DNA from: an uncultured Acidobacteriota bacterium
GTDB lineage: Bacteria > Acidobacteriota > Vicinamibacteria > Vicinamibacterales > 2-12-FULL-66-21
Assembly (NCBI GenBank): GCA_963785755.1
Contig: CAWAXG010000002.1
Coordinates: forward strand, 625,128 to 689,127
Direction: 5' to 3'
Length of the DNA: 64,000 nucleotides
The notes under the pieces are model-generated. The model was not told where the DNA came from. It searched no databases and saw nothing but the letters and a program-made list of their open reading frames with translations. Both the position numbers and the translations under genes were made by a program. Within the stretch, counting starts at the first letter, position 1. The number at the start of each line of letters is the position of its first letter. This document shows positions 1 to 64,000 of this stretch, piece by piece.

Positions 1-15
1 AGCTACGCAGCTAAG

Positions 16-900
16 GTGAAGGGCTACCACGACATCGTCGGCGACGGGGGATCCAGAATCCTCGAGCAGGTTGTTGAGCAGCGTACCCGCATAACTGACG
101 GGCTCGCCGGGGTGCGCCATCTCGTGGCCGTGGGCTCCGGCAAGGGGGGCGTCGGCAAGAGCACCTTGACGCTGCATCTCGCGGGCGCTCTGCGTGCCCG
201 GGGGCTTCGAATTGCGATCCTGGACGCGGACTTCAACGGCCCCTCACAGGCGCGTATGGCCGGTGTCCAGGGAGCGCTGTTCGTTCCAGGCAGCCACAAA
301 GTCGCGCTCCCGCGGACCACGAACGGGATCGGGGTCTTCTCGATGGGCTCGATGATCCCCGAGTCGGAGGCGCTCGATTTCGAGAGCGCGGCGCGCGGCG
401 AGTCGCATACGTGGCGCGCCACGAGAGAGTTCGCCCTCCTCGGCGAGATCCTCGGGTCGTTCGAATGGGGATCGCTCGATCTGCTGATGTTCGATCTGCC
501 GCCTGGAGCCGAGCGGACCGTTCAGTACGCCGAGTTTCTCGGCCCGAGGACGTCCTTCGTGCTCGTGACGATCCCTTCTGAAGTGGCACGGGGCGTCGTC
601 GCGCGCTCGGTGGCCGCCCTGTCGAAAGGGCCCAATCGCCTGCTGGGTTACGTCGAGAACATGAGCGGCTATTACTGTCGCGACTGCAACGCGATCAAGC
701 CGCTGTTCGCGTCCGACGCCCCATCGCCGCTGGAAATCCCTTGCTTCGGAACCGTTCCCTTCGATCCCGAGCTCGCGCGCCATTGCGACCGCGGAATTCC
801 GTTCACCGAACTGCGCGACAGCCCAGTGGGCCGGTCCTTCGACCAGATCGCGCAACGACTGCTTGACGGCCTCGAATCGTCACCGGAGTCCAGCCGATGA
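16..900 (+). CDS. Mrp/NBP35 (ApbC-like) P-loop iron-sulfur cluster carrier ATPase
   Basis: Walker A GSGKGGVGKST. Mrp signature ENMSGYYCRDCNAIKPLF with a CxxC motif. The frame is open to the window edge, so the true 5' end may lie upstream. ATGA overlap with the next gene. Confidence 0.85.
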   Translation: MKGYHDIVGDGGSRILEQVVEQRTRITDGLAGVRHLVAVGSGKGGVGKSTLTLHLAGALRARGLRIAILDADFNGPSQARMAGVQGALFVPGSHKVALPRTTNGIGVFSMGSMIPESEALDFESAARGESHTWRATREFALLGEILGSFEWGSLDLLMFDLPPGAERTVQYAEFLGPRTSFVLVTIPSEVARGVVARSVAALSKGPNRLLGYVENMSGYYCRDCNAIKPLFASDAPSPLEIPCFGTVPFDPELARHCDRGIPFTELRDSPVGRSFDQIAQRLLDGLESSPESSR

Positions 901-1334
901 AGTTCCTGTGTGTCCCTTGCGACAGCCCGATGAAGCTGCAGACCATCGGCCCGCCCGAGGGTGGCTCGCTCTCCGTCGTCTACTCCTGTCCCGAGTGCGG
1001 CTACGAGATGGCGATGCTGACCAATCCGTACGAGACACAGGTCGTCCAGTCACTCGGCGTGCGGATCGGTCCCGACACGGGGGCAAGCACCTCTGCTACC
1101 AGCTCCGGCTGCCCGTTCACCGCGATGATGCCTGGGATGGAAGGCGCACGGGCGGGAGGCGGTGAGCCAATCTCGGTCCGGTGGACGTCCGCCGCCGAAG
1201 CGAGGCTCGCGAACATTCCCGAGTTCGTGCGCCCGATGGCGCGGACCGGCATCGAGAAATTCGCCCGGGAAAGAGGGGTCCTTGAAGTCGACGAGAAGAT
1301 CCTCGATGAAGCCCGCGACTTCTTCGGCATGTGA
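897..1334 (+). CDS. Zinc-ribbon protein with C-terminal PCP_red (BchB/ChlB C-terminal-like) domain
   Basis: N-terminal CxxC...CxxC (CVPCDSP...CPECGYE). The C-terminal WTSAAEARLANIPEFVRPMARTGIEKFARERG matches the PF08369-type pattern. 4-nt overlaps with both neighbours. Confidence 0.7.
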   Translation: MKFLCVPCDSPMKLQTIGPPEGGSLSVVYSCPECGYEMAMLTNPYETQVVQSLGVRIGPDTGASTSATSSGCPFTAMMPGMEGARAGGGEPISVRWTSAAEARLANIPEFVRPMARTGIEKFARERGVLEVDEKILDEARDFFGM

Positions 1335-2771
1335 GCGGCGCCCTCGGCATGGACACGTTCACCCGCCCCTACGTTATCTCCTGGAACCTCACCTACCGCT
1401 GCAACCTCGCCTGCGAGCACTGCTATCTCGACGCCGGCGGCACGCCTCAGGTCGGCACGGAGAACTTCTCCGACCGGAGCGAGCTCGGCACCGAGGAATG
1501 CTTCAAGGTCATCGACGAAATCGCCGCGTTCGCGCCTGAATGCCTGACGATCCTGACGGGCGGCGAGCCGCTCCTGCGCCGCGACATCCTCGAGATCGTC
1601 CGGCGCGCGTCGGAGCGCGAGCTCTGGGTCGTCGTCGGCACCAACGGGGTGAGCATCACGGAGAACCTGGCGAAGCGCCTCGCGGACGCCGGCGCGCGGG
1701 GCCTCTCGCTCTCGCTCGATGCGCTCGATCCCGATCGTCACGACCGCTTCAGGATGGTGCGGGGCGCCTGGCGGAACACGGTGGAGGGAGCGGAGATCCT
1801 CAATCGGACCGGGCTGCCCTTCATCGTGCAGACGACCGCGGGCTCGCACAATCTCGGCGAGCTCGAGGCGATCGCCGACTTCGCGCACGAACGCCTCGCC
1901 GCCAGGGTCTGGAACCTCTACTTCCTGGTGCCGACGGGCCGCGGGCAGTACGTGTCGGACATCACTCCTGCCCAGTACCGATGAGGTTCTCGCCTCGCTC
2001 TACCGCATCCAGAGGAAGTACGACCGCCGGATGCTCGTGAACGCGAAGTGCGCGCCACACTACATCAAGACTGTTCTGGAGCAGGCGGGGACAGGCAACG
2101 GGGACAGGCAAGAGGGACAGGCAACCGGGACAGGCAACGGGGACAGCCAGCCGGGACAGGCAAGTCCCTCGTGGCCCGGTCTGTCCGCGATCAGGACCTA
2201 CTCCGGAGGGGCTGGCGGGTGCCCGGCGGGGACGCACTACATGGGGATACGGCCGAACGGTGATGTCACCCCGTGCCCCTACCTCCCGGTGTTTGCGGGG
2301 ACCCTTCGCAGCTCGAGCCTCGCGGACCTCTGGACGTCGTCGGAGCTCTTCGCCGGCATTCGCCGCCGAACCTCGCTCGGCGGCCGTTGCGGCGAGTGCG
2401 AGATGAACGGCCACTGTGGGGGCTGCCGCGCCCGCGCCTACGGGATGACCGGCGATCTGATGGCTGAAGACCCGCTCTGCACCCACACCCCCGGCACGTT
2501 CGCCGGGTCTCCCCTTCTTGCCATCCGTGGCCGGACGTCCGTCGCGGGCGCGCAGGGGCCTGCCACGATTCATTACGGCACCGAATCGGCAACGAGCATC
2601 GCCTGGGACGATGACGCCGCCGCGCGCATGAAGAAGATCCCCGCATTCGTCCGGGGCATGGTCGTCAGGGCCGTCGAGGAATCGTGCCGTAAGAACGGCC
2701 TCGACCGCGTGACCGTGGAGGAACTCGAACGAATCCGCGCGCGGATGCCGACGCCGAAGATGTTTGGGTAG
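1331..2771 (+). pseudogene. Radical SAM/SPASM protein with C-terminal PCP_red-like tail; frame disrupted as assembled (may be a sequencing error)
   Basis: N-part (ORF 1331..1984): YRCNLACEHC (CxxxCxxC) and GGEPLL. C-part (ORF 1719..2771, homology from about 1980): GGCPAG, TPCPY and CGECEMNGHCGGCRARA SPASM cysteines, then IPAFVRGMVVRAVEE. The frames rejoin if one C is removed at CAGTAC[C]GATGAG (about 1979). Confidence 0.8.
2088..2165 (+). repeat. 13-nt tandem repeat x6 (GGGACAGGCAASN) inside the rSAM coding region
   Basis: Units start at 2088, 2101, 2114, 2127, 2140 and 2153. The total of 78 nt is in frame and encodes GTGNGDRQEGQATGTGNGDSQPGQAS. Confidence 0.9.
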
Positions 2772-4478
2772 TTACTTGACTGCCCGACCCGCCGCCGGCG
2801 CATCGTCGCCCCACGGCAGCCGACGCGGTCCGAGCCATGGATCCACGTGGGCCCGCTCAGCCCACGCGTTCCATTCGGCCGCGAGCTCTCGGACGGTGTC
2901 GGGATGCCGCGACGCGAGGTTGTTGCGCTCGACGCGGTCGGCAGCCATGTCGTACAGCTCCCAATCATCCGGATAAGTCGACACGAGCTTCCAATTGCCC
3001 GATCGAACGGCGCGGTTGCCCTCGTGTTCCCAGAAGATGGGGCGCGTGCGGCGGAGCGGGCGCCCGGCGAAGGCCGGGAGCAGGCTGACACCTTCCACGG
3101 GCTGGATGGTCTGCCCTTTGAACTCGCGGGGATACGTCGCGCCCGTGATCTCGATGACCGTCGGCATCACGTCGATGAGGTGTGCGGGCTGACGCTCGAG
3201 CGCATTGCGGCGGTTGGCCGGAATGCCCCGGGGCCAGTGCGCGATGAGCGGCACGGCAATGCCCCCTTCGTGCGTGAAGTGCTTGAACCGGCGGAAAGGC
3301 GTGCTGCTGAGCGCAGCCCAGTTCATCCCCAGGTACAGATTCGAGTTCGGTCCGCCGGGCGGGTTGCCGTTGTAGCGCCCGTCCGGACCGGACTCGGCGT
3401 TGGCGCCGTTGTCGGACAGGAACAGGATCAGGGTGTTGTCGAGGGCGCCTCGCGCCTCCAGACCTTTCACCAGCACCCCCACGCTGATATCAATCGCCTC
3501 GATCATCGCGGCGTAGACCGACATCAGATGATCGAAGCGGTCCTTCGCCTCGTCCGACAGCGATTCCCAGGCGGGTGAGTCCGCTTCCCGCGGGCTGAGC
3601 GGCCACCTGACGTCGACGAGTCCCATCGAGATCTGCCGGCGATACCGCGCGTCGCGCAGCCTGTCCCAGCCAGCTCTGTACTTGCCGCGATGTTTGGCAA
3701 TCAATTCCGGCGGCGCCATCAGCGGAAAATGCGGCGCATTGTGTGGCAGGTAGAGAAAGAACGGTCTGTTGGCCTTCCGCGCCTCGTCGATGAACTTCAA
3801 TCCGAAGTCCGTCCACAGGGATGTCGCGTACCAGTTCTGTCCGAACACGGGGGAATCGCGCGGCGTGGGTGTGCCGTCGAGGTACAGCGGCTCCTGCGCC
3901 CGCCGGGTGAGTGCATCGTCGCCACCCTCGAACTTCTGATTGGGAAAAAACATGCCCCCGGCACGCAGGCTCAGCACGCGATCGAAGCCGCGCTGCCATG
4001 GCGGCGATCCGTTCTGCAGACCCAGGTGCCACTTGCCCGACATCGCGGTGAGGTAGCCGGCGTCGCGGAGGACTTCGGCAATCGTGACGGACCGGTCATT
4101 CAGGCGGCCCGTCGTCCCCGACGACCCTTCGCGGACGATGTTGTCGAGATGCCCCATTCCCGCCTGATGAGGATAGAGCCCGGTCAGCAGGCTGGCGCGC
4201 GTCGGCGAACAGCGTGGCGTGCTGTAGAACTGTGTGAAGCGGACGCCGCGCGCGGCCAGCGCGTCGAGGTTGGGGGTCGGGATCTCGCCGCCGTAGGATC
4301 CGATGTCCGACCAGCCCATGTCGTCAACGAGAATGACGATGATGTTGGGGCGGGTATCGGTCTGTGCGGCAGCAACCGGCGCTCGGAGGGTGAAGGCGGA
4401 CATCGCGATCGCCCCACCCGCCGCGACGGCGGCTGCAGCCAGCAGGAACGAACGAGCTCGCGCGATCGGCACCGGCAC
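2772..4478 (-). CDS. Arylsulfatase (formylglycine-dependent, Cys-type), secreted
   Basis: NIIVILVDDMGWSD and the CSPTR (CxPxR) motif. N-terminal hydrophobic signal-like segment. Full-length 568-aa ORF. Confidence 0.9.
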   Translation of the reverse strand: MPVPIARARSFLLAAAAVAAGGAIAMSAFTLRAPVAAAQTDTRPNIIVILVDDMGWSDIGSYGGEIPTPNLDALAARGVRFTQFYSTPRCSPTRASLLTGLYPHQAGMGHLDNIVREGSSGTTGRLNDRSVTIAEVLRDAGYLTAMSGKWHLGLQNGSPPWQRGFDRVLSLRAGGMFFPNQKFEGGDDALTRRAQEPLYLDGTPTPRDSPVFGQNWYATSLWTDFGLKFIDEARKANRPFFLYLPHNAPHFPLMAPPELIAKHRGKYRAGWDRLRDARYRRQISMGLVDVRWPLSPREADSPAWESLSDEAKDRFDHLMSVYAAMIEAIDISVGVLVKGLEARGALDNTLILFLSDNGANAESGPDGRYNGNPPGGPNSNLYLGMNWAALSSTPFRRFKHFTHEGGIAVPLIAHWPRGIPANRRNALERQPAHLIDVMPTVIEITGATYPREFKGQTIQPVEGVSLLPAFAGRPLRRTRPIFWEHEGNRAVRSGNWKLVSTYPDDWELYDMAADRVERNNLASRHPDTVRELAAEWNAWAERAHVDPWLGPRRLPWGDDAPAAGRAVK

Positions 4479-4615
4479 ACCTCCAGGACGGGCTGGGGAA
4501 GTCTACTGAAGTTCGACTGGTTGTAGTCGGCCCAGTCCCCGCCCAGGAATCTGAAGGGGTCGCGTACTGAGGGCGTGATCGCCCAATCGCGCGGTGTTGA
4601 CGACGCTGAATGGAC

Positions 4616-5421
4616 CTATCTGAAGGGGTCCGATGCGGCCTCGATCTGCTCCTTGACCTTTTCGTCCATCCACTTCTGGAAGTCCTCGGTGGTCTGGACG
4701 GTGACGAAGCCCCGCATCCGGAAGTGGCCCAGCCCGCAGAGCTGCGCGCAGGCGATCTCGGTACTGGAACTCGGGTTTCCCGAGTCGGGTCCGCATCTCC
4801 TCGGTCGTGACGTTGGCGACGAACCAGATGGGAATCGTCAGGCCGGGGATGGCGTCCTGCTTCACGCGAAGCTCGGGCACGCCGAAGCTGTGGATGACGT
4901 CCTTGCTCCGGAGCCTCACGATGATCGGCTTGTTCACGGGCAGATAGAACTGATTGAGCGTCGTTACGTCGTCCTTCGCGGCAGGATCGGAGCGATCGAT
5001 TCCCAGGGGATTCGACTGGAGGTCGAGCAGCTTGATGTCGGTGCGGCCGAATTTCCCGTCGGGGCCTGGATAGTGGACGTTCCAGGCGAATTGTTCGCCG
5101 GTTACCTGAACGACGAGCGATTCACTCTCCGGGGGAATGCGATCGACCCTCGCGGCCCAGATCGGGATCGCGAATCCGAAGCAGGAGAATCATTTCGACC
5201 ACGGCCACGCCGCCTTCGAGATAGCTCGAGGTGTGCGACTTGACCCCCGCGTAGTTCGCCACCGGATTCCGCGAACGCCGGAAACGGAACAGGGCGTAGA
5301 TGAAGAAGCTTCCCCACCCGACGAACAGGACGAGCATGAACACATGCGTCCAGCCGATCAGGCCGTCGATCTGCCCGCCGTGAGTCGAGGCGAGCGGAGG
5401 GAGTCCGAGCCACTCTGTCAT
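4616..5421 (-). pseudogene. coxB: Cytochrome c oxidase subunit II (CuA, no cytochrome c domain); two frame disruptions as assembled
   Basis: Three consecutive frames. (1) The 5122..5421 ORF carries the TM helices. (2) The middle part carries VTGEQFAWNVHYPG...DVIHSFGVPELRVKQDAIPG. (3) My own translation of the third frame gives EIACAQLCGLGHFRMRGFVTVQ...DPFR, with the stop at 4616-4618. Breaks lie near 5178 and at CAGTAC[C]GAGATC (+ strand 4758-4765). Confidence 0.85.
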
Positions 5422-5738
5422 GATGTTCTAGGCCCCCTTTGGAGCTCCGACCATTCGGCATCGAGGTCGAGGTCGGCGATGCGCTTCGCGCGCCTGCGAA
5501 GATAGAGAAAAAAGCCCACAAACCCGCCCTGCACCGCAAGGGTGATGGCCAGCATCACCAGGACGCCGAGCTTCGCCCCGTCGATCAGCGGGGTCTCTTC
5601 CGCCCCGAAGCACACCGGGCAGGCGAGCACGCGGGCGCCGCCGGCGATCACCACGAACGCGGCGGTAATCAACGCCTGTCGCGCCGAAGCGAAGCGAAGG
5701 CGGGCCTGCCGCGCCGAAGCGAAGCGAAGGCGGGTCAT
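5418..5738 (-). CDS. Small membrane protein with CPVC motif (unknown function), oxidase-operon encoded
   Basis: Start MTRLRFASARQ at 5738, with an ATGA overlap to the upstream gene. Its stop overlaps the coxII ATG. Two predicted TM stretches and ACPVCFG. Confidence 0.55.
   Translation of the reverse strand: MTRLRFASARQARLRFASARQALITAAFVVIAGGARVLACPVCFGAEETPLIDGAKLGVLVMLAITLAVQGGFVGFFLYLRRRAKRIADLDLDAEWSELQRGPRTS
5675..5734 (-). repeat. 30-bp tandem duplication at the 5' end of the CPVC gene
   Basis: cctgtcgcgccgaagcgaagcgaaggcggg / cctgccgcgccgaagcgaagcgaaggcggg differ at one position. The pair encodes RLRFASARQA twice. Confidence 0.9.
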
Positions 5739-5935
5739 CGCAACGACCTCGTCTTGCGCAGGAACCACGAGTCGTAGACGACCAGGCCGATCGCCACGCC
5801 GAAAGCCGCGACCGCCGAGAACAGGCTTCCGACCCCGCCCTCCTCCCCGTAGATCCCCAGGCACCACACGCCGAACAGCACCGCGAGGGCCGCGGAGAGG
5901 AGGATCAGCGTTGCGTGGAACCACCTGAGGTTCAT
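5735..5935 (-). CDS. Small two-TM membrane protein (unknown function)
   Basis: MNLRWFHATLILLSAALAVLFGVW... Its ATG at 5935 overlaps the coxIV stop (ATGA). Hydrophobic. Confidence 0.5.
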   Translation of the reverse strand: MNLRWFHATLILLSAALAVLFGVWCLGIYGEEGGVGSLFSAVAAFGVAIGLVVYDSWFLRKTRSLR

Positions 5936-6237
5936 TGGTGAATCCAGTAGCCGTTGCTGTGGGTGATCACTGGAAGAGACAGCAGCACGACGAAGAAAAC
6001 AGCGGTCAGCGCGAGGACCGCGATGATCAGCTTTTTCTCGGAGATCAGGTGCATGAAGTAGCACGCCACCAGCGATCCCTTGATGGTTGCGACCAGCAGC
6101 GCGACGGTCACGGCAATCGGCACGGGAAGGTGGACCCGCGAGACCGCCACGGTGACGATTGTAAGGACCATGAGTGCGACGAAGACGGTGATGTAGATCC
6201 TGACGTGCTTGTCGATGTCAGCTGCGTGGTCGCTCAT
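5932..6237 (-). CDS. Cytochrome c oxidase subunit IV (bacterial COX4_pro type)
   Basis: About 100 aa with three TM helices. KHVRIYITVFVALMVLTIVTV...GSLVACYFMHL is typical of prokaryotic subunit IV. Positioned after coxIII. Confidence 0.8.
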   Translation of the reverse strand: MSDHAADIDKHVRIYITVFVALMVLTIVTVAVSRVHLPVPIAVTVALLVATIKGSLVACYFMHLISEKKLIIAVLALTAVFFVVLLSLPVITHSNGYWIHQ

Positions 6238-6246
6238 GGATGCTGC

Positions 6247-6837
6247 CTACAGAAGGTACAGAGTCGGGAAGAGAAAGATCCAGACCAGATCCACGAAATG
6301 CCAGAAGAGGCCCGAGTGCTCGACCCGGTTGGTGAACCACTGCGGGTTCGTCTTCCACTGCTTCGCGCCGGGACCCCAGAAATAGGCGTTCACCACCATC
6401 CCGCCGAACACGTGGAGCATGTGCAGGCCGGTCAGGGTGAAGTAGATGGCGAGGAAGTTGCTCGTGCTGGGAAAGAGTCCGTCGTGGAACTTGTGGCTGT
6501 ATTCGAAGTACTTGACCACGAGGAACACGCCCCCGAGCAGGATCGTCGCCCCCATGTAGAGTCGATAAGTCCCAAAGCGGTGGCGCATCAGCGACGCCCA
6601 CGCCATGACCATCGTGACGGAGGACAGAATCAGGACGATCGTGTTGAACGTAGCGAGCGGGACGTTCAGAATCGTGTCTCCCCGCGGCCAGCTCGGCGCT
6701 CCTGTCCGGATCAGGATGTAGCTCGCGAACAGCGCGCCGAACAGCATGACCTCCGAGGCCAGGAAGAGCCAGATGCCGATCTTGCCGTTGGTGAGACCGG
6801 TGTCGCGCCGGACCTCTACGGTGTAGGGAATGTCCAT
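6247..6837 (-). CDS. ctaE: Cytochrome c oxidase subunit III
   Basis: 196-aa heme-copper oxidase subunit III-like sequence (LFLASEVMLFGALF, HVFGGMV, WHFVDLVW). Confidence 0.9.
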   Translation of the reverse strand: MDIPYTVEVRRDTGLTNGKIGIWLFLASEVMLFGALFASYILIRTGAPSWPRGDTILNVPLATFNTIVLILSSVTMVMAWASLMRHRFGTYRLYMGATILLGGVFLVVKYFEYSHKFHDGLFPSTSNFLAIYFTLTGLHMLHVFGGMVVNAYFWGPGAKQWKTNPQWFTNRVEHSGLFWHFVDLVWIFLFPTLYLL

Positions 6838-6842
6838 TTAGG

Positions 6843-8606
6843 TTACGCCTCGTGCTGCGGCACGAAGTCCCTGGCCGCGCCGGGAACGCTGTACTCGTAG
6901 GGGCCCCGGTGCGCTTCCGGCGCCACGACGAAATTGCCGTGCGGCGGAGGCGAGGGAGCCGCCCACTCGATCGTCGTGGCCTGCCACGGGTTGTCGCCGG
7001 TCTTCTCCCCCTTCCAGATGCTCCAGAAGAAATTGAAGATGAAGGGAATCTGGAAGACGGCGAGGATCCACGCGCCCCAGGAGGACACGACATTCCACTG
7101 GAGGACCGGCTGCGCAAAGTCGTAGCTCGCGCCACCGTCGAACAGCCGCCGCGAGACGCCGGCCAGCCCCACGAGGAACATCGGCATGAAGATGACGTTC
7201 ATGCAGACGAGCGAGCCGAAAAAGTGAATCTTGCCGAGCGTCTCGTTCATCATCCGCCCGGTTGCCTTCGGAAACCAGTAATAGACTCCCGCGAAGAGGG
7301 CGAAGATCGTCCCCGGCGCCACGACGTAATGGAAGTGGCCGATGACGTAGTAGGTGTCGTGCAGCGGAATGTCCGAGATGTTGAAGGCGAGCGGAAGCCC
7401 CGTGAGCCCGCCGATCCCGAACATCGGGAGAAAACCGAGCGCGAAGAGCATCGGCGTATTGAAGCGGATCGATCCGCCCCAGAGCGAGATGATCAGGGCC
7501 GTGAGGATGACGACCGACGGGATCGAGATGATCATCGTCGTCGTCTGGAAGAATGCCGCCATCGTCGTGCCCATGCCGGTCATGAACATGTGGTGCGCCC
7601 ACACGATGAACGACATGAAGCCGAGGAAGACCAGCGAATAGACCATCGAACGGTAGCCCCACAGGGGCTTCCGCGTGTTGTTCGCGACGATCTCGGCCAC
7701 GATTCCCATCCCCGGAAGAATCAGGACGTAGACCTCCGGGTGCGCCAGGAACCAGAACAGGTGCTGCCAGAGCAGCGGGTTGCCGCCGCCGGCCACCGGG
7801 AGGGGCTGGCCGCTGACGACGAGGCCGCTCGGGAGGAAGAAGCTCGTGCCGGCCAGGCGATCCATGAGCTGCATGACCCCCGCGGCCTCGAGCGGCGGAA
7901 ACGCCAGCAGCAGGAGGAAGGCCGTCACGAGCTGGGCCCATACGAAGAAGGGGAACCGCATGAAGGTGAGACCCTTCGTGCGGAGCTGGATCGTCGTTGT
8001 AATGAAGTTGACCGCTCCCAGCAGCGACGAGGTGATCAACAGGACCATCCCGATGAGCCACCACGTCTGGCCCGTGCCCGCGATGTTGGCAAGGGGCGAG
8101 TAGGAGGTCCACCCGGATTGCGCGGCGCCCCCGGGGACGAGAAAGCTGAACAGCATCGTCACGCCGCCGAGGAAGAAGAACCAGTAGCTCGCCATGTTCA
8201 GCCTCGGGAACGCCATGTCCGGGGCTCCGATCTGGAGCGGGAGCACGAAGTTTCCGAATCCGCCGACGGCTAACGGGACCACCCCGAGGAACACCATGAT
8301 GGTGCCGTGCATCGCCCCGAGCTCGTTGTAGAACTCAGGGAGCATCGACCCGCCCGGCATGCGCGCCTCGCCGAAGAGACTGCCGATCAGCGGCAGCGCG
8401 GCGCCCGGGTAGGCGAGCTGCCAGCGCATGAGCATCATCAGCGAAAAGCCGAAGAGCAGGAACAGCAAGCCGGTGATGGCGTACTGGATACCGATGACCT
8501 TGTGGTCGGTCGAGAAGACGTACTTCCACCAGAAGCCGAGCTCCTCGTGATGTGCTTCGTGCGCGGCGGGCGGCTTCGGTCCCGCGACAGCTGCTGGGTG
8601 GCTCAT
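6843..8606 (-). CDS. ctaD: Cytochrome c oxidase subunit I
   Basis: Start MSHPAAV at 8606. STDHKVIGIQY, WFFGHPEVY-like LAHPEVYVLILP and HHMF motifs. 12-TM heme-copper oxidase core. Confidence 0.95.
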   Translation of the reverse strand: MSHPAAVAGPKPPAAHEAHHEELGFWWKYVFSTDHKVIGIQYAITGLLFLLFGFSLMMLMRWQLAYPGAALPLIGSLFGEARMPGGSMLPEFYNELGAMHGTIMVFLGVVPLAVGGFGNFVLPLQIGAPDMAFPRLNMASYWFFFLGGVTMLFSFLVPGGAAQSGWTSYSPLANIAGTGQTWWLIGMVLLITSSLLGAVNFITTTIQLRTKGLTFMRFPFFVWAQLVTAFLLLLAFPPLEAAGVMQLMDRLAGTSFFLPSGLVVSGQPLPVAGGGNPLLWQHLFWFLAHPEVYVLILPGMGIVAEIVANNTRKPLWGYRSMVYSLVFLGFMSFIVWAHHMFMTGMGTTMAAFFQTTTMIISIPSVVILTALIISLWGGSIRFNTPMLFALGFLPMFGIGGLTGLPLAFNISDIPLHDTYYVIGHFHYVVAPGTIFALFAGVYYWFPKATGRMMNETLGKIHFFGSLVCMNVIFMPMFLVGLAGVSRRLFDGGASYDFAQPVLQWNVVSSWGAWILAVFQIPFIFNFFWSIWKGEKTGDNPWQATTIEWAAPSPPPHGNFVVAPEAHRGPYEYSVPGAARDFVPQHEA

Positions 8607-8625
8607 GCGGCTGTTCTCCGGTTCG

Positions 8626-9370
8626 CTACTTCGCGGCCACGGCGAACTTGAAGTCCTGGGTCTTCTTGTCGTTCGCGCGCAACCGTGACGGAAGCCGTCT
8701 GCGTCCCCAGCTTCTCGTGCCAGGCCGTGATCTCGTAGGTGCCCGGATCGAGGCCCGAGATCGTGAACTTCCCGTCCGCGCTCGTGACCGAGTAGAAAGG
8801 ATGGGTGAAGACGCCGATGTATGCGCTCATCCATGGATGGACGTCACACTTGACATGGAAGATCGCCTCAGGCTTGGCGAACGTCGTGGTCGCCTCCTTG
8901 CGCGTCGCCGGGAACGCCTGGTTGAATGTCGGGTTGACCTTTGGTTGCGTGTGGATATTGTGCATGATGCCGTCGGAGTTGAGGATCCGGTAGGGCTGAC
9001 CGACCATTATCCCCATCACGTGCGGCACATATAGGCAGCCCTTCTGATCGAGAACCACCGGTTCCTTGGGAGCCGGGAAGGTCTTGCCGGCCGGAAGCCC
9101 TTTCGAGACCCAGACCATGATGTTCCCCATGGTCTGGCCGCTGCCGAGCACGAGCATCTCGGCCGGCACGGGTTTCGAGTGCTTCTTGGCGCACGCGGGG
9201 TCGGCGTCCATGGCGAGCGGCCTTGGAGTAGGGACTTTCCCGTCGAAGGTGACGGTTCCGCTGATCGACGAGGCGGCGAATGCAACGCCCGGCCAGCACA
9301 ACACCGCGAACAGCCCGGCCACCTGCCACACCCTGTTGAATGTCCCGCGCACACTCGGCTTCTTGGTCAT
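8626..9370 (-). pseudogene. Secreted cupredoxin (type-1 copper-like) protein with carboxypeptidase-regulatory-like beta domains; last ~20 codons out of frame as assembled
   Basis: Signal peptide MTKKPS...GVAFAASS. Ligand-like pattern MHNIH ... KCDVHPWM (C-x2-H-x2-M). GGAGG lies 9 nt upstream of the ATG at 9370. The natural-looking end NDKKTQDFKFAVAAK* (stop 8626) needs a 1-nt correction near 8672-8680. Confidence 0.75.
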
Positions 9371-9600
9371 CGCAAACCTCGCCTCCATCGTCACCTTGAC
9401 GCTAGCACCCGCGATCATTAAGTGGGGCGACTTTACACCGGGGCTTGCCGTCTGTGCAACCCTAGCACAGCCTTTTGAGTCGACGCTTCGCACTGGGAAT
9501 CGGCCCACGATCCGACTTCCGCCTTCGACAAAGGTTTCGCCTTCGCAATGGTAGGGGGCGAGCGGCCGTAGCCTTCGGCGGAGGCTGGCTGGCGGACAGG

Positions 9601-10815
9601 TCAAACGTTCTCGAACGCCATCGATTCGGCAAGCCTCGGGTCGCGTAATGGAACGAGCGCCTGCCGTCGCATCAGCCAGCCCGCGGCCGCCACGAAGCAC
9701 CCGCCGATCGCAACGAGCGCGGCCAGGTCCAGCGCCGACGGGCTGGGCCCATGGGGATGGAGCGTCGGCATGACCTGCCAGTAGAGATCCAGGAAGTGCA
9801 TCGCGAGGAGCCACGCTCCGCCGATGGCCAGGGTCGTTCCCCTCCGCTTGACGGCACGCCCCATCAGATAGAAGAACGGAACTCCGAAGTGTCCCGCCAT
9901 GAGGAACAGCGAGACCGTCAGCCAGGAGCCTTCCATTCGCGCCTTGTACCAGATCGTCTCCTCCGGGAGGTTCGCGTACCACATGAGGAAGAACTGGGAG
10001 AAGGCGATATAGGCCCAGAACGCCGTGAATGCGAACAGGAGCTTGCCGATATCGTGCAGGTGCTCGTCGCTGATGATCGTGTCCAGCAGCCCGGCCCTGC
10101 GCATCGCCACCACGATGACCGAGAGCAGCGCGATGAACCCCACGAAGGAACCGGCGAAGAAATAGACGCCGAAGATGGTCGAGTACCAGTGCGGCGTGAG
10201 CGACATGATCCAGTCGATCGAGGCGAAGGTCTGGGTCAGCGCGAGGACCATGATTGCGGGCCCGGCGAGGCGTCGCAGACGGGCGGACACGCCGGGATCC
10301 CCCGTCTCGTCCTGACCGCGCGAGCCGCGGTAGTAGAGCAGCGCGATGAAGGACCAGATTCCGAAGAAGAGCGCCGCCCGGATCAGGAAGAACGGCACGT
10401 TGAGGTATGGCGCCTTCCAGCGAAGCAGCGCATCGTGTTCGGCTGCGTCGGCATGGGACCATTCGTAGAGATCGTGCAGCCCGAGGAGCAACGGGAGGAA
10501 GAGGGCCGCCATCACGGGGAGCGTTGCGAAGATCGTCTCCCCGATCCGCCGCACCACGATCCCCCATCCTCCCTGCGCCGCGTACTGGATCAGCACGAAG
10601 AAGAGCGCGCCGAGGGCCAGGCTCAGGAAGAACAGGAACGACACCAGCCACGAGAAGAAGAACTGCTTCGGATTCCCGGCGCCGAGAATCGCGCAGACCA
10701 CCACTCCCAGCAGGGCGCACACGGCGCCGATCATCGGAATGCGGTTCCACGGGTGCCCCGGGGGAATCGTGGCCTGCTCGGGCCGCAGCGCCACGTGATC
10801 GTGTGCGGAGATCAT
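9601..10815 (-). CDS. actF: ACIII ActF-like (NrfD-related) integral membrane subunit
   Basis: Polytopic membrane protein (FFFSWLVSFLFFLSLALGALFFVLIQY..., KAPYLNVPFFLIRAALFF) located after actD. Start chosen at MISAHDH (10815). Confidence 0.7.
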   Translation of the reverse strand: MISAHDHVALRPEQATIPPGHPWNRIPMIGAVCALLGVVVCAILGAGNPKQFFFSWLVSFLFFLSLALGALFFVLIQYAAQGGWGIVVRRIGETIFATLPVMAALFLPLLLGLHDLYEWSHADAAEHDALLRWKAPYLNVPFFLIRAALFFGIWSFIALLYYRGSRGQDETGDPGVSARLRRLAGPAIMVLALTQTFASIDWIMSLTPHWYSTIFGVYFFAGSFVGFIALLSVIVVAMRRAGLLDTIISDEHLHDIGKLLFAFTAFWAYIAFSQFFLMWYANLPEETIWYKARMEGSWLTVSLFLMAGHFGVPFFYLMGRAVKRRGTTLAIGGAWLLAMHFLDLYWQVMPTLHPHGPSPSALDLAALVAIGGCFVAAAGWLMRRQALVPLRDPRLAESMAFENV

Positions 10816-10941
10816 TCTTCCCCGGGGGACTTCGTCCCCGGACCCCCTTACACGCGCGCTCGCGGGGGCCCTCACGCCCCGCTCCGCGCGCGTGGCTCGC
10901 TCGCTGCGCTCACTCGCTGTCGAGAGTGGTTATTCATGATT

Positions 10942-11565
10942 TCAGGACTCCACGAGCTCGACGGTGCGGGCGCCCAGGGATTCAAGCAGCTTGCCGGTGG
11001 CCGACGGATCGAACCGGGGATCCCAGGATTCGATCGAAATGAAGAAGGCGTCGTCGGTCACACGCTCGAAGACCTTGGATCGGAAGAGCGGATGGTAGTG
11101 CATGGGGAGCCGGTTGAGGCCGAACATGCCGAAGACGGCGCCGAGCGCGCCGAAAAGGACGGCGAGCTCGAAGGTAATCGGAATGAAGGCGGGCCAGGAG
11201 AAAAACGGTTTGCCGCTGATCACGAGGGGATAGGCGGTGGTGTGGACCCACCACTGCAGGACGAACCCGAGTGCGGCCCCCATCAGTCCCATGCCGAGGA
11301 CGATCCAGGGAAGCGGGGATCGCCGGAGCCCCATCGCTTTCTCGAGGCCGTGGACAGGGAACGGGCTGTGGGCATCCCACTTGGTGAAGCCCGCGTCACG
11401 CACCCGCTCGCACGCGTGATACAGGTCCGCAGGCGTCGCGAATTCGGCGAGGAGTCCGTAATAGGGCCCCTTCGGGAGCTGCGGGGAGAGCAACGGCATT
11501 GTCCTGAGCGAGCGACCTGTCCGCCATAGCGCGAAGCGCGAAGGCGGAAGCGAGTCGAAGGGCAT
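10942..11565 (-). CDS. actD: ACIII ActD-like protein (DUF3341)
   Basis: YGLLAEFATPADLYHACERVRDAGFTKWDAHSPFPVHGL ... FFISIESWDPRFD. The ATG at 11565 overlaps the actC stop (ATGA). An alternative start is 66 nt downstream. Confidence 0.8.
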   Translation of the reverse strand: MPFDSLPPSRFALWRTGRSLRTMPLLSPQLPKGPYYGLLAEFATPADLYHACERVRDAGFTKWDAHSPFPVHGLEKAMGLRRSPLPWIVLGMGLMGAALGFVLQWWVHTTAYPLVISGKPFFSWPAFIPITFELAVLFGALGAVFGMFGLNRLPMHYHPLFRSKVFERVTDDAFFISIESWDPRFDPSATGKLLESLGARTVELVES

Positions 11566-13079
11566 CAGGAGGCTCCTTCGGGAGCGGGCTCCGACGCCCC
11601 ACGCCCCGCGGCGGTCCGGTGGTCCTTGATTACGCGTTCGGTGCCGGGCTGCCAATGCGGATCGGCCTGCGGCAGCACGGTCTTGACCTCGGCGGTTGCC
11701 ACCATCGGAAGAAAGCGCACGAACAGGCAGAACATCGTGAAGAAGAGCCCGAAGCTTCCAAGCAGGCACGCCACGTCCCAGAACGTGGGAGTGAAGTAGC
11801 TCCAGGCCGAGGGCAGGAAGTCACGGTGCAGCGACGTCACGATAATCACGAACCGCTCGAACCACATGCCGATGTTGATCACGATCGACACTACGAACAG
11901 GATCGGGATGCTCGTGCGCGCCTTCTTGGACCAGAAAATCTGGGGGCTGATCACGTTGCAGGTGACCATGATCCAGTAGGCCCAGGCGTACGGTCCCAGG
12001 GCGCGGTTCATGAACGTGAAGTACTGGTACGGGTTCCCGCTGTACCAGGCGGTGAAGAACTCCGTGGCATAGGCGTAGCCCACCATCGATCCGGTCACCA
12101 ACATGATCTTCGCCATGTAGTCGAAGTGCCGGAGCGTGATGATGTGCTCGAGGCCGAACGCCTTGCGGCAGATCACCATGAGCGTCAGCACCATGGCGAA
12201 CCCGGAAAAGATCGCGCCCGCGACGAAGTACGGCGGGAAGACCGTCGTATGCCATCCGGGGAGGAGGGAGACCGCGAAATCCATCGAGACGATCGAATGA
12301 ACCGAGAGGACCAGCGGCGTCGCGAGGGCCGCGAGAATGAGATACGCGGATTCGTAGTGATGCCATTGCCGCACGGAGCCCCGCCATCCGAGAGCGAAGA
12401 GACCGTAGACGAACTTCCTCGTCGGAGTCTTCGCCCGATCGCGCATCGTCGCCAGGTCCGGGATCAGGCCGATGTACCAGAACAGGACCGAGACGGTTCC
12501 GTAGATGCTGACCGCGAAGACGTCCCAGAGAAGAGGGCTCCTGAAGTTGGGCCACATGCCCATCTGGTTCGGGAGCGGGAACATCCAGTAGGCGACCCAG
12601 ACGCGTCCCACGTGGATCCCGGGAAACGTCAGGGCACACATGACTGCGAAGATGGTCATGGCCTCGGCGGAGCGATTGATCGACGTGCGCCATTTCTGGC
12701 GGAAGAGGAACAGGATCGCTGAGATGAGCGTGCCGGCGTGCCCGATCCCGACCCAGAACACGAAATTCGTGATGTCCCACGCCCATCCGACGGGGACGTT
12801 GAGGCCCCAGATGCCGATCCCCTCCCAGAACAGCCATGAGACCGCGACGCCGAGCAGGCCGAGGAGGGCGACCGATGGGATGAAGAAGATCCACCAGCCG
12901 ATCGGTGTCGGCCGTTCGATCGGCTCCGCGACGACCTCGGTGATTGAGTGAAAATCCGGCGAGCGCAGGATGAGCGTCGGCCGGCCCGCGACAGGGTTGT
13001 CTAGCAGTTCTGCTTCCGTCTGGGCCAAGCCCGCTCCCGCGTTGAGTTTTGAAAAGTGGCCGTTTGTACCATCGCGCAT
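11565..13079 (-). CDS. actC: ACIII ActC-like quinol-interacting NrfD/PsrC-family membrane subunit
   Basis: 504 aa. [43 protein letters not shown] is typical of ActC/NrfD. Confidence 0.85.
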
Positions 13080-13392
13080 CGCGGGGAGTCAAGCGCCCGC
13101 CGCCGCGTACTCGCTCGTCACGCGCTCGAAAATCCACAGTTCGATCGAAACTCGACGAGGCGGGCACCCTGGGTGATCCTGTCGATTTCCGCGAGTTCTG
13201 TTCGATTAGCTGGTGATGGGGTCGAGGCCTTGGCCGCCGCGCGTTTGACGCTGGCGAGACCAGTACGGTATTCACCGGAAGGGTCCCGCCATTTACCGTC
13301 TCGTGATAGCCGGCCTCAACGAGGCGACGTAAAGTCCGTATGTATACTGAGCAGTCCGGCAGGTCGCCGGTCCTCTGCAGCAGCGAAACAGC

Positions 13393-14625
13393 GTGACATC
13401 GAACAACCTCAAGGAAGAACTGGCCTCCCTTCGAATCGATCACTCGGCCCGTGGCGGCGGAAGCCGTCGGGGCGTCTGGGTGGTCGTGGCGCTCGGCATT
13501 GTCGCGGCGGTCGCCGGTGGATGGGCCTGGTCGAACCGCGATGCCGCGGTTGAAGTGAAGACCGCGACCATCGCGGCGCAGAGCGGCGGAGCCGGCGCGG
13601 CCGCCGCCGTCTTGAATGCGTCCGGCTATGTCACGGCACGGCGGCGGGCCACGGTGTCGTCGAAAGTCACCGGCAAGGTGCTCGAGGTTTTCGTCGAAGA
13701 AGGTAAAGAGGTCCGTCGCGGTCAAGTGCTCGCCCGGCTCGACGATGCGCAGGTGCGCGCGATGCTGAAGGTCGCCGAAGCCCAGCTGGCGGCCGCGGAC
13801 CGGGTCGCGGCGGAGGATCAGGCACGCCTCCGCGAGGCCGAACTTACGCTCGATCGCCGCCGTCAACTTGTGAAGGAGCAGGTCATCTCTCGCGCCGAGC
13901 TCGATTCAGCCGAAGCGCAGGTGGAGTCGATCAAAGCGCGCATCGCGCTCGCGCAGCAGCAGATCGAGGTGGCGCAGAGTCAGGTGAACGCGCAGCGCAC
14001 GGACCTCGACGACATGGTCGTGCGGGCGCCGTTCGATGGCGTGGCGATCTCGAAGGATGCCCAGCCGGGCGAGATGATCTCGCCGGTCTCGGCCGGCGGC
14101 GGCTTCACGCGCACCGGCATCTGCACCATCGTGGACATGTCGTCGCTCGAGATCGAGGTCGACGTCAGCGAGCAGTACATCAACCGCGTGGTGCCGGCAC
14201 AACCGGTGGAAGCCGTTCTCGACGCTTATCCGGACTGGCGCATCCCGGCGCACGTCATCACGACGGTGCCGTCGGCGGATCGGCAGAAGTCCACGGTCAG
14301 GGTCCGGATCTCGTTCGACAAGCTCGATCCCCGGATCCTGCCCGATATGGGAGTGAAGACCACGTTCCTGGCCGAGCAGAAGGCCGAGACGTCCAAGGAG
14401 CCGCAGCGGCCGCGCATCCTCGTCCCGAAAGCGGCGGTGCGCTCCTCGGACGGGGCGTCAGTGGTCTTCGTGATTCGCGAGGATCGCGCCGAACGCCGCG
14501 CCGTCAAGGTGGGCCCGGAAGACGGCGGACAGATTGAGATTGCGACGGGGTTGTCGCCAGGTGAGCGGGTGGTCGTCGAGGGACCCGCGACGCTCGCCGA
14601 CGGAGCAAGGGTGAAGGAGCGCTGA
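13393..14625 (+). CDS. Efflux periplasmic adaptor (HlyD/MacA family)
   Basis: N-terminal TM, coiled-coil region (AEAQLAAADR...ELDSAEAQVESIKARIALAQQQIEVAQSQV) and beta-barrel C-terminus. Confidence 0.9.
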   Translation: MTSNNLKEELASLRIDHSARGGGSRRGVWVVVALGIVAAVAGGWAWSNRDAAVEVKTATIAAQSGGAGAAAAVLNASGYVTARRRATVSSKVTGKVLEVFVEEGKEVRRGQVLARLDDAQVRAMLKVAEAQLAAADRVAAEDQARLREAELTLDRRRQLVKEQVISRAELDSAEAQVESIKARIALAQQQIEVAQSQVNAQRTDLDDMVVRAPFDGVAISKDAQPGEMISPVSAGGGFTRTGICTIVDMSSLEIEVDVSEQYINRVVPAQPVEAVLDAYPDWRIPAHVITTVPSADRQKSTVRVRISFDKLDPRILPDMGVKTTFLAEQKAETSKEPQRPRILVPKAAVRSSDGASVVFVIREDRAERRAVKVGPEDGGQIEIATGLSPGERVVVEGPATLADGARVKER

Positions 14626-15312
14626 ATGAATACACTGGTTGCCATCCGGAATCTCCACAAGGTGTACTTCCGCGGAAGCGAGCGGATCGACGTGCTTCAG
14701 GGGATCACCCTCGACATCCCTGAAGGGGATTTCCTGGCGCTCATGGGACCGTCGGGCTCGGGCAAGACGACGCTGCTGAACCTGATGGGGGGCCTGGACA
14801 CGCCGTCGGAGGGCTCGATTCAGGTGGGCGGGGATCAGATCGACAAGCTCTCGGGCGGCCGTCTGGCCGCGTGGCGGGCGCGTCACATCGGATTCGTCTT
14901 CCAGATGTACAACCTGTTGCCGGTGCTCACCGCGGCCAAGAACATCGAGCTGCCGCTGCTGCTGACCAAGCTGTCCTCAGCGGACCGCAAGCGGCGGGTC
15001 CAGGTCGCACTGAATGTCGTCGGGCTTGGCGAGCGCGCGCATCACTATCCGCGCCAGCTGTCCGGCGGTCAGGAGCAGCGCGTCGGCATCGCCCGGGCGA
15101 TCGTCACGGATCCGACGCTGCTCCTCTGCGACGAGCCGACCGGCGATCTCGATCGAAAGTCCGGTGACGAGATTCTGGAGCTGCTGACCGCGTTGAACCG
15201 CGACCACGGCAAGACGATCGTCATGGTCACCCACGACCCCCATGCCGCGGCGCGGGCGAAGCGCACGCTGCACCTCGAAAAGGGACTGCTCGTACAGGAG
15301 GCTGCCGCATGA
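14626..15312 (+). CDS. ABC transporter ATP-binding protein (MacB/LolD type)
   Basis: GPSGSGKTTLLN, LSGGQEQRVGIARA and LLLCDEPTGDLD. Confidence 0.95.
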   Translation: MNTLVAIRNLHKVYFRGSERIDVLQGITLDIPEGDFLALMGPSGSGKTTLLNLMGGLDTPSEGSIQVGGDQIDKLSGGRLAAWRARHIGFVFQMYNLLPVLTAAKNIELPLLLTKLSSADRKRRVQVALNVVGLGERAHHYPRQLSGGQEQRVGIARAIVTDPTLLLCDEPTGDLDRKSGDEILELLTALNRDHGKTIVMVTHDPHAAARAKRTLHLEKGLLVQEAAA

Positions 15313-16476
15313 AGTTCCTGCCGCTGGTCATCCGCAATCTGGGACGGCGCAAGGTCAGGACGATTTTCACGATCCTGTCGATCATGATCGCCTTCCTCCT
15401 GTTCGGCGTCTTGATGGCGATCCGCGCGGCGTTCAGCATGGGCGTCGACATCGCCGGCGCCGATCGGCTGATGGTGATCCACAAGATGGGGTTCATGATG
15501 CCGCTGCCGCCCGGCCACGGCCCCAAGATTCGCGCCACGCCGGGCGTGACCGATGTGACGCATGCGAACTGGTTCGGCGGGTACTACCAGGAGCCGAGCA
15601 ACTTCCTGGCGAACTTCGCCGTCGACCCGGAGAGCTGGCTCAGGATGTATCCGGAGTATCAGGTACCGGAAGAGCAGAAGAAAGCCTGGTTCGCCAACCG
15701 GGCCGGTGCGATCGTCGGTATCGACACCGCCAAGAAATTCAACTGGAAAATCGGCGATCGGGTTCCACTCATCTCACCGATTTACCGGAAGCCGGATGAT
15801 ACGCCGTGGGATTTCACGATCGACGGGATTTACGACGCGACAGCGCCGGGCGTGGACAAGACACAATTCTTCTTCCACTACGAGTACATGAACGAGGCGC
15901 TGCGTGCCGCCAACGTCAGGCTCAGCGACATCATCGGCTGGTACATCGTACCGTGTTGACGATCCGGCTTCTGCCGATGCACTCGCCAAACGAATCGACC
16001 AGGTATTCGAGAACTCGACCGGAGAGACGAAAACAGCGACCGAAAAGGCGTTCGCCGCGGACTTTGCGAACCAGGTCGGCGACATCGGCACGATCATGAT
16101 CGCGATCACCGGGGTGGTCATGGGGTTCATCCTGTTCGTCGCGGGGAACTCGCTGGCGCAGTCCGTCCGTGAACGCATCAACGAGCTGGGCGTGCTGAAG
16201 ACCCTCGGCTTCACGGACGGCCGGATCCTGGCGATTGTGCTGCTGGAATCCTGCACCATTGCGGTCATCGGCGGCGGCATCGGCCTGCTCCTGGCCTGGG
16301 TCATCATCGCCCAGGGGGATCCCACAGGCGGGTTCCTGCCGATCTTTCACTTCCCGCCGCGCGACCTGATCTTCGGCATCGCCCTCGTCGGCATCCTCGG
16401 GATCGCCACCGGCCTCATCCCGGCGCTGCAGGCCAGCCGATTGAAGATCGTGGACGCATTACGTCGAGCGGGATAG
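15309..16476 (+). pseudogene. ABC transporter permease (FtsX/MacB_PCD type); one frame disruption as assembled
   Basis: ORF 15309..15959 continues in ORF 15904..16476 (..GWYIV|RVDDPASADALAKRID..). An extra C at ATCGTA[C]CGTGTT (about 15951). The FtsX C-terminus is intact. Confidence 0.85.
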
Positions 16477-16477
16477 G

Positions 16478-16578
16478 TACGAGCACGGAGCACGTGAGCA
16501 CAGCACGTAGCACATAGCAGGTGAGCACGTGGCACATGAGCACGTGAGCACGCAGGACGTCGCACCCAGCACGTAGAC
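16478..16578. repeat. Short-period array of (R)TGAGCAC / GTAGCAC units (array A)
   Basis: gagcacggagcacgtgagcacagcacgtagcacatagcaggtgagcacgtggcacatgagcacgtgagcacgcaggacg lies between the two permease genes. Confidence 0.85.
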
Positions 16579-16591
16579 GAGGCTTTCACCC

Positions 16592-17779
16592 ATGAACTGG
16601 CTGTCACAGACCCTCGCCGTCACCGCAGTAACACTGCGATCGATACCCCAGCGTCTCGGTTCGTCCATCGTCGCGGTCATCGGCATCGGCGGTGTGGTCA
16701 TCGTGGTCATATCCGTGCTCTCGATTGCCGAGGGGTTCCGCGCGGCGATGCGCGGCACCGGCGATCCTCAGACGGTGATCGTGATGCGATCAGGAAGCGA
16801 CACGGAGATGACCAGCACGTTCTCGGGAGAAGAGGCCAAACTCATCACCGAGGCGCCTGGTATCGAGCGGGCGGAAGATGGCGCGCATGCCTCGCCGGAG
16901 CTGTTCGTAATCATTGCCATTCCGCTCAGCCGAAGCGGCACCGATGCCAACGTTCCCCTGCGAGGGGTGCGGCCGGTCGCGCTCAAGGTGAGACCACAGA
17001 TAGAGATCATCGAGGGCCGCATGTTCAATCCGGGCACCTCGGAGATCGTCGTCGGCCGCGCCGCTTCGCGGCAGTTCAGCGGCGTCGGCGTGGGATCGAC
17101 CGTGCGATCGGGCAAGACGTCGTGGCAGGTCGTCGGGATCTTCGACGCCGGCGGCAGCGTCGCCGAATCCGAGTTGTGGTGCGATTCCAGCGTGCTGCAG
17201 GGCGCGTTTCAGCGCGGGAACTCCTACCAGTCGGTCTACCTGAGGCTCGAGACCGTCGACAGTCTGCAGAAGCTGAAGGACGCGCTCACCACGGATCCGC
17301 GGCTCAGCGTCACCGTCGTTCGTGAGCCGGACTACTACGCGGAACAGTCTCAAGTACTTCAGAGCGTCATTCGTACGGTCGGCATGGCCATCGGCATCCT
17401 GATGGGAGTGGGTGCGGTCTTCGGTGCCGTGAACACGATGTACTCGGCGGTCGCGGCACGCACCAGAGAGATCGCGACGCTGCGCGCGCTCGGCTTCGGC
17501 GCCATGCCGGTGGTCCTCTCAGTGCTCGGAGAAGCGCTCTTGTTGAGCCTCGTCGGCGGCACACTCGGGGGGCTGCTTGCCTGGGCGGCGTTCGATGGGT
17601 ACCAGACCGCCACCATGAACTGGCAGTCGTTCAGTCAGGTCGCGTTCTCGTTCGCGGTGACCCCGGAGCTGCTGGTGCGGGGACTGATCTACGCCTCCCT
17701 GATGGGGCTACTCGGTGGCCTGCTGCCTGCGATCCGCGCCGCCCGCCTTCCGGTCGTGACGGCTCTGCGCCAGCTCTAA
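16592..17779 (+). CDS. ABC transporter permease (FtsX/MacB_PCD type)
   Basis: 395-aa intact ORF. N-terminal TM, periplasmic domain and C-terminal FtsX helices (REIATLRALGFGAMPV...). Confidence 0.9.
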   Translation: MNWLSQTLAVTAVTLRSIPQRLGSSIVAVIGIGGVVIVVISVLSIAEGFRAAMRGTGDPQTVIVMRSGSDTEMTSTFSGEEAKLITEAPGIERAEDGAHASPELFVIIAIPLSRSGTDANVPLRGVRPVALKVRPQIEIIEGRMFNPGTSEIVVGRAASRQFSGVGVGSTVRSGKTSWQVVGIFDAGGSVAESELWCDSSVLQGAFQRGNSYQSVYLRLETVDSLQKLKDALTTDPRLSVTVVREPDYYAEQSQVLQSVIRTVGMAIGILMGVGAVFGAVNTMYSAVAARTREIATLRALGFGAMPVVLSVLGEALLLSLVGGTLGGLLAWAAFDGYQTATMNWQSFSQVAFSFAVTPELLVRGLIYASLMGLLGGLLPAIRAARLPVVTALRQL

Positions 17780-17799
17780 AGGCCGCTGTCCACAAAGAC

Positions 17800-18135
17800 G
17801 GGGCACCGGCCGGTCAACGGTGGTCCCACGTCTCGGAAGTCATTCATTTTCATACAATTATAAGGATCGTGTAATACCGTAGAGCTTATGTATTGATTTC
17901 AGACGGGCGAGAGCGAGGAAAGTACACTTTCCGGCTGAAGTCTGCGTCTTTCGCCAGGACTGTCCGCCACGAACGGTTCGGCTAACTCAAAGTTGGATAA
18001 CCACTTACCCTCCACTATCGGCCGGAGACGCCCAGAACTTCAGCGCAGAATCTCTCGGGGTACGACAGTTGCACTTAAGGGTGCACACAGCAAGACCAGC
18101 AGTCGGTGCAGGAAACTAGTAAAGGGAGGAATCCC
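17800..18135. other. AT-richer non-coding island upstream of a small ORF
   Basis: The only visibly low-GC stretch in the window (e.g. cattcattttcatacaattataaggatcgtgtaataccgtagagcttatgtattgatttc). No convincing ORF. It contains sigma70-like hexamers TTCATA-17nt-TAATAC. Confidence 0.4.
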
Positions 18136-18384
18136 ATGCTCATCGATGAAGTGCTCCAGAGAATACAAGGGGAATTCGTCGAGATGCCTGGGCTCCGACT
18201 GACCGCCCCACAGGCACAGCGTCTGTGGGGATTGGAGCGCGACCTTTGTGATGCGCTGCTTGGTGCCCTCGTGGATGCCAAGTTCTTGTCTCAAACGCGA
18301 GACGGAGCGTTTGTCCGCCAGGACGGCGCCCTGCCAACGCGGATTACGAACGGTCGGCGCGGTCATTCGTTGGCTGTCGCCTAG
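18136..18384 (+). CDS. Small hypothetical protein (82 aa), possibly winged-helix-like
   Basis: An AAGGGAGG Shine-Dalgarno sequence lies 6 nt before the ATG at 18136. MLIDEVLQRIQGEFVEMPGLRLTAPQAQRLWGLERDLCDALLGALVDAKFL. No family recognised with certainty. Confidence 0.5.
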   Translation: MLIDEVLQRIQGEFVEMPGLRLTAPQAQRLWGLERDLCDALLGALVDAKFLSQTRDGAFVRQDGALPTRITNGRRGHSLAVA

Positions 18385-18488
18385 GTTTACCCTACCGGTG
18401 CCGGTCGGCTGACTACCTGCCTCGTCAGCCTGAACAAACCGGCTCGCGTCCCCCGCTCCCGGGCGATGGCGCCCGCGGCCAGGTTTCG

Positions 18489-18523
18489 TCGAAGGTTGAG
18501 GGCTTCCGGCCCTCCACCTTCGA
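18489..18523. terminator. Strong GC hairpin between convergent genes (candidate bidirectional terminator)
   Basis: tcgaaggtTgagggc-ttccg-gccctcCaccttcga gives 8+6 bp of stem. There is no clear U-tract. Confidence 0.45.
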
Positions 18524-18540
18524 CATCACTCCTCTACCAA

Positions 18541-18640
18541 CGTGCTCCGTCCTGCGTGCTGGGTGCTCACGTGCTCCGCGTGCTACGTGCTCACGTGCTC
18601 ACGTGCCTTTCGGGCTACGTGCTCACGTGCTCACGTGCTC
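18541..18640. repeat. Short-period array of GTGCTCAC / GTGCTAC units (array B, reverse orientation of array A)
   Basis: cgtgctccgtcctgcgtgctgggtgctcacgtgctccgcgtgctacgtgctcacgtgctcacgtgcc...gctacgtgctcacgtgctcacgtgctc. Confidence 0.85.
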
Positions 18641-18659
18641 GAGGCATCCGCGCACTCTC

Positions 18660-19130
18660 TCAGGCCGTCCCGAGCGCGCTGAGCGCGTTCAGGCACTCCT
18701 CGTTGTTCGGTTGTTCCGGAATGTCGTAGGTCCGCACCCAGGCGATCTTCCCCTGCTTGTCGACGATGAAAATCGCGCGCTCGGAGAATCCTTCCTTCTG
18801 GCGAAACACGCCGTACTTCTGCGCGACTTCTCCGTGCGGGTGGAAATCGCTCAGCAGATCGAATGAGATCGATCCGAGAGTTTTCGCCCAGGCCGTCTTC
18901 GACGGCTGAGGATCGATGCTGATGCCGAGCACGACGGCATCACGTTCGTTGAGCCGATTGAGATCGAGCTCATATCCCGACATCTGCGTGGCGCACACCG
19001 GCGTGAATGCCAGCGGGTGAAACGCGAGCACGACGTTCTTCTTCCCTCGATAATCCGACAACCGTACGGTCCCGCCTCGATGGCTGCGAAGCTCGAAGTC
19101 CGGAGCTTCGTCGCCTGTTTTCAACGCCAT
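18660..19130 (-). CDS. Peroxiredoxin (AhpC/TSA, Bcp/AhpE-like)
   Basis: [17 protein letters not shown] peroxidatic Cys context. 156 aa. Confidence 0.9.
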
Positions 19131-19177
19131 CGGCTTTCCTCACCTCGTTCGGTCGCGCACGCCGTGCGCCGTCTCAC

Positions 19178-19678
19178 TCATCGCAGGGTATCGATGGCGA
19201 CGACGCGCCCGAGCCGCCACGCACCCTCGTCCTTCCGCAGTTCCGAGGAGAATTCGCGTGCGTCGAGCGACTCCTCCCCCGATCCGATGCTGCGCCGGCG
19301 GATGACGAGCGTCAGCGCAGCCTCTGCTCGATTCGCGTCCAGAAGCTGGACGTTGATGTCCTTCAGCTCGACGACGAATGCGGCCGTCCGCGGCTGCAGA
19401 CGGGCCGCCATGCCGATGAGCGTTTCGCGGCCGTGAATCGGTGGACTCCCCTGCCCCAGCTCGACGACGACATCGGGCGTGAACAGCTGTCCGATCCGGG
19501 CCGCTCTCGCTACGGTCCCGAGGCCGTCGGTCGTCGACGCGTTGAACTCCGCCGCGAGCTCCTGCAACCGGCTCTTGATCTCTCGCTCTTCCGGTGTCCC
19601 CAGGGCGCGCCACGTCAGATACGCGGCGATCACCGCGACCGCCAGGGCTATCGCACCGACCCAGGCGCGCCTGTTCAT
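19178..19678 (-). CDS. Membrane-anchored hypothetical protein (NTF2/SnoaL-like fold suspected)
   Basis: N-terminal TM (AWVGAIALAVAVIAAYL) followed by a domain of about 130 aa. Its start overlaps the lepB stop. Confidence 0.45.
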   Translation of the reverse strand: MNRRAWVGAIALAVAVIAAYLTWRALGTPEEREIKSRLQELAAEFNASTTDGLGTVARAARIGQLFTPDVVVELGQGSPPIHGRETLIGMAARLQPRTAAFVVELKDINVQLLDANRAEAALTLVIRRRSIGSGEESLDAREFSSELRKDEGAWRLGRVVAIDTLR

Positions 19679-20169
19679 CAGAAGACGAGCTTTCCAAGAA
19701 TGCGCCGGGCATCGACGCGGCCAAAGTCGTGATCGCCCACACGCATGCCTCGATTGTCGCCGATTACGAAATACTCGCGAGGCCCGACGGTCACCTCCGC
19801 CACATCCCAGGCCTGCCGCTCCTTCACGTAGGTTTCGGCGAGTGGCAGACCGTTGATCTCGATGACGCCCCCGATGATCGCGACGCGCTCGCTCGGCAGC
19901 GCGATGATGCGCTTGACATACAGGATGCTCGGGCCGGCGAGCCGGATGGCGACAACGTCGCCGCGTGCCGGAGCCCGAATGCGAAAAACGACGCGATTCA
20001 CGAGGTTGAGCGCGCCGTCACGGTAGGTGGGCTGCATGCTGATGCCGCGCACGCGGATAGGCGTCAGCACCCATCCGAAGATCACGAAGCTCAGAACCGC
20101 CAGGACCCCGATACGTACAACCGTACGCCTGGGATGCCGACCGAAGATGAGCCGTCGTGACAGCGACAC
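19678..20169 (-). CDS. lepB: Signal peptidase I
   Basis: GISMQPT (catalytic Ser), YVKRIIALPSERV (Lys box) and GDNRG box. Confidence 0.85.
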   Translation of the reverse strand: MSLSRRLIFGRHPRRTVVRIGVLAVLSFVIFGWVLTPIRVRGISMQPTYRDGALNLVNRVVFRIRAPARGDVVAIRLAGPSILYVKRIIALPSERVAIIGGVIEINGLPLAETYVKERQAWDVAEVTVGPREYFVIGDNRGMRVGDHDFGRVDARRILGKLVF

Positions 20170-20216
20170 AATTGCAGTGGAGGCACCGCCTGCAGAAGGA
20201 AGGGCCGCGGCGCGGC

Positions 20217-21047
20217 TCAGCGCGTCTTGTATGGGACGAGCAGCGACGTCTCCCCGGGAACGACCGACACGTAGATCAGATCCTTCCGGTCGGTGGCTTC
20301 ATAGACCGGGAATCCACGGTAGTCGCCGATCCTGCTGAACCGATCGCTCGCGAACTCCACGGCGCGACCCGCGGCGTAATAACGGACGCTGCGAAACTCG
20401 AGGAACACCGCGTTCAGGCCGACCGGACGCTGAGCGGTTTCGATTCGCGCGGGACCCGAGGGCAGCAAGGTCTCGGGAGCCGCACCACGGCTCGGCCCCA
20501 CCGTCCCCACCGCAGCGGGAACCGTCGAATCGATCGTCGCGACGGGCCGGGGCACCGGCTGCGACGTGCCATACAAGAATCCCGTCGTCCCGACCGGCTG
20601 CGGAAGCGTCGGCGCCGGCGCCGAATAGAAGGACGCGCCGCTTGCCGCCTGACTCTGTTCCTGGGCTGGGAGGACGACCGGGAACGAGGGGGCCGAGCTC
20701 CCAACAGTGCCGGCGAGGTCGCCCGAACGACGGCGTTCGTACGGCCTGACCAGGCCTCCCGGCAGCGGAACGTAGACGATGCTGCCCGGTTCCTGCGTGG
20801 TCTTCTTGTAAATCGGAATCCGATCGAACATCCCGGTCAGGACCATCTCGTTCCGACTGAAATGGGTCACGGGGCCTGACGGGTAATAGATGTTGCCGCC
20901 AACATTGATGGGAGCGCCAGACAGGTACCAGCTCTCGTTCTCTGCGGTCAGTTCAGGCGGCGGCGTACTGAGCTGGGCCGACGCGAGTGCCGGCAGCCAC
21001 AACCCAAGGATGAACAGGAACACCAGGCGGGCAGGTCGGTCTCTCAT
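20217..21047 (-). CDS. Secreted hypothetical protein with an internally duplicated ~55-aa module
   Basis: Signal peptide ...LWLPALASAQ. The N- and C-terminal modules are related (YYPSGPVTHF..IPIYKK..IVYVPLPGGLVRPYERR vs YYAAGRAVEF..FPVYEA..LIYVSVVPGETSLLVPYKTR), with a Pro/Ser-rich linker between them. Confidence 0.5.
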   Translation of the reverse strand: MRDRPARLVFLFILGLWLPALASAQLSTPPPELTAENESWYLSGAPINVGGNIYYPSGPVTHFSRNEMVLTGMFDRIPIYKKTTQEPGSIVYVPLPGGLVRPYERRRSGDLAGTVGSSAPSFPVVLPAQEQSQAASGASFYSAPAPTLPQPVGTTGFLYGTSQPVPRPVATIDSTVPAAVGTVGPSRGAAPETLLPSGPARIETAQRPVGLNAVFLEFRSVRYYAAGRAVEFASDRFSRIGDYRGFPVYEATDRKDLIYVSVVPGETSLLVPYKTR

Positions 21048-21067
21048 ATCTCAGGCTCCCAGGCGCA

Positions 21068-22015
21068 TCATCCTTTTTTCCGCCAGTAGCGCGCAAGTCC
21101 CTGCCAGGAATAGTGCAGGCTGCCCGCGCGGCCGTAGAGATCGGCCTCCTGGACACCTACGACTCGGCGCAGCTCCCGCGTCGCCTCCTCGACGAACTGG
21201 TCCTGCCGGGCGTCCTCCGTGAGCCGATCGTCCGCGATGAGACGTCGCACGAGGCGGCTCCACTCCGCCACCCGCTCCATCAGCTGTTGGAAATGCGGGC
21301 GGGCGCCATGGAACGGGCCGAAGTGCGTCAGGAATAGCGTGTCGGGATCCCACGCCAGGATGCGTGCCTCGCTTTCCCGCCAGAGCTCGAGGTCGATGTC
21401 GGGAGGCGGCGAGGCGGGCATGACGTACGCCCCGCTGCCCCTCCGGACTCCCGCGGTGTCGCCAACGAACGCGATTCCCGCCGAAGGCTCGAAGAAGCTG
21501 ACGTGATGCGAGGCATGGCCTGGCGTATGCGCAACGTCGAGCAACCTGCCGGCCGCGACCACCCGTTCGCCCCCTTGCAGGACGCGGATCGCGTTGGCCG
21601 GGACCGGCAGAATCTCACCCCACAACCGATCCATGTCCTGCCCGTAAAGCCTTCCGGCGCTCGCCACGAGCTTTCCCGGATCCACCAGATGTGGGGCACC
21701 GCGGTCGTGAACGTACACCTCGATGTCAGGGTTGTCTTTCAGCAGTGAGCCCGTGCCGCCACCGTGATCCAGATGAATGTGGGTCAGCAGGACCTGGCGG
21801 ACGTCCCGAACCTCGATGCCCTTCTGAGCCAGGGCGCGGCGCAGGTTCGGGAGGCTGGTCGACGGCCCCGGATCGATGAGCGCGACCCCTGCTGCCCCAT
21901 GCAGCACAGCCGTGGCGATAATGCTGGGAAAACCTAGGAACTCGACGTCGATGTAGTCGATGCCTGACGCGAGCGAAGTCATCAGAGCCGGCAACCGATG
22001 GCCATCGACCGGCAT
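21068..22015 (-). CDS. MBL-fold metallo-hydrolase
   Basis: THIHLDHGGG motif. 315 aa. Confidence 0.85.
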   Translation of the reverse strand: MPVDGHRLPALMTSLASGIDYIDVEFLGFPSIIATAVLHGAAGVALIDPGPSTSLPNLRRALAQKGIEVRDVRQVLLTHIHLDHGGGTGSLLKDNPDIEVYVHDRGAPHLVDPGKLVASAGRLYGQDMDRLWGEILPVPANAIRVLQGGERVVAAGRLLDVAHTPGHASHHVSFFEPSAGIAFVGDTAGVRRGSGAYVMPASPPPDIDLELWRESEARILAWDPDTLFLTHFGPFHGARPHFQQLMERVAEWSRLVRRLIADDRLTEDARQDQFVEEATRELRRVVGVQEADLYGRAGSLHYSWQGLARYWRKKG

Positions 22016-22049
22016 CTTATATCAGGGCTGCTACAATCGAAGGGCGGCC

Positions 22050-22364
22050 ATGGCTGGACCCGATCGTCAGACATCTGGCGAAGTCCTCGAACGAACGCGG
22101 CAGGAGACGAAAAAACCTGAGCTCTACAAGGTCCTGCTGCTGAACGACGACTACACCACGATGGATTTCGTGGTGGACGTCCTCGAGACGATCTTCCACA
22201 AACAGCCGGCCGAGGCGCACCGCATCATGATGATGGTGCACACGCAGGGGAAAGGGCTGTGCGGTCTCTACCCGTTTGAAGTGGCGGAGACGAAGGTCGC
22301 CACGGTCATCGAACGGGCGCGCGCAAACGGCTTTCCATTGCTGGCCGCGATGGAGCCGGAGTAG
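22050..22364 (+). CDS. clpS: ATP-dependent Clp protease adaptor ClpS
   Basis: YKVLLLNDDYTTMDFVVDVLETIFHK...MMMVHTQGKGLCG. Directly upstream of clpA. Confidence 0.9.
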   Translation: MAGPDRQTSGEVLERTRQETKKPELYKVLLLNDDYTTMDFVVDVLETIFHKQPAEAHRIMMMVHTQGKGLCGLYPFEVAETKVATVIERARANGFPLLAAMEPE

Positions 22365-22391
22365 TTTTTTCGGGGGTCATAACGAGAGGTC

Positions 22392-24740
22392 ATGTTCAGT
22401 CCAGCGCTGGAGATCGTGCTCACCGTCGCCTACCGCGAGGCGACATCGCGGAGGCATACGCACCTCACGCTGGAACACCTGCTGTACGCGCTTGCGCACG
22501 ATCCCGACGGGGAACGGATCCTGGCGGCGTGCGGCGCTGATCTCCCGCAGCTCCGCAAGGATCTCGACAAATACCTCAAGGAGTCGGTCGAGCAGTTCGG
22601 CCGCGGCCAGCAGAAGGAGCCCGAGCAGACGCTGGCGTTCCGCCGCGTGCTGCAGACCGCGGTGCTGCACGTCCAGAGCGCCGGGCGGCAGGAGGTGCAA
22701 TCGGGCGACGTGCTGGCGGCCACACTGCAGCAGAACAAGTCGTACGCCGCGCAGCTGCTCGCCGCGCAAGGCGTGACGCGGCTGGACGTGCTCGAGTACA
22801 TCACGCACGGCATCAGCAAGGTTCCACCGGCCGCGCCGCGGGGAGATGAAGAACCCGGCGGCGATGCCGAGGCCGGAGCGGGCCAGGCCGGCACCGCGAC
22901 GTCGCGCGACCCGCTGTCCGCATACGCGATGAACCTGACGACGCGCGCGCGGGCCGGCGAGCTGGATCCGCTGATCGGCCGGCTGACCGAGCTCGAACGG
23001 ACGATGGAGATTCTCTGCCGCCGAAGGAAGAACAACCCGGTGTTCGTCGGTGATGCCGGCGTCGGCAAGACCGCGCTGGCCGAGGGACTCGCGACGCGCC
23101 TGCTGTCCGACGACGTGCCCGAGCTGCTCGAGGGGGCGGAGGTCTTCTCGCTCGACACGGGAGCGCTGCTCGCAGGAACCAGGTTCCGCGGTGACTTCGA
23201 AGAACGGTTCAAGGCGGTCATCGCCGCGCTCTCGAAGCGCCGGATGCCCATCCTGTTCATCGACGAAATCCACTCGACGGTCGGTGCCGGCGCCACCACC
23301 GGCGGCACGATGGATCTCGCGACCCTGATCAAGCCCATTCTCACCGCCGGGCAGCTCCGCGTCGTCGGCTCGACGACGCACGAAGAGTTCAAGCACATCG
23401 AGAAGGACCGCGCGCTCGCGCGGCGGCTGCAGAAGATCACAATAGACGAGCCGTCGATTCCCGAGACGGTGAAGATTCTCGAAGGGCTCCGATCGCGCTA
23501 CGAGTCGCATCACCGGGTGAAGTTCGCGGACGACGCGCTCGAGACCGCGGCGAAGCTCGCCGCGCGGCATCTGCGCGACTACAAGCTGCCGGACAGCGCG
23601 ATCGACGTGCTCGACGAAGCCGGCGCCCGCGTGCGGCTGCGTCAGGCCAGGGTCCGCCCGCAGGATGGTCCGCCCGCCGAGATTGCCATCATCGACGTCG
23701 GAGCCGCCGAAATCGAAGAGGTCGTCGCGCGCATCGCGCGGATCCCAGCCAAGCAGGCGTCATCGTCGGATCGCGATCGGCTGCGCACGCTCGAGGAGGC
23801 GCTCGGCCGCGTGGTGTTCGGTCAGGAACAGGCCGTGGGAACAGTCGCGCGCGCCATCAAGCGATCGCGCGCCGGTCTGGGTCAACCCGAAAGGCCCGCC
23901 GGCTGCTTCCTGTTCAGCGGTCCTACCGGCGTCGGCAAGACCGAGCTGGCGAAACAGCTCGCGCTGCACCTCGGCAACGAGTTCATCCGCTTCGACATGA
24001 GTGAGTACATGGAGAAGCATGCCGTCGCGAGGCTGATCGGCGCGCCGCCCGGCTACGTCGGCTTCGAACAAGGCGGACTGCTGGTCGACGCGGTGCGGCA
24101 GCATCCGTATGCGGTGCTGTTGCTCGACGAGATCGAGAAGGCACACCCCGACATCTTCAACATCCTGCTCCAGGTGATGGACCACGCGACCCTGACCGAC
24201 AACAACGGGCGCAAGGCGGACTTCCGCCAGGTCGTGCTGATCATGACCTCGAACGCCGGCTCACGCGAGCTGAGTGTGGGAACAATCGGCTTCTGGGAGG
24301 CTGGCACGGAACGGACCGTCGACGCGCGGCAGAAGTCGGCGCAACAGCGGTCGAAGCAGGCGATCGAAAAAGTCTTCAGCCCGGAGTTCCGCAACCGGCT
24401 CGACGCGATCGTCTCGTTCGGTCCGCTCACACCGTCGGTAATGGAAACGATCGTCGAGAAGTTCATCCTGCAGCTGGAAGCGCAGCTGGCCGAGCGCCGC
24501 GTCGCGATCACCCTGCAGCCCGAAGCGCGGGAGTGGCTCGCGGCCAAGGGGTACGATCCCATCTACGGCGCGCGTCCGCTCGGCCGCGTCATCCAGACCG
24601 AAGTCCGCGATCCGCTGACCGACGAGATTCTCTTCGGCCAGCTCGAGAGCGGCGGCACGGTCACGATCGATCTGAAGGATGGAAAGCTCGCGTTCACCTA
24701 CGTGCCGAAGACCGAACCGGCCGTGAAGAGCGAGGCATGA
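22392..24740 (+). CDS. clpA: ATP-dependent Clp protease ATP-binding subunit ClpA
   Basis: Clp_N repeats and two AAA+ modules (GDAGVGKTA, GPTGVGKTELAK). Confidence 0.95.
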   Translation: MFSPALEIVLTVAYREATSRRHTHLTLEHLLYALAHDPDGERILAACGADLPQLRKDLDKYLKESVEQFGRGQQKEPEQTLAFRRVLQTAVLHVQSAGRQEVQSGDVLAATLQQNKSYAAQLLAAQGVTRLDVLEYITHGISKVPPAAPRGDEEPGGDAEAGAGQAGTATSRDPLSAYAMNLTTRARAGELDPLIGRLTELERTMEILCRRRKNNPVFVGDAGVGKTALAEGLATRLLSDDVPELLEGAEVFSLDTGALLAGTRFRGDFEERFKAVIAALSKRRMPILFIDEIHSTVGAGATTGGTMDLATLIKPILTAGQLRVVGSTTHEEFKHIEKDRALARRLQKITIDEPSIPETVKILEGLRSRYESHHRVKFADDALETAAKLAARHLRDYKLPDSAIDVLDEAGARVRLRQARVRPQDGPPAEIAIIDVGAAEIEEVVARIARIPAKQASSSDRDRLRTLEEALGRVVFGQEQAVGTVARAIKRSRAGLGQPERPAGCFLFSGPTGVGKTELAKQLALHLGNEFIRFDMSEYMEKHAVARLIGAPPGYVGFEQGGLLVDAVRQHPYAVLLLDEIEKAHPDIFNILLQVMDHATLTDNNGRKADFRQVVLIMTSNAGSRELSVGTIGFWEAGTERTVDARQKSAQQRSKQAIEKVFSPEFRNRLDAIVSFGPLTPSVMETIVEKFILQLEAQLAERRVAITLQPEAREWLAAKGYDPIYGARPLGRVIQTEVRDPLTDEILFGQLESGGTVTIDLKDGKLAFTYVPKTEPAVKSEA

Positions 24741-24805
24741 GCGGAGGACGCCTGCCCGCCGTGCTTTAGCGGAGGCTGGTCAGCCCTGCCTCGTAATCAG
24801 CCGAA

Positions 24806-25396
24806 ATGTCCGACAAAGAATTCGAAGTCCCCGTCAAAGTCGTCGACCGCCGCTGGTGGGTCAATCAGGAGCAGCAGGCCGGCGGCCCCACGGCCACGAC
24901 GCCGTCGCTGAAGCCGACCTACGTCGAAGAGCTCGAGCAGCAGCTCGCGCAGAAGGACACGCAGCTGCAGGATGCGATCGCGCGGTACCGCCAGGCATCC
25001 TCCGAGTTCGACGACTCGCGCCTTCGCCTGCGGCGCGAGATCTCGAAGGACATCGAGCGCGCCAGGCGCGAGGTCCTCGCTGAACTGCTCGAGGTCGTCG
25101 ACAATCTGGATCGCGCGCTCGACGCTAGAGCGGGATCGAGCGCGGACCAGATGGACGCGCTGCTCCAGGGCGTGGAGCTGGTGCGCCGGCAGTTCCTCGC
25201 GAAGCTCGAAGGATTCGGGGTCAAGCGAATTGCCTCGGAGGGGCTGCCGTTCGACCCATCCGTGCATGAGGCCATATCGACCGTCCCGGCCGCGACACCC
25301 GAGCAGGACGGGACCGTCGTGGGCGTGGTTCGCCATGGATATCGCATCGGCGACGAGGTCCTGCGCCCGGCTGCCGTCGCCGTCGCCAAGAGCTGA
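24806..25396 (+). CDS. grpE: Nucleotide exchange factor GrpE
   Basis: Coiled-coil N-terminus, VVDNLDRAL, and GFGVKRIASEGLPFDPSVHEAIS...GYRIGDEVLRPAAVAV. Confidence 0.9.
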   Translation: MSDKEFEVPVKVVDRRWWVNQEQQAGGPTATTPSLKPTYVEELEQQLAQKDTQLQDAIARYRQASSEFDDSRLRLRREISKDIERARREVLAELLEVVDNLDRALDARAGSSADQMDALLQGVELVRRQFLAKLEGFGVKRIASEGLPFDPSVHEAISTVPAATPEQDGTVVGVVRHGYRIGDEVLRPAAVAVAKS

Positions 25397-25452
25397 CGCG
25401 CATCGCCCGCATCATCCTCGCGGTCTTCGGGTCGCTCGGCGACGTCCACCCG

Positions 25453-26661
25453 GTGGTTGCCGTGGCGCTGGAACTGAAGCGGCGCGGGCATCAGCCGGTG
25501 CTCGCCACCGCCGAGTACTATCGCGACAAGATCTCGTCCGCCGGTCTCGACTTCCTTCCGCTTCGTCCGAATCTCACACCCGCTGACAAGGACCTGCTGC
25601 GCCAGACCATGGATGAACGCAGCGGACCGGAATACCTGCTGCGAACGGTGATGATGCCGGCCCTGCGCGACACCTTCACGGATCTTCGTCAAGCCGTAGA
25701 GGGCGCCGACGTGCTGGTCGCCACCGATCTGCTCTATGCGGGGCCGATTGTCGCCGATGCGGTCGGCATTCCCTGGATAGCCATGACGATGGCGCCGATG
25801 ACGTTCCTGTCGGCGTACGACCCTCCCGCGCTGACGCCCGCGCCGTGGCTGGTGCAGCTCGCCAGGTTCTCACGGCCCGCATACGCCGCTTTCCTGCGAT
25901 TCGCGCGATGGTCGACACGGCACTGGGGGGCGCCGGTCTACGAGCTGCGTCGGGAACTGGGACTGCCTCGGGGGCTCGAACCGCTGTTCGGCGCGCGAGC
26001 GAACGCCGATGCGCTGCTCGGCATGTTCTCCCCCCTCGTCGGCGCTCCTCAGCCGGACTGGCCGGCGAATGCGCGAACCGCCGGCTTCGCGTTCTACGAT
26101 CGACACGAGCCGATGCCGCGATCGCTGAGCGATTTCCTCGACGCGGGCGATCCACCCATCGTTTTCACGCTGGGGTCCGCTGCGGTATTCGATCCGGGCG
26201 CGTTCTTCCGCCACAGCGCCGAGGCGGCCCGCCGCCTCGAAAGGCGCGCGGTCCTGCTGGTCGGACCGGATCCCGAGAACATTCCGCAGTCCGATGCCGA
26301 TCTCGCAATCGTCAGCTATGCGCCGTTTTCGGAGCTGTTTCCCCGCGCCGCCGCCGTGGTGCATCAGGGCGGGATCGGCACGACCGCGCAGGTATTACGC
26401 GCCGGGCGCCCGATGGTGATCGTTCCCTTCAGCCACGATCAGCCTGACAACGCGGCGCGAATGGTCCGGCTGGGAGTTGCGCGGACCATCAGACGCGGGG
26501 ACTATTCGGCCACGACGGCCGCTGCGGCGCTCGAGTCGCTGCTGAGCGATCCGTCGTACTCGAAAAACGCGCGGGAGGCCGCGGTGCGGCTGCGCGATGA
26601 GGATGGGGCGGCAAGGGCCGCGGACGTGATTGAAGCGATCGCGGGTCGAGGACGGGAGTGA
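25453..26661 (+). CDS. GT1-family glycosyltransferase (MGT/UDP-glycosyltransferase-like)
   Basis: HQGGIGTTAQVLRAGRPMVIVPFSHDQPDNA signature. The conserved N-terminus (RIILAVFGSLGDVHP) lies upstream of the first canonical start, so the real start is probably near 25393. Confidence 0.85.
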   Translation: MVAVALELKRRGHQPVLATAEYYRDKISSAGLDFLPLRPNLTPADKDLLRQTMDERSGPEYLLRTVMMPALRDTFTDLRQAVEGADVLVATDLLYAGPIVADAVGIPWIAMTMAPMTFLSAYDPPALTPAPWLVQLARFSRPAYAAFLRFARWSTRHWGAPVYELRRELGLPRGLEPLFGARANADALLGMFSPLVGAPQPDWPANARTAGFAFYDRHEPMPRSLSDFLDAGDPPIVFTLGSAAVFDPGAFFRHSAEAARRLERRAVLLVGPDPENIPQSDADLAIVSYAPFSELFPRAAAVVHQGGIGTTAQVLRAGRPMVIVPFSHDQPDNAARMVRLGVARTIRRGDYSATTAAAALESLLSDPSYSKNAREAAVRLRDEDGAARAADVIEAIAGRGRE

Positions 26662-26665
26662 TCCT

Positions 26666-28246
26666 CTACCACGGGACCTCCGGCGCGCGATAGAAATTGA
26701 TCCCGAGCGCCGACCACCGAGGCGCCTGTCGACCGAGCCGCACCCTGAACTCCTCCCAGCTGCGGCGATCGCCGCGGGACCACCCGACTTCCGCGAGCGC
26801 AGCGAGGCGTGGGAAGGCCAGGAACTCGGCATCGCGGATGCCCGCGACCGTCTCGGTCCAGAGCGGCGCCTCGACACCGAGGATGGCGGATTCCGGCACG
26901 CCCTCTGCGGCTGCCGCGGGGTCCCAGTCGTACGAGCGCCGCACGTCGATCAATGCCGCCCAGGAGAGCCCGATCGGCGTGGACGCGTCGTACTTCATGT
27001 CGAGGTAGGTCCGATCGGCCGGCGACATGATCACCTTCACGCCCTTCGCCACCGCCTCTTTCGGCGTGGTCTTGGGCCGCCAATGCTGGACGATCGAGCT
27101 TGCCACCAGCCGGGCCGGCGCGATCTCGTCCCAGCCGATCATCTGCTTCTGGTGTTTCTGGACGATCGTCTGCACGCGTTCGATGAACTGGACGTATTGC
27201 GCCGGCGTCAGCGTCTTCACCTCGTCGCCGCCGACGTGAAAATACGGTCCCGGCGTCATCGCCGCAATCTCCCGCACCACGTCGTCGATGAACCTGTAGG
27301 TGATCTCCTTCTCGACGCAGAGCGCGCTGAAGCCGACTTCGATCCCGGTGAACATGGCCGGTGCCTTGCCGCTGCAATTCAGCTCGGCATAGGACGCGAG
27401 TGCCGCGTTCGTGTGGCCGGGCATGTCGATCTCCGGCACGATCGTAATGAAGCGATCCGCCGCGTAGGCCACGAGATCGGCGAACTGCTGCTGCGAATAG
27501 AAGCCTCCGGGCCCGCCTCCGACCTCGGTGGTGCCGCCGTGCGCGGTGAGGTTCGGCCACGACTTGATCTCGATCCGCCAGCCCTGATCGTCGGCAAGGT
27601 GCAGATGCAGGCGGTTCATTTTGTGCAGCGCGATGAGATCGATGTAGCGTTTCACCTCTTCGATCGAGAGGAAGTGGCGCGCGACGTCGAGCATGGCGCC
27701 GCGCCAGACGAAGCGGGGGCGGTCGACGATCCGTCCGCCCGGTACACGGAGCGGACGCGTCTTGTCGAACCTCGCCGCCGCGTGCTCGACGAACGGCGGC
27801 AGCAGCTGCCTGAACGTCTGAACGCCGTAGAACACGCCGGCGGGGGTCCTGCCTTTGATGGTGGCCCGTGCCGGCATCATCGTGATCTCGTACGCCTCAT
27901 CGCCGGCTTCGGAGACGTCGCCGAGCTGAAGTGCGATCACGCTCTCAGCCGCGGCGCCATCCTGCGGCGCCACACGCAGCGGCTCGGGACCCGCAGACAA
28001 ACCGACAACGCCGGCCAGCGCACGCCCGATGCGCAAGAGTCTTTCGTCTCCCGCAGGAACGCTGATGATCGTCGCTGAGGTGATCGCGAAGTCGTTCCCC
28101 GTGGAGAGCTCGACGAGAACAGGAAGTGGAATCAATTGGTGCATCGGAGTCGGCGGCCGGGTTGATGGTGTTGGCGTGACGGCCGTCTTGCCGGCGCACG
28201 CGGAGACGAGCAGCGTCACAACCAGGGTCGTGACTGTCTGGCGCAT
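26666..28246 (-). CDS. Beta-N-acetylhexosaminidase (GH20), secreted
   Basis: HLHLADDQGWRIEIKSWPNL and HVGGDEV. Signal/lipoprotein-like N-terminus (LLVSACAG). Confidence 0.9.
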   Translation of the reverse strand: MRQTVTTLVVTLLVSACAGKTAVTPTPSTRPPTPMHQLIPLPVLVELSTGNDFAITSATIISVPAGDERLLRIGRALAGVVGLSAGPEPLRVAPQDGAAAESVIALQLGDVSEAGDEAYEITMMPARATIKGRTPAGVFYGVQTFRQLLPPFVEHAAARFDKTRPLRVPGGRIVDRPRFVWRGAMLDVARHFLSIEEVKRYIDLIALHKMNRLHLHLADDQGWRIEIKSWPNLTAHGGTTEVGGGPGGFYSQQQFADLVAYAADRFITIVPEIDMPGHTNAALASYAELNCSGKAPAMFTGIEVGFSALCVEKEITYRFIDDVVREIAAMTPGPYFHVGGDEVKTLTPAQYVQFIERVQTIVQKHQKQMIGWDEIAPARLVASSIVQHWRPKTTPKEAVAKGVKVIMSPADRTYLDMKYDASTPIGLSWAALIDVRRSYDWDPAAAAEGVPESAILGVEAPLWTETVAGIRDAEFLAFPRLAALAEVGWSRGDRRSWEEFRVRLGRQAPRWSALGINFYRAPEVPW

Positions 28247-28279
28247 GGCGAGAGGATATCAGGGCGTGTCGGCAGGGAG

Positions 28280-29089
28280 ATGGCGTTCCGGACGGGGCCG
28301 GGCGATCATCATGACGTGAGCCTTGGCAGGATCGGCGGCGTGCTGACCGCGCTCCGGCGCTTTCTTACTCCGCGGCGCGCCCGCCGTGAGGCGGTTCTCA
28401 CGGCGCCGGTTCCCCGCCCGTGGCTGGAGTTCCTCGAGGCGCGATCGGATCACTACCGGCGTCTGCCCCTCCCCTACCGCAGCGAGTTCCAGAATCAACT
28501 CCGGATATTTCTGTCAGAGAAGCGCATTACCGGGGTGCACATCGCCATCACCGACGAGATCAGGCTGCTCGTCGCGGTCTCGGCCGTCACGCTGACGGTC
28601 GGCTGGCCCGGCTATACGTGGGATCGGCTGGCCGAAGTAATCGTGTACCCCGACAACTTCGACCGTGACTACCGCCTCGGCCGCCCTGTTCTCGCGGGTC
28701 AGGCACACCCCTGGGGCGTGGTGATTCTCTCCGCTCCTGCCCTGTTTCGCAGCTTTGACGAGTCGCACGACGACAATCACCTCGGCTACCACGAGTTCGC
28801 GCATCTCTTCGATCGCTCGCAGACGGGTGGGATTCCCGTCCACCTGTCCGACGAGGCGATCCGGCGGTGGGTGGCGATTATGCGGCGCGAAGACGAGCGG
28901 CTTCGGAACGGGACGTCCGTGCTGAATCCGTATGCGCTGTCCGCCCCGAACGAGCTGTTCGCGGTCGCGGTCGAGACGTTCTTCCAGCGACCGGTCGCCT
29001 TGATGGATGCACACCTCGAGCTCTATTCGTTTCTCGCGGGCTATTTCCAGCAGGATCCGGCGGTGTGGGCCCGGGGGTCGCCGGCGTAG
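28280..29089 (+). CDS. M90 (MtfA-like) zinc metallopeptidase
   Basis: YHEFAHLFD (HExxH). Overall length and layout fit the MtfA/DUF980 family. Confidence 0.7.
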   Translation: MAFRTGPGDHHDVSLGRIGGVLTALRRFLTPRRARREAVLTAPVPRPWLEFLEARSDHYRRLPLPYRSEFQNQLRIFLSEKRITGVHIAITDEIRLLVAVSAVTLTVGWPGYTWDRLAEVIVYPDNFDRDYRLGRPVLAGQAHPWGVVILSAPALFRSFDESHDDNHLGYHEFAHLFDRSQTGGIPVHLSDEAIRRWVAIMRREDERLRNGTSVLNPYALSAPNELFAVAVETFFQRPVALMDAHLELYSFLAGYFQQDPAVWARGSPA

Positions 29090-29222
29090 TCGATTCAGAA
29101 AGGTGACCGTTGTAAACCAGTCATCGTGGCGAGCTCCCCGAAGAAACGGTCAACACGGCCACGGCACCTCGCGACCGGCCAACCGAAAACGCCAGCCTCA
29201 TGTTTCGCGCTACACTGTCTTC

Positions 29223-29453
29223 ATGCCACTTTTCGAGTATCAATGCGGAGATTGCGAACAGGAGTTCGAGGCGTTCGTCACCGCCGACCGCAAGGCCGAG
29301 TGCCCGGCGTGCCACGGGGAAAACCTCAGGAAGCTGCTGTCGAGCCCGGGAATGGTTGGCGCGGCAAACGGCAGCCGCCGCGACGCCTCAGCACCAATGC
29401 CCGGCCGATGCGGCGCCGGCGGCGCGCACTGCGCCTGCCGCAGCGACCACTGA
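29223..29453 (+). CDS. FmdB-family zinc-ribbon protein
   Basis: MPLFEYQCGDCEQEFE...AECPACHG (CxxC..CxxC regulatory zinc ribbon). Confidence 0.75.
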   Translation: MPLFEYQCGDCEQEFEAFVTADRKAECPACHGENLRKLLSSPGMVGAANGSRRDASAPMPGRCGAGGAHCACRSDH

Positions 29454-29476
29454 CGTCATAGTCCGATCCGTATTGG

Positions 29477-29504
29477 GGCGCGCGAAAACGTTCGACCGCG
29501 CGCC
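29477..29504 (+). terminator. GC hairpin downstream of the zinc-ribbon gene
   Basis: ggcgcgcg-aaaacgttcgac-cgcgcgcc gives an 8-bp stem. No U-tract. Confidence 0.4.
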
Positions 29505-29597
29505 GGAAATACGATCTTCGTCCGGACGACCCGCGCACCGTCTCCCCCTCGTAGTCCCCGCCTGCCTGTGCTATCGTGCGGCGCAACGCGCCGCCGG

Positions 29598-29676
29598 TTG
29601 AACCTTGAACCTTTGAACCTTTGAACTTTTTGAACCCGAACCCCTGAACCCGTGAACCCTTGAACTCCTGAACCTT
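29598..29676. repeat. Short-period array of TTGAACC-type units (array E)
   Basis: ttgaaccttgaacctttgaacctttgaactttttgaacccgaacccctgaacccgtgaacccttgaactcctgaacc lies directly upstream of the pmbA-like gene. Confidence 0.9.
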
Positions 29677-29685
29677 TAATCCAGC

Positions 29686-31038
29686 ATGTTTTCGCGAGAT
29701 CAAGTCAAAGCCATCACCGACAAGGTCATCGACATGGCGAAGGCCGACGCCGTCGAGGTCGAGTTCAACGGCGGTGAGCGTTCGGCGACCCGGTTCGCCA
29801 ACTCGAACATCACGGCGAACATGGTCCAGTTCGATCGCACCGTCTCGCTGACCATCCATCTCGGCAACAAGTCCGGAACGGCCACGGTCCGCGACGTCGA
29901 CGACGCGACGTTGAAGCAGGCGGTGGCGGATGCGCAGAAGCGAGCGGAGGAGGCCCGCGAGAGCACCGAGCCCCCCGTCCTGCTCGGACCGCAGGAGTAC
30001 GAGCCGGTCGAGGCGGCTTTGCCCAGCGGGATCAACTACGGTCCGGCCGAACGCGCGAAGGCCGTACGCCAGAGCCTCGATATCTGTAGCAAGAAGGGAG
30101 TCCTCGGCTCGGGCTACATCCCGAAGTCGCATCTGACGACCTGCTCGGCCAACTCCAAGGGACTCTTCGCTTATTACCAATACGCCGAGGCGAGCTTCAT
30201 CCTCACGGTCCGCACGAAAGACGGCGCCGGCTCGGGCTGGGCAGGCATTACCGGGGTCAAGGACACGAGCCTGATCGACGCCGCGCAGCTCACCGAGACC
30301 GCGGCTGACAAAGCGATCAAGAGCCAGAAGGCACGCGCCCTGGAGCCCGGACGGTACACCGTGATCCTCGAGCCGCGGCCCGCGGCGCGGTTCCTGTCGC
30401 TGATGCTGGGGCTGTTCACGGCGCGCACCGCGGAGGGCCCGGTCGGCAATTACTTCAGCGGCAAGGAACGCGGTACGACCAAAGTCGGCGAGAAGGTCTT
30501 CAGCGAGATGTTCACGCTGCGGAGCGATATCGGCAACCCGATTCTGCGCCAGACGCCGGTCGGCGCCGATGGAGCGGCCGCGCGCGACGTCCCCTGGATC
30601 GAAAAAGGCGTCCTCAAGAACCTGTATTACGACCGCCAGTGGGCGACCAGACAGAAGAAGGAGCCGACGCCGAGCACCGTCAACAACAGCCTGGTCATGG
30701 AAGGCTCGGACATGACGGTGGAACAGATGATCAAGAGCACCCGGCGCGGTCTGCTGGTCACGTTCTTCTGGTACATCCGCGCCGTCGATCAACCGACGCT
30801 GCTGAACACCGGGATGACTCGCGACGGGCTGTTCCTGATCGAGAACGGCGAAATCGCGGGTCCGGTGCAGAACTTCCGCTGGAACATGTCGCCGATTGTC
30901 GGGTTCAACAACATCACAGCGGTAGGCAAACCGTCCCCGATTCACACCGGCGAGTCCTACGACGGCCCCGGCACGGCGCTGGTACCGCCGGTGCGGATGG
31001 AGGATTTCTACATGACCTCGGTATCGCCGGCGGTGTAG
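29686..31038 (+). CDS. TldD/PmbA-family metalloprotease (PmbA-like)
   Basis: 450-aa intact ORF with typical family architecture. Paired with a TldD-like gene downstream. Confidence 0.8.
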
Positions 31039-31054
31039 ACGTACTGTCGCTACC

Positions 31055-31300
31055 CGTGCTGCGTGCTGTGTGCTACGTGCTCACGTGCTCTTCGTGCGAC
31101 GTGCGACGTGCGACGTGCCAACATGCGACGTGCGATGTGCCAACGTGCCCGGCCGTGCTACGTGCGGCGGCGCCAAGCACGTTCGCACGTTGCACCTAGC
31201 ACGTTCGCACGTGGCACGTAGCACGTACCACGTGGCACGTGAGCATGTAGCACAAAGCACGGAAAGCACATGAGCACGCAGCACATGGCACGCAGCACGT
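31055..31300. repeat. ~245-bp imperfect palindrome built of GTGCNAC / GNTGCAC heptamers (array C)
   Basis: The left arm is GTGC-oriented (gtgctacgtgctcacgtgc..gtgcgacgtgcgacgtgcgac..). The right arm is GCAC-oriented (..gcacgttcgcacgtggcacgtagcacg..). The centre is near 31165-31175. Mirror ORFs 31070..31273(+) and 31081..31284(-) both begin MLRAHVL. Confidence 0.9.
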
Positions 31301-31315
31301 AATCAGAGGCCACCA

Positions 31316-32990
31316 ATGCATCGTCGAGACTTCGTCAAGACCATGGCGCTCTCGGGCGCCGCCATCGCCGCCAGCGATCTCGTCGGCGATCTGATCGCGC
31401 AGACGCCGCAAGGCAAGGTGCTCGAGTCGCGGTTCAAGGGACTCGGAGACGTGGCGCTTGCCGAGGCGAAGCTGACCGGATGCTCGTACGCCGATATCAG
31501 GTTCACGCGACGCACCAACTCGAGCGTGAACGCGAACGGCGGGAACAGCGACTTCGCCGACGCGTTCGGCGGGCGCGGGGGACGCGGCGGGCGTGGCGGC
31601 GGCCGCGGGCGTGGCGGCGGCGGCGATTTCGGCGGCGGAAACGCCGGCCTTGGCGGGGCTGATGAAACCGCGGGACGCGGCGCCGCCGGCTTCGGCGTGC
31701 GCGTGATTCACAGCGGGGTCTGGGGCTTCGCGAGCAGCCCGATCGTGACCGAGGACGAGATCCGCCGTATTACCCGCCTCGCGACCGAGGTCGCCAAGGC
31801 CAGCGCCATCGCCAAACAGCGCGACGTCGTCCTCGCGCCGGTGCGCGCGCATACCGAGGACCTGGGCCACCCCGATTCAGCAGGATCCGGGCAAGATTAC
31901 GCAGGACGACAAACGAGCGCTGGTGCAGAAAGTGGTCGACATCGCGATCAAGAACAAAGAGGTCGTCAGCGTGACCGCCTCTGTCGGCGTCGAGCACGAG
32001 TGGAAGTACTTCGCGAGCTCCGAAGGGTCTTACATCGAGCAGGAAGCCTGGTCGGTCTCGCCATCTTTCACGGTCACCGCGCGGAAGGACGGCCAGACGC
32101 GCTCTCGCACGTATACCGGCGAGATGATGACCGGCGGCTGGGAGATCGCCGAGCGCGCGCAGATGCCGGAGAACGCCGAGCGCATTGCGGTGGAGGCGGT
32201 CGAATTCTGCACCGCCAAGCCGGTCGAGATGGGCCTCAAGGATCTCATCCTGACGCCGTCACACGCGATGCTGACGATCCACGAAATCGTCGGCCACGCG
32301 ACCGAGCTCGACCGAATCCTGGGCTACGAGGCGAATTACGCAGGAACGAGCTTCATCAGGCTCTCCGACCTCGGCAAACTGAAATACGGCTCGAAGCTGT
32401 TCAACATCACCGCCGACCGGACGATCCCTGGCGGCGTCGGCACGATCGGGTATGACGACGATGGCGTGAAGACGCAGGAGTGGCCCCTCGTCAGGGAGGG
32501 GATCCTGGTCGGCCTGCAGACGAACCGCGAGATGGCGCATCTCATCGGCGAGAAGGCCAGCCGCGGCTGCACATCCGCGAACTCGTGGCGCGACTACCCG
32601 TTCCTGCGGATGCCGAACGTGCACCTCGATGCGGGCCCCGCCGGCTCGCCGACGCCCGAACAGATCATCGCCGACACCAAGGACGGCGTCCTGATCGACG
32701 GCCGCGGCAGCTATTCGATCGATCAGCAGCGATACAACGGACAGTTCGGCGGCAACGCGTTCTGGGAAGTCAAGAACGGCAAGATCACGCGGATGGTGAG
32801 CAACGTCACCTACAACGCGATCACGACCGACTTCTGGGCGAACCTCGACGCGATCTCGGGCAAGGAGTCGTGGCGGATGTTCGGAACCGGCGGCGACGCG
32901 AAAGGGCAGCCCACCCAGACGAACAGCATCACGCACGGCTCGCCGTATCTCCGGATCCGCCGCATCATGATCGGGGCGGCGTACGCTTAG
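31316..32990 (+). pseudogene. TldD-family metalloprotease with Tat-type signal; one frame disruption as assembled
   Basis: MHRRDFVKTMALSGAAIAA (twin-arginine). ORF 31316.. continues in ORF 31923..32990 (..HTED|WATPIQQDPGKITQDDKRALVQKVVD..). An extra C at GAGGAC[C]TGGGCC (about 31862). HEIVGHATELD is present. Confidence 0.85.
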
Positions 32991-33072
32991 ACAAGTACGA
33001 AGTGACCGGTGATAAGGCGCAAGTAACAAGGCGCAACGTAGACGTTCCGTTGTACTTGCGCCTTGCAACTTG

Positions 33073-34881
33073 TTACTTGTTGTCAACCGACTTCCTGAGC
33101 GTCCGCTCCACTCGAGTCGCCGGCTGTCCGGCGATGCCCACCGTCGCCCGGACGATGTAGTCGCCGGGAGTCAGCGCGCCGATGGGGACGGCGGCCGTGG
33201 CGCTGTGATGATCGCCGGCCGCGGCGAGTGTGCCGGGGACGGTCAGAATTGCGGGCCCGTTCAGCGAGCGAGCCAGCTCGAACGTGGCCGTTACCTGTTC
33301 ACCGGGCTTCCCTCCGTAAATATCGACATACGCCAGCACGACCGGCTCGGTGCCGAACTGAAGCCTCGGCATGAAGCCGCCACGTGAGAGCCCGAGGAGC
33401 AGAGAGCTCAGGTGCAGCGTGCCGGCCTGGCGCAGCTCCGCCGTGAACTCGTAGTCGGCAGTTCCGGTCCGGCCTTGAGAATCGGTGGCCGCAAAGCGAA
33501 GCCGGTAGGTCCCGGGCGGGACGAGCATTGCCGTAGGGTACGGGCCGGCCTTCAGCTGGGCCGGTTCGAGCGTTGCCTGCGCAACCAGTTTGCCGTTGCT
33601 GTCCACGAGACCCGCAGCGGCGGCCGTCAGCGTGACTGATGGATCGACCGTCTCTCCGAGCGCGACGATCTTGAGCTTCGTCTGGCCGGGTTCGCGTGAG
33701 GCGAATCCGGTCACGCGCAGCGGCAGGTCACGAAACAGCGTGGCCTGGCGCAGCATGTCGGCAGGCGATCGGGTGCTCTTGGCATCGGATTTCGCGATCA
33801 GGATGCTCGGACGGACGCGAACGGTCACATCGGGGCGCGACACGCGGAGCTCGACCCGGTGCGAGTTTCCATTGCGCTGCGACGACTCCGGCTCGAACGC
33901 GATCCGATAGAAGGCGGACGTCTCGCGGAGAATACGAGTGAATGCGCTTTCCTCCGTTCCGCCGAGGTGCAGCCGGACTCCGCTGGTGACGCCAGCCAGA
34001 TGGTCCAGCCCGGCGACCTGATTGGAGAACCCGATCGGTTCGATGATGTACAACCGTGTCCCCGCAAGCGCCGCCGCGTTCCCGACCTGCTGGAACATGT
34101 CCGGCAGCAGCGCGCAGCCCGCCACCGTCTGACCGGCGCGCATGACCTGCTCATTGGGACCAACCATGCTGGCGGAGAAAAAGGTGACCGTCACCGGCGA
34201 CGTGCTGGCTGCGAGACTCTGCATCAGCCCGGTCAGCGAGTCGAGCGTACGCCTCGTGCGGCAGGCCATCTCGTCCGGCGTTTCAGTCCTGGCTGCCTGA
34301 CCGACGACCTGCGCCAGCGATGCGCGCACCTTCTCCTGCTCCGTCGTCAGATCGACCCTCGTGCCGCCATACGGCAAGGTGACGAGGGCGATGCGGTCGG
34401 TCGGCACGAGATTGTCGAGGAAGGTATCCGCCGCTTCCTGCAAGGCGCGCTCGGTGCCGACACGAAATGAATCGTCGTCCACGACCAGGACGAACGACCG
34501 CGACTCCTCGGATTGCACGTTCGTGCCGAACGGCGGCGGAAGCGGCGAGAGTGGCGCGCGTCCGGCCACTGGCGACGCCGCGTCGATGAGACTCATCGAG
34601 TGCACGGGGCGCACGCGCCCGCCGATCCGAAGCATCACCTCATCGGCTTTCACGTCAGGCACCGGGCGGCCGTCCTTGGCCAGCGCCAGGAAGTCAATCG
34701 AGACCAGGCTGACGCCGCTCTTGAGCACGGGACCCCGCTCCTGGAGGGTGCTCGCCGACAGCTGTTCTTCTCGGCTCGCGGGCATGTGTAAGACCAGGGT
34801 CGAAGCGGCGACGAACGCGGCCGCGGCCCTTGCGACAGGGCGTATGAATGTCCAACGCTGATCAAATGCTCCGGGAAACAT
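33073..34881 (-). CDS. VWA domain protein (acidobacterial TIGR03436-like)
   Basis: SGVSLVSIDFLALAKDGRPVPDVKADEV... and FVLVVDDDSF..DRIALVTLPYGG (VWA/MIDAS-like). Start chosen at MFPGAF (34881). Confidence 0.7.
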   Translation of the reverse strand: MFPGAFDQRWTFIRPVARAAAAFVAASTLVLHMPASREEQLSASTLQERGPVLKSGVSLVSIDFLALAKDGRPVPDVKADEVMLRIGGRVRPVHSMSLIDAASPVAGRAPLSPLPPPFGTNVQSEESRSFVLVVDDDSFRVGTERALQEAADTFLDNLVPTDRIALVTLPYGGTRVDLTTEQEKVRASLAQVVGQAARTETPDEMACRTRRTLDSLTGLMQSLAASTSPVTVTFFSASMVGPNEQVMRAGQTVAGCALLPDMFQQVGNAAALAGTRLYIIEPIGFSNQVAGLDHLAGVTSGVRLHLGGTEESAFTRILRETSAFYRIAFEPESSQRNGNSHRVELRVSRPDVTVRVRPSILIAKSDAKSTRSPADMLRQATLFRDLPLRVTGFASREPGQTKLKIVALGETVDPSVTLTAAAAGLVDSNGKLVAQATLEPAQLKAGPYPTAMLVPPGTYRLRFAATDSQGRTGTADYEFTAELRQAGTLHLSSLLLGLSRGGFMPRLQFGTEPVVLAYVDIYGGKPGEQVTATFELARSLNGPAILTVPGTLAAAGDHHSATAAVPIGALTPGDYIVRATVGIAGQPATRVERTLRKSVDNK

Positions 34882-34975
34882 GGCGTAAGAATAGCGCCAC
34901 TGCCCGCATGGAGCACATAATTGAGCTTTGTCAGAGACGCACGGAGAGCCGCATGAGAGCCTAGGGAGAGCACTG

Positions 34976-35842
<867 letters not shown>

Positions 35843-35844
35843 GA

Positions 35845-35900
35845 CGGGATCGGTGATCGGTGATCAGGGATCGGGTCTGGGGACTACGGACTAGGGTCTC
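35845..35900. repeat. Short-period array GGGATCGGT/GATCAGG plus GGACTA units (array G)
   Basis: gggatcggtgatcggtgatcagggatcgggtctggggactacggactagggtctc lies between the rhodanese and sufE genes. Confidence 0.85.
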
Positions 35901-35902
35901 AC

Positions 35903-36370
35903 TTGGCCAACCTGCCAGCGCCGTTACAAGCGGTCCTCGAGACATTCGACATGTTCCCGGATCAGTCCGACCGGACGAACCTGTTGCTCGGCTATGCCGA
36001 TCAGTTCAAGGAGGTACCGCCGGAGATCGCCTCGCGACCCTTCGACAAGTCGCACCAGATCCCTCAGTGTGAATCCGACGCCTACGTGTGGGCGCTGAAG
36101 AAGCCGGACGGCACGATGGACCTGTATTTCGCCGTCGAGAACCCGTCGGGCGTGTCGGCGAAAGCCCTCGCCGCGATCCTTCAGCGCTCGCTCTCGGGCC
36201 TGCCTCCGGACGTCGTCGCCACGATCGACCCGTCGATTGTCGAGCGCATCTTCCGGCAGAACATCTCGATGGGCAAGGGCATGGGACTGATGTCGATGGT
36301 CGACGCCGTCCGCACCCTCGCCAGAAAGGCCGGAGAGACCCCCTTCCCATCGTCTCTCGATGGAAGTTGA
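35903..36370 (+). CDS. sufE: SufE-family sulfur acceptor protein
   Basis: FPDQSDRTNLLLGYADQF...IPQCESDAYVWA (conserved Cys). TTG start. Confidence 0.85.
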   Translation: MANLPAPLQAVLETFDMFPDQSDRTNLLLGYADQFKEVPPEIASRPFDKSHQIPQCESDAYVWALKKPDGTMDLYFAVENPSGVSAKALAAILQRSLSGLPPDVVATIDPSIVERIFRQNISMGKGMGLMSMVDAVRTLARKAGETPFPSSLDGS

Positions 36371-36426
36371 CATCCGCCGCGAACCGATCCATTCTTCCCA
36401 TCGTCTAACGATGGGAGAGTGACCGG

Positions 36427-36765
36427 ATGGGTCTCACGAATCAGCCGCCCGATCTGCTGCCAGGAACGCTCGACATGCTCATCCTGCGCACGCTCAGCCG
36501 CGGCGCGCTGCACGGCTACGGCATCGCCGAACGGATTCGCCTGGTCTCGGACGATGTGCTCCAGGTCGGCGAGAGCTCGCTGTACCCGGCGCTGCAGCGG
36601 CTGCTCCTCAACGGCTGGGTCACGGCCGAATGGGGCGCCTCTGACAACAACCGCCGCGCGCGCTACTACACGGTCACCGCGGACGGTCGCAAGCGGCTCA
36701 CGTCGGAGCGCAAGGAATTCCAGCGCCTGATCGGAGCCATTCAGCAGGTCCTCGAATCCGCCTGA
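36427..36765 (+). CDS. PadR-family transcriptional regulator
   Basis: LLPGTLDMLILRTLSRGALHGYGIAERI...LYPALQRLLLNGWV. Confidence 0.9.
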   Translation: MGLTNQPPDLLPGTLDMLILRTLSRGALHGYGIAERIRLVSDDVLQVGESSLYPALQRLLLNGWVTAEWGASDNNRRARYYTVTADGRKRLTSERKEFQRLIGAIQQVLESA

Positions 36766-36771
36766 TCAGCC

Positions 36772-38907
36772 ATGGCGACGCTGCTCCGCCGTCTGCGCTA
36801 CCTCTTCAACCGGGAACGATACGAACGCGAGCTCGCCGAGGAGATCGAGACGCATCGCGCGATGGTCGAGGAACGCCTCCTTCCTTCTGTTGGTCAAGAA
36901 CCTCCCGCAAGCCGAAGGGTCATGGGGAACATCACGCTCGCGCGCGAGGATGCGCGGGGCGTCTGGGTCTGGTCCTGGCTCGACAGCACATGGCAGGACG
37001 TTCGTTACGCGGTTCGGAATCTCGGCCGCGAGCCCGGCTTCGCGATCCTCGCGCTGGCGACGCTAGGAATCGGCATCGGCGTCAACACCAGCCTACTCAC
37101 CGTGTTCAGTGCCCTGTTCCTTCGGCCATGGCCCGTCCCCGATCCCTCGACGCTCTTCGAGGTCACCGTCGACTATGGCAGCGCGAACTCTCGAAACGAG
37201 GAGTTCTCGTTCCCGGAATACCTTCATCTGCGTGAGCACGCGCGATCGGTCAGCGGCTTGATCGCGTCGGCGTGCGCTGACAATCGTGAGCCGGAATGCC
37301 GCTTCACGCTCGACGACGAGCGCGTGAGCACGCTGCTCGTGAGCCGCAATTACTTCGATGTCCTCGGCATCGCGATGGAGCAGGGGCCGGGGCTGGCTGG
37401 ACCGGAGACGAGGCAGGATGCGGTCGCGGTCATCAGCTATGCGCTGTGGCAGCAGCGATTCGCGTCGGATCGGGCCATCATCGGGAAGACCGTTCACATC
37501 AACTCGGTGCCGTTCACCGTGCTGGGCGTCGCTCCTCGAGATTTCGGCGGCACATCGTTCGCGCGCAAGGACGTGTGGATTCCGCTGGGATCGCGGGACC
37601 TCGCGCAGCCCCACGCACAGACGCCCCTGGAGACTCGATTGGCCGCGCGACTCGGCCCGGACGTGGCGCGGCAACACGCCACGTCCGAGCTCGATGCGCT
37701 CCATCGCCGGTACCGGGCCGACGTCGAACGTCTGATCGGCCGGACGATCACGCTCGACGACGTGCCGGTGATGGTGGTCGGTGTGACCGCGGCCGGATTC
37801 GCCGGGACGAAATTCGAACGTGTGGACCTCTGGCTGCCGCTGGCTGCCGCCGCGGTGTTCCGTCCGAACGAACGCTGGGTTCGCGACGAGATTTCGGTCG
37901 GGACCGGTCCAGGTCCGCGCTTGTCCGGCTACCTGGCGCTCGCCGGTCGGCTCGCGCCCGGCGCCACACGCGCGCAAGCCGAGGCTGAGCTCACCTCGCT
38001 GGCCATGGAGTTCGATCCGTCACGGCGCCGCGGCGGCAGGGGTCTCCGGACGTTCGGCACGGCCGGAGCCGACGCGCCCGGCGGCGTGAACACTGCCGCG
38101 TTCCTCCAGATGTTCGGCGCCGTGCTGGCGGTGCTCCTTCTCGCCTGCGCGAACGTGGGGAATCTGCTGCTGGCGCGGGCCCACGCCAGACGGCGTGAGA
38201 TCGCGATGCGGCTCTCGCTCGGCGCCAGCCGATCGCGAGTCGTGCGTCAGCTGCTCGTCGAGAGCTTCGTGCTGGCGCTGGGCGCTGGAGCACTGGGCCT
38301 GTTGCTGACGCTCCATCTCCCGCGGCTGGCGCTCGAAGCCGCGGCGCGGCAGCCAACGGCATTGCAACTTCGGCCGGACCTGCCCGTGTTGGGTTTCACG
38401 TTTGCGATCTGCGCCCTGGCGTGTCTCCTGTTCGGTCTCGCGCCCGCGCTCCATGCTACGCGCCGTAACGTTTCCGACGCGCTCAAGGGCGACGCGCCGC
38501 TGCAGAGCGTGCGATTTTCGGTGCGGAATGCTCTATTGTCGGTGCAGGTCGCGCTCAGCGTGATTCTGCTCGTCGCCGGCGGACTGCTGATTCGTGGCGT
38601 GCAGCACGCGCACCGGCTGGACCACGGCTTCGACGTCGGCGGAGTCACGCTGATGTCGTTCGAGCCGCCGGTTTCGAGCTACGACGCCGCGCGCACTCGG
38701 GTGTTCACGCAGCAGCTCGCGCAACAGCTCGACACGCTCGCGCAACGCGTGCCGATCGGCATCACGCACGTCGCGCCGTTCGGCAGCGGCAACCTCAAAG
38801 GCACCTATCTCGTTCCAGGCTCGAGCGAGGAGCTGTTCAACGCCGTCTACGAGGTATCGCCCTCGTATTTCAACGTGCTTCGGATTCCCGTGTTGCGGTG
38901 TGAGTGA
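36772..38907 (+). pseudogene. ADOP-family MacB-like permease lacking the second FtsX domain (in-frame internal deletion suspected)
   Basis: Typical N-terminus (RRLRYLFNRERYERELAEEIETH), then PCD1, FtsX1 and the start of PCD2. It then jumps from ..YFNVLRIPVL to the canonical terminal RCE*. The neighbour gene ends ..VVALRCE*. PCD1 also carries an internal ~110-aa diverged duplication. Confidence 0.75.
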
Positions 38908-38960
38908 GTTCAAAGGTTCAAGGGTCCAAGGGTTCAAGGTTCACTGATTCGAGGGTTCAG
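38907..38960. repeat. Short-period array of GGTTCAA-type units (array F, reverse of array E)
   Basis: agttcaaaggttcaagggtccaagggttcaaggttcactgattcgagggttcag. Confidence 0.85.
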
Positions 38961-38963
38961 AGA

Positions 38964-41633
38964 ATGTCTTCATTCATTCGCCGGCTCAAACATCTCCTCG
39001 ACCGAAACCGTCTCGACCGGGAGCTCGCCGAGGAGATCGAGATCCATCGCACCATGACTGAAGGACGGCTTCGACAGTCCGGACTGTCCGATGCGGCGGC
39101 CGCCGCGGAAAGCCGGCGCCTCATGGGCAATACCGCGCTTGCGCGCGAGGAGGCGCGAGCGGCGTGGGTCGCGCCGTGGATCGAGAGTGTCTGGCAGGAC
39201 GTCGCCTACGCGCTGCGCATTCTCCGTCGGGCTCCCGGGTTCGCGGCCGCGATGATTCTCGTGATGGCGCTCGGCATCGGCGCCACGACCGGCGTGTTCG
39301 GCCTCGTCGATGGCCTCGTGCTCCGCAGCCTGCCCGTGCACGAGCCGGAGCGGCTGGTGTACTTCAGCCGCCCGTCGTTCTCGTATCCGGTGCTGCTGGA
39401 AACACGGGCCCGCAGCGGTCATGTGCTTTCGAGCGTCGCCGCCTGGGACATGGACCGTTTCAACATCGCGTGGGCCACGGAGCTCGAGCCCACCGAGGTG
39501 TTGATGGCCTCAGGGAACTTCTATTCGATGCTTGGCATCCGCGCCGCGATCGGCCGCACCTTCGGCATCGAGGACGATGCGATCGGCGGCGGCAATGAGG
39601 GGCTGGTCGCGATGATCAGCCATGACGCGTGGCAGCGGCGGCTTCGCGGGGATCCGTCGGTCATCGGCAGGACACTGCGGATCGAGCAGAAGACGTTCAC
39701 GATCATCGGCGTCACTCCACCGGGGTTCTTCGGCGTCGCCCCTGGCCTCGCACCCGAGGTGACCATTCCCCTGACCAGCACGGCGAATGCCGGGCGACTG
39801 ACGTCGGCGAGCTCCAGCTGGCTGCACATGCTCGGCCGCCTGAACGACGGCGTCACGCTGCGCGCCGCGAACGCGGCGCTGGGAACGTTCTGGCCGGCGG
39901 TGCTCCAGGCGACGACCAACCCCGGGATGCCAACAGAGCGCCGCGCGACGTATCTCGCGCGCACGACATCGCTCGAATCCGGATCCGCAGGTTATTCCAG
40001 GGTGCGGAACCAGTTCGCCGAGCCGTTGTGGGTGCTCCTCGCGCTGGTCACGTTGCTGCTCACGGTCGCCTGCGCGAGCGCCGCGAATCTCATCCTCGCT
40101 CGCGGCGTGTCGCGTCAGCGGGAGATCGCCGTCCGGCTGGCGATTGGCGCGAGCCGCCCCCGGCTCATTCGTCAGATGCTGACGGAGTCCGTGGTCTGGA
40201 CGTGTCTCGCATCGGCGGTCGGACTGGTGCTCGCGCTCTGGGGCGCGGGCACGCTCGTCTCGCTCATGACGACGACGCAGGAACAGATCGTGGTGGATCT
40301 GTCGTTGAACTGGCGCATCCTCGGGTTCTCGATCGCCCTGGCGTTCGTCACCGCCTGCGTCTGCTCGGTGATTCCCGCGTTCGGCTCGACGCGGCTCGAC
40401 CCGGGCTCGAGCCTGAAAGAGACCGGACAGATCAGCAGCCCGGGACCGCGACGATGGTCGCTTGGGAAGTCACTCGTCGCGGCCCAGGTGGCGCTCACCG
40501 TCCTCCTGCTCTTCGGCGCGTCCCTGTTCGTCCGCAGCCTCGCCAGCGTCCTCGCGCAGGATGCGGGCTACGAGCGCCAGGGCGTGCTCGTGCTCGCGAC
40601 CGACGTCGAAGCCCTGGGCTATGAGGGCGAGAAGCTGACCGCCTTCTATCAGCAGCTGCACGAACGCCTGGCCGGCATTCCGGGCGTCCAGTCGGCCAGC
40701 CTGTCGATGTATCCGCCGATCAGCGACGAAGACGGCGCCTGGACCCAGAGCATTGCCATAGATGGCAATCCCGTGCCCGAGACACCGGGGCAGTCGGAGG
40801 TTTACTTCAACGCCGTGTCACCGGGTTACTTCGAAACGATCGGCACGCCGCTCGTAAGCGGACGGGACTTCAACCGGAACGACATCGCCTCGGCCGGCCC
40901 CGTCGTCATCGTCAACGAGTCGCTGGCGCGGAGATATTTTCCCGGTCAGGATCCAGTCGGGCGGCAGATCACGATGGGACGCAACAAGAATCGCCGCGAT
41001 CTCCAGGTGGTCGGGATCGTCCGCGACGCGAAGTACCAGCGCCTCCAGGAAGCGACCCGCAGCATCGCGTACCTGCCCTACACGCAACAGCCGGTCGAGA
41101 ATCTGTTCGCGGAAGTCCGTGCCGCCGGCTCGCTCGTCCCGGTGGTCGAGCACATGCGGCGTGAAGTGCGGGCGCTGGATGCCGTGGTGCCCATGCGGAT
41201 CGAGACCGTCGCCGACCGCATCCGCGAATCGCTGGTCACCGAGCGCGTGATCGCGATGCTCGCGACCGCGCTCGGGCTTGCCGCCCTCGTGCTCGCCTGC
41301 GCCGGACTCTATGGCATGCTCGCCTATGCGGTCTCGCGGCGGACTCGCGAGATTGGACTCCGGCTCGCGCTCGGCGCCAACCGCGCCGAGGTGCTCAGAA
41401 CCGTCTTCTTCCAGTCGCTCGTGCTGGCGGGTCTGGGGATTCTCGCCGGCCTGATCGGCGCGCTGGCGCTCGGGCAGTTCGCGCAGAATCTCCTGTTTCA
41501 GATCAGTCCGAGAGACCCTGTGTCATTCGGCGTCGCGGCGGCCGTCATGCTGCTCGTCGCGTGTCTCGCCGCCTACCTGCCGGCGCGACGGGCGTCCCGG
41601 GTCGATCCGGTCGTCGCGTTGCGTTGCGAGTGA
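38964..41633 (+). CDS. ADOP-family MacB-like ABC permease (full length)
   Basis: 889 aa with two MacB_PCD + FtsX modules. Ends ..DPVVALRCE. Confidence 0.9.
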   Translation: MSSFIRRLKHLLDRNRLDRELAEEIEIHRTMTEGRLRQSGLSDAAAAAESRRLMGNTALAREEARAAWVAPWIESVWQDVAYALRILRRAPGFAAAMILVMALGIGATTGVFGLVDGLVLRSLPVHEPERLVYFSRPSFSYPVLLETRARSGHVLSSVAAWDMDRFNIAWATELEPTEVLMASGNFYSMLGIRAAIGRTFGIEDDAIGGGNEGLVAMISHDAWQRRLRGDPSVIGRTLRIEQKTFTIIGVTPPGFFGVAPGLAPEVTIPLTSTANAGRLTSASSSWLHMLGRLNDGVTLRAANAALGTFWPAVLQATTNPGMPTERRATYLARTTSLESGSAGYSRVRNQFAEPLWVLLALVTLLLTVACASAANLILARGVSRQREIAVRLAIGASRPRLIRQMLTESVVWTCLASAVGLVLALWGAGTLVSLMTTTQEQIVVDLSLNWRILGFSIALAFVTACVCSVIPAFGSTRLDPGSSLKETGQISSPGPRRWSLGKSLVAAQVALTVLLLFGASLFVRSLASVLAQDAGYERQGVLVLATDVEALGYEGEKLTAFYQQLHERLAGIPGVQSASLSMYPPISDEDGAWTQSIAIDGNPVPETPGQSEVYFNAVSPGYFETIGTPLVSGRDFNRNDIASAGPVVIVNESLARRYFPGQDPVGRQITMGRNKNRRDLQVVGIVRDAKYQRLQEATRSIAYLPYTQQPVENLFAEVRAAGSLVPVVEHMRREVRALDAVVPMRIETVADRIRESLVTERVIAMLATALGLAALVLACAGLYGMLAYAVSRRTREIGLRLALGANRAEVLRTVFFQSLVLAGLGILAGLIGALALGQFAQNLLFQISPRDPVSFGVAAAVMLLVACLAAYLPARRASRVDPVVALRCE

Positions 41634-41676
41634 GATGGACGCGGCGGGAGCCGCGTGGCACGGGAGATCGGGGCCG

Positions 41677-42471
41677 TCAATTGCCGCGGAGCCGATCGAG
41701 CGCAATCCCCGCGGCCACGACGACGTTCAGCGAATCCACCGCGACATCGATCGGAATGCGCACGCGCGCGTCGGCGTGTGTGAGCGTCGCCGTGTCGAGA
41801 CCCTGACCCTCCGCGCCGACGAGCAGAATCCTGCGCTCCCAGGCTCCGGCGGCGCGCGCGAACTCAGCGAGCGGCTCCGCATCGGCTTGCGGGGTGAGCG
41901 CGATCAGCTTGAAGCCGCGGCGCCTGAATTGATCGAGGCCGTCGAGCCAGGTGTCGATGCGCACGTAAGGGAGCCGCAGTGCCGCGCCCATCGACGTGCG
42001 GATCGCCTTCCGGTACAAGGGGTCGCCGCTCGTGCCGTTCAACAGAAGGCCGTCGACGCCGAAGGCCGCAGCGGTGCGGAAGAGACCGCCGACGTTGTCG
42101 GGGTTGCCGACGCCCTCGAGAGCGATGAGCGATCGCGTTTCGATCAGCCGATCGACCGGCGTCGGCGCCGGCCGCGCCGCGAGCGCCAGGCAGCCGCGAT
42201 GAAAATTGAATCCGGTGATCCCGGTCAGCGTCGCATCGTCGCAGACATAGACCTCGGTGTTGGCCGAGGACAGCGGCTGCAGCAGCGCGTCGTGGGCGGC
42301 GCGGTTGACCAGGATCGAGGCGATGTCGAACCGGTCGAGCGCGATCAGGCGACCGACAATGAGCCGCCCTTCGGCGACGAAGAGGTCGTGCTGACGCAGC
42401 CAGTCCGGATCGCCGACATGCCGAAAGGGATCGAGCCGGGGATCGTCAGCCGAGAGAACCCAATGGATCAT
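41677..42471 (-). CDS. TrmH/SpoU-family RNA 2'-O-methyltransferase
   Basis: ALEGVGNPDNVGGLFRTAAAFG ... LLVGAEGQGL ... IPIDVAVDSLNVVVAAGIAL. The ATG at 42471 overlaps the upstream stop. Confidence 0.85.
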   Translation of the reverse strand: MIHWVLSADDPRLDPFRHVGDPDWLRQHDLFVAEGRLIVGRLIALDRFDIASILVNRAAHDALLQPLSSANTEVYVCDDATLTGITGFNFHRGCLALAARPAPTPVDRLIETRSLIALEGVGNPDNVGGLFRTAAAFGVDGLLLNGTSGDPLYRKAIRTSMGAALRLPYVRIDTWLDGLDQFRRRGFKLIALTPQADAEPLAEFARAAGAWERRILLVGAEGQGLDTATLTHADARVRIPIDVAVDSLNVVVAAGIALDRLRGN

Positions 42472-43070
42472 TCGTCGGTGCGAACGACGGACCGCCGGCT
42501 GCGATGGGCGTCGAGGACGTGCTGACCGAGCCGTTTGCTGAAGAACAGCTTCGATTCGCCGGTATCCACCGGGTGCTGGACGAATCTGATGATGTTGAAC
42601 CGCAGCTGCGCCAGCGTGCTCCGCATCTCGTAGAACTTGTTCTTGGTCTTGACGATGATTTCGTCGAAGCCGTTTTCCATCGCCCAGACTTCCTGCTCCT
42701 CGGTGAGCGCGCGGAAGTGCCCCTGCCCGCGCCAGTCGCTGCGGGTCCCGCCAATCCACTGGTAGAGGACGCGCCGGCCGTCGAATTCGACGCAATCCTC
42801 GAGCTGCGCGACCAGGTCGGCGAGCTTGGGATCGGTCTCGATCGCCCTGAGCTCGTGCGAGACCTTGAACGACACGGGCACGAAGGTGCCCGGCTCTTCC
42901 GGCAGCGCCGCTTCGGCCATGAGGATTTGATGATCGCGGCTGGTGAGGCGCTGCATCACCTCGGTCGCGCTCTTCTTGCGGGGAAAATCCAGGAAGAACT
43001 CCTCGATGTATTGGATTTCGAGAGCTCCCTGCTGGAGCCCGTACTGTTTGATCAAGTACTCCACGGACAT
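42468..43070 (-). CDS. GNAT-like acetyltransferase-fold protein (tentative)
   Basis: WRGQGHFRALTEEQEVWAMENGFDEIIVKT resembles the acetyl-CoA binding R/Q-x-x-G-x-G/A segment. Confidence 0.55.
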   Translation of the reverse strand: MSVEYLIKQYGLQQGALEIQYIEEFFLDFPRKKSATEVMQRLTSRDHQILMAEAALPEEPGTFVPVSFKVSHELRAIETDPKLADLVAQLEDCVEFDGRRVLYQWIGGTRSDWRGQGHFRALTEEQEVWAMENGFDEIIVKTKNKFYEMRSTLAQLRFNIIRFVQHPVDTGESKLFFSKRLGQHVLDAHRSRRSVVRTDE

Positions 43071-43309
43071 TGGTTGATTATCGCGTTTCTCGTTGGAAAT
43101 CGATCAACGTGGCGGTTTGACTCGTTTCTACCCTGCCGCCGGCGGTCTCGTGGCTCGGGCCGGCGCCTCGGTGACCTGACAGACGGCGCTGCAAAGTCTA
43201 CCAGCAGTGCCCGGCCCTCACGAAAAGGGGCCGCCGCCACGCAGGTGCCCGCCAATCCCGCGGCCGGTGCTGGCCGACACCACTAGCGCAGCCTCGCTAG
43301 AATGTTTCG

Positions 43310-43882
43310 ATGGCTCCGACGCTTCCAGCCGATATTCAGCAGGTCCTCGACGAGATCGACGATTCCGATCGCGCCGCTGACGTACTCGTGGCGAACCTCT
43401 CCGACACGCAGTTTCACTGGCAGCCTCACGCCGGGCGGAGCTGGAGCATAGCGCAATGCCTCGAGCACCTCGCGACGATCAACGTGGTGTACGGCGGCGC
43501 GTTACGCGGCGGCGTCGAGCAGGCGCGGCAGAAGGGGTGGACGCGAACCGGTGCGCTGAAGCCGGGATTCTTCGGCCAGAAGTTCATCGAGAGCCAGGAA
43601 CCGCCCGTGAAGCGCCGGGTACGAGCTCCGGGCAAGGTCCGTCCCGGCTCGCAGCTTACGCGCGACGAGATTCTGCGCCGATACCACGCCGCGCACGAGG
43701 ACGTGAAGCGCGTGATTCAGGACGCGGCCACGATCGACGCCAACCGCGCGACGTTTCCGAATCCCTTCCTGAAGATCATTCGAGTCAAGGTCGCGACCGG
43801 GCTGCGGGTGATTGCGGCGCACGATCGCCGGCATCTGTGGCAGGCGGAGCAGGTGCTGAAGCGGCCGGACTTTCCCCGTTAG
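43310..43882 (+). CDS. DinB-family (DinB_2) protein
   Basis: WSIAQCLEHL ... AAHDRRHLWQAE helical-bundle His motifs. Confidence 0.8.
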   Translation: MAPTLPADIQQVLDEIDDSDRAADVLVANLSDTQFHWQPHAGRSWSIAQCLEHLATINVVYGGALRGGVEQARQKGWTRTGALKPGFFGQKFIESQEPPVKRRVRAPGKVRPGSQLTRDEILRRYHAAHEDVKRVIQDAATIDANRATFPNPFLKIIRVKVATGLRVIAAHDRRHLWQAEQVLKRPDFPR

Positions 43883-44055
43883 CTCGCGGATTTCTTGCCT
43901 CTCTTTCACGAGACGCGGATCACCGCCGACCTTTCACGAGTTGCGGATCGCCGCGGATTCTCCTGGGGCACGAGCCGCGGATTCGCGCGGAGGCACGGAT
44001 CAATTCCTGAGTCACGAGTCGCGGATTTGACGGGATCACGCGGATCGCGCGGGGC
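43883..44055. repeat. Array of ~25-35-nt units containing CACGAG-NN-GCGGAT (array I)
   Basis: tcacgagacgcggatc, tcacgagttgcggatc, gcacgagccgcggattc, tcacgagtcgcggattt and tcacgcggatc. Confidence 0.85.
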
Positions 44056-44076
44056 GTCCTGTCGTATCCTGTCCTC

Positions 44077-44778
44077 GTGCAGCTCGAGCTCCCGTTTCTT
44101 CGCGGTCCGGTCGTTTCAGAACCTCAGCTCGAATTCGTCCGGGTCCGGCGCGCACGAAAGTACATCCTTCGCATCCGTCCCGATGGCACGCTGCGCGTCA
44201 CGATTCCGCGTGGCGGATCGCGCCGCGAGGCGGAGATCTTCGTCGCCCGGCATCGCAACTGGGCCGATCAGGAACGCCGTCGCGTGGCCGCGCTGCACGC
44301 CCCGGTCGAGTGGCACGCCGACGATACGATCATGCTGCATGGAGAGGCCACCTCGCTGCGAATCGACCGACGCCCCTCCGGATCGGTGCTGCACCTCGGC
44401 GGCGAACGCGTCCGGGTCCCCGACGGCGTGCTCAATCTCCGGCCAGCGGCCGAAGCAGCGCTGCGCCGGATCGCAGAACGGACCCTCGTACCGAGGCTGC
44501 ACGAGCTCGCCGCAGAGCACGGCCTGACCGTGAAGCGGGTCAGCATCCGGAATCAGCGCTCGCGTTGGGGCTCGTGCTCGCGCACCGGCGCAATCGCGTT
44601 GAACTTCCGGCTGGTGCAGATGCCGCATCGGATCTGCGACTACGTGCTCCTGCACGAGCTGATGCATCTGCGCCAGCAGAATCATTCACGGCGGTACTGG
44701 CGCCTGGTCGAGCTGGTCTGTCCGGATTTCCGTGAGGCGGAGCGCTGGCTTCGAGTGGAAGGACGGTCCTTGTTCTGA
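44077..44778 (+). CDS. DUF45/YgjP-like (M48-related) metal-dependent hydrolase
   Basis: RWGSCS... and LLHELMHLRQQNHSRRYW (HExxH plus NHS). Confidence 0.8.
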   Translation: MQLELPFLRGPVVSEPQLEFVRVRRARKYILRIRPDGTLRVTIPRGGSRREAEIFVARHRNWADQERRRVAALHAPVEWHADDTIMLHGEATSLRIDRRPSGSVLHLGGERVRVPDGVLNLRPAAEAALRRIAERTLVPRLHELAAEHGLTVKRVSIRNQRSRWGSCSRTGAIALNFRLVQMPHRICDYVLLHELMHLRQQNHSRRYWRLVELVCPDFREAERWLRVEGRSLF

Positions 44779-45323
44779 TGGAGCTGACCGGTCAGCGCTG
44801 CACCCTTCGGCGCTGGCGAGCCTCGGATGCCGCCGCAATCGTGCGCCGGGCCAACAACCTGAAGATCGCGAGTCAGCTGCGCGATCGCTTTCCCCATCCC
44901 TATACAGCACGCGACGCCAGGACCTTCATCCGGCACGTGATGCAGCCGGACTCGGACGCGACCAACCTGGCGATCGAGGTCGATGGCGAGGCGGCGGGCG
45001 CGGTGGGCATGATCCAGGGAAAGGACATCGAACGCTACTCGGCCGAGATCGGCTATTGGCTGGCCGAGGACTACTGGGGCCGCGGCATCGCCGCGGAAGC
45101 CGTCACAATGCTGACCGACTACGCGTTCGGTGGTCTGAATCTCCTGCGGCTCTTCGCGTTGCCGTTCGCCAGCAACATCCAGTCAACGCGTGTACTCGAA
45201 AAGGCCGGCTACGTCCGGGAAGGCGTCCTGCACGCGAGCGCCGTGAAGCACGGCGAGCCGCGCGATCAGGTGCTGTATGCGCGCGTGAATGGAGCGTGGG
45301 CGTCGCCAATCCGCGACTCGTGA
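44778..45323 (+). CDS. GNAT-family N-acetyltransferase (RimJ/RimL-like)
   Basis: IGYWLAEDYWGRGIAAEAV...VLEKAGYVREG. Confidence 0.9.
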   Translation: MELTGQRCTLRRWRASDAAAIVRRANNLKIASQLRDRFPHPYTARDARTFIRHVMQPDSDATNLAIEVDGEAAGAVGMIQGKDIERYSAEIGYWLAEDYWGRGIAAEAVTMLTDYAFGGLNLLRLFALPFASNIQSTRVLEKAGYVREGVLHASAVKHGEPRDQVLYARVNGAWASPIRDS

Positions 45324-45341
45324 AGAATCCGCAACTCGTGA
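45308..45341. repeat. Two AATCCGC-N-ACTCGTGA units (array J, reverse of array I)
   Basis: 45308-45323 (aatccgcgactcgtga) is the exact reverse complement of 44012-44027 (tcacgagtcgcggatt). Confidence 0.9.
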
Positions 45342-45379
45342 CCAGGCGCTGATCAACCGCCGCGCTCAGCGCCCGACGG

Positions 45380-47795
45380 TCACTCGTTCCTGATCGCGAC
45401 GATTGGATCGACCGCCATCGCGCGCCGGGCCGGAACGTAGCTGGCCGCGGTCGCGATACACGCCAGGAAGATCGAGACGACGGTGAAGCTGAGGGGATCG
45501 GTGGGCGTGACGTTGTACAGCACCGAGCGGACCGCCGGCGTGACGAAGGCGGCGCCGATCATCCCGATGACGATGCCGATGGTCGCGAGCTTGAGACCCT
45601 GGCCGACGATCAGCCGCATGACGTCGCGGCGCGCGGCGCCGAGCGCCACCCGGACGCCGATCTCCTGCGTCCGCTGCGAGACCGAGTACCGACAACACGC
45701 CGTAGACGCCAATCGCTGCGAGCACCAGCGCAATCACGCCAAACAGGAAGAACATGATCCCGAACAGGCGGTACTGCCAGAAGCTTCGCTGCCTCAGGTT
45801 CTCCATGGTCGAGATCTGGAAAACGGGAAGAGCGGGATCCGAGAGCCGGAACTGCTCCCGCACCGCCGCGGTGATCGACGCGGGATCGCCCGCGACACGC
45901 AGCGTCAGGCCCGTGTTCAGCGCGGGCTCGAATGTGTAGGGCACGTAGGCCGAGGGAAAGACCGTCTGATCGTTGTCCCCCTGGAAGTGCCTGAAGTCCG
46001 CAACGACGCCGACGACCATGAACCAGTCCGGCTGCGCGTCCCCCTTGAGCCGGAACCGCCGGCCGATCGGATCGTCGTCGCCCCACAACTGTTTCGCCAT
46101 CGTTTGATTGACGAGGGCGACCGCGGTCTTCGACGTGTTTTCGGTGTCGGTGAAGTCGCGGCCGCGCACGAGCGCCAGGCCGAGCGTCTCGCGGATGTGC
46201 GGCGTGGTCGCGATGAAGCCGATGTTCCGTTCCTGGCCAGGTTCGACCGGCTTCCCGTCGACGAGCACATCGCCTCCGCCGCCGCCCCCGCCGAGCGGCA
46301 CGAAGTTCGACGCGAACGCCTTCTGCACACCGGGCAGACCCTCGACGCGGCGCAGCAGATCTTCGACCCGTCGCGCCTTCGCGTCGGCCGACTCGTACGC
46401 TTCACCCGGCAGGTAGAAGCGCAGCGTCATGAGCGGCGCGGGGTCGAATCCCACGCGGGCGCGCTGCAGATTCAGGAAGCTGCGGACGAACAGCGACGAC
46501 CCGATCAGCAGAATCACCGCGAGCGCGACCTGCGCCACCACGAGTCCGTTGCGCAGCCACGCGCGGCGTTCGCCGGCCGAACCGCGGCCGCCCTCCCTGA
46601 GGCTCTCCTGGAGGCTGGTTCCCGTCGCCTGCAATGCTGGCGCGGCGCCAAAGACGATGCCGGTTGCCAGCGAGATGGCGACGGCGTACAGGAGCGACCG
46701 CCCATCGAGTGACCAATGGATGAAGTACGGGATGCTGTCGGGCGGAATCGAGCCATCGAGAAGCGCGAGCCCGCCTTTGGCCACGAGCATGCCCAGCGGC
46801 ACGCTGAACAGACCGATCAGCATCGACTCGGTCAGCAGCTGGCGGATGATGCGCACCCGCCCGGCCCCGAGCGCGGCGCGGATCGAAATCTCGCGATGAC
46901 GGACCGACGCGCGAGCGAGCAGCAGGTTCGCGACGTTGGAACAGGCCACGAACAGTACCAGTGTCACGGCGCCCATCATCGAGAGGATGATCAGCTTCGG
47001 CTCGTCGGGAAGCATCCAGTCCTTGAGCGGACGGATGCCCAGGCCCCAGTCTCGATTGAGGGTCGGGTAGGCGGACGCGAGGCGTCCGGCGACCGAGGTC
47101 AGATCCGCTGATGCCTGCTCTTCGGAGATGCCTGGTTTCAACCGCGCGAACACTTGCAGGTTCCGGGCGTTCCGGACGGTCTTTTCGCCGTAGGGCGCGA
47201 GCGTCACCCACAGGCGCGTGGTCTCGGGGAATGCGAATCGCTGCGGCATCACGCCGATCACCGTGTGCGGACGACCGTTGACTGAGATCGCGCGCCCGAC
47301 GAGCGAGCGATCGCCGTTATACCGGTTCTGCCACACTTCGTGGCTCAACATCACCACCGGTTCGGCCCCCGGCCGATCGTCCTCCGGACCGAAGTTGCGG
47401 CCCAGGACGGGCGGCGTGCCCAGGACCTCGAACAGGTTCCAGCTCACCGTCTGCCCGATGTAGCGCTCGGGCTCGGAAGTACCGTCCGAGATTGTCAGGC
47501 TGCGTCCGGTGAATGCCGCCACGGCGCTCAGGGTGGAGGTCTGTTCCCTGAGGTCCTTGAAGTCCGCGTATGAAATACCGCCGCGCCGCACGCCGACGCG
47601 CTGGTTGACTGAATTCAGCACGATGAGGCGGTCGGGCTCGGAGTAGGGATACGGCTTGAGAAGAACGCCGTCAACGACACTGAAAATTGATGTGTTTATG
47701 CCGATGCCGAGCGACAGGCAGCTCACCGCAATGGCTGTAAACCCTGGGGTCTTGGTGAGCGAACGCCAGGCATACCGGATATCTTGAAGCAGCAT
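45380..47795 (-). pseudogene. ADOP/MacB-like ABC permease; one frame disruption as assembled
   Basis: ORF 45366..47795 carries everything up to ..GVYGVLS. ORF 45380..45733 continues YSVSQRTQEIGVRVALGA...VAIRNE*. There is an extra base inside + strand AGTAC[C]GA (45685-45692). Confidence 0.85.
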
Positions 47796-47949
47796 AGGGG
47801 GTTAGACGGCACGTCGCCATCGATGTTCCGGGCACATCAAGGGGTCAGGCCGTGAATTGGTGAACAGGGGGTCAGGCCCCGAAACAACCGGGACCACCGA
47901 GACAACGCCGGCGCCCTGGCTGCCGTCAAAGAGTCCGGAGGTCGAACGA

Positions 47950-48765
47950 ATGCACGGAACAGTTGGCACAACACGGGCTTTGGGCTTCGCGCTCGCCCTG
48001 ACTCTTCTCGCGCCCGCGGGGGGCGCGATCACGACGGCGCAGCAGACCGACGACTGGTGCCGCGAGGACAACTGGGGCCGGGACCGCGCGGGCGTCTGCG
48101 ACGTCCGGCAGTTCACGGTGGCGGCGACCTCCGGCGTCCTGTCGGTGAGCGGAACGAATGGCGGCGTTCGCGTCGACGGACAGGCACGCGGCGATGTGTT
48201 GATCCTCGCCAAGGTCGTGGCGACCGCCTCGACCGAGGCGCGCGCGCGGGAAATCGCAAATTCGATCCAGCTCAATCCGACGCTCGAGCGCATCCGCGCC
48301 GAGGGCCCTCGGACCCAGAATCGCGAGGGATGGTCGGTCAGCTATCGCATCGCCGTCCCGCGGGCGCTCAACGTCTCGGTCGAAACCAGCAACGGCGGCA
48401 TCGTCATCCAGGACCTGGATTCGAAGGTGGACTTCCGTACCAGCAACGGCGGCGTGAAGCTCATCGGACTCGCGGGCGAGGTCCGTGGACGCACGTCGAA
48501 CGGCGGGATCGACGTGGATCTCGATGGCCAGGCGTGGATCGGCGAAGGACTCGAGGTGGAAACGAGCAACGGCGGCGTGCGCCTCTCAATCCCCGAACAT
48601 TATTCGGCGCGGCTCGAGGCGACCACCCACAATGGCGGCATGAACATCGACTATCCCGGCGTGGCCGAGCCTCGCGATCGGGATCTCTCGGTGCAGCTCG
48701 GATCCGGCGGCGCGCCGATTCGGGTGCGGACGTCGAACGGCGGGATCAGGGTCTCTCGCAAATAG
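47950..48765 (+). CDS. DUF4097-like beta-strand repeat protein, secreted
   Basis: Signal peptide (ALGFALALTLLAPAGG) and repeated SNGG[IV] strands. Confidence 0.7.
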   Translation: MHGTVGTTRALGFALALTLLAPAGGAITTAQQTDDWCREDNWGRDRAGVCDVRQFTVAATSGVLSVSGTNGGVRVDGQARGDVLILAKVVATASTEARAREIANSIQLNPTLERIRAEGPRTQNREGWSVSYRIAVPRALNVSVETSNGGIVIQDLDSKVDFRTSNGGVKLIGLAGEVRGRTSNGGIDVDLDGQAWIGEGLEVETSNGGVRLSIPEHYSARLEATTHNGGMNIDYPGVAEPRDRDLSVQLGSGGAPIRVRTSNGGIRVSRK

Positions 48766-48803
48766 CGACCCTGATCTCGAGGACGGAATCCTCTTGGTTC
48801 CTA

Positions 48804-48859
48804 TTCACAGGGAGGACGGGAGGGACGTCGAAAACTTTTCCTCCCGTCCTCCTTGTGAA
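48804..48859. terminator. ~20-bp-stem hairpin between convergent genes (candidate bidirectional terminator; member of a repeat family)
   Basis: ttcacagggaggacgggagg - gacgtcgaaaactttt - cctcccgtcctccttgtgaa. Confidence 0.55.
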
Positions 48860-48903
48860 AGAAGGTCCTCCCTGTGCAAAGAAACAGAACTCCCGTCCTC
48901 GTA

Positions 48904-50951
48904 TCAGAGATACTTCCTGAGCCACCCGAAGACCGCTTCGTGCCACACGCGGCTGTTGTTGGCCTGCAACACCCAGTGCCCCTCGTCCGGGAACACCAGC
49001 GCCTCCGCAGGCACGCCGTTGCGCCGCAGCACGGTGAACATCTGCAGCCCTTGATCGACGGGGACCCGGAAGTCGAGCTCGTTGGTGATGATCAGCGTCG
49101 GCGTCTTGATCTTGTGCGCGTGAAGGTGCGGGGACCACGTCATGTACTGTTCCCGCGCCTTCGCACTCCAGGGCGGACCGCCGAACTCCCACTCCGTGAA
49201 CCACAGCTCCTCGGTCGCCATCGCCATCGACTCGAGATTGAACACGCCGTCGTGTGAGACCGCGGCCTTGAAGCGGTTGCTCCGCCCGAGAATCCAGTTG
49301 ACCGCGTAACCTCCGTAGCTCGCTCCCGCGATGCCCATCCGCGTGGCATCCGCATACGGCAGCTTCGCGGCGGCGTTGAACACCGCGTCGAGATCGACCA
49401 TGACCTTGCCGGCCCAGTCGCCGGTGATCTCGTCGACGAACTTCTGGCCGAATCCGGTCGAGCCGCGCGGATTCGGCGCGACGATGACCCATCCTTGCGC
49501 GGCCCAGAGTGACGGGTTCCAGCGCGTCGACCACGCGTCCTCCCACGCTCCCTGCGGCCCGCCATGAATCAGGAACACGACCGGATACCGCTTGGCGGCA
49601 TCGAACTGCGGAGGCTTGATCACCCAGGTACCTGCACGGGTGTCCCGGCCGCGCCCTTGACCGTATGGCTCTCCGGTCGCGCGAACGCCACGTCGCGCAG
49701 CCATGCGGTATTCTCCTGCGTGATCACCTTCTCATTGCCGCCCGCGGCGTCGACCCGGACGAGCTCGGGCGGCGCGGTCAGCGTCGATCTCGAGAACACT
49801 ACGAAGCCATCGCCTGGCCTGGCGGCGGAGATCGCTCCCCCTTCCGCGATCCGCTTTGGCGTCCCGCCCCCGGCCGGCACGACGAACAGGTGCTCGCGGC
49901 CGTCCTGCGCGGCGGAGAACCAGACCGATTGGCCGTCCTTCGTCAGCGCGAAGTCGCCAACCGACAGGTCGGGCATCGTGAAGAGGGTGCGCTTCGCGCC
50001 GGTCGATCGATCGTAGGCGTCAAGGTACCAGCGATCGGACTCGAATCCCGGCCGGCGCTGCGCGCGAACGAAGAGGGTCTTGCCGTCCGGCGAGAACACC
50101 GGCTGCAGATCGGCGGCGGCGTTGGTCGTCAGCTTGCGCGCAGTTCCGCCCGCGGCGTCGACGATCCAGACGTCGTTGTTCGTGGTCCAGGCTTCCTTGT
50201 CGTTGCCTTCGCGGCCCGAGACGAACGCCAGCTCGCGGCCGTCCGGCGAAAACGCCATGCCCGCGTCCTCCTGCTGGACCGGCGGCGCATCGAAATCTCC
50301 CGGCGTGACGTCCACGGCGCGGCGTGAGGCGATGTCCGCGACGAGCACATGGTGGCGGATGTTCTCCCGCCACTCGTCCCAGTGCCTCGAGAGCAGCCGG
50401 GTGAGACGGCGGACCTTGACCGGGTTCTTGTCCGCTTCCTCTTTCTTGCGCTTGTTGCACTCCTCGTCTGCGCACTCCGGGTAGACATCCGAGACGAATG
50501 CGATCTTCGAGCCGTCCGGAGAAAAGACGAGCGGCGGCAGCACGCCCATGGCGAGGTCCGTCACTCTTCGAACGTCCTTGCCGTCCGCGTCGGCGACGTA
50601 CAGCTGTGCGGTCCCTTCGCGCGTGGAGATGAAGGCGATCCGGCGCCCGTCGGCCGAGAACCGCGGCGTGTTCTCCGATCGTTCACCGGCAATCAACTCG
50701 TGCGGCGTGCCCCCGTCAGCGGGCACACGCCAGATGTCGGCGTTGCGGCGTCCCGATTTCAGGTCCGTGGTCGTCCGCAAGTAAATGACCGTTCGGCCGT
50801 CGGGCGAGAGCTGTGGATCCGCGATGCGGATGGCCGCGAGCAGATCGTCGACAGCCATCGGCCGGCCGCCCTGCGCTCGAACCGCACACGTCGCGAAGGT
50901 CGCCATGAGCAGCGCCATCGCGGACAGAGGGGTTTTCATGCTCGTCATCAT
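48904..50951 (-). pseudogene. S9-family serine peptidase (beta-propeller + prolyl oligopeptidase/acylaminoacyl-peptidase domain); one frame disruption as assembled
   Basis: ORF 49620..51020 holds the signal peptide and TolB-like propeller. ORF 48904..49704 holds the catalytic domain (GASYGGY, HGGPQG). The break lies at caGGTACCtgg (about 49626-49633). Confidence 0.85.
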
Positions 50952-50955
50952 TCCC

Positions 50956-51426
50956 CTACCAGCGGAAAAGCGGCCGTGCGTTGGGAGTGCCCGGCCAGGG
51001 AATCGCGGCGGCAATCGCAATCAGTGCGAGGACGAAGAAAATCGCCACGACCTTGTGCCGGCGACCGTGATCCTGGATGCGCTGCGCCCGTTTGACGCCG
51101 ATATGAGACAGGGCGACCCCGACAAGCATCCCGAAGACGTGCTCGACCGCCCAGAAACGGGTCGCATCCACCTGCATCGCGCCACTGAAATCGGACAATG
51201 CCGCGCGGGTGATCGGACTCAGCACGAAGTACAACAGCAGCCCCAGCAGTACCTGGAGGTCCAGGCTGTGCATGAACAGCCTGGCAGCCCGATCATCCGC
51301 AGGCAGCCACGGCCGGCGGCTGATCGCGCCGGAGATCGCTCGTCCGAGCGCGATGAGCGCGAACACGAGCACCAACCATCTGAGCCAGGAATGCAAGAAC
51401 AGCACAGCCGCATACATGAGGACCAT
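50956..51426 (-). CDS. Hypothetical 4-TM membrane protein
   Basis: Hydrophobic 156-aa ORF (LFLHSWLRWLVLVFALIALG...). No family assigned. Confidence 0.5.
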   Translation of the reverse strand: MVLMYAAVLFLHSWLRWLVLVFALIALGRAISGAISRRPWLPADDRAARLFMHSLDLQVLLGLLLYFVLSPITRAALSDFSGAMQVDATRFWAVEHVFGMLVGVALSHIGVKRAQRIQDHGRRHKVVAIFFVLALIAIAAAIPWPGTPNARPLFRW

Positions 51427-51436
51427 TGTAGTAAAC

Positions 51437-51532
51437 CCTGACCGAGCCCACCTGATCCCCTGATCCCCGATCCCGAAGACACGCCCGAGCCCCGAGTCCC
51501 GAGTCCCGAGCAGTCCCGAATCCCGAGTCCCG
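51437..51532. repeat. Short-period array CCTGATCCC/CCGATCCC plus CCCGAGT units (array H, reverse of array G)
   Basis: cctgaccgagcccacctgatcccctgatccccgatcccgaag...cccgagccccgagtcccgagtcccgagcagtcccgaatcccgagtcccg lies in a divergent intergenic region. Confidence 0.85.
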
Positions 51533-51569
51533 TCGAGATGCGAATAAGAGGAACCCCGACGCCGGGAAG

Positions 51570-52349
51570 GTGTCCAATGGCTACATGCTCGAAGCCCGCT
51601 CCCTCACCAAGTACTACGCCGCCGTGCCGGCCATCCGCGACGTCAGCTTCAAGCTGGCGCACGGAGGCATCCTCGGGCTGCTCGGGCCCAACGGTTCGGG
51701 AAAATCGACCACGGTGTCGATCCTGACCGGGCTGCTCGAGCCCTCGGGCGGCAGCGTCCTCCTCGACGGTTCGCCGGTCCGCGACGATCTCCTCCACTAC
51801 AAGACCCGCGTCGGATACGTGCCGGAAGAGGCGGTCCTCTACACCTATCTGACCGGGCCGGAATACCTGGCACTCGTCGGCGGACTGCGCGGCATCCCGC
51901 CGCGGCGGCTGAACGAGAAGATCGACGGGTTTCTCCGGCTGTTCGGCCTGCAGGACGACATCCATGCGCCGATGTCTGCCTACTCGAAGGGGATGCGCCA
52001 GAAAATCCTGATCTCGGCGGCGCTGCTGCACGATCCGAGCATCATCGTGCTCGACGAACCGAATTCCGGACTGGATGTCACGACGTCACTGGTGCTGCGC
52101 CGCCTGGTGCAGCGTCTGGCGGCGGAAGGACGGATGGTGATCTACTCGTCGCACGTGCTCGAGATTGTCGAACAGGTCGCCACCGATGTGCTGATTCTCC
52201 ATGACGGCCACGTCGTCGCCCACGATTCGGTCTCGCGCCTGCGCGAGCTGATGATGCTGTCGTCGCTCGAGGAGGTCTTCAAGAACCTGGTCATCGCGAC
52301 CGATCTCGACGGCGTCGCCGCCGATCTCGTCTCGGTCATGAAGGTCTGA
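51570..52349 (+). CDS. ABC transporter ATP-binding protein (ABC-2 type)
   Basis: GPNGSGKST, YSKGMRQKILISAAL and IVLDEPNSGLD. Confidence 0.9.
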   Translation: MSNGYMLEARSLTKYYAAVPAIRDVSFKLAHGGILGLLGPNGSGKSTTVSILTGLLEPSGGSVLLDGSPVRDDLLHYKTRVGYVPEEAVLYTYLTGPEYLALVGGLRGIPPRRLNEKIDGFLRLFGLQDDIHAPMSAYSKGMRQKILISAALLHDPSIIVLDEPNSGLDVTTSLVLRRLVQRLAAEGRMVIYSSHVLEIVEQVATDVLILHDGHVVAHDSVSRLRELMMLSSLEEVFKNLVIATDLDGVAADLVSVMKV

Positions 52350-52350
52350 C

Positions 52351-54069
52351 GTGCTGAGCCAGACGCGGCTGCTGGCCCGGACGTTCTTCTCGCGGATGTT
52401 CGAGAGCGATCTGATGCCCGAGGGCCTGCCTCAGGTCCAGCTCATGCTCTGGGGAACCCTTCTCGCCGCAACGCCAACCACTGGCTATCCTCTGCTCATT
52501 CGCCATCCAGTCTTCGATTCGGATCGCATCATCCTGATCACCCTGACGATGGTCGCGATCGGTTTCGTGGCGCTGATCATCTGGGATGGCGTGTTTCCGG
52601 ATCGCCGGGACGTACGCATCCTCGGCCCGCTGCCGATCGCAAACCACCGGTTCGTGTTCGCCAGGCTGACCGCGCTCGGACAGGTCTTCCTGCTGTTCGC
52701 GGCGCCGGTGTGCATCCCGCAGGCGATCATGATCGCAATGATCGCCGCCGGCTACGGCGGCCCGATTGGCCGCATTCACGGCACCGCGGCACACTTCGTC
52801 ACCGTCACGCTCGCCGCCACGTTCGTCTTCAGCTTGCTCATCGCGGTTCAGTGTCTGCTGCTGCTGGCGTTCGGCCGCCGCGCCGCGCAATCCGCGTCGA
52901 TGGCCTTCCAGGTGCTGTTCGCGGTCGGTCTCGTGCAGATGCTGGTATTCCTCGGCGAGATGGGACGCGTGCTCGGCGCCGCCAGCGCAGGACAAGGACT
53001 CGGCCTGGCCGTGTTCCTGCCGCCGACGTGGTTTCTCGGGCTTCACGGGGTGTTGACCGGCAGCGACCATGCCCTGGCGCAGCCGCTGGCGCGCCTCGCC
53101 ATCGGCGGCAACATCGTGGCGGTACTGCTTGCCGTCGGGCTCTACGCCTCCACGTATTCCCATCTGTCCCGGCGCGCGCTCGAAGGGCCGGCGCCGCGTG
53201 GCTGGCGGCCGCGCCACGTGGCGGTCGCGAGCGGTCTGCTCAACCGGCGGACCGGCTTCAACTCACCACTCAGGAGGGCGATCCGGCAGTTCGCGGTTCG
53301 AACGCTCGTCAGAAGCCGCACCCATCGCATGATGCTGGCGGTCTACGGCGGCATCGCGCTGGCGCTCGTCGTGTCATCGGCCGCTTCGGTCGCCATGCGC
53401 GACAACGGCGCGGGGCTGTGGCGGCCGGGGATCGCGATGCTGTCCATGCCGCTGATCCTGCAGTTCCTGCTGCTCGTCGGCCTTCGCGTGATCACCGCGG
53501 TACCGTCGGAACCGAAAGGACGCTGGGCGTTTCGCGCGGGCGAGCCGGCCGACCGCCACGAAGCGGTCTCCGCCACGCGCGACACGATGCTGGTGACCGT
53601 CGTCCTGCCGACGGCGATTCTCGCGCTGGCGCAGGGAGTGACGTTCTGGGGAATCTGGCCGGGGGTGAGCCACGGCGCGTTCGTCCTGGTGATCGGCACG
53701 CTGTTCAGCGAGCTGCTGGTCTCGCGAACGGCGAAGCTGCCGTTCGCCTGCACCTACTTCCCGGGCAAGTCCCGCGTGTTTACCTTATGGCCGTTGTACC
53801 TGATCGCCTTCTTCTCCTACACGGTCTTCCTCGCCGCGATCGAAAGCGGCCTGCTGACCCGGCCCGGGAAGTTCATCATCTTCTGCCTGTGCGCGATTCT
53901 TGCCACACGGCTGCTCGCCCTGTACCGGCGCTTTTCGCTGGCGGCCTTGCCCGCCCTCCTGTTCGAAGAGGAGGATCCCGACGCGATCTTCGAGGGCTTC
54001 AATCTGAGTGAGGGCCTCGCGGCAGCGCCGAAGACGGTCGGGGACAGCCTGGCGCCGGTGAGGGAATGA
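52351..54069 (+). CDS. Large polytopic membrane protein, probable cognate ABC-2-like permease
   Basis: 572-aa ORF with about 12 hydrophobic segments. Adjacent to the ATPase with a 1-nt gap. Confidence 0.65.
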   Translation: MLSQTRLLARTFFSRMFESDLMPEGLPQVQLMLWGTLLAATPTTGYPLLIRHPVFDSDRIILITLTMVAIGFVALIIWDGVFPDRRDVRILGPLPIANHRFVFARLTALGQVFLLFAAPVCIPQAIMIAMIAAGYGGPIGRIHGTAAHFVTVTLAATFVFSLLIAVQCLLLLAFGRRAAQSASMAFQVLFAVGLVQMLVFLGEMGRVLGAASAGQGLGLAVFLPPTWFLGLHGVLTGSDHALAQPLARLAIGGNIVAVLLAVGLYASTYSHLSRRALEGPAPRGWRPRHVAVASGLLNRRTGFNSPLRRAIRQFAVRTLVRSRTHRMMLAVYGGIALALVVSSAASVAMRDNGAGLWRPGIAMLSMPLILQFLLLVGLRVITAVPSEPKGRWAFRAGEPADRHEAVSATRDTMLVTVVLPTAILALAQGVTFWGIWPGVSHGAFVLVIGTLFSELLVSRTAKLPFACTYFPGKSRVFTLWPLYLIAFFSYTVFLAAIESGLLTRPGKFIIFCLCAILATRLLALYRRFSLAALPALLFEEEDPDAIFEGFNLSEGLAAAPKTVGDSLAPVRE

Positions 54070-54096
54070 GTCAGGGAGTGACCAGGTGTGAGCCCT

Positions 54097-54126
54097 TGGG
54101 AGTTGGAGGTTGGGAGTTGGAGTTCT
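54097..54126. repeat. GGGAGTTGGAG-type short repeat (array K)
   Basis: ttgggagttggaggttgggagttggagttc. Reverse copies lie at 55171-55185 and 55277-55295, and a forward copy at 55381-55399. Confidence 0.8.
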
Positions 54127-54192
54127 CACTGCTGCGTTTCTCGGCACCCTGTTAAGTCCAGACTCCCGTCCTCCCTTCCTCCCTGTGAATAA

Positions 54193-55113
54193 TCACGGCT
54201 TGCCCCGAATCACGCTCCGCGTCCTCACGGTCACTCCCTTCCTCAACACCTTCACTTCGATCTCGCGAAGGTCGGCGCTGCGCTGGACGGGCGGGTTCGC
54301 GATCCCGAGCATGTAGTAGCTCCCCGTTTCGCGCCAGATCCGATCGGCCGGGCCGCGAAAATCATTCGTGTTCATGAACGCATGGCCGCCGGTCTCGCGC
54401 GCGAATCCGTTCTCGCCGCCGAAGTATCCGGTCGGGCCGGCGCCCAGGCCGGCGGGATCGATCACGTAGAGCGTCGTATACGCCGAGCCCATCGCGCGCA
54501 TCGCTGAGACCCACAACGGACCGAGATCGCGCTGGCCCGGCGGCGGCAGTGGCGTGTCGAACAGCCAGCCGGCGCCGATCGCGACGATCGTCTTGCGTCG
54601 ATCGGAGACCTCGGTCAGCTGGCGCGTGATGTCGGTCACCATCTGCAGCACATGTTCACCTGCATCCTCGATGCGAAACGGGAATGGCTGCGGGTTGTAG
54701 CTGTCGATGGCGCGCCGCAGCTGCATTCGATCGTCGGTGAGCTGCATCACACCGCCATTGAGCGGGACGATCGCCATCCGGTCGCCGGGCGCCAGCCGAT
54801 CGACCAGCAGCCGCGCCGCTTCCCTCACCCTGGGCACGAGCACCGGAGGAACCGACGCGTTGTCGAGAATCACCACCACAGTACGGCTGAGACCGCTCTC
54901 GGGTGTGACCGCGACGACGTCGGTGATCGGAATGCGATAGCCGCTGATCCAGACCTCGAACTCCTTCGGCGTCAGGTCGGTCACCGGCGCATCGTGACGC
55001 CCTTCCGTGGTGACGTCGATCCACAACTCGGCTCGCGCGGGCGGCGCAGGAGTCCGCGGCTGAGACTGCGCGGCGATCGTGCTGAGCGCAACGGCGAAGA
55101 GCAAGCTGTGCAT
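54193..55113 (-). CDS. VWA domain protein (acidobacterial TIGR03436-like)
   Basis: Start MHSLLFAVALS (55113). LTPKEFEVWISGYRIPI...VVVILDNAS...DRMAIVPLNG. Confidence 0.75.
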   Translation of the reverse strand: MHSLLFAVALSTIAAQSQPRTPAPPARAELWIDVTTEGRHDAPVTDLTPKEFEVWISGYRIPITDVVAVTPESGLSRTVVVILDNASVPPVLVPRVREAARLLVDRLAPGDRMAIVPLNGGVMQLTDDRMQLRRAIDSYNPQPFPFRIEDAGEHVLQMVTDITRQLTEVSDRRKTIVAIGAGWLFDTPLPPPGQRDLGPLWVSAMRAMGSAYTTLYVIDPAGLGAGPTGYFGGENGFARETGGHAFMNTNDFRGPADRIWRETGSYYMLGIANPPVQRSADLREIEVKVLRKGVTVRTRSVIRGKP

Positions 55114-55276
55114 TGGAGTGAATCCGGTAATCGAGCAGGGCTGGCTACCGGCGAGTCTACTGCAACTCGTCAACTCCCAACCTCCCCGCCGTCGCGCGCA
55201 GAAAGTCGACGCGCGCTCTGGCGAGGCCTCGCCGGAGCTTGTCGCTCGCGTCTGGAGTGCGACAAGCGAAGGCGGG

Positions 55277-55399
55277 CAACTTCCAACTCCCAAAGGCGCA
55301 CCGCTCGTACCGATCTGGCTGAAAGCCGATGCAATGGGGCAGGCCGTTGCGACTTTCACCCGGCTGCGTCGAACCGATCGCTTTGGGAGTTGGAGTTTG
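55277..55399. repeat. Inverted repeat (19-nt arms, 85-nt spacer) in a 297-bp intergenic region
   Basis: caacttccaactcccaaag (55277-55295) vs ctttgggagttggagtttg (55381-55399). 14 contiguous complementary bases. Confidence 0.8.
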
Positions 55400-55410
55400 A
55401 CAGCGTCAGC

Positions 55411-56190
55411 TCACCCGAGAGCCACCCACACGCCAAGCGCGACAACCCAGCCCGCGAGCGCGTCGGCGGCATAGTGATAGCGGCCGAGGACCGCACCGGC
55501 TGAAATCAGGGCCGCACTGACCGCGACGTATGCCACGTAGGGCCACGGGGCGCCGATGACGAGCAGCGCGGCGGCGAGCGCTTCTGCGGCGTGGCCGCTC
55601 GGGAAGGTGTTGACCTGGATGCTGGCCGTGCCGAGCACGCGCAGATTGAGCCGCCGGAGGCGGGCGATCCAGGGGTCGGCCGTTCGAAGGGCGCGCGGCG
55701 GCCGCGTCTGGATCCAGGGGAGGAATGCGAAGCAGACGAAGTCGGTGACGAGGATCACCGTCCAGAACCGCTCCGGATCGGGCGCGGCGCTGCCGAACTG
55801 ATGGATGGCGAACGCGACGGGGATCAGCGGATACACGCCGAGATAGGCGAGCTCCAGCAGCTCGGCGATCGAGCGCGGCGTCGCCGCGGCGGCGCGATCG
55901 ACGGCGAGCGCGCGATCGAGCTCCTCCAGCGCGCGTTCCGCCCGCGGCATGGGAGCCGCGAACAGGAGTCCGCTGGACCAGTAGCCGAGCAGCAGCAGAA
56001 TCAGGGGCAGAATCCAATCGTGGAGCAGGACGACGTGCGGCAGATAGTGCGCCACGAGCGCGAGCGCGATTCCGGCTGCCGATCCCGCCGTCGCCAGCAA
56101 CCGGCGGCGCGGCGGCAGACCGGGAACCAGCGGCGCAACCACCATCACGTACACGAAGAACGCGATGCTGGCGGCTATCCAGTCGAGCAT
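55411..56190 (-). CDS. PAP2-family membrane phosphatase
   Basis: FPSGHAAEALAAALL and a polytopic layout. Start MLDWIAAS overlaps the upstream stop (TGATG). Confidence 0.8.
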   Translation of the reverse strand: MLDWIAASIAFFVYVMVVAPLVPGLPPRRRLLATAGSAAGIALALVAHYLPHVVLLHDWILPLILLLLGYWSSGLLFAAPMPRAERALEELDRALAVDRAAAATPRSIAELLELAYLGVYPLIPVAFAIHQFGSAAPDPERFWTVILVTDFVCFAFLPWIQTRPPRALRTADPWIARLRRLNLRVLGTASIQVNTFPSGHAAEALAAALLVIGAPWPYVAYVAVSAALISAGAVLGRYHYAADALAGWVVALGVWVALG

Positions 56191-57017
56191 CACCGGCTCT
56201 CGGCGGGCGGCTTGGGGACGCTGGCGACGAACTGATCGATCGATCGCCAATAGAGATCCGGGGCGGCGACGTGCAGATCGTTGTGGTCGGCGCCAGGAAT
56301 CGTCACGAACACGCCTCGCGCCGATTTCGCATCGGCGAAGACCTGACGCCCCAGGCTGATCGGGATGATGCTGTCGGCATCGCCGTGGATCACGAGCAGA
56401 GGTCCGTCATAGTCGGCGATGAACCTGGACGTCGCGAAGCGGTACGAGGACAGAAAACTGAGCAGCCACATGACCGGATTCGATCGCAGCACGGAGCGCG
56501 CGTCCGGCATCGGGCTCTCCAGCACCAGCGCGCTCGGACGCAGGACCGACAGCGTCGACGCCGCGACCGGGCTCCCAATCGAGCGTCCCCAGTAAAGGAC
56601 CGGGACGCCGGGCCGGCGCAACCGTTGCGCGAATTCATTCACTGTGGCCGCCGCATCACGATAGATGCCGGTTTCACTCGGCGTACCGGTACTTGCGCCA
56701 TAGCCGCGATAGTCGACGGCCAGCACGCTGAACCCCCGTCGCCGCAGTTCCACGATGACGTCCATCCAGAGCGACAGATTGCCGCCGTTGCCGTGCCAGA
56801 ACACGACCTGCGCGCGGGGTTCGGGGTGTTCCAGCCACCATCCGTGCAGCGTCTCGCCATCCTGTGTCTGAATGCGTAAATCGACGTAAGACAGGCTCAC
56901 CGCCGCGGGGGTCTCCTGAACACCGGGGCTCGGAAAGAAGGCCATCCGCGGCTCGAGCCAGATGACGAGCACCTTGAGCAGGACCAGGCCGACAAGGAGC
57001 AGGACGATGGTCGACAT
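56190..57017 (-). CDS. Alpha/beta-fold hydrolase
   Basis: N-terminal TM, HGNGGN and GRSIGS nucleophile elbow (GxSxG). Start chosen at MSTIVLLL. Confidence 0.8.
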   Translation of the reverse strand: MSTIVLLLVGLVLLKVLVIWLEPRMAFFPSPGVQETPAAVSLSYVDLRIQTQDGETLHGWWLEHPEPRAQVVFWHGNGGNLSLWMDVIVELRRRGFSVLAVDYRGYGASTGTPSETGIYRDAAATVNEFAQRLRRPGVPVLYWGRSIGSPVAASTLSVLRPSALVLESPMPDARSVLRSNPVMWLLSFLSSYRFATSRFIADYDGPLLVIHGDADSIIPISLGRQVFADAKSARGVFVTIPGADHNDLHVAAPDLYWRSIDQFVASVPKPPAESR

Positions 57018-57088
57018 TCGAATGACTGGCAGACGCACTCGGATACTATTGCTCAACGGCACGTCACACACACGTCTCCCTTCCAATC

Positions 57089-57759
57089 TTGACACTCGAC
57101 CTGATCGTCTTCGACCTTGACGGCACCCTCATCGACTCACGTCGCGATCTCGCCGACGCGACCAACGCGCTCATCGTGGAGCTTGGCGGAACGGCGTTGC
57201 GCGAAGAGGAAGTGACGGCGATGGTAGGCGAAGGTGCCGCGGTGCTGGTGCGGCGGGCGCTGGCGGCGGCGGGCCTGGACCGCGTGCCGCCGTCGCGCTC
57301 GAGCGGTTCCTCGCCCACTATGACCAGCGGTTGACCGTGCATACGCGGCCTTACGCCGGCATTCCTGAGGCCCTGGACGCTCTGCGGCAACGGAAATGTG
57401 CGCTCGCCGTGTTGACCAACAAACCGCAACGGCCTACGCAAGTGATACTCGAGCGGCTGGATCTCGATCGCTGGTTCACTGACGTTGTCGGCGGCGACAC
57501 CGAAGCGGGACGCAAGCCGCAACCCAACGGCCTGCTGAAGATCATCGCGCGCGCGGGCGCGTCGCCGGATTCGACAGTCCTCGTCGGGGACTCGCCGATC
57601 GACCTTCAGACCGCCAGAGCCGCCGGCACGCGCATCTGCCTTGCCCGATATGGATTCGGCTACCGATTCGGACACGAGTCGTTCCGGGGGGATGAGCTGT
57701 TCGTCGACGCTCCGTCAGAGCTGCCGGGGGTGTTGGCTGATTCGAGAAGGCACTGTTAA
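57089..57759 (+). pseudogene. HAD-family phosphatase (phosphoglycolate phosphatase-like); one frame disruption as assembled
   Basis: IVFDLDGTLIDS (ORF 57089..57334) continues as ALERFLAHYDQRLTVHTRPY...LTNKP...LVGDSPIDLQTA (ORF 57331..57759 frame). The break is near 57292. Confidence 0.85.
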
Positions 57760-57810
57760 AGGGCAAGGGGCAAGGACAACGGCAGGAACAAAGAGGCGAC
57801 TTGGTACTGG

Positions 57811-58512
57811 TCAGATCTCCCCCTTCAAATACGCCCGCCGTTCGCGCTCCGGGAACTTCTCGATCGCATACCTCAGCATCGTCCGCGGCATGCGGTGATA
57901 CCGCGTCTTCAGGAATGCCCGCTCGGCGCGGCCGTCCCGATTGCCAACCTCGCGAAGCATCCAGCCCACGGCCTTGTGGATCAGGTCGCGGTCGTCGTCC
58001 AGGAGGAGGTCGGCGATCCGGAACGTGTCGTCGAATTCCAGCCGTCTGATGAAGTGATTCGTCGCGATGATGGCAATCCGCCGTTCCCACAGCGATCGCG
58101 AGCGCGCCAGGCGCGTGAGCGCCGCGCGGGGGCGATCCTGGAGCCAGGCGCCAACGATGTGCGCGGCCGAACAGTCGACGAGATCCCAGTTGTTGATGAA
58201 GGGTGTGCTCGCCAGATACAGGCGATAGATGCGCCGCCGCTCCGCGTCAGTGCCGCCCTTGAATGCATCCACGAGGAGAAGCAGAGCCAGCAGCCGCTCC
58301 TCGTGCACCGGGGAACCGAGCAGACTCTGGATATCCTCGATCGCCGTTCCCCGACACTCCCGGCAGATTTTTCGGACCTGCGGAACGGTGAGGCCGATGA
58401 ACACGTCACCCTCGGCGTACTCGCCGGGTCCGGTCTTGAAGAATCGCTGCAATGACGCCGCGCGTGACCGGTCCGCTTGACCGCGAAGGAGCGCGCGAAT
58501 CCTATCGCTCAT
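57811..58512 (-). CDS. DNA alkylation repair protein (AlkD-like HEAT-repeat)
   Basis: LQRFFKTGPGEYAEGDVFIGL...NNWDLVD...AVGWMLREVG. Confidence 0.85.
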   Translation of the reverse strand: MSDRIRALLRGQADRSRAASLQRFFKTGPGEYAEGDVFIGLTVPQVRKICRECRGTAIEDIQSLLGSPVHEERLLALLLLVDAFKGGTDAERRRIYRLYLASTPFINNWDLVDCSAAHIVGAWLQDRPRAALTRLARSRSLWERRIAIIATNHFIRRLEFDDTFRIADLLLDDDRDLIHKAVGWMLREVGNRDGRAERAFLKTRYHRMPRTMLRYAIEKFPERERRAYLKGEI

Positions 58513-60025
58513 ACGACTCGCGGCGCGCGGAGGCCGAGAGCTTGATCAGATACTTGTTTGGGTCAGCCCAGAACAGCTGACGGAGCTCCGCGAGCGAAGA
58601 CGCGCCGCCGTAGCTGATCGACGAGCACAGGTGCTTCATCATGTCGCGGACGATCGTCCGGGCCGAGCCGCGTGCGGGCACGCTGATCTCCATGCCTTCG
58701 GCGCCGATGGCTTCGAGCTCGCGGGGGTCGGCCTCCTCCACGTCGAGCCGATCGCGGATCGCCTCGATCGACGCCATTCCACGAAGCACTTTGAAGGGCA
58801 CCTTGACCGTCTTCTGCGATTCGGGCAGGACGACGGCCTTGTGCACGACCTCTCCGGGGGCTTCTTCGGTACCCGCGAAGACGCTCCCCAGCATCGCGCA
58901 ATCGCCGCCGAAGAGCAGGGCCTCTGCCAGCGCGCCGTGCCGCCTGATCCCGCCGTCGGCGATGATCGGCACGCCGGAGCCTGCGACGGCCAGGCGGCAC
59001 TCGACGAGCGCCTGGACCTGGGGCACGCCGAAGCTGGTCGTCAACCGCGTCGTGCACCCGCCGCCAGGTCCGATGCCGACCTTCACGCCATCGGCGCCGC
59101 GCTCGACGAGGAACCGCGCGCCTTCGGCGGTTGCGACATTGCCGGCGATCATCTCGACCCCCGCAAACCGCTTCCTGAATTCGCGCATGGCACGGTCCAT
59201 CACGACCGAATGGCCGTGCGCGATGTCAATCACGAGGACATCGACCTCCGCCTTGATCAGTTCCGCCGCCCGCTCGAGGTAATCGCCGGTCGCCCCGATC
59301 GCCGCGCCGACCATCAGGCGTCCCTGCGCATCGCGGGTGGCGAAAGGCCTGCGCCGCTGCCGGACGAGGTCCTTCGCCGTCACCAGGCCGGTCAACACGC
59401 CGTTCCCGTCCACGAGCGGAAGCTTCTTGACCTTCCGCTCGATCATGATGCGTTCGGCCTCGGCGCTGGAGGCGGCGCCGCGGTGCACGACCAGCCGGTC
59501 GAGCGGGGTCATCCGATCGGCGACGGTCAGATCGGTGGGATTGACGAACCGCAGATCGCGCTCCGTCAGCAGCCCCAGCAGCCGGCGCTGCTCGTCGACG
59601 ACGACGAGGGTGCCGACGCGGGACCGGGCCATGAGCGCGCGAGCCTCGGACAGGGGCACCCGCGGGCCGATGCTGTAGGGATCACCGATGACCCCGTGCT
59701 GCGTCCGTTTGACCTTCTCGACCTCACGCACCTGCGGCTCGATTTCGCCGGGCCGGTATCCGCGGTCGATGACGCCGATCCCGCCTTCCTCCGCCTGCAC
59801 GACCGCCATCGGCGCGCGCGTCACGGTATCCATGTTCGCGGACACCATCGGACGCTTGAGCGTGATGCGGCGGGTGAGCTGACATGAGAGATCGATCGCA
59901 TCGGGGTCGCGAGTCGGCAGGACGCTGTGCTGCGGGGTCAGGATGAAGTCGTCGAACGTGCAGCCTCGCACCAGCTCGAGAACAGATTTCCCGACCCGGG
60001 CATCGATGGAGGGAAACGGTGGCAT
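58502..60025 (-). CDS. IMP dehydrogenase-family protein with CBS pair (GuaB-like)
   Basis: TIM-barrel motifs GIGPGGGCTTR and ADGGIRRHG, plus an internal CBS pair. The catalytic loop differs slightly from the canonical GSICTT, so paralog status is uncertain. Confidence 0.8.
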   Translation of the reverse strand: MPPFPSIDARVGKSVLELVRGCTFDDFILTPQHSVLPTRDPDAIDLSCQLTRRITLKRPMVSANMDTVTRAPMAVVQAEEGGIGVIDRGYRPGEIEPQVREVEKVKRTQHGVIGDPYSIGPRVPLSEARALMARSRVGTLVVVDEQRRLLGLLTERDLRFVNPTDLTVADRMTPLDRLVVHRGAASSAEAERIMIERKVKKLPLVDGNGVLTGLVTAKDLVRQRRRPFATRDAQGRLMVGAAIGATGDYLERAAELIKAEVDVLVIDIAHGHSVVMDRAMREFRKRFAGVEMIAGNVATAEGARFLVERGADGVKVGIGPGGGCTTRLTTSFGVPQVQALVECRLAVAGSGVPIIADGGIRRHGALAEALLFGGDCAMLGSVFAGTEEAPGEVVHKAVVLPESQKTVKVPFKVLRGMASIEAIRDRLDVEEADPRELEAIGAEGMEISVPARGSARTIVRDMMKHLCSSISYGGASSLAELRQLFWADPNKYLIKLSASARRESYER

Positions 60026-60035
60026 GGGGTTATGT

Positions 60036-60250
60036 TACGTGCTTTCGTCCGTGTGCTACGTGCTCGGTGCTGGTGCTGGGTGCTACGGTGCCTGCGTGCG
60101 GAGGGCGAACGTGGAGGCGACGGGCGACGAGCGGTGCCGCGCGCGATGCTTCCCAGCCGTCAGCTGGAGAACGCAGCAGTAGCACGGAGCACTGAGCACG
60201 GAGCACGCAGCACCGCACGTGAGCACGTAGCACGCAGGACGTAGCACTGA
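60036..60250. repeat. Split inverted array of GTGCT... / ...AGCAC heptamers (array D) in a divergent promoter region
   Basis: Left arm, about 60036-60101: tacgtgctttcgtccgtgtgctacgtgctcggtgctggtgctgggtgctacggtgcctgcgtgc. Right arm, about 60172-60250: agcagtagcacggagcactgagcacggagcacgcagcaccgcacgtgagcacgtagcacgcaggacgtagcac. Confidence 0.85.
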
Positions 60251-60261
60251 GAGAATATCCG

Positions 60262-60882
60262 ATGCTGTTGGCCGAAGTCGAAACAAAGCTGCGGCTGCGG
60301 CTGGCCGGGACTCTTCCCGGCGTGGAGGCGCAGGTCCGGTTCGCACCGGTTCCCGGCGCGAAGGGCTGGCGGGCGGGTGAGTTTCCGGCCGATGCCCGCA
60401 CGGCGGCGGCGCTGCTGCTGATTTATCCGGGGGACTACGGCGTCGCGATTCCGCTGACGGTGCGTGCCAGCACGCTGGCGCGTCATGCCGGCCAGATCAG
60501 CCTTCCCGGCGGCGCCACCGATCCAGGTGAAACGCTCGCGCAGGCGGCGCTGCGCGAAGCCTCCGAAGAGATCGGCATCGATCCCGCCTCGGTTCGGGTG
60601 CTGGGAGAACTGACGCCGGTCCACGTCCTCGTCAGCGGCTTCACGTTGCATCCGGTGGTCGGGGTGACCGATGATCGGCCGCCGTTTCAGGCCGCGCCGG
60701 GCGAGGTGGACGAAATCCTCGAGGTGCGTCTCGAGGATCTCCGCGATGCTTCACGCATCCGCACGGGGACGCACGTGCGCGAAGGCGTCGCCATCGAATA
60801 TCCCTACTTCGATCTCTCGGGCCATCGCGTCTGGGGCGCCACGGCGATGGTGCTCGGGGAGTTCATCACCCTCTTTGGCTGA
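60262..60882 (+). CDS. NUDIX hydrolase (CoA pyrophosphatase-like)
   Basis: Nudix box LPGGATDPGETLAQAALREASEEIGI. Confidence 0.9.
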   Translation: MLLAEVETKLRLRLAGTLPGVEAQVRFAPVPGAKGWRAGEFPADARTAAALLLIYPGDYGVAIPLTVRASTLARHAGQISLPGGATDPGETLAQAALREASEEIGIDPASVRVLGELTPVHVLVSGFTLHPVVGVTDDRPPFQAAPGEVDEILEVRLEDLRDASRIRTGTHVREGVAIEYPYFDLSGHRVWGATAMVLGEFITLFG

Positions 60883-60994
60883 AGCCGGGCGGTTCTCGCG
60901 TCACGACGGCTGTGAACGGCAGGCCGACTTCCCTCCCTCGTCGTCGAAAGAGAAGTCGCTGGATTCGCCTTACGTGACGGCTCCGCATCTCGTG

Positions 60995-61396
60995 ATGACC
61001 CGGACATACTTTCCTCTCGCGATCGCACTGACCGGATCGCTGACACTTGCCGGCTGCGGGCTGGCCATGCCGGCCCCAATCGTTCTCGAAGGTCAGACGT
61101 TTCCACAGGTGCGAGCAGCTGAAATCCGAACCGGAATGTCGCCGCGCGAAGTCGAGGCACTTCTTGGAACGCCTCTCACCCGAGCGGTTTCGTCGCATGG
61201 CGAGACCTGGACGTACCGCTACATGCAACGAAGGAAAGAATGCCGGATGGTTGTGCTTGGCATTCAGCTCGGGCGCTTCCCTGCGGACACGCACCATGTC
61301 GAGGTGGTCTTCGATAATGGCCGCGTCGAGCGTGGTGTCTACCGGCACCATGCATCCGAAGGGCGTTCGGAGCAGGTCATCGTGACGTCACGGTAA
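60995..61396 (+). CDS. Lipoprotein, BamE/SmpA_OmlA-like (tentative)
   Basis: Lipobox LTLAGCG. GMSPREVEALLGTPL resembles the SmpA/OmlA core. Confidence 0.55.
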   Translation: MTRTYFPLAIALTGSLTLAGCGLAMPAPIVLEGQTFPQVRAAEIRTGMSPREVEALLGTPLTRAVSSHGETWTYRYMQRRKECRMVVLGIQLGRFPADTHHVEVVFDNGRVERGVYRHHASEGRSEQVIVTSR

Positions 61397-61603
61397 ATCC
61401 TTCTGGTGGCTCAGTCGTGACGGGTCCTCGGAGTTCAGTCTGTCCCAGTCCCGATGCTTGTGCTTGACGCCGACGATCGGCACGAAGCGCACCACGAGCA
61501 TGACCAGCCACCAGATCACGTACAGCGCGGCGGCATGGATCGCCAGGAGCCCGGCGATCATCGCGAAGCCTGCCGCGAGCTGAAGGATGGTTCGCAGAGT
61601 CAC
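61388..61603 (-). CDS. Small two-TM hypothetical protein
   Basis: 71-aa hydrophobic ORF. No homology recognised. Weak call. Confidence 0.35.
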   Translation of the reverse strand: MTLRTILQLAAGFAMIAGLLAIHAAALYVIWWLVMLVVRFVPIVGVKHKHRDWDRLNSEDPSRLSHQKDLP

Positions 61604-61624
61604 TGCCTCCGTACAGTCGCGCGA

Positions 61625-62965
61625 TCAGCGCGCCGCCCGGATCGCAAACAGATGTTCCGCGCCGCGGATGAAAATCGTGCCGTCCGCCAGCGCGGGCGAC
61701 GCATAGACCGGCTCCCCAACCGAATTGGTCCGGACGATCTCGTGCACCGGTCCCGCCTTCAGGACGAACGTGTCGCCGTCCTCGCTCGTCATCAGCAGGC
61801 GATCACCATATGCGGCGATCGACGCGGTGAACGTGGCCGGAACCGGCGGGCGTCCGCCTTCGTACTTCACGGCGCCTGTGCGTGCGTCGAGGCAGGTGAC
61901 GAGGCCGGCGTCGGTCATGAGATACAGAAAATCGCCGTGCAGAATCGGCGATGGCACGTACGCCGTCCCCTTGCGATAGGTCCAGACCAGGGCATCCGAG
62001 TTGGTCATGTCGCCCTCACCGCCTGGGCGAATCGCCATCGCACGCTTCGCCTGGCTGCCTGCCGTGAAGAACACGAGACCGTGGCCGGCGACGGCACTGG
62101 GAATCGGATGACTCTCGGTGCCATTCGCGCGCCACAACTCCTTGCCGGTGCGCGGATCGTAGCCGGCGACCATCTCCGCACCCGCCGCGACGAGCTCCGT
62201 TCGCCCGCTCGCGCGAACAATCAGCGGTGTCGCCCAGCTCCGGCGCGTCGTTCGAGCGGTCCGCCAGACTTCGCGGCCGGTTCGCTTGTCGAGCGCAACC
62301 AGCGCGGAGTTCGCGCCCATTTCCTGATCCGCCTGGACGATGAGCAGGTCCTCGAAGAGGATCGGCGACGTGCCGGGACCCATGCCGCCTTTGGCGATGC
62401 GGCCCAGGGCTTCGCTCTTCCACACCTGCCGGCCATCGAAATCGTACGCATACACACCGGCCGCCTCGAAATAGAAGTACGCCAGCGTCCCGTCGGTCAC
62501 CGCCGTCGGGGACGCATAGGTATTCTTTCTGTGCCGGTTGTCGTGCATCAGGCCGTCGTACGCCGTTCTCTCCCACAGCAGCGTTCCGGTACGCGCGTCC
62601 ACGGCCAGCACCTTCAGGGCGTATTCGTGATCGGCGCCAACGCTGTCGGGATGCAGATAGCCCGGCTTCAAGTCGTAGCCGAGATGATCGGGCGCCTTGT
62701 GCCCGGGAGCGTGTTCGCCTTCGACAGACGTCGTGAGAAAAATATGGTGGCCCCACACGATCGGGGACGAGTGTCCGCGACCCGCGATGCGCGTCTTCCA
62801 CGCCACGTTCGTCGCCGGGCTCCACTCGCTCGGGTAGTCGGCCGTGGAAGACACTCCGGTTCCACCGGCTCCCCTCCACTGCGGCCAGTGCCCCTCGTCC
62901 GCCGCGCGAGATGACGAGGACGAGAGCAGGATCCAGCTGGCCGCGAACGCGAGCACGACACGCAT
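61625..62965 (-). CDS. PQQ-like beta-propeller repeat protein, secreted
   Basis: Signal peptide MRVVLAFAASWILLSSSSSRAA. Repeated ...G..lW.. propeller blades. Confidence 0.8.
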   Translation of the reverse strand: MRVVLAFAASWILLSSSSSRAADEGHWPQWRGAGGTGVSSTADYPSEWSPATNVAWKTRIAGRGHSSPIVWGHHIFLTTSVEGEHAPGHKAPDHLGYDLKPGYLHPDSVGADHEYALKVLAVDARTGTLLWERTAYDGLMHDNRHRKNTYASPTAVTDGTLAYFYFEAAGVYAYDFDGRQVWKSEALGRIAKGGMGPGTSPILFEDLLIVQADQEMGANSALVALDKRTGREVWRTARTTRRSWATPLIVRASGRTELVAAGAEMVAGYDPRTGKELWRANGTESHPIPSAVAGHGLVFFTAGSQAKRAMAIRPGGEGDMTNSDALVWTYRKGTAYVPSPILHGDFLYLMTDAGLVTCLDARTGAVKYEGGRPPVPATFTASIAAYGDRLLMTSEDGDTFVLKAGPVHEIVRTNSVGEPVYASPALADGTIFIRGAEHLFAIRAAR

Positions 62966-63007
62966 CGGCACAGAATAGCAGGCCAGATTGCTGATTGGCG
63001 TTTCACG

Positions 63008-63645
63008 ATGACCGGACTCGTTCCTCTCGATCGGGCGCTGTCCAAGGTTGGCGCGGGCCACCGCGATCCGAAGCGCGCGCGTGATCGCGCTGGACGGGTC
63101 CGCGTGGGCGGGCGGATCGTCCGCGATCCGGCGCGTCTGGTGCAGCCGGAGCGCGCTCACCTGCTGGTGGACGGCCCACGGTGTTCGACGTCCTCGGGGC
63201 CGAGGCGAGCCGGCTGGTCGCCGTCGGACGGCTCGATCGCGGAACGGGCGGTCTCCTGATCCTGACCACAGACACCCAGCTGGCGAACCGGCTCACGGAT
63301 CCCGCATCAGGGTTCATCCGGCGCTATCTCGTCACGGTACGGGGAGCGCTCTCAGACGAGTCCGCGGCAGGGATGACCGCTGGGATTGACGGGCTTCGGG
63401 CGGTGGCGGTGCGCGTCCGGAAGCGGTCGTCGCGTGAAACTCATCTGATCGTCGAGCTGGATGAAGGACGGAATCGGGAGATCCGCCGGCTGTGCGAGGC
63501 GGTCGGCCATGAGGTCACGGCGCTGAAGCGCGTGGCGTTTGGCGGCCTCGAGCTCGGCGACCTGCAGCCCGGCCGCTGGCGCGAGGTGTCGCGCCAGGAG
63601 ATCAGGCGGGCTTTCGGGCCGGCGACCTGGACGGCGCGCCGTTGA
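63008..63645 (+). pseudogene. RluB/RsuA-family pseudouridine synthase; deletion and frame disruptions as assembled
   Basis: S4-like N-terminus (LDRALSKVG...GRVRVGGRIVRDP...LLVDG) in ORF 63008... The catalytic core RPTVFDVLG..VGRLDRGTGGLLILTTD is in ORF 63181..63645. The ~25-30 aa normally between VDG and RPTVFD are absent. Confidence 0.75.
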
Positions 63646-63702
63646 TAGAATTGGGATTTTGGGGCCGTCCGATGGCCGCCGACAAGCGCGAAAGGCTTTC
63701 AC

Positions 63703-64000
63703 ATGAATCCACGTGTCGTCGAAGCAATCAACCGGCAGATCAACTCCGAGCTGAGCGCGTCCTATTCGTACCTCGGCATGTCCGCCTGGTGCGAGCGCCA
63801 GAAGCTCACCGGCGCGGCACGCTGGCTGCGCCTGCAGAGCCAGGAAGAGTACATGCACGCGATGAAGCTGTTCGACTTCGTGCTGGCGCGGGACATGGAC
63901 GTCGATCTGCGCGCCATCGAGCCGGCGCAGCTGCCGTTCAAATCGCTCCTCGACGTCTTCGAGCGCGCGCTCGAGCAGGAACAGGAAGTGACGCGCCAGA
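63703..64000 (+). CDS. Ferritin (non-heme), 3' end outside window
   Basis: MNPRVVEAINRQINSELSASYSYLGMSAWCE...QEEYMHAMKLFDF ferroxidase-centre pattern. Confidence 0.85.
   Translation, partial: MNPRVVEAINRQINSELSASYSYLGMSAWCERQKLTGAARWLRLQSQEEYMHAMKLFDFVLARDMDVDLRAIEPAQLPFKSLLDVFERALEQEQEVTRQ

Follow-up and report, generated by a model that had tools for sequence, protein, structure and literature searches.

What are the short tandem repeats in the intergenic DNA of this locus, and how have they arisen? The window, by which we mean the whole stretch of 64,000 nucleotides analyzed here, comes from an uncultured soil acidobacterium of the order Vicinamibacterales (Acidobacteriota). A sequence-only reading had described arrays of 7–8-nt units in its spacers. 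TRF and direct reading confirmed such arrays at essentially all of the positions given there, and also their recurrence as families, including families of longer units. With a period of 5–40, at least three copies and a score of at least 40 as criteria, the window contains 15 strong arrays, six of period 7 and five of period 8. Ten dinucleotide shuffles gave 0–1 arrays each (about 0.2 on average). Among 50-kb controls, E. coli and S. meliloti pSymB gave none, and a Ralstonia megaplasmid gave three, none of them with a period of 7–8. The units of about 7 nt lie head to tail in at least three copies, are over-represented relative to composition and are strongly biased to non-coding DNA, all of which are features of heptameric simple-sequence repeats (SSRs).

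Across 35 curated spacers totaling 4,789 bp, 20% of the DNA is strict tandem array and 32% is repeated-unit sequence of any kind. Among the 29 spacers of at least 50 nt, 10 contain a strict array and 19 contain repeated units of any kind. The statements that intergenic DNA is “largely made of” repeats, and that “nearly every spacer” longer than about 50 bp holds an array, are therefore too strong. Arrays do occur, as had been noted, in all three kinds of spacer, whether co-directional, convergent or divergent.

The wider sample consisted of the window and 80 related loci (81 genomes). The related loci, from MAGs of many projects, have an array density similar to that of the window, about 2.3 per 10 kb, which disposes of the possibility that the arrays are confined to the window. 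Of the 308 arrays in this sample, 140 have a period of 7, 50 a period of 8, 26 a period of 9 and 23 a period of 14. The lag-7 autocorrelation peak is seen in non-coding DNA only, and arrays cover 5.7% of non-coding as against 0.13% of coding DNA, a 44-fold enrichment. The arrays belong to the order Vicinamibacterales as a whole.

The arrays of the window (plus strand unless indicated) vary in unit and setting. An array of about 12 (G)AGCACGT units (16481–16574) ends 17 nt 5′ of a MacB/FtsX permease gene that starts at 16592, and its RNA is predicted to be unstructured (fold z +0.3). About 12 GTGCTCAC units of the same family, in opposite orientation, are located at 18540–18640, downstream of an AhpC/TSA peroxiredoxin gene (18660–19130, minus strand). 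Ten TTGAACC(C/T) units (29598–29676) end 9 nt 5′ of the pmbA start, and this family recurs in reverse orientation as 6.6 copies of GTTCAAGG between two MacB-like permease genes (38908–38959). At 35845–35900, GGGATCGGT/GATCGGG units are followed by GGACTA(C/G) units, and in a divergent spacer (51437–51532) three copies of CCTGATCC are followed by 6.6 of CCCGAGT, again with unstructured RNA. A GTGCT(A/C/G)N array (60036–60091) adjoins the start of guaB (minus strand) and abuts a TAACAT −10-like box at −12; about 12 (G)GAGCAC(G) units, inverted relative to it (60166–60251), abut the GAGAAT −10-like box of a NUDIX gene. A convergent spacer has a short GGGCAAG-type array of two to four degenerate units (57760–57796).

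Between pmbA and tldD there is a quasi-palindromic pair, with a left arm of CGTGCTN/CGTGCGA units (31055–31148) and an inverted right arm of AGCACGT/TCGCACG units (31169–31301). Hairpins without an assigned strand lie between convergent genes at 32991–33072, where duplicated AAGGCGCAAG units meet their complement (fold z −2.5), and at 48804–48900, formed by TTCACAGGGAGGACGGGAGG and CCTCCCGTCCTCCTTGTGAA with extra partial copies (fold z −5.6). GGAGGACGGGAG lies at 48811, with reversed copies at 48841 and 54163. Another convergent spacer (54096–54192) holds two copies of TTGGGAGTTGGAG and the complement of the GGGAGGACGGGAG family. GGGAGTTGGAG is found at 54098, 54112 and 55385; copies of its family flank the gene at 54193–55113, at 54096–54126 on one side and, on the other, as three dispersed copies within 55171–55399 (55171–55185 and 55277–55308 inverted, 55383–55399 direct). 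Four CACGAGNNGCGGAT copies at a spacing of 28–44 nt, with GCGGATC fragments, lie upstream of a YgjP-like gene (43907–44052, the four forward copies within 43907–44026), and two inverted copies at 45309 and 45327 (45309–45340, minus strand) are placed at the end of a GNAT acetyltransferase gene and just past it.

One array that had been listed as intergenic proved to be coding. Six copies of the 13-nt unit CGGGGACAGGCAA (2086–2163) are located in frame within a gene for an AhbD-like radical-SAM/SPASM protein and encode its hypervariable linker. The array is 78 nt long and therefore keeps the frame; in this assembly, a single extra C near 1970 disrupts the reading frame of the gene. Linker length varies among the orthologs, a 13-aa duplication being present in one of them.

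The sequence-only reading had proposed a comparison of orthologous spacers in related strains, and unit counts do vary between them. Two strains (L174 and L175) are 97–98% identical to the window, and over about 20 kb every indel of at least 8 nt falls within an array: 15 nt at 29598, and 8, 36, 13, 29 and 9 nt within 31055–31301. The pmbA–tldD spacer is 277, 236 or 190 nt long depending on the strain, the TTGAACC array before pmbA has 7 or 8 units in conspecific strains, and unit counts at 35845–35900 are different in L174. In strain L187, pmbA is 99.6% identical and the TTGAACC units number 7 rather than 10; differences affect 30 of 247 array columns and 5 of 1353 coding positions, an array divergence about 30 times that of the adjacent gene. 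At 32991–33072, conspecific strains have a 4.1-kb gene in place of the hairpin. Such variation in length and sequence among close relatives at one intergenic position is a further feature of heptameric SSRs. In phase-variation contingency loci, the copy number of an SSR switches one particular gene on or off, typically a gene for a surface or restriction function; here copy number varies, and the neighbors are housekeeping genes (guaB, pmbA/tldD, NUDIX).

We consider it probable that the arrays are long SSRs of a known heptamer class, generated by slippage and partly co-opted as hairpins that lack a U-tract. They are best read as micro- or minisatellite-like repeats with a preferred unit of 7 nt, followed by 8, 9 and 14, and as a genome-wide mutational property of the Vicinamibacterales. 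Their neutral-like behavior is counted in favor of this explanation. Strand composition is unbiased with respect to transcription, at 43:43 in co-directional spacers and 42:47 in arrays close to starts. What the copies of one family have in common from locus to locus is the unit alone; loops, flanks and array lengths differ. The spacer upstream of guaB holds arrays in about one third of species, with a different unit each time, which is approximately the background rate. The preferred period of 7 is not accounted for by this explanation.

It is rather unlikely that the arrays are instead primarily selected cis-elements, which slippage merely adjusts. Inverted arrays would then serve, without a U-tract, as lineage-specific terminators or as 3′ hairpins protecting against RNase, and a single array beside a −10 box or start codon would be a tunable modulator of the promoter or of translation. 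Adjacent inverted pairs are predicted to form hairpins of 100–300 nt, which also speak for the co-option proposed under the slippage explanation and are concentrated in convergent spacers: the median fold z of array-bearing spacers is −3.9 for convergent (62% below −2), −0.2 for co-directional and +0.07 for divergent ones. For the whole pmbA–tldD spacer, the predicted folding energy is −170 kcal/mol (z −10.5). Stop-proximal arrays in convergent spacers have a G-rich sense strand (33:16 for single and 10:2 for paired arrays), which places G in the 5′ arm, and whole-spacer hairpins are kept in four strains despite turnover of the arms. The subset of inverted arrays in convergent spacers resembles intrinsic terminators in forming a stable GC-rich hairpin directly 3′ of a gene. 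Canonical terminators are not detectable, since hairpins followed by a U-tract occur no more often than in shuffles, and none of these sites is found at an array. At the other end of genes, about 12% of genes with an upstream spacer have a TANNNT box at −12 to −14, with a negligible −35 signal. Arrays abut such −10-like boxes of leaderless genes; leaderless-like genes have an array within 120 nt in 25 of 102 cases, against 111 of 766 others (p 0.013), where distances to start codons are soft because gene calls in the related loci come from a crude caller. Heptamers just 5′ of start codons have also been proposed as translational elements in Beggiatoaceae. Against selection as the primary cause, arrays in co-directional and divergent spacers mostly lack both structure and strand bias, and inverted pairs are found in divergent promoter spacers too, where the two arms would not share any one transcript. 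The two arms of a pair change copy number independently of each other, and in one relative (L186) a different array, of 15-mers, has taken the place of the central “promoter” part of the guaB/NUDIX spacer. No functional theme was found among the housekeeping genes that neighbor the arrays in the window. No Rfam family matches the window at the gathering threshold.

The relations between arrays depend on distance. Of 39 adjacent same-period pairs, 27 are inverted copies of one unit, which is highly non-random, whereas distant recurrences are about 21 direct and about 21 inverted (21 direct-only pairs, and 48 inverted-only pairs less the 27 adjacent ones). The inverted recurrence that had been noted is thus real, but non-random only for adjacent pairs; among distant pairs direct and inverted copies are equally common. 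Same-period pairs have matching units in about 30% of cases within a locus and in 4.5% between loci. Unit diversity is large, with at least seven unrelated families in the 64 kb of the window and, over the 81 genomes, 89 canonical heptamers. The description of the arrays as locus-specific is only half true, given that the ACGTGC(G/T) unit is found in 8 of the 81 sampled genomes, against about 0.1 expected by chance on our own estimate. Neither this nor the recurrence of the same unit within a genome is accounted for by pure local slippage. The ACGTGC family is kept upstream of both guaB and NUDIX in one species of only about 80% identity, despite local rearrangement. Upstream of starts it shows a suggestive orientation preference (22 vs. 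8 after removal of redundancy, p ~0.02; 44:12 before), an observation that runs against the slippage explanation.

These recurrences, the orientation preference and the CACGAGNNGCGGAT copies, which are spaced like operator sites, would suit multimeric binding platforms at about 7 nt per unit, with each family a regulon of one sequence-specific protein: a DNA-binding regulator, a nucleoid protein, or an RNA-binding protein of S1/Csp/CsrA type. We judge this to be very unlikely. Dozens of unrelated units are present per genome, related species have different units at orthologous spacers, and strains that are 97–99.6% identical have drifted apart in both copy number and unit sequence; overall strand bias is nil, and the orientation bias becomes weaker without redundant strains.

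There is little chance that the arrays derive, as remnants or as copies, from small non-autonomous mobile elements, whether MITEs or REP/BIME elements moved by a RAYT-type transposase. REP units, known from Enterobacteria and Pseudomonas, are imperfect palindromes of 20–40 nt, conserved in sequence and linked to RAYTs. The arrays are similar to REP/BIME in forming short, intergenic, species-specific families, dispersed in both orientations and often in inverted pairs with 3′-end hairpins, and the 20-nt TTCACAGGGAGGACGGGAGG family (just three copies in the window) and the GGGAGTTGGAG family are more REP-like than the heptamers. However, the units are 7–8 nt long, themselves non-palindromic, tandem and variable in copy number, and terminal inverted repeats and target-site duplications are absent. 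MITEs were rejected on the grounds that flanks and loops are unrelated between family copies and that strains differ by gain or loss of whole units in place. No transposase lies near the arrays in the window, and no RAYT (IS200/IS605-like Y1 transposase) was seen among the genes scanned in these 64 kb. CRISPR was likewise rejected: the units are contiguous and 7–14 nt long, compared with repeats of 23–47 nt with unique spacers. The sequence-only reading was right to set aside MITEs, single REP palindromes (in the case of the heptamers) and CRISPR, because family copies share the unit alone.

Artefacts of assembly or sequencing, which two or more 1-nt frameshifts in runs of C (near 1970 and 31861) might suggest, as they are typical of uncorrected long-read assemblies, are effectively refuted and have next to no probability, because the arrays are carried by four independent assemblies of the same species, at the same positions in ENA and JGI assemblies from short and long reads; three separate metagenomes (L175, L176 and L177) give an identical haplotype, and the MAGs show the similar density given above.

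The slippage explanation would work as follows. Replication slippage would gain and lose whole units, and template switching or fold-back would probably create adjacent inverted arms and re-homogenize them. Seven is not a multiple of 3, and loops of this size may escape mismatch repair, so that arrays would survive only in unconstrained sequence. Tolerated sites would extend from the stop codon onward and, before the many leaderless genes, as far as the −10 box, a −35 consensus being almost absent in these genes, and in-frame arrays would also be tolerated in permissive protein linkers. Selection would then filter the arrays, and at convergent gene ends it would leave mainly inverted pairs, folding into long hairpins whose 5′ arm is G-rich. 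These hairpins would most likely act as transcription-end or RNA-stabilizing elements without a U-tract.

Cyanobacterial short tandemly repeated repetitive (STRR) heptamers were reportedly described by Mazel in 1990 in Calothrix and Nostoc. STRRs comprise few named units per genome and belong to low-GC filamentous cyanobacteria. Like them, the present arrays are intergenic tandem heptanucleotides at many loci per genome, without an assigned function. One relative (L005) coincidentally has CCCCAGT-type units.

The arrays had been presented as an undescribed phenomenon, but an excess of intergenic heptameric SSRs is documented in several bacterial lineages (PMC4692102, PMC4679880, PMC4060949). 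For the intergenic heptamers GGGAATC in Xanthomonas and GGGGA(C/T)T in Nostoc, Rehm (2015), who cites Mrazek (2007) and Calothrix heptamers, reported no link to gene class and no demonstrated function, and invoked polymerase slippage (PMC4692102). The present arrays share with these the tandem 7-nt units, the strong non-coding bias, the location near ORF ends, and some convergent inverted pairs able to form stem-loops (PMC4692102). They differ in that one G-rich, G-quadruplex-prone unit dominates in Xanthomonas and Nostoc, whereas here there are many families, mostly not G-quadruplex-prone; one or a few dominant units per genome is a feature of the named heptamer examples and not of the general SSR class 7n3. 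The density here is about 2.3 arrays per 10 kb, compared with 186 in the whole Xcc genome, and the under-representation of Xanthomonas repeats between divergent genes (PMC4692102) has no counterpart here.

MacGregor (2015) described TAACTGA direct repeats in Beggiatoaceae, cyanobacteria and Bacteroidetes, which are mostly intergenic and often end a few nucleotides 5′ of a start codon, replacing the canonical ribosome-binding site (PMC4679880). The TTGAACC array before pmbA resembles them in placement. TAACTGA, however, is a single conserved heptamer with 169 direct sets and one indirect (PMC4679880), while here units are many and inverted pairs frequent. Class 7n3 is the one long-unit SSR class over-represented across several phyla (Huang & Mrazek, 2014, Table 2; PMC4060949), and like the present arrays consists of heptamer tandem repeats located mainly in intergenic DNA. 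The four genera of Acidobacteria in that survey, none of them Vicinamibacteria, scored 0.00, that is, normally represented (PMC4060949), which makes the Vicinamibacterales a new and extreme case. What is novel is the lineage and the density, the class of bacterial repeats itself being known, though unexplained; the Vicinamibacterales add a new example in which such repeats are very dense.

Tandem Repeats Finder, together with direct reading of the sequence, found arrays at essentially all of the places where the sequence-only reading had put them; one fixed criterion (period 5–40, three or more copies, score of 40 or above) was applied throughout. They comprise a (G)AGCACGT array at 16481–16574, a GTGCTCAC array at 18540–18640, a TTGAACC array at 29598–29676, GGGATCGG-type units at 35845–35900, a GTTCAAGG array at 38908–38959, CCTGATCC and CCCGAGT arrays at 51437–51532, and two pairs of opposed arrays, at 31055–31148 with 31169–31301 and at 60036–60091 with 60166–60251. 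The longer-unit families CACGAGNNGCGGAT, TTCACAGGGAGGACGGGAGG and GGGAGTTGGAG were each found in both orientations in the window. By the fixed criterion there are 15 arrays in the window, compared with 0–1 in each of 10 dinucleotide-preserving shuffles. No arrays were found in 50 kb of E. coli or 50 kb of S. meliloti pSymB, and 50 kb of a Ralstonia megaplasmid (69% GC) gave three, none of period 7–8. We therefore conclude that the phenomenon is real and unusual.

Its extent is smaller than first described. After gene starts had been corrected from the gene calls of relatives, 35 spacers (4,789 bp) remained, in which strict arrays cover 20% of the DNA and any repeated-unit sequence covers 32%; an array is present in 10 of the 29 spacers of at least 50 nt on the strict definition, and in 19 on the liberal one. 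The description of intergenic DNA as “largely made of” arrays, occurring in “nearly every spacer”, was thus too strong. Scans of the window for Rfam families and tRNAs gave no matches.

We note some further features of the window. A dispersed motif family, GCGAAGGCGG / CCGCCTTCGC, occurs at 5674–5734, 9519–9560, 11528–11552 and 55260–55275; it includes a 30-nt repeat in two copies (CGAAG pentamers) within called ORFs of the cytochrome-oxidase cluster, and similar motifs occur in two relatives (L005 and L046). There are four MacB_PCD/FtsX permease genes (16592–17779, 36772–38907, 38964–41633 and 45366–47795), several of which have arrays at their borders. Three belong to the long duplicated type that is typical of Acidobacteria, and one pair lies directly behind a PadR regulator gene (36427–36765). 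The 356 nt at 17780–18135 are array-free and AT-richer, and are possibly foreign DNA; they precede a small ORF (18136–18384, 82 aa) with a good RBS and no Pfam match.

The array at 2086–2163, first taken as intergenic, is in fact coding. The Radical_SAM domain (1331–1984) and the SPASM and PCP_red domains (approximately 2220–2771) belong to one AhbD-like protein, whose close homologues are all single polypeptides of 461–546 aa; the frame of the gene (1331–2771) is interrupted near 1970 (1969–1971), where “cagtaCCgatgag” contains one additional C. The array, six copies of a 13-mer, encodes the inter-domain linker AGTGNGDRQEGQATGTGNGDSQPGQAS and stays in frame because it is 78 nt long. This linker is the one hypervariable, length-variable and low-complexity segment among the orthologues, accounts for most of their range in size, and in one of them carries a 13-aa tandem duplication. 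The tldD gene (31316–32990) is also frameshifted, by a 1-nt insertion in a C-run at 31861, relative to two conspecific strains, L174 and L175, in which it is intact (557 aa). Together, the two frameshifts suggest homopolymer errors of long-read assembly rather than pseudogenes. Within tldD, a GCG-rich 9/18-nt repeat (31567–31625) encodes a Gly/Arg-rich low-complexity insert, and is of equal length in all three strains compared.

Conspecific contigs were obtained by searching independent assemblies with the pmbA protein, and came from an ENA farmland assembly (L174), three JGI metagenomes (L175, L176 and L177) and an 810,926-bp contig of ENA assembly ERZ25039531 (L187). The arrays are present in these ENA and JGI assemblies alike, and are therefore not assembly artefacts; furthermore, the three JGI contigs share one haplotype, which argues against assembly noise. 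Over about 20 kb, L174 and L175 match the window at 97–98% identity, and all of their indels of at least 8 nt relative to it fall within arrays, the others being of 1–6 nt. The TTGAACC array differs by a 15-nt indel, equal to two units, and the pmbA–tldD arrays by indels of 8, 36, 13, 29 and 9 nt. The pmbA–tldD spacer is 277, 236 or 190 nt long depending on the strain; between L174 and L175, a single arm of this spacer differs. L187 differs from the window at 5 of 1353 positions in pmbA (99.6% identity), yet it has seven TTGAACC units against ten in the window, and 30 of 247 columns differ in the pmbA–tldD arrays, approximately 30 times the divergence of the adjacent gene.

After tldD, the conspecific strains carry a 4.1-kb outer-membrane-protein gene (13260–17390 in L175, 3686–7815 in L174), whose 1284-aa product has CarboxypepD_reg and OMP β-barrel domains and resembles a TonB-dependent receptor. 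The corresponding part of the window (32986–33085) has no such gene, just a hairpin spacer of 82 nt. The spacer 3′ of the gene in the strains forms a hairpin of AAGGAAC/AAGGAGC units.

The wider occurrence of arrays was analysed in 80 related loci totalling 1.42 Mb, about 21 kb per relative compared with 64 kb for the source genome. The guaB gene, along with others, assigns the window to the Vicinamibacterales (Acidobacteriota); among GTDB species representatives the best match has 87% amino-acid identity, and an exact-protein look-up of guaB gave no record. Genes in these loci were called by a simple codon-usage method that gives exact stops and approximate starts. Nearly every usefully long locus carries about two arrays per 10 kb, and the arrays are therefore a property of the order Vicinamibacterales and not of the window. 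They make up 5.7% of the DNA called non-coding, which includes some missed genes, and 0.13% of coding DNA. The periods of 308 arrays peak sharply at 7 (140 arrays), followed by 8 (50), 9 (26) and 14 (23). Base autocorrelation in non-coding DNA is highest at lag 7 outside multiples of three, with harmonics at 14, 21 and 28, whereas coding DNA shows only the 3-nt signal and no peak at lag 7. As originally proposed, arrays occur in co-directional, convergent and divergent spacers, most frequently in convergent spacers of 100–199 nt, of which 42% hold one. A metagenome scan for (GTGCTCAC)2.5 returned 93 contigs of very mixed GC, with no conspecific strain among them; the GTGCTCAC unit is thus widespread, and some soil contigs resemble the window in combining it with CGTGCGA units.

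The 140 period-7 arrays comprise 89 canonical heptamers, which single-linkage clustering merged into one, giving no informative groups. Nevertheless, units are shared by about 30% of same-period array pairs within a locus and by 4.5% between loci, and the ACGTGC(G/T) class has its unit in eight different genomes and is kept upstream of both guaB and NUDIX in a species that is only about 80% identical. Same-family copies at separate loci have nothing in common except the unit, which excludes transposition of a defined element. The inverted recurrence of families in the sequence-only reading holds for neighbours: among 63 adjacent array pairs (gap of at most 200 nt), the period is shared by 39, of which 27 are inverted copies of one unit. 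It does not hold for distant recurrences, roughly half of which are direct and half inverted. Adjacent inverted pairs fold into near-complete hairpins, as in the pmbA–tldD spacer (273 nt, −170 kcal/mol, z −10.5 relative to shuffles), where the hairpin is kept in strains with altered arms, and the guaB/NUDIX spacer (236 nt, −134 kcal/mol, z −6.7; in contig L186, 320 nt, −251 kcal/mol, z −17.8). Single arrays fold no better than shuffles (z +0.3 to +1.3).

Comparison of the window with a sister species (L182–L185, about 80% nucleotide identity) shows two small in-place inversions, both with breakpoints within array-bearing spacers. One is a block of NUDIX and a small ORF (60209–61596 in the window, 9948–10822 in L182), for which the divergent guaB/NUDIX order of the window is common to most relatives. 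The other contains the gene at 54193–55113 (15661–16523 in L182), which in the window lies between inverted copies of the GGGAGTTGGAG family (32 nt at 81% and 15 nt at 100%). Either the arrays bring about such inversions, or opposed arrays are the halves of one that an inversion has divided.

Several readings of the position of arrays relative to genes were set aside. Array units as −35 boxes were rejected, because leaderless promoters here have almost no −35 consensus. In the window and the 80 related loci, a TANNNT motif peaks at −12 to −14 from gene starts, where it is found in approximately 12% of genes preceded by a spacer of at least 60 nt against a background of 0.5%; the box has the consensus TAnnAT, and the −35 signal is almost nil. 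This pattern indicates that many Vicinamibacterales genes are probably leaderless, with DNA upstream of the −10 box largely unconstrained. Arrays often reach a −10-like box, as at guaB (TAACAT, 60032–60037), NUDIX (GAGAAT, 60248–60253) and in many relatives. Positional conservation upstream of guaB was also dropped as evidence of function, since arrays occur there in about one third of species, which is the background rate for such spacers. Finally, selection against C-rich, Rho-loading arrays inside operons was rejected because G-richness is seen only in convergent spacers. In arrays upstream of starts or in co-directional spacers, neither G/C nor A/T favours one strand with respect to transcription.

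The orientation of GCAC arrays upstream of starts initially appeared strongly biased (54:8). A gene-caller artefact was suspected because ORFs can be extended through the arrays by way of their GTG codons, and the ratio fell to 44:12 with arrays masked and to 22:8 once redundant strains and duplicates were removed, the first two counts being inflated by the gene caller and by redundant strains. The remaining preference in the ACGTGC family is at most suggestive. One strand of GTGC-type arrays has no stop codons, and arrays therefore mislead gene callers systematically. Public gene calls run ORFs through arrays to upstream starts, as for SufE (L174, 10554–11102; 182 aa rather than about 140) and NUDIX in contigs L181 and L186 (212 aa against 206 in the window, 6 aa longer).

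Convergent spacers with arrays have a median fold z of −3.9 (62% below −2), compared with −0.2 for co-directional and +0.07 for divergent spacers. The array closest to a stop codon in a convergent spacer is G-rich on the sense strand of the gene concerned (33:16 for single arrays, 10:2 for paired), with no significant bias in array-free spacers. The resulting hairpin has its G-rich arm on the 5′ side when read from either direction. Between 28000 and 64000, convergent spacers fold significantly better than shuffles; hairpin plus U-tract terminators are no more frequent there than in shuffles, none being intergenic or at an array. The concentration of arrays forming such hairpins at convergent gene ends, together with the lack of recognisable intrinsic terminators, suggests that a subset of arrays may be retained as 3′-end hairpins.

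It is doubtful that the arrays have a broader role as gene-boundary material. Under such a role, slippage would keep renewing them, inverted pairs with G-rich 5′ arms would act as bidirectional terminators or insulators lacking a U-tract, with stem length retuned, arrays abutting −10 boxes would set the context of leaderless promoters, and recombination between the same inverted arrays would flip single genes.

The arrays fit a known class, namely long simple-sequence repeats with a preference for heptamers. We propose that replication slippage generates them and that selection only removes harmful ones. Slippage is favoured by the gain and loss of whole units in place, by the extreme divergence compared with the flanks, by the restriction to unconstrained DNA, by persistence within a coding linker only where the length is divisible by three, and by the absence of strand bias. 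For adjacent inverted arms, the best explanation would be fold-back or template switching, after which each arm slipped independently. Slippage leaves unexplained the period of 7, the recurrence of units across species and the orientation preference of the ACGTGC family.

An excess of intergenic heptamer tandem repeats in bacteria has been on record since 1990 and the subject of surveys since 2007; to our knowledge, neither the 7-nt preference nor any function of these repeats has been explained so far. Arrays of this type have been described in other bacteria. Heptameric intergenic repeats are over-represented in Xanthomonas (GGGAATC, including convergent inverted pairs) and Nostoc, where they occupy the same gene intervals in related species, vary in length and sequence, and have no function that could be found (PMC4692102); a polymerase-slippage rationale is credited to Mrazek 2007. 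In Beggiatoaceae, cyanobacteria and Bacteroidetes, TAACTGA heptamers are located immediately before start codons (PMC4679880). In a 2014 survey, 7-mers were the sole long-unit class with positive medians in several phyla, and Acidobacteria scored 0.00 on the basis of four genera outside Vicinamibacteria (PMC4060949). No paper on repeats of this kind in Vicinamibacteria turned up in our literature search. The arrays are therefore a new, very dense and multi-family case of a known kind of repeat, and not a new kind of element.

In practical terms, arrays extend SufE and NUDIX ORFs in public data, can be used as strain-typing markers, and are likely sources of misassembly. The Vicinamibacterales, which have hardly been cultured, rank among the most abundant bacteria of soil. 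Their very high array density and many unit families make them a useful system, and public metagenome data are sufficient to follow array change between strains that are 97–99.6% identical, so that comparison can test how fast slippage proceeds, whether inverted arms evolve in concert and whether selection acts at gene boundaries. If arrays did act at gene boundaries, selection would be acting on conserved families such as ACGTGC(G/T), which would then be no accident.

Follow-up and report, generated by a model that had tools for sequence, protein, structure and literature searches.

A conserved Vicinamibacteria operon encoding an AhbD-like radical SAM/SPASM enzyme with a PCP_red tail, a putative heme-synthase module

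Gene content and layout of the operon

The DNA analysed here, a stretch of 64 kb hereafter called the window, originates from an uncultured soil Acidobacteriota of the class Vicinamibacteria. Its 5' end carries three genes on the + strand, coding for an Mrp-type ATPase, a small protein that associates a Zn-ribbon with a PCP_red domain (Zn-ribbon-PCP_red), and a radical SAM enzyme that also ends with PCP_red (rSAM-PCP_red). The trio, first noticed in a preliminary description of the window, is kept together, in identical order, in 74 of 75 related Vicinamibacteria loci. The same description reported overlaps of 4 nt at both gene junctions. Both are present in the window (ATGA at 897-900 and GTGA at 1331-1334); the first recurs in 56 of 74 Vicinamibacteria loci, whereas the second, which requires GTG 1331 to be the start codon, is not conserved and usually gives way to a short spacer (median of 17 nt across loci).

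The first gene (1-900) encodes a P-loop ATPase of the Mrp/NBP35/ApbC type, a family of Fe-S cluster carriers. This assignment, already made at the outset, is borne out by PF10609 (172.7 bits for a Pfam cutoff of 27.1) and by the Walker A (GSGKGGVGKST, 133-165), DLPPGAERT (493-519) and CxxC (CRDC, 676-687) motifs, all invariant in 46 orthologs. The open reading frame spans 16-900, and is either cut by the window edge at its 5' end or initiated at GTG 16; on the sister contig L001, the called start lies 15 nt ahead of the first base of the window. Since a gap of ~210 nt and a divergent AMP-binding gene precede the Mrp gene on L001, it is the first gene of the operon. Its alignment with Cfd1 (6g2g) takes in the CxxC that binds the cluster, and the protein shares the deviant Walker A GKGGVGKS with the Mrp/NBP35/ApbC/Cfd1 carriers. 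Unlike these carriers, it has neither DUF59 nor an N-terminal ferredoxin-like domain, reads PPGAERT instead of PPGTGD at Switch II, and is encoded in a dedicated operon with translational coupling to a PCP_red adaptor. Its scores lie below the equivalog cutoffs of ApbC (NF008669, 105 versus 348 bits) and MrpORP (NF041136, 151 versus 450 bits).

The second gene (897-1334) encodes a protein of 145 aa, delineated by Pfam (PCP_red, 3.3e-16), alignments and an AF2 model. A Cys4 ribbon (909-998; CxxC...CxxC, with Cys codons at 909, 918, 987 and 996) is joined by a linker to a PCP_red three-helix domain (1182-1316), and the AF2 model displays the ribbon, disordered residues 46-90 and three helices. 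Initially depicted as a bare zinc ribbon, the protein has more to it, as its otherwise variable and disordered linker contains a Cys-Pro-Phe (1110-1118) that is invariant in alignments. Overall it is ~80% conserved, with two folded domains. The N-terminal ribbon has no match in Pfam or NCBIfam, and the PDB returns weak, generic zinc-ribbon matches; "Zn-ribbon" is a sequence-based name, and the bound metal may be Zn or Fe.

The C-terminal domain of this protein superimposes on the NMR structure of the BchB PCP_red domain (2kru) with a TM score of 0.81 and an rmsd of 1.0 Å over 54 residues (Foldseek). As initially described, the second and third proteins of the operon share this DPOR-B-type domain: on PF08369 (Pfam cutoff of 32.5), their copies reach 59.5 and 52.5 bits, and W-x3-A-x3-[LM]-x2-IP-x-FVR is found in both. 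The PCP_red domains of DPOR subunit B probably cover the tetrapyrrole pocket. The three-helix fold and the signature W-x3-A-x3-L-x2-IP-x-FVR are common to the window domains, to BchB/ChlB (PF08369; 2kru, 2xdq) and to the stand-alone asr4154 (2l09). Unlike in BchB/ChlB, however, PCP_red is here associated with a radical SAM enzyme, a Cys4 ribbon or a tandem Usp, without any nitrogenase-like catalytic domain, and in hosts that do not produce chlorophyll.

The third gene, presented in the preliminary description as a single open reading frame, is in fact split. The N-terminal half, in frame 2 (1331-1984; Pfam Radical_SAM 8e-25, with NirJ2, AhbD and TIGR04053 as top NCBIfam matches), stops at TGA 1982-1984, and the SPASM (Pfam 7e-9) and PCP_red (4.8e-14; 2604-2768) domains go on in frame 3 (1980-2771), together with a low-complexity, hypervariable linker that contains tandem repeats (2088-2174). 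Translation starts at GTG 1331 or at ATG 1349 (MDTFTRPYV), the latter being the better fit to homolog N-termini. Alignment with contigs L089 and L001 locates the break at a one-base insertion on the + strand at 1978-1979, an extra C in CAGTACCGATGA. The short-read contig L089, 97% identical to the window, reads CAGTA-CGATGA without the extra C and carries an intact gene, and all 80 species-representative loci (80/80) are in frame at this position. The extra C is most likely a long-read assembly or base-calling error, because L089 is intact and the nearby COX2 gene is also split, over three frames.

A true pseudogene in a decaying operon of the window strain would explain why the extra C is common to the window and to contig L002, which belongs to a different assembly. 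This appears improbable: besides the intact L089 and the fragmented COX2, contig L001 has no extra C but an extra T located 30 nt upstream in the same context (CAGTA before the indel, CG after it), further genes are split in both L001 and L002, and the two halves of the window gene are 97% identical to an intact homolog with no other defects. Programmed frameshifting at 1978-1984 was also considered, and rejected: UAC-CGA-UGA offers no slippery re-pairing, the indel does not sit at the same place in the sister assemblies, and the short-read contig L089 has no break.

Family placement of the radical SAM enzyme

The CX3CX2C motif of the enzyme (CNLACEHC, 1400-1423) is invariant across aligned homologs, and the alignment shows that its eight SPASM cysteines (codons at 2049, 2220, 2274, 2388, 2397, 2415, 2424 and 2478) are all invariant across phyla. 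Their spacing, CX56CX17CX37CX2CX5CX2CX17C, matches the SPASM motif of AhbD (CX20-33CX17CX36-37CX2CX5CX2CX17-35C; PMC10452713) except for the first spacer, which is longer because it contains the variable linker. Among NCBIfam models, an intact homolog is best matched by AhbD (288 bits), aligned end to end (1-339), then by NirJ2 (274 bits) and by TIGR04053 (263 bits for a cutoff of 395), an uncharacterised AhbD-like radical SAM/SPASM family that also aligns over its full length. On TIGR04545, intact homologs reach 288, 288 and 281 bits (cutoff of 500), and the two halves of the window enzyme 162 and 108 bits. The NirJ/AhbC models TIGR04051, TIGR04054 and TIGR04546 give 154, 140 and 138 bits for cutoffs of 515-650 (154 for NirJ and 138 for AhbC), and peptide-maturase models at most about 135 bits on the intact homolog. 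The early impression of an enzyme closer to NirJ/AhbD-type tetrapyrrole enzymes than to peptide maturases is thus upheld by the AhbD and NirJ2 scores. The fold is of the SPASM type, with SuiB, PqqE and anSME as the best PDB matches and SkfB also among the closest. Judged from its sequence, the protein is shown to be a predicted three-cluster radical SAM/SPASM enzyme of the AhbD/NirJ2/TIGR04053 clade, with a C-terminal PCP_red domain.

The intact homolog reaches none of the curated NCBIfam cutoffs. Since no cutoff is met (288 versus 500 bits for AhbD), the PCP_red-tailed enzymes form a separate clade, and their substrate could differ from that of AhbD. On the AhbD model, the nearest relatives of these enzymes that are devoid of PCP_red reach 346-497 bits; 3 of these 10 lie above the TIGR04053 cutoff, and TIGR04053 members have no PCP_red tail, unlike the window enzyme. 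The preliminary description knew of no characterised pathway of such composition, and this stands: every NCBIfam model scores below its cutoff, and the full-text literature has no match for PCP_red combined with radical SAM, or for "PCP reductase family protein". Two outcomes that would have counted against that description, a clear score as a known family with an established partner set and a trio not conserved together, did not arise within Vicinamibacteria. Literature searches for AhbD in Nitrospira, anammox bacteria and Acidobacteria gave nothing specific to the PCP_red-tailed clade.

AhbD itself (heme b synthase, formerly NirJ2; TIGR04545, TIGR04055) catalyses the radical SAM oxidative decarboxylation of coproheme to heme b. 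Besides the best, end-to-end HMM match, the PCP_red-tailed clade shares with AhbD the CX3CX2C motif and the eight-Cys spacing CX17CX37CX2CX5CX2CX17C, and may share a genomic tie to heme-pathway genes. It differs by a hypervariable insert before SPASM, the C-terminal PCP_red, conserved Usp-PCP_red partners and, unlike AhbD, no nearby ahbA/B/C. Their taxa also differ: AhbD is found in sulfate reducers and archaea, whereas the PCP_red-tailed clade occurs in Acidobacteriota, Nitrospirota, Nitrospinota, anammox Planctomycetota and Betaproteobacteria.

Relatives in other phyla and their neighbouring genes

Relatives of the radical SAM enzyme are encoded by Nitrospirota, Nitrospinota, an anammox Planctomycete and Gallionella-type Betaproteobacteria, and more than 6,000 close homologs occur in soil metagenomes. 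The number of PCP_red tails per protein ranges from one to three at the loci analysed and reaches four among database representatives. In loci outside Vicinamibacteria, the gene is directly preceded by one coding for a Usp-PCP_red protein in 50 of 61 loci, and directly followed by hemY in 30 of the 61. The HemY-family assignment is backed by TIGR00562 scores of 234 and 304 bits, for a cutoff of 98. At the anammox locus, the radical SAM gene stands alone, without a partner gene. Genes for cytochrome c, EB_dh cytochromes, a bd-like oxidase, cox and ACIII adjoin the loci. A role in tetrapyrrole or cofactor maturation, initially suspected from the vicinity of heme proteins, gains support from the position of hemY in other phyla and from these heme-rich respiratory genes.

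Mrp is missing from all 85 non-Vicinamibacteria loci, where both core proteins keep PCP_red, and no small Cys4-PCP_red protein is encoded beside the relatives in other phyla. Conversely, at least 33 Vicinamibacteria loci have a Usp-PCP_red ortholog (42-49% identity) no farther than about 8 kb away, and L001 has one too; in the case of the window, this gene falls outside the stretch analysed. The widespread two-gene core is composed of Usp-PCP_red and rSAM-PCP_red, and Mrp and the Zn-ribbon protein are Vicinamibacteria-specific additions.

Inside Usp-PCP_red proteins, a Cys4 knuckle stands beside PCP_red, with a RUBY_RBDX match in one of them (Pfam), and the Vicinamibacteria orthologs have CxxC-x13-CxxC at this place. 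Homology between this rubredoxin knuckle and the N-terminal ribbon of the Zn-ribbon protein was considered and rejected, as the two have no significant similarity; the arrangement is analogous only.

Heme-pathway genes were found neither in the 64-kb window, where 20 large ORFs were scanned, nor in the Vicinamibacteria loci, and tblastn with HemY gave no credible match in either. No ahbA/B/C, nirS or other modification gene was seen in the loci examined.

Candidate functions of the operon

We favor, with moderate confidence, a reading of the operon as the form taken in Vicinamibacteria by a widespread, uncharacterised module for heme synthesis, in which the radical SAM enzyme would be a putative oxygen-independent coproheme decarboxylase of the coproporphyrin-dependent pathway. 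Several lines of evidence support it: the AhbD-type family placement, the adjacency of hemY, the assignment of Nitrospirota and Acidobacteriota HemY sequences to the CgoX clade (PMC10740692), the neighbouring respiratory heme genes and the conservation of the module. AhbD is also known in organisms of the coproporphyrin pathway that have no other Ahb enzymes (PMC13564367). Against it stand the unmet cutoffs, the lack of heme genes in the window and the Vicinamibacteria loci, the Betaproteobacteria carriers, the lone anammox enzyme and the presence of ChdC/HemQ in Acidobacteria (published surveys), because of which the radical SAM enzyme may be redundant or do something else.

The enzyme would perform the AhbD reaction, beginning with the reductive cleavage of SAM to a 5'-deoxyadenosyl radical. 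This radical would take hydrogen from the propionates of coproheme rings A and B, whose decarboxylation to vinyls would yield heme b, the leftover electron leaving through the auxiliary clusters of the enzyme. For AhbD, an external electron acceptor reached via an auxiliary cluster has been proposed as a requirement (PMC10452713). In these diderm phyla, the enzyme would thereby complete the coproporphyrin-dependent pathway to heme without oxygen or peroxide, and its product would serve the heme-rich respiratory complexes whose genes lie nearby.

What PCP_red, Usp, the ribbon and Mrp contribute is more speculative, being deduced from domain logic only. The three-helix PCP_red domains might recruit accessory proteins to the radical SAM enzyme, acting as a docking or tetrapyrrole-lid module common to these proteins; the Cys4 and Cys-Pro-Phe regions might accept the electron in a rubredoxin-like manner, or hold heme or coproheme; Mrp might load the three [4Fe-4S] clusters, with the Zn-ribbon-PCP_red protein as targeting adaptor. 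A bolder version, which we regard as possible though unlikely, sees PCP_red as a domain for tetrapyrrole handling or docking in general, through which a multi-protein heme synthase is assembled from the AhbD-like enzyme, a Usp-PCP_red-rubredoxin protein that senses nucleotides and, in Vicinamibacteria, the Mrp loader with its Cys4/Cys-Pro adaptor, either to channel heme straight to the respiratory complexes or to make an undescribed heme derivative. Such an assembly would mean that the clade, which counts thousands of members among soil and nitrogen-cycle bacteria, is an enzyme system in its own right and more than an AhbD isozyme.

"AhbD-like enzyme" has been a loose account of how diderms with the coproporphyrin pathway complete heme without oxygen or peroxide, and the PCP_red-tailed clade provides a concrete and very abundant candidate, carried by nitrite oxidisers, an anammox bacterium and relatives of iron oxidisers. 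Its conserved partners may supply the electron acceptor and the product or substrate carrier, both missing in AhbD research. PCP_red, so far known only from chlorophyll biosynthesis, would gain a second tetrapyrrole context, and the operon would be unusual in reserving an Fe-S carrier ATPase for a single radical SAM client.

Of the alternatives to a coproheme decarboxylase, the one that fares best is that the enzyme makes or modifies another tetrapyrrole, be it a special heme for the bd-like oxidase, the EB_dh cytochromes or cox, or the product of a NirJ/AhbC-type side-chain removal, with the PCP_red proteins as substrate carriers. The unmet equivalog cutoffs, the separate clade, PCP_red tails that canonical AhbD does not have, and unusual heme proteins that consistently adjoin the gene across phyla would all fit. 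So would its occurrence in Gallionella-type Betaproteobacteria, which are expected to use the protoporphyrin pathway and should not need a coproheme decarboxylase. We nonetheless give this reading a minor share of credence, since AhbD remains the best model, end to end, with its cysteine spacing kept, hemY adjacency fits the ordinary route to heme b, and the loci examined are devoid of ahbA/B/C, nirS and other modification genes.

Less plausible still, Mrp could be an ATP-driven electron donor akin to BchL and NifH, docking on the PCP_red partners in a DPOR-like reductive system. It belongs to the SIMIBI ATPase class common to BchL and NifH, combines a deviant Walker A with a CxxC able to bridge a [4Fe-4S] cluster in a dimer, and has a conserved translational coupling to an adaptor whose PCP_red domain is otherwise known from DPOR subunit B. 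However, Mrp is absent from the 85 loci that retain PCP_red on both core proteins, and PCP_red is therefore not primarily an Mrp-docking domain; moreover, the best sequence matches of Mrp are the cluster carriers Cfd1, ApbC and MrpORP, and no BchN/BchB-like catalytic component is present.

Finally, a RiPP-type SPASM maturase with the Zn-ribbon-PCP_red protein as its substrate or recognition partner is very unlikely: most SPASM enzymes are indeed peptide maturases, the closest solved folds are those of SuiB, PqqE and SkfB, and a small protein is encoded just upstream, but peptide-maturase models score far below the tetrapyrrole models, neither a PqqD-like recognition element nor a protease or an exporter was found, and the small protein, conserved and folded unlike a precursor peptide, does not accompany the non-Vicinamibacteria relatives. 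Elsewhere in the window, the scan of 20 large ORFs revealed genes for ACIII (NrfD-like), ABC/MacB transporters, ClpB and IMPDH.

Gene layout and the interrupted radical SAM gene

The trio consists of three ORFs arranged head to tail on the + strand: an Mrp/NBP35-type ATPase gene (16-900; PF10609, 172.7 bits), a gene for a 145-aa Zn-ribbon-PCP_red protein (897-1334) whose only database match is the C-terminal PCP_red domain, and a radical SAM/SPASM/PCP_red gene that changes frame, ends at 2771 and starts at either GTG 1331 or ATG 1349, the latter (MDTFTRPYV) being the better fit to homolog N-termini. In the sister long-read contig L001, the gene call places the Mrp start 15 nt before window base 1; farther upstream come a gap of ~210 nt and a divergent AMP-binding gene. 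Downstream, the radical SAM stop codon (2769-2771) directly abuts that of a convergent sulfatase gene (2772-2774), with no intergenic room for a terminator. With these limits, the three genes form an operon of their own at this locus. Identity between the window and L001 is 99.5% over the first 2.77 kb (1-2769) and only ~94% beyond, a drop at the operon boundary that suggests strain mosaicism or recombination.

The preliminary description treated the radical SAM-SPASM-PCP_red protein as a single ORF, which the window contradicts: frame 2 is closed by TGA 1982-1984, and frame 3 encodes the SPASM and PCP_red portion. Twenty-two homologs (81-88% identity) read uninterrupted through ITPAQYDEVLASLYRIQRKY, and each of the 80 species-representative loci has the two halves joined in a single frame. 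In DNA sequence, an extra C at 1978/1979 (CAGTACCGATGA) is shared by the window and the sister long-read contig L002 and is missing from the 97% identical short-read contig L089 (CAGTA-CGATGA), where the gene is intact. L001, which also lacks this C, has an added T 30 nt upstream of it, likewise between CAGTA and CG. The sister long-read assemblies thus hold two distinct single-base insertions (window 1973-1984; L001 about 11050-11085), and base calling may err systematically at a modified-base motif here. L001 and L002 also contain several other split genes. In the window, COX2 (4619-5454, - strand) is spread over three frames (-2, -3 and -1); the called ORFs therefore miss the frame of its CuA-site region, a sign that the assembly holds further indels. 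Given the intact L089 copy, the different indel in L001 and the similar damage to COX2 and other genes, the frameshift most likely arose from an error in long-read assembly or base calling, and a true pseudogene is improbable.

A PCP_red-tailed sister clade of AhbD

NCBIfam scores were taken on intact homologs, in three tiers. The heme b synthase AhbD (TIGR04545) scored best, at 288 bits (cutoff 500) with the model aligned over positions 1-339 of 339, followed by NirJ2, the old name for AhbD (274; cutoff 500), TIGR04053 (263; cutoff 395), NirJ (154; cutoff 515) and AhbC (138; cutoff 650); none of the intact homologs reached a cutoff. The next relatives, at 40-50% identity among 50%-identity representatives, are radical SAM-SPASM proteins too, and carry one to four PCP_red repeats. 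Those at 33-40% identity lack the PCP_red tail; the AhbD model gives them 346-497 bits, and 3 of 10 exceed the TIGR04053 cutoff. The enzyme thus belongs to the AhbD clade, as a distinct PCP_red-tailed sister clade and not as an equivalog-level member.

The eight SPASM cysteines are invariant across phyla, and their spacing (CX56CX17CX37CX2CX5CX2CX17C) reproduces the AhbD-specific motif of Fix et al., CX20-33CX17CX36-37CX2CX5CX2CX17-35C (PMC10452713), except for a longer first spacer due to a hypervariable insert. This low-complexity insert between barrel and SPASM domain (2088-2174) contains tandem GGGACAGGCAA-like units (GTGNGDRQEGQATGTGNGDSQPGQA). Its length in relatives varies between a few residues and about 75, and stretches such as FDRAQGKPS and RLRQGYGGQAE resemble in-frame repeat-element insertions. 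The AlphaFold model of the enzyme (pTM 0.79) matches SPASM enzymes including SuiB, PqqE and anSME; the PDB holds no AhbD structure.

Regarding the accessory proteins, Mrp retains the deviant Walker A motif, a CxxC that aligns with the Cfd1 cluster site and a PPGAERT switch II, without extra domains. The small protein combines an almost invariant N-terminal Cys4 ribbon with a variable, predicted-disordered linker bearing an invariant Cys-Pro-Phe motif, which we take to resemble the heme-regulatory CP motif. Its PCP_red domain superposes at 1.0 A on that of BchB (NMR structure).

A conserved two-gene core and its Vicinamibacteria additions

The best 80 loci in GTDB species representatives belong nearly all to the Acidobacteriota class Vicinamibacteria, including a Luteitalea MAG, with a few MAGs labelled as other phyla. 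Conservation of the trio as a unit was borne out by 74 of the 75 Vicinamibacteria loci with sufficient upstream sequence, all in the same order. The 4-nt overlaps noted earlier both occur in the window (ATGA 897-900, GTGA 1331-1334), and fared differently across loci: the Mrp/Zn-ribbon overlap recurs in 56/74, which argues for coupled, equimolar production of the two proteins, and the second is not conserved, most loci having a short spacer there (median 17 nt). Many Vicinamibacteria loci have the trio at the end of a longer + strand run (cytochrome c, cytochrome c with EB_dh heme domain, ~680-aa Usp-PCP_red, GNAT acetyltransferase, sometimes a META-domain protein) that converges on a cox operon and alternative complex III. 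In most other Vicinamibacteria loci, the Usp-PCP_red/GNAT pair immediately precedes the trio; on L001 (1-2247; on contig L070, 3142-6201) it is found about 8 kb before the window begins. The Usp domains of this ~650-680-aa Usp-PCP_red protein form two tandem pairs, and it also bears two PCP_red domains and a CxxC-x13-CxxC knuckle.

Profile searches recovered distant members in Candidatus Loosdrechtia (anammox), Nitrospinota, Nitrospirota, Gallionella, Sulfuricellaceae, Nitrosomonadales and Thiothrix. Non-Vicinamibacteria loci with DNA numbered 85 (5 from contigs encoding members, a sixth place offering gene calls alone, and 80 from a metagenome scan). A Usp-PCP_red gene, 42-49% identical in product to that of Vicinamibacteria, directly precedes the radical SAM gene in 50 of the 61 with room for one, and a HemY-family gene directly follows it in 30 of 61 (234 and 304 bits on TIGR00562; cutoff 98). 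Mrp was found in none of the 85 loci, and no small Cys4-PCP_red protein was found in them. The conserved core is Usp-PCP_red plus radical SAM-PCP_red, frequently adjoining HemY and heme-rich respiratory genes; Mrp and Zn-ribbon-PCP_red are additions by Vicinamibacteria.

Two neighbourhoods recur. In the first, c-type and EB_dh cytochromes accompany a cytochrome bd-like oxidase. Downstream of a bd-like oxidase and a Usp-PCP_red gene lies the gene for P0392, an 802-aa relative (contig genes 7993-11765) with precomputed matches to a second radical SAM region and a faint, putative match to tetrapyrrole methylase (PF00590). The second, type B, is found in one lineage (L127, L130-L133, L138-L142, L148, L153-L155, L159 and L166): a UbiE/MenG-like methyltransferase and a B12-binding radical SAM protein precede the core pair, and a 170-aa DUF4149/CopD-like membrane protein follows. 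Type B Usp-PCP_red also has a rubredoxin-like domain (RUBY_RBDX) between PCP_red copies, in the same place as the Vicinamibacteria knuckle.

Proposed function

HemY proteins of Nitrospirota and Acidobacteriota fall among coproporphyrinogen oxidases in the CgoX/PgoX phylogeny (PMC10740692), and reviews describe AhbD in coproporphyrin-pathway organisms without the other Ahb enzymes (PMC13564367; PMC10114771). The enzyme might thus catalyze oxygen-independent coproheme decarboxylation as the last step of the coproporphyrin-dependent heme pathway, a reading whose chances we judge evenly balanced. Its weak points are the unreached model cutoffs, the lack of any heme gene near Vicinamibacteria loci and the reported presence of ChdC in Acidobacteria. 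AhbD has been proposed to need an electron acceptor (PMC10452713); the Cys4 units could fill that role or carry heme, PCP_red could act as a shared docking or tetrapyrrole-lid module, and Mrp with its coupled adaptor could load the enzyme's three clusters.

A different tetrapyrrole product is a less likely outcome. Still more doubtful is the idea that Mrp works as an ATP-driven reductase resembling BchL, an idea weakened by the lack of Mrp in the core system outside Vicinamibacteria. A peptide-maturase system is the least credible reading; the enzyme is, as initially proposed, nearer to NirJ/AhbD-type tetrapyrrole enzymes (AhbD, 288 bits) than to peptide maturases (at most ~135 bits, various cutoffs).

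Our literature search found no paper on PCP_red-tailed radical SAM enzymes, the Usp-PCP_red partner or the trio; automated annotation already labels many members 'AdoMet-dependent heme synthase'. The clade could be a source of the electron-acceptor and chaperone partners still missing for AhbD-type chemistry, and is very abundant, with at least 6,481 homologs at E<=1e-20 among 8,000 scored.

Follow-up and report, generated by a model that had tools for sequence, protein, structure and literature searches.

Polishing of long-read consensus sequences, from diploid genomes or metagenomes, produces spurious indels where alleles or strains differ. Bacterial DNA modification causes Nanopore reads to be miscalled in a strand-specific way, and such miscalls persist in assemblies; the published modification-induced errors are mainly substitutions rather than insertions (PMC11610603). 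Where error rates in native DNA depend on the strain or species, the usual cause is modification (PMC11610603, PMC11649196). Here we consider a stretch of 64,000 nt (the window; 65% GC) from a Vicinamibacterales-like acidobacterium, in which about ten frame breaks of one or two bases each fall in an otherwise intact conserved gene. The split genes were recognised by Pfam matches on adjacent frames together with intact orthologues in near-identical contigs. Very probably, these breaks are consensus errors of long-read metagenome assembly and not mutations of the organism itself.

The comparison set consisted of near-identical contigs (labelled L) from other public assemblies, at 94-99.6% nucleotide identity; these represent other samples and strains, with DNA different from that of the window's sample. 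The same species was absent among the GTDB representatives searched, where the best match showed 65% amino-acid identity. Several relatives come from assemblies with 'contig_N' names, whose sequencing technology we deduced from contig naming and error profile. The comparators that are not Flye-style are JGI contigs L002-L004, L011 and L016, the FX_farmland scaffold L098 and the Logan contigs. For the Microflora Danica (MFD) long-read metagenomes, assembly was by Flye in meta, nano-hq mode and was followed by one round of Medaka 1.8.0 (PMC12313526). 'contig_N' names are used in MFD MAG records, and MFD MAGs are distant relatives of the window; contig naming and these distant relatives are the whole basis for linking ENA assemblies ERZ25039469, ERZ25039531, ERZ25039536 and ERZ25039541 to that project. 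The window's own assembly was most likely produced by Flye and Medaka from Nanopore reads. The lesions, with extra bases in brackets and the intact lengths found in relatives, are as follows.

1974..1981, plus strand: rSAM/SPASM gene (1331-2771; 477 aa), AGTA[C]CGA, with a C added after GTAC
4758..4765, minus strand: COX2 (267 aa; two breaks in the window), first break, TCT[CG]GTACT (minus strand AGTAC[CG]AG), one extra base adjoining GTAC
5178..5181, minus strand: COX2, second break, CCGA[AG]CAGG, GTAC not nearby
8677..8679, minus strand: CarboxypepD_reg-like gene adjoining COX1 (253 aa), break near the 3′ end, GCG[CG]CAACC, GTAC not nearby
15947..15954, plus strand: MacB/FtsX permease (15309-16476; 388 aa), CGT[A]CCGT, one extra base
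31857..31863, plus strand: TldD (557 aa), GAGGAC[CT]GGG, GTAC present here in relatives
44035..44038, plus strand: YgjP-like gene, one base (G) missing about 10 nt into the gene, GGGATC-ACG
45685..45692, minus strand: ADOP permease (45366-47801; 804 aa), plus-strand sequence AGTA[C]CGA, extra C after GTAC
49625..49633, minus strand: S9 peptidase (680 aa), CCC[AG]GTA[C]CTG, two extra bases, one before and one after GTAC
55305..55312, no strand: non-coding GTAC+C event, CGTA[C]CGA; CGTACGA in L010, the sole informative relative
57289..57292, plus strand: HAD hydrolase (248 aa), one base missing, GTAC not nearby
63160..63180, plus strand: RluB-like gene, S4 and catalytic domains in different frames, about 31 codons missing, not GTAC-linked

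A previous sequence-only reading had reported at least nine split genes with junctions clustering on GTAC. Its coordinates and strings were exact (AGTACCGA at 1974 and 45685, TCGGTACT at 4758, CGTACCGT at 15947 and AGGTACCT at 49626), and eight of the nine genes it named were borne out by Pfam frames and intact orthologues, the RluB-like gene carrying a different kind of lesion. Its 'cupredoxin' is the CarboxypepD_reg-like gene of 253 aa, and its list missed an eleventh lesion, the missing G at 44036-44038.

Of the ten broken loci, five are at a GTAC, either within it or immediately next to it; insertion slots of this kind make up 1.14% of the window (P = 4.6e-8), in agreement with the claim that breaks on GTAC are far from random. 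TldD is among the five. Its break, at about 31862, had been counted with those at about 5178, 8675 and 57292 as free of GTAC, which holds for the other three (5179, 8678 and 57292); all relatives read GAGTAC at the TldD site, so the association is stronger than had been thought. GTAC occurs 146 times in the window, or once per 438 bp, a mild depletion (observed/expected 0.85), and only about 5% of these sites are affected. A count of AGTACCGA on either strand gave only three copies, each on a break, and all three are errors of AGTACGA. GTACCG/CGGTAC copies away from breaks, in regions covered by relatives, show no indel and look genuine. The same is true of the sites at about 15661, 24975 and 53500 that had been listed as intact. 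The erroneous product is nearly always GTACC or GGTAC, and events were seen in both orientations, GTAC+C and G+GTAC.

Each break is missing from at least one near-identical contig, and each GTAC-associated break within a gene is missing from at least one contig that is not Flye-style (JGI or the FX_farmland scaffold). Moreover, JGI L002-L004, L011 and L016 and FX_farmland L098 lack every GTAC-linked extra base in the sequence they cover. At 1978, L006 and L098 read AGTACGA, and the extra C is common to L007. Without this C the rSAM gene encodes 479 aa, aligning without gaps to the intact 477-aa protein P0001 (96-97% identity) through an invariant PAQYDEVL; the corrected protein also aligns across the junction without gaps to 120 homologues. 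Similarly, L008, L009, L010 and JGI L011 read AGTACGA at 45689, and the ADOP permease is whole, at 804 aa, in L008, L010 and L011. At 15950, three JGI contigs read CGTCCGT and encode the intact 388-aa permease; in L001, a contig of another assembly of long-read style, the sequence is CGTCACGT, likewise +1 at this spot but with the order of the two bases swapped. The proposal that deletion of one C after GTAC restores the protein at the first four junctions gives the same restored protein at 15950, but the extra base there is A when compared with the three JGI contigs.

At a second group of sites, two adjacent bases of the window are exactly the two alleles found among relatives: C/G at 4759, A/G at 5179, C/G at 8678, C/T at 31861 and A/G at 49626. 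At 4759 relatives read TCTCGTACT (L002 from JGI, L006, L098) or TCTGGTACT (L001), three of these four having AGTACGA here; the junction at 4758-4765 does carry one extra base as first described, but it pairs a C and a G that vary among relatives. At 5179 they read CCGAACAGG (L006, L007) or CCGAGCAGG (L001, L002, L098), and COX2 is whole, at 267 aa, in L001, L002 and L098. The alternatives at 8678 are GCGCCAACC (L006) and GCGGCAACC (L001, L002), with a gene of 253 aa in L002, and at 31861 they are GAGTACCGGG (L014) and GAGTACTGGG (L015, JGI L016), TldD being whole at 557 aa. The window differs further at the TldD break by T>G inside GTAC (GAGTAC to GAGGAC), in addition to carrying both C and T. 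At 49626 relatives read CCCAGTACTG (L008, L011, L017), CCCGGTACTG (L010) or CCCAGGTACTG (+1; L009), and the S9 peptidase is whole, at 680 aa, in L008, L010 and L017; this break was correctly placed on GTAC at 49626-49633, the correction being that it holds two extra bases. L015 shows the same merging at 18450, with TA in place of the alleles T and A. Tandem alleles are not seen at 1978, 45689 or 55310. Judged from these alignments, allele merging explains the breaks at 5179 and 8678, neither of them near GTAC, and contributes at 4759, 31861 and 49626.

The remaining lesions are losses. At 44036 the sequence is GGGATCGACG in four relatives, JGI and Logan contigs among them; the fifth, L009, diverges here but likewise has one base more than the window. 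The YgjP-like gene has 250 aa in relatives and its longest window ORF, truncated at the start, has 233 aa. At the HAD site the window has GCCGC-CG against GCCGCACGG in L017, whose HAD is whole at 248 aa; Pfam HAD_2 positions 1-53 and 61-176 sit in two frames of the window. The RluB-like gene, aligned with E. coli RluB (4lab), skips chain residues 59-89 and changes frame at about 63170. There is no indel between L017 and the window at this junction, so the lesion is common to both and the deletion may be genuine. With that exception we rejected the view that the broken genes are genuine pseudogenes: for every lesion there is at least one relative, 96-99.6% identical, that lacks it, and the sets of lesions differ between assemblies.

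The same signature recurs elsewhere. The same-species 'contig_N' long-read-style assemblies each have a different set of frameshifts, again enriched for GTAC. In ERZ25039469, 10 of 69 private small indels lie near GTAC against 2.2% expected (P about 3e-6), compared with 0/17 in the JGI and Logan contigs. GTAC events, their own or shared, occur in contigs of ERZ25039469, ERZ25039541, ERZ25039536 and ERZ25039531. Those private to contig_170795 of ERZ25039469 and those of other relatives are listed below.

25515, contig_170795: [G]GTAC
43045, contig_170795: GTAC[C]T
43384, contig_170795: GT[C]AC
43622 and 54884, contig_170795: GTA[C]CG
1951, L006: GTA[T]CG
63341, L017: GTAC[G]GGGG

Independent assemblies were also hit at one and the same site, namely 1978 (the window and L007) and 49626 (the window and L009, both AG); at 15950 the outcome differed, with AC in the window and CA in L001. 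A few homopolymer-type events were observed as well, at 43257 (C run), at 22370 (T run) and at 63341 in L017 (G run). Substitutions at or beside GTAC show no clear enrichment, and only one window-private substitution (31859) lies inside GTAC. Common GTACN to GTACC substitutions were considered and are unsupported, the flanking positions being without clear enrichment.

A codon-usage Viterbi scan, a crude method, was run on MFD long-read MAG loci of other species and on the remaining GTDB loci. The window and the 'contig_N' long-read-style loci show 0.16-0.31 apparent internal frame switches per kb, versus 0.02-0.05 per kb elsewhere, the low-rate loci being mostly short-read-style k141_/NODE_ contigs. 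In the other-species MFD loci GTAC lay near 10 of 76 frame switches against 7% expected, a marginal excess from this crude scan. An ORF-merging test, in which a C was deleted at every GTACC/GGTAC, missed known sites and was positive at 2-3% of control sites; it is uninformative because alternative frames stay open in DNA of 65% GC.

Taken together, these data support the motif-specific long-read consensus error that had been favoured from the sequence: the breaks are missing in relatives, the sets are assembly-specific, sites recur and the product is uniform. The errors fall into two classes. In class (i), the consensus gains a spurious base directly beside GTAC, giving GTACN to GTACCN or, on the other strand, NGTAC to NGGTAC. 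In class (ii), at a SNP probably separating co-occurring strains, it keeps both alleles in tandem, giving +1. Both may share an origin in a read pile split between two calls at one column, which the polisher would settle as an insertion rather than picking one base. For class (ii) the split would come from a real strain mixture; for class (i) it would come from systematic, probably strand-specific miscalling of a putative modified base in native-DNA GTAC.

Base modification at GTAC is a plausible, putative cause of the class (i) errors. The same artefact could instead arise, without DNA modification, from a bias of the basecaller or polisher in the context of GTACN k-mers, a reading that we consider possible though rather unlikely. 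The erroneous product is almost always of one k-mer type, GTACC or GGTAC, and at 15950 and 18450 the GTAC exists only through the inserted base and is lacking in short-read-style relatives. The weak GTAC excess in other-species MFD loci could mean an effect that is not organism-specific, but this signal is marginal and the scan crude. GTAC is barely depleted, and the relatives' genes in this region have no DNA methyltransferase in their precomputed Pfam annotations; both observations also fit a context bias. GTAC avoidance as a hint of restriction-modification was uninformative at an observed/expected ratio of 0.85. However, if a widely used basecaller had a general bias at GTAC, this should be well documented, and no report of GTAC-specific Nanopore errors was found in the literature searched. 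Moreover, error rates in native DNA that depend on strain or species have usually been traced to modification (PMC11610603, PMC11649196).

Real frameshifts made by a GTAC-targeted +1 process, for example through a nicking enzyme specific for GTAC or through defective repair, and leading to pseudogenes or segregating variants, are very improbable. The deposited sequence does contain the extra bases, the association with the motif far exceeds chance, and two events are common to another assembly (1978 with L007, 15950 with L001). However, the genes hit are respiratory or housekeeping genes (COX2 and the ACIII neighbourhood, TldD, permeases) that are intact in strains of 98-99.6% identity; neither compensating mutations nor broader decay, as real pseudogenes should show, can be seen. 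The hit set differs in each long-read-style assembly and other kinds of assembly have none, which leaves the suggestion of a real motif-targeted mutational process unsupported. The 15950 insertion differs between assemblies at the same spot (AC versus CA), and merged SNP alleles account for half of the breaks, a pattern that a mutational process would not generate. It is scarcely credible that the GTAC+C events are real heterogeneity within the population, arising by GTAC-targeted +1 insertion such as error-prone repair of GTAC-specific nicks, in which case the long-read consensus would sample the variants differently in each sample. Programmed ribosomal frameshifting or transcriptional slippage, to which the 8-mer recurring at three breaks might point, can be dismissed, since the orthologues of close relatives are single-frame without the extra base, slippery homopolymeric or heptameric sequence is absent at the sites, the positions are unrelated in unrelated proteins and one break is +2. 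Far more likely than a real GTAC-targeted insertion process is that the error signature reveals a putative GTAC-specific DNA modification in an uncultured soil acidobacterium, together with a putative insertion-type failure of Nanopore polishing not described before.

The biological importance of the breaks is small, the genes being almost certainly intact in the organism itself. Nevertheless, roughly one gene in six in the window is falsely split, so that gene annotation, counts of pseudogenes and inferred metabolism will be distorted, for this contig as for its sister assemblies, until the contig is polished. Screening GTACC/GGTAC sites and strain-variable columns would catch most false frameshifts. 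If GTAC is indeed modified, the signature would also disclose a motif that this uncultured Vicinamibacterales lineage methylates.

How, then, does this locus compare with known artefacts? As in homopolymer-length errors of Nanopore or PacBio CLR consensus, one-base indels frameshift genes; unlike those errors, the gene breaks here lie outside homopolymers and are mostly insertions rather than deletions. Strain-variable polishing artefacts are matched by the sites where both SNP alleles stand in tandem (4759, 5179, 8678, 31861, 49626 and, in L015, 18450), but not by pure GTAC+C events without a SNP among relatives (1978, 45689 and 55310; 43045, 43622 and 54884 in ERZ25039469). The errors at methylation motifs in Nanopore assemblies (Dam GATC, Dcm CCWGG and strain-specific motifs; Liu et al. 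2024, PMC11610603) are mostly substitutions, unlike the one-base insertion beside the motif seen here (GTAC to GTACC/GGTAC), and GTAC is not among the error motifs in the literature searched, the modification here being putative. They nevertheless share with the present case a single short palindromic motif, of which only a fraction of copies is affected, recurrence of the same sites in independent assemblies and absence from assemblies that are not Flye-style and are probably short-read.

Conserved genes in the window are divided over two frames, as the sequence-only reading had claimed; codon-usage Viterbi segmentation and Pfam scans of adjacent frames bear this out. Consecutive parts of one domain architecture fall on two frames in the rSAM/SPASM, MacB/FtsX permease, TldD, ADOP permease, S9 peptidase and HAD genes. 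COX2 (two breaks) and the CarboxypepD_reg-like gene next to COX1 each have a Pfam match in a single fragment, and their splits are deduced from intact orthologues of 267 aa and 253 aa, respectively.

The source organism belongs to the acidobacterial order Vicinamibacterales, with only 65% protein-level identity to the closest GTDB species representative. Relatives (contigs with L-numbers, all distinct from the window itself) were retrieved through exact-protein look-ups with intact neighbouring genes, and share 94-99.6% nucleotide identity with the window. They comprise long 'contig_N' contigs (16 to 811 kb) from ENA assemblies ERZ25039469, -531, -536 and -541, together with JGI metagenome contigs, one Logan contig and one 'FX_farmland' scaffold (L098). 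Each affected gene covered by the JGI and FX contigs is intact, including COX2 (267 aa), the MacB/FtsX permease (388 aa), TldD (557 aa), the ADOP permease (804 aa) and rSAM (477 aa). This coverage excludes the S9 peptidase and HAD genes, which are intact in ERZ25039541 (680 aa and 248 aa), the former also in ERZ25039531. Moreover, a JGI contig spanning the S9 peptidase break is without the extra bases. Every ENA long contig has breaks of its own, such as ClpB in four pieces (L015), a split COX3 (L001) and split ADOP and S9 genes (L009). In a crude scan, apparent internal frame switches occurred at 0.16-0.31/kb in the window and long-read-style loci, and at 0.02-0.05/kb in the remaining loci, mostly short-read-style contigs.

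At base level the lesions are as follows, in window coordinates.

1978: AGTACCGA in the window and identically in L007; AGTACGA in L006 and L098
4759: TCTCGGTACT in the window; TCTCGTACT in three relatives, TCTGGTACT in one
5179: CCGAAGCAGG in the window; CCGAACAGG or CCGAGCAGG in relatives
8678: GCGCGCAACC in the window; GCGCCAACC or GCGGCAACC in relatives
15950: CGTACCGT in the window; CGTCCGT in three JGI contigs, CGTCACGT in L001
31861: GAGGACCTGGG in the window; GAGTACCGGG or GAGTACTGGG in relatives
about 44036-44037: one G missing from the window; GGGATCGACG in 4/5 relatives, and all five one base longer
45689: AGTACCGA in the window; AGTACGA in 4/4 relatives
49629: CCCAGGTACCTGC (+2) in the window; CCCAGTACTGC or CCCGGTACTGC in relatives, CCCAGGTACTGC (+1) in L009
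55310, non-coding: CGTACCGA in the window; CGTACGA in L010
57291: one base missing from the window, present in L017

Deleting C1978 gives a gap-free protein alignment with intact homologues through the invariant GRGQYVSDITPAQYDEVLASLYRIQRKY. By this gap-free corrected protein and the base-level comparison, the reconstructions made from the sequence alone were right at the protein level, but the extra base at 15950 is A when set against the JGI contigs, not C. The break placed at 31862 and thought to be free of GTAC is in fact at a GTAC that is corrupted in the window. An eleventh lesion (44036) had been overlooked.

The RluB-like pseudouridine synthase (63010-63645), also on that list, is indeed split, the S4 domain (about 63010-63176) lying in one frame and the catalytic domain (from about 63170) in another, but its lesion is of another kind and unrelated to GTAC. 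Compared with E. coli RluB (4lab), about 31 residues are absent between the domains, a deletion of roughly 90-95 bp. L017 has an identical structure, with no indel relative to the window at the junction; the lesion may be genuine (a true deletion or a pseudogene) or else a collapse common to both contigs.

The relatives differ from the window elsewhere too. A GC-rich segment of ~123 bp with palindromic stretches (10818-10940) separates two minus-strand genes, one of 404 aa and the other ActD from the alternative complex III cluster. In L001, L002 and L006, all the relatives that span this position, the segment is missing and the genes are directly adjacent; it may represent a small mobile or REP-like insertion or else an artefact of assembly. 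Next to the NUDIX gene, ~550 bp (60883-61432) with a BamE-domain ORF (60668-61396), against only ~64 bp in L017, is a strain-specific insertion or deletion. L017 also lacks ~158 bp (62835-62992) where a PQQ-repeat protein has its likely true start and its signal peptide (MRVVLAFAASW...); the protein's 511-aa window ORF and 458-aa L017 call extend upstream to the same GTG. Within the rSAM gene, six copies of a 13-bp unit (2086-2163) encode a low-complexity G/T/N/D/Q linker of variable length, with 9 bp missing in L098 and homologues differing greatly. Intergenic tandem arrays of 7-8 bp units (16481-16552, 18540-18640, 31093-31301, 60166-60251; also 29598-29674, 38908-38959, 51484-51532) are built from AGCACGT/GAGCACGT (complement GTGCTCAC), TTGAACCC, GTTCAAGG and CCCGAGT; their copy number varies among near-identical relatives, and they are a recurring hypervariable repeat type of this lineage. 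Lastly, ERZ25039541 contig_132661 carries a Transposase_20 (IS110-family-like) gene between a DUF4097 gene and the S9 peptidase (L008 14205-15029 / L017 19762-20586), absent from the window, L009, L010 and L011.

GTAC occurs 146 times in the window (65.4% GC), or once every 438 bp. Insertion slots inside a GTAC or immediately beside one account for 1.14% of the window and hold 5/10 broken loci (P = 4.6e-8), or 6/11 counted per event (P about 1e-9), so that the enrichment suspected from the sequence exceeds chance. The 8-mer reported at three breaks, AGTACCGA, has with its complement exactly three copies in the window (1974, 4758, 45685), and 3/9 true AGTACGA/TCGTACT sites are affected. The pattern replicates outside the window. 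In ERZ25039469 contig_170795 (L015), 10/69 private small indels lie near GTAC, where 2.2% would be expected (P about 3e-6); examples are those at 43045 (GTAC[C]T), 43384 (GT[C]AC), 43622 and 54884 (GTA[C]CG) and 25515 ([G]GTAC). Other long contigs show GTA[T]CG (L006, 1951) and an extra G after GTAC (L017, 63341). None of the 17 private small indels in the JGI and Logan contigs is near GTAC. L015 carries its 69 indels, two-thirds of them insertions, in 35 kb, with ClpB, glycosyltransferase, GH20 and Peptidase_M90 genes fragmented; it is much more error-rich than the window, and error load is therefore strongly sample-dependent within the species.

There are two classes of error: a spurious base immediately adjoining GTAC, giving GTACC or GGTAC, and the retention in tandem of the two alleles at a position that varies between strains. 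At 4759, 5179, 8678, 31861 and 49626 the window's two adjacent bases are exactly the two alleles among relatives, and at 18450 in L015 the alleles T and A have become TA. At 15950 the same +1 occurs in opposite base order (AC vs CA) in two independent long-read-style assemblies, with a single C in three JGI contigs. On sequence comparison, the extra or missing bases are demonstrably absent from near-identical sequences, linked to a motif or SNP, and different from assembly to assembly. We infer that the assemblies were built from Nanopore reads with Flye and Medaka. Flye in meta, nano-hq mode followed by one Medaka 1.8.0 round was the procedure of the Microflora Danica long-read study (PMC12313526), whose MAG records bear 'contig_N' names; no record was found linking the ERZ accessions to that study. 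A polisher meeting a column split between two calls would then insert a base, and at GTAC the split may arise because a modified base is miscalled in native DNA, an effect known for other motifs (PMC11610603). Intrinsic k-mer bias, instead of base modification, remains a rival for these split columns. Real GTAC-targeted mutagenesis, the alternative first offered beside consensus error, is very unlikely, as the tandem alleles and the AC/CA order are predicted by no mutational process and are predicted by a polisher facing a split column.

Taken together, these data confirm the original observation in slightly stronger form than claimed and support its preferred reading, motif-specific consensus error, with allele merging needed as a second class. 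As a genomic feature the GTAC-linked breaks are an artefact and therefore of low biological interest. In practice, the error signature serves as a warning about sequence quality and possibly as a clue to methylation.

Follow-up and report, generated by a model that had tools for sequence, protein, structure and literature searches.

The window, i.e. the whole 64-kb stretch of DNA analysed here, harbors a minus-strand gene cluster in which genes for three membrane subunits of an alternative complex III (ACIII) are followed by genes for a copper protein and an oxidase (Table 1). Gene coordinates and family assignments bear out the order that an earlier note had read from the DNA, i.e. actC, actD, actF, a cupredoxin gene, coxI, coxIII, coxIV, two genes for small membrane proteins and coxII. 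The many ATGA overlaps described there shrink to three of the nine junctions (coxIV/s66, s66/s106 and s106/coxII); the apparent ATGA overlap of cup and coxI is an artefact, because the stop codon of cup moves to 8626-8628 once an extra base is removed (see below). That all genes form one operon is unproven, since about 206-230 bp lie between actF and the cupredoxin gene. The gap between actD and actF has the reported 126 bp, but it is a local insertion rather than a vestige of actE, because these two genes lie 3-4 nt apart in relatives. The fold of this spacer is not significant (z = -1.9), and no second copy of it occurs elsewhere in the window. Translation of actF' could also begin at a GTG at 10875.

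Table 1. Features of the cluster and of its convergent neighbours, in coordinates of the window.
Feature	Position	Strand	Description	Support or remark
actC'	11565..13079	-	NrfD-like quinol-binding ACIII membrane subunit, 504 aa	Pfam NrfD 4e-21
actD'	10942..11499	-	two-helix ACIII membrane subunit, 185 aa	Pfam PF11821 ActD 8e-69
actD'-actF' spacer	10816..10941	-	126 bp, G+C-rich, hairpins	specific to this window
actF'	9601..10815	-	second NrfD-like ACIII membrane subunit, 404 aa from ATG	
cup	8603..9370	-	predicted secreted amicyanin-like type-1 copper domain nested in CarboxypepD_reg-type beta-sandwich	
coxI	6843..8606	-	A-family heme-copper oxidase subunit I, 587 aa, HPEVY motif	
coxIII	6247..6837	-	196 aa, short five-helix type	Pfam COX3 4e-16
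coxIV	5932..6237	-	prokaryotic subunit IV, 101 aa	PF03626 1.6e-12
s66	5735..5935	-	66-aa two-helix membrane protein, cassette-conserved	
s106	5418..5738	-	106-aa membrane protein, Cys motif before helix	
coxII	4616..5421	-	CuA-only subunit II, 268 aa once repaired	three frames, two 1-nt indels
convergent neighbour trio	16..2771	+	MrpORP/ApbC-like Fe-S carrier ATPase, PCP_red-domain protein, AhbD/NirJ-like radical SAM/SPASM protein	

Judged from sequence comparison, ActC', ActD' and ActF' are typical ACIII membrane subunits. ActC' matches the biochemically characterised ActC of Rhodothermus marinus (6f0k_C) with 67% identity (phmmer, E = 1.6e-208) and is 59% identical to Flavobacterium johnsoniae ActC (6BTM), while the R. 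marinus and F. johnsoniae proteins share 61%. In the alignment, all quinol-site residues (W82, I86, F89, P136, H139, L166, D169, V250 and D253) as well as S245 are identical, with the numbering and the choice of quinol-site and coupling residues taken from the R. marinus work (PMC5928083). ActD' (E = 9.7e-57 to 6f0k_D) retains Glu122 and the periplasmic loop YPL.ISGKPFF, and ActF', for which Pfam gave no match, retains Tyr284 (E = 3.5e-96 to 6f0k_F). Clade-specific changes are almost absent, with none in ActD' against 43 canonical ActD sequences, one column in ActF' against 52 canonical ActF sequences and a single substitution over the entire ActC' against canonical ActC. Canonical ActC has 37 periplasmic-loop positions with a conservation of at least 90%, and ActC' is the same at 33 of them. 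Its identity of 72-92% across phyla shows strong constraint. We regard ActC'D'F' as a paralogue of the ACIII membrane arm in which both the quinol pocket and the coupling residues (Asp-Glu-Ser-Tyr) are preserved.

As stated in the earlier note, CxxCH is found in none of the ten products of the cluster. Only two such motifs (29301 and 43837) occur in all six frames of the window, both outside the cluster region and the chosen genes, and no likely gene contains either of them; the 64 kb are thus free of genes for c-type cytochromes. The reported lack of ActA, ActB and ActE likewise held when proteins from related loci were used as tblastn queries, which matched nothing in the window. ActG/H are also absent from the locus and the window.

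A profile search, an AlphaFold2 (AF2) model and Foldseek support the proposal that the secreted protein, Cup, is a type-1 copper protein. Pfam matches are restricted to its C-terminal half (CarboxypepD_reg/fn3_3), with no Pfam cupredoxin model at E <= 0.01. The Cup profile (A2) matches the blue copper protein 5fc9 (1.5e-5) and amicyanin (2.4e-5). In Foldseek, the AF2 model (pLDDT 88.2) resembles the NirK cupredoxin domain, amicyanin, pseudoazurin and plastocyanin, each at a probability of 1.00 (target-normalised TM-score 0.56-0.72). Over 86 sequences, H137, C175 and H178 never vary, and M181 is kept in at least 90%, giving the ligand set His...Cys-x2-His-x2-Met within the amicyanin-type pattern P-H-N-V-H ... 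C-x2-H-x2-M. Most probably, Cup carries a genuine type-1 copper domain of the amicyanin kind, embedded in a beta-sandwich. It shares the cupredoxin fold and the ligand pattern with amicyanin, pseudoazurin and plastocyanin; unlike in these proteins, the domain is inserted in a CarboxypepD_reg-like beta-sandwich and accompanied by two more invariant cysteines (C60 and C112) and a conserved MDADP.C...H motif. Many Cup paralogues carry a lipobox and a long linker, like membrane-tethered carriers.

Besides Cup, the seven-gene cassette encodes an A-family (aa3-like) oxidase; subunit II of this enzyme carries CuA and lacks a cytochrome c domain. CoxI matches Pfam COX1 (1.5e-134) and TIGR02891 (2.4e-175), with the aa3 oxidases of P. 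denitrificans and R. sphaeroides as its best solved relatives (about 1e-123). CoxIII matches a CtaE/CyoC-like NCBIfam family, and CoxIV exceeds the cut-off of TIGR02229 (caa3_sub_IV, 3e-14). CoxII was assigned to TIGR02866 (CoxB, 1.6e-38) and aligns its CuA ligands with those of R. sphaeroides subunit II, its best solved relative (8e-19); as claimed before, it ends shortly after the CuA site, namely 32 residues past the motif CAQLCGLGHFRM. The small proteins s66 and s106 match no family in Pfam or NCBIfam. Both are conserved, s66 in 43 loci with the consensus M.L...H...I.....LA..FG.WCL ... GL..Y..WFLRK and s106 in 50 loci with the motif A-C-(P/S)-x-C-(F/Y)-G.

Neither coxII nor cup is intact as assembled. 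The coxII gene is not a single ORF but contains two 1-nt frame changes, at about 5169-5184 (a short T run) and about 4751-4766 (an extra C), so that tblastn recovers it in three pieces (4619-4780, 4758-5180 and 5179-5421). In cup, an extra base at about 8668-8683 replaces the conserved C-terminus. Three 1-nt indels in 4.7 kb of coding sequence could mean that the locus is decaying in this genome and that the oxidase genes are a pseudogene set, which we regard as very improbable: the fragments flanking the shifts still share 70-90% protein identity with relatives and show no stops or other damage, and one shift sits in a short homopolymer run. Moreover, the radical SAM gene of the neighbouring trio, an unrelated conserved gene, is equally defective (frameshift at about 1979), a MacB-like gene (15309-16476) is apparently split likewise, and four sister loci from long-read MAGs (L003, L012, L065 and L069) display similar defects. 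The frameshifts are most likely indel errors of long-read assembly.

The cluster is real and widely conserved in soil Acidobacteriota; no publication describing it was found. ActC'D'F'-Cup-Cox recurs in 45 loci, plus five more that end at contig ends, with hosts among Vicinamibacteria, Thermoanaerobaculia, Verrucomicrobiia, Binatia and others. The earlier note had named in-line actA, actB and actE in every orthologous cluster as an observation that would speak against its reading. In none of the about 50 clusters is actE placed between actD and actF, and none is preceded by actA/actB in its own orientation; the architecture is therefore conserved and not due to an assembly break. Such a break, or a local deletion that removed the three genes from the contig, would account for their absence but is exceedingly improbable, given that some 50 assemblies, made independently in short- and long-read projects and covering several phyla, repeat the gene order, keep 3-4 nt between actD' and actF' and have unrelated genes upstream of actC'. 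A mis-assembly is hence refuted by this synteny survey.

The context of ActF splits cleanly by its identity to the window protein. Every ActF with at least about 47% identity lies in the Cup context without ActE. A second group, at about 52% to 40%, has ActE alongside and shows the canonical order ActA-B-C-D-E-F-CoxII(cyt c), with ActA and ActB also flanking wherever the contig extends far enough upstream; the identity ranges of the two groups overlap slightly. The cassette cup-coxI-coxIII-coxIV-s66-s106-coxII also occurs without ActC'D'F' in 29 loci and is a mobile seven-gene unit. In L001 and L002, a complete ACIII-caa3 operon leads directly into it. Seven relatives (L004, L008, L022, L025, L027, L038 and L040) encode a complete, divergent actA (5 CxxCH)-actB-actC operon a few kb upstream of the cluster, and four (L013, L035, L044 and L084) have an upstream cytochrome-c-fused caa3 operon. 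Co-occurrence with ActB is evident for a minority only, because 38 of the 45 syntenic loci show none in the flank (up to 10 kb on each side, less at contig ends). The complete act operon of these Acidobacteriota is closest to the photosynthetic Roseiflexus/Chloroflexus type, with the canonical ActC of L002 being 64.6% identical to 6lod_C.

Among known systems, the respiratory ACIII of R. marinus (ActABCDEF(G/H), PDB 6F0K), a partner of a caa3 oxidase (PMC5928083), provides the best solved relatives of ActC', ActD' and ActF', with identical quinol pocket and coupling residues and with act genes likewise clustered with oxidase genes. The present locus differs by the lack of ActA, ActB, ActE and ActG/H, by a CoxII without cytochrome c domain and by the cupredoxin gene between actF and coxI. 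The ACIII-aa3 supercomplex of F. johnsoniae (PDB 6BTM), in which ACIII is the sole electron source of the oxidase and ActE is dispensable (PMC8552683), also pairs ACIII with an aa3-type oxidase, but ActA and ActB are kept and a copper protein is not involved. A blue copper acceptor downstream of ACIII has a precedent in auracyanin, the small blue copper protein that takes electrons from the photosynthetic ACIII of Roseiflexus/Chloroflexus (PMC8552683). There, however, ActB and the hemes of ActA/ActE relay the electrons to auracyanin, which works for a reaction centre instead of an oxidase and lacks the beta-sandwich host domain of Cup. Blue copper donors to A-family oxidases are encoded in the rusticyanin-aa3 (rus) operon of Acidithiobacillus ferrooxidans and, as sulfocyanin, in the Sulfolobus SoxM complex, where electron input depends on cytochromes (Cyc1/Cyc2) or a Rieske/cytochrome b module, respectively. 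These systems belong to different lineages, do not draw electrons from an ACIII-type membrane arm and are likened to the present one by function.

The cluster thus poses a testable question, namely by which route quinol electrons reach oxygen. The most likely reading, to which we give about an even chance, is that ActA and ActB act in trans to form a second ACIII isoform for a copper-fed oxidase, with Cup feeding CuA. The locus combines two conserved units, the seven-gene oxidase cassette and the ActC'D'F' arm. In this model, the arm would recruit ActA/ActB, and possibly also ActE, encoded by a complete act operon at another site of the genome; the resulting isoform would be dedicated to, and perhaps docked to, the oxidase, while Cup would replace cytochrome c. 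Electrons could pass from quinol at the ActC' site via the ActB Fe-S clusters, the ActA hemes and the cupredoxin copper to CuA, heme a and heme a3/CuB, and both ActC'/ActF' and the oxidase would translocate protons. The option raised earlier that the catalytic subunits are encoded elsewhere gains support from the divergent and caa3-type operons, the operon-cassette junction and the near lack of clade-specific substitutions described above. That two arms share ActA/ActB is an assumption, because complete act operons have their own ActC/D/F, and such sharing has no experimental precedent for ACIII. A possible analogy, from a different complex, is offered by cyanobacterial NDH-1, whose isoforms arise by swapping NdhD/NdhF paralogues from separate loci, i.e. 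paralogous membrane-arm subunits on a common peripheral module. On the other hand, the tightly conserved linkage of ActC'D'F' to the oxidase, without peripheral subunits in any of the loci examined, would also fit a self-sufficient module, and ActC' might need its conserved periplasmic residues for the quinol site and proton exit instead of ActB docking.

Such a module, a quinol oxidase of ActC'D'F', cupredoxin and oxidase without Fe-S clusters or heme c, is conceivable but unlikely. The type-1 copper protein or the CuA domain would dock at the periplasmic face of ActC', in the usual place of ActB, and take quinol electrons singly for transfer to CuA. Consistent with this, Cup-Cox follows ActC'D'F' wherever the contig is long enough, cup is placed exactly between actF' and coxI, in-line ActA/B/E and, within the window, c-type cytochromes are lacking, and ActC' is presumably redox-active because its quinol pocket is intact. 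Yet each complex in Table 1 of a survey of NrfD-like complexes (Calisto & Pereira, PMC8076601) pairs the NrfD-like subunit with an Fe-S subunit, and a new periplasmic partner is expected to change the surface, whereas ActC'/ActD' lack a clade-specific surface change. Furthermore, Cup sequences do not differ by whether ActC'D'F' is adjacent (77% identity within groups as well as between them, no group-specific column), the cassette occurs without ActC'D'F' in many lineages, and complete act operons are adjacent in the seven relatives. Even less probable is a loss of quinol oxidation that would leave ActC'D'F' as a structural or proton-conducting accessory of the oxidase, or let them scaffold a supercomplex with canonical ACIII. 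That ActC'D'F' always accompany the oxidase cassette, and in no case redox subunits, would fit this role, but H139, D169, D253 and S245 of ActC, E122 of ActD and Y284 of ActF are all retained, ActC' is strongly constrained, and it is not evident where a module without redox input would obtain its energy.

Beyond coxII, the MrpORP/ApbC-like, PCP_red and radical SAM trio also occurs in about 30 related loci; its identities were assigned by Pfam on the window and by NCBIfam on the L001 orthologues.

Within the window, all ten minus-strand genes described by the earlier note were found at 4616-13079 in the claimed order (see the table). They encode copies of three membrane subunits of alternative complex III (ACIII), here written ActC', ActD' and ActF' as distinct from the canonical subunits of complete act operons, followed by a secreted cupredoxin-like protein (Cup) and an oxidase. 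As had been claimed, none of the ten products contains a heme-c motif (CxxCH), and a six-frame translation of the whole window has just two such motifs, at 29301 and 43837, both outside likely genes. Likewise, tblastn searches with ActA, ActB and ActE of related loci returned no match within the window, in agreement with the reported lack of these subunits. This holds for ActB with its molybdopterin-like domain and four-cluster Fe-S domain (queried with ActB of two of these loci, L008 and L001) as well as for the pentaheme ActA and monoheme ActE cytochromes c, for which the CxxCH scan and tblastn concur. Since ActA, ActB and ActE were looked for and are absent, the locus falls outside ACIII as defined, though its membrane subunits are bona fide ACIII components.

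Gene layout of the cluster in the window and basis of each assignment
Gene	Position	Strand	Basis
actC	11565-13079	-	Pfam NrfD, 4e-21
actD	10942-11499	-	PF11821 ActD, 8e-69
actF-like	9601-10815	-	no Pfam match; 6f0k_F (R. marinus ACIII structure), E=3.5e-96
cup (secreted cupredoxin-like protein)	8603-9370	-	fold and ligand evidence (see text)
coxI	6843-8606	-	COX1, 1.5e-134
coxIII	6247-6837	-	COX3
coxIV	5932-6237	-	PF03626; TIGR02229
s66 (small membrane protein)	5735-5935	-	no family match
s106 (small membrane protein)	5418-5738	-	no family match
coxII	4616-5421	-	CoxB/COX2

The 126-bp gap between actD and actF (10816-10941), previously read as the place of actE, does exist, but it represents a local insertion, because actD' and actF' are only 3-4 nt apart in related loci. 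It is G+C-rich with hairpins such as GGGGAC-GAA-GTCCCC; no further copy occurs in the window, and its predicted fold is not significant. An Rfam search of the window gave no match, and promoter and terminator scans yielded matches at chance level only. About 206-230 bp separate actF from cup. Upstream of actC, a spacer of 313 bp is followed by divergent HlyD/MacB-type efflux genes, and a sulfatase gene lies downstream of coxII.

All three membrane proteins have R. marinus ACIII subunits as their best solved relatives (ActC E=1.6e-208, ActD 9.7e-57, ActF 3.5e-96). ActC' of the window is 67% identical to R. marinus ActC, which itself shares less (61%) with ActC of F. johnsoniae; with ActC from the complete act operon of sister genomes, ActC' shares 56.5%. 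Sousa et al. assigned W82, I86, F89, P136, H139, L166, D169, V250 and D253 of ActC to the quinol pocket and proposed a coupling plane including S245 of ActC, E122 of ActD and Y284 of ActF (PMC5928083). In the alignment, the pocket residues are all identical in ActC' of the window, including W82, H139, D169 and D253, and the three coupling-plane residues are all kept in the window proteins. A comparison of 48 ActC' with 25 canonical ActC sequences revealed a single clade-specific substitution, located in TM10, while of 37 periplasmic-loop positions with at least 90% conservation in canonical ActC, 33 are unchanged in ActC', with the topology taken from our own reading of hydrophobic segments. 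ActD' shows no clade-specific change and ActF' one. Judged from these alignments, ActC'D'F' are ordinary, constrained ACIII membrane subunits, and the identities together with the quinol-site and coupling residues bear out their earlier description as an ACIII-like membrane module.

CoxI displays an A-family heme-copper oxidase fold with the helix-VI motif HPEVY. Its best solved relatives are the aa3 oxidases of Paracoccus and Rhodobacter (about 1e-123); heme A itself, which the name aa3 implies, is not legible from sequence. After repair of two frameshifts, CoxII contains the CuA site H...C-x3-C-x3-H-x2-M, all ligands of which align with Rhodobacter subunit II. It stops 32 residues past this motif and, as the earlier note had stated, lacks the cytochrome c domain that is fused to subunit II in caa3-type oxidases; relatives encode the fused type in a separate operon. 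By sequence, the locus thus classifies as an A-family oxidase locus not of the caa3 type. The CuA motif of cassette-type CoxII reads CAQLCG (window 4720-4760 and 65 related loci), with Gln in place of the usual Glu of C-x-E-x-C, whereas CAEYCG or CTEYCG, with the Glu kept, stands at this place in the CoxII type of these genomes that is fused to cytochrome c. In oxidases, this Glu is also a ligand of the Mg/Mn site. Two small membrane proteins without family assignment, s66 and s106, are conserved alongside these subunits. s106 harbors an invariant A-C-(P/S)-x-C-(F/Y)-G just ahead of its helix, possibly a lipobox or a metal-binding CxxC, as well as a basic YLRRRAK tail.

The assignment of Cup is less straightforward, as the Pfam match is confined to the C-terminal half of a CarboxypepD_reg/fn3_3 beta-sandwich and none of the curated cupredoxin models (Pfam Copper-bind/Cupredoxin_1; NCBIfam) matches at E <= 0.01. 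A profile of 63 diverse members nonetheless matches blue copper proteins in the PDB across the full cupredoxin domain (5fc9, 1.5e-5; amicyanin, 2.4e-5; pseudoazurin, 0.05), and the motifs L-H-N-V-H and K-C-D-V-H-P-W-M align to amicyanin His53 and Cys92/His95/Met98. Among 86 sequences, H137, C175 and H178 never vary, and M181 is kept in at least 90%. The diversity of this alignment stems from a search started with a Thermoanaerobaculia paralogue, an earlier profile having given only close Vicinamibacterial relatives. Based on the 86 sequences, AlphaFold2 returned a model with pLDDT 88.2, whereas a shallow alignment of 17 sequences reached only 54 and its model was unusable. With the former, Foldseek retrieved the NirK cupredoxin domain, amicyanin, pseudoazurin and plastocyanin at a probability of 1.00 and TM-scores of 0.56-0.72, normalised to target. 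The host beta-sandwich includes the N-terminal strand (ISGTVTFDGKVP) and the C-terminal strands, so that the cupredoxin domain is nested within it. The N-terminus reads as a putative signal peptide (hydrophobic helix 11-24, then AFA-AS). A cupredoxin fold in the predicted structure and a His, Cys, His, Met ligand set in canonical spacing support the earlier type-1-copper-like call, and Cup is predicted to be a secreted type-1 copper protein that shares fold and ligands with amicyanin-type cupredoxins, yet fits no curated cupredoxin model.

Two further cysteines, C60 and C112, are also invariant in the 86 sequences. The former is part of an invariant MDADP-x-C-x3-H motif (residues 54-64), which together with C112 could form a disulfide or a second metal site. 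A heme-binding role for this motif was dropped, since it has neither a second cysteine nor CxxCH. Many Cup paralogues outside the cluster carry a lipobox and a Pro/Ala-rich linker in place of the signal peptide, like tethered electron carriers. In six Thermoanaerobaculia loci (L064, L074, L075, L078, L080 and L081; about 10001-10600), a second Cup paralogue with lipobox and long Pro/Ala-rich linker is encoded besides the in-cluster copy and transcribed divergently from actC'.

In this assembly, coxII is not intact. Its translation passes through three frames owing to the loss of one base from a T run at about 5169-5184 and the gain of one C at about 4751-4766. In cup, one extra base at about 8668-8683 displaces the conserved C-terminus of the family, ...TKTQDFKFAVPAK; repair moves the stop to 8626-8628, 19 nt ahead of coxI. 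The apparent ATGA overlap of cup/coxI is therefore artefactual, and true overlaps of this kind exist at three junctions, coxIV/s66, s66/s106 and s106/coxII. The radical SAM gene at the window start is also frameshifted (at about 1979), and similar fragmentation is seen in sister loci from long-read soil MAGs (L003, L012, L065, L069). Because at least one unrelated window gene and these sister loci are broken likewise, the frameshifts in coxII and cup are probably assembly or sequencing indels rather than gene decay, which leaves real pseudogenisation of the locus in this genome as a minor alternative. In addition, a MacB-type permease gene seems to be split into overlapping ORFs (15309-15959 and 15904-16476) next to an intact paralogue at 16592-17779, and other same-strand ORF overlaps (about 25300, 41500, 51000, 56300 and 57100) may be more indel errors.

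When the Cup alignment was scanned against one genome per species, relatives turned up in the genomes of at least 595 species, and protein searches yielded over 7,400 clusters (90% identity). These proteins are mostly labeled "plastocyanin" by JGI and "carboxypeptidase regulatory-like domain-containing protein" by NCBI. Synteny was surveyed in 163 fetched loci by tblastn with the ten window proteins as well as canonical ACIII and caa3 proteins. The full order ActC'-ActD'-ActF'-Cup-CoxI-CoxIII-CoxIV-s66-s106-CoxII is present in 45 loci including the window, and 5 more end at contig edges. Those with the full order belong to Vicinamibacteria, Thermoanaerobaculia, one Verrucomicrobiia MAG, Binatia, Polarisedimenticolaceae and others, the nearest relatives of the window being Vicinamibacteria with 84-92% identity in ActC'. 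None of the about 50 syntenic loci has actE, or actA/actB upstream on the same strand. Mis-assembly, which would have explained the missing subunits by a local break, is excluded by this recurrence of the same order.

A second scan, of metagenomes with the ActF' alignment as query, separated two contexts. ActF proteins at least about 47% identical to that of the window occur in Cup context every time, with Cup and the cassette starting after ActC'D'F' wherever the contig is long enough. Those about 52% down to 40% identical have ActE alongside, and ActA and ActB too where the contig reaches upstream, in the canonical order ActA-ActB-ActC-ActD-ActE-ActF-...-CoxII(cyt c)-CoxI-CoxIII-CoxIV. The contexts split cleanly by identity, though the two ranges overlap slightly. 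Conversely, 29 loci (Omnitrophota, Marinimicrobia/Fidelibacterota, Planctomycetes, some Vicinamibacteria) contain the Cup-oxidase unit without ActC'D'F'. The locus therefore consists of two units, a mobile seven-gene oxidase cassette (cup-coxI-coxIII-coxIV-s66-s106-coxII) and an optional ActC'D'F' module. One variant (L046, 7287-10582) has the order ActC-ActD-Cup-CoxI... without ActF, and its ActC and ActD are just 49-55% identical to those of the window.

Complete act operons are found close by in seven relatives from Vicinamibacterales, Binatia and Thermoanaerobaculia (L004, L008, L022, L025, L027, L038, L040), where they run divergently from a start 1-3 kb upstream of actC' and encode ActA with five CxxCH, ActB of about 1,040 aa and then their own ActC. 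Same-strand caa3 operons with fused cytochrome c, which normally end a complete act operon, lie upstream in four other loci (L013, L035, L044, L084). In L001 and L002, the Cup-oxidase cassette directly follows a complete ACIII-caa3 operon and ActC'D'F' is lacking. These operons, including the order in L001/L002, show that the lineages do carry full ACIII, by which the cassette can evidently be served.

Taken together, the cluster combines an intact quinol-binding membrane arm that has no cofactors itself, a predicted secreted type-1 copper protein and a CuA-only A-family oxidase. ActC'D'F' is obligately linked to Cup and oxidase in the examined loci, and at least some of the same genomes have complete ACIII operons. 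The favoured model, to which we give an even chance, is that ActC'D'F' borrows ActA and ActB from a complete operon. The resulting second ACIII isoform would be dedicated to the copper-fed oxidase, and electrons would pass from the ActA hemes via Cup to CuA. A similar role is known for auracyanin, the electron acceptor of photosynthetic ACIII (PMC8552683). The sharing of peripheral subunits is backed by the lack of surface change in ActC' and ActD', by the likeness of Cup sequences whether or not ActC'D'F' adjoins, and by the presence of an Fe-S subunit beside the NrfD-like subunit in each complex of a review table (PMC8076601). Against it count that in the examined loci no peripheral subunit travels with ActC'D'F', that the complete operon already has its own membrane arm, and that ActB is nearby in a minority of loci only.

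In the main rival model, Cup or the CuA domain takes the place of ActB on ActC'. Such copper-only wiring, for which the constant company of ActC'D'F', Cup and oxidase would speak, appears rather unlikely, and the Fe-S subunit of every complex in that table counts against it. ActC'D'F', Cup and the CuA-only oxidase would then constitute a self-contained quinol:oxygen oxidoreductase, in which the NrfD-like site would hand over electrons directly to type-1 copper or CuA, without iron-sulfur cluster or heme c. A non-redox accessory role of ActC'D'F', whose quinol-pocket residues are kept, is a minor further alternative to subunit sharing.

Vicinamibacteria and their relatives within the Acidobacteriota rank among the most abundant bacteria of soils, and the cluster seems to belong to their standard set of loci for aerobic respiration. 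Being abundant and conserved, it is of interest for the sharp either/or that it poses on how ACIII is built. Full-text searches as well as ACIII structure and review papers yielded no description of an actCDF-cupredoxin-cox cluster, a result limited to that scope and no proof of novelty. The membrane arm of ACIII can be passed on and kept as a unit in its own right, apart from the redox arm, and the cassette represents a cytochrome-c-independent, copper-fed A-family oxidase unit moving between phyla. If subunits are shared, subunit-swapping isoforms would be a new principle for ACIII. If instead the wiring is copper-only, the locus would provide the first case of an NrfD-type quinol site that operates with no Fe-S partner, and a copper-wired, double-pumping respiratory supercomplex would be widespread in soil Acidobacteriota.

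Two neighboring gene sets deserve mention. An FAD-dependent aromatic monooxygenase with weak UbiH/Coq6-family similarity is encoded on the same strand immediately upstream of actC' in many Vicinamibacterial loci, namely L008 (5379-6599), L007, L012-L016, L021, L022, L026, L028, L044, L086, L090, L091 and L094; the window has no such gene. This enzyme could hint at a modified quinone substrate. A trio of genes converges on the cassette end in the window (16-2771, plus strand), in L001 (14898-17859) and in about 30 other loci of several lineages. It encodes an MrpORP/ApbC-like Fe-S carrier ATPase, a small PCP_red-domain protein and an AhbD/NirJ-like radical SAM/SPASM protein, the latter of a heme-modifying family with a score below curated cut-offs, and may be a cofactor-maturation set tied to this oxidase.
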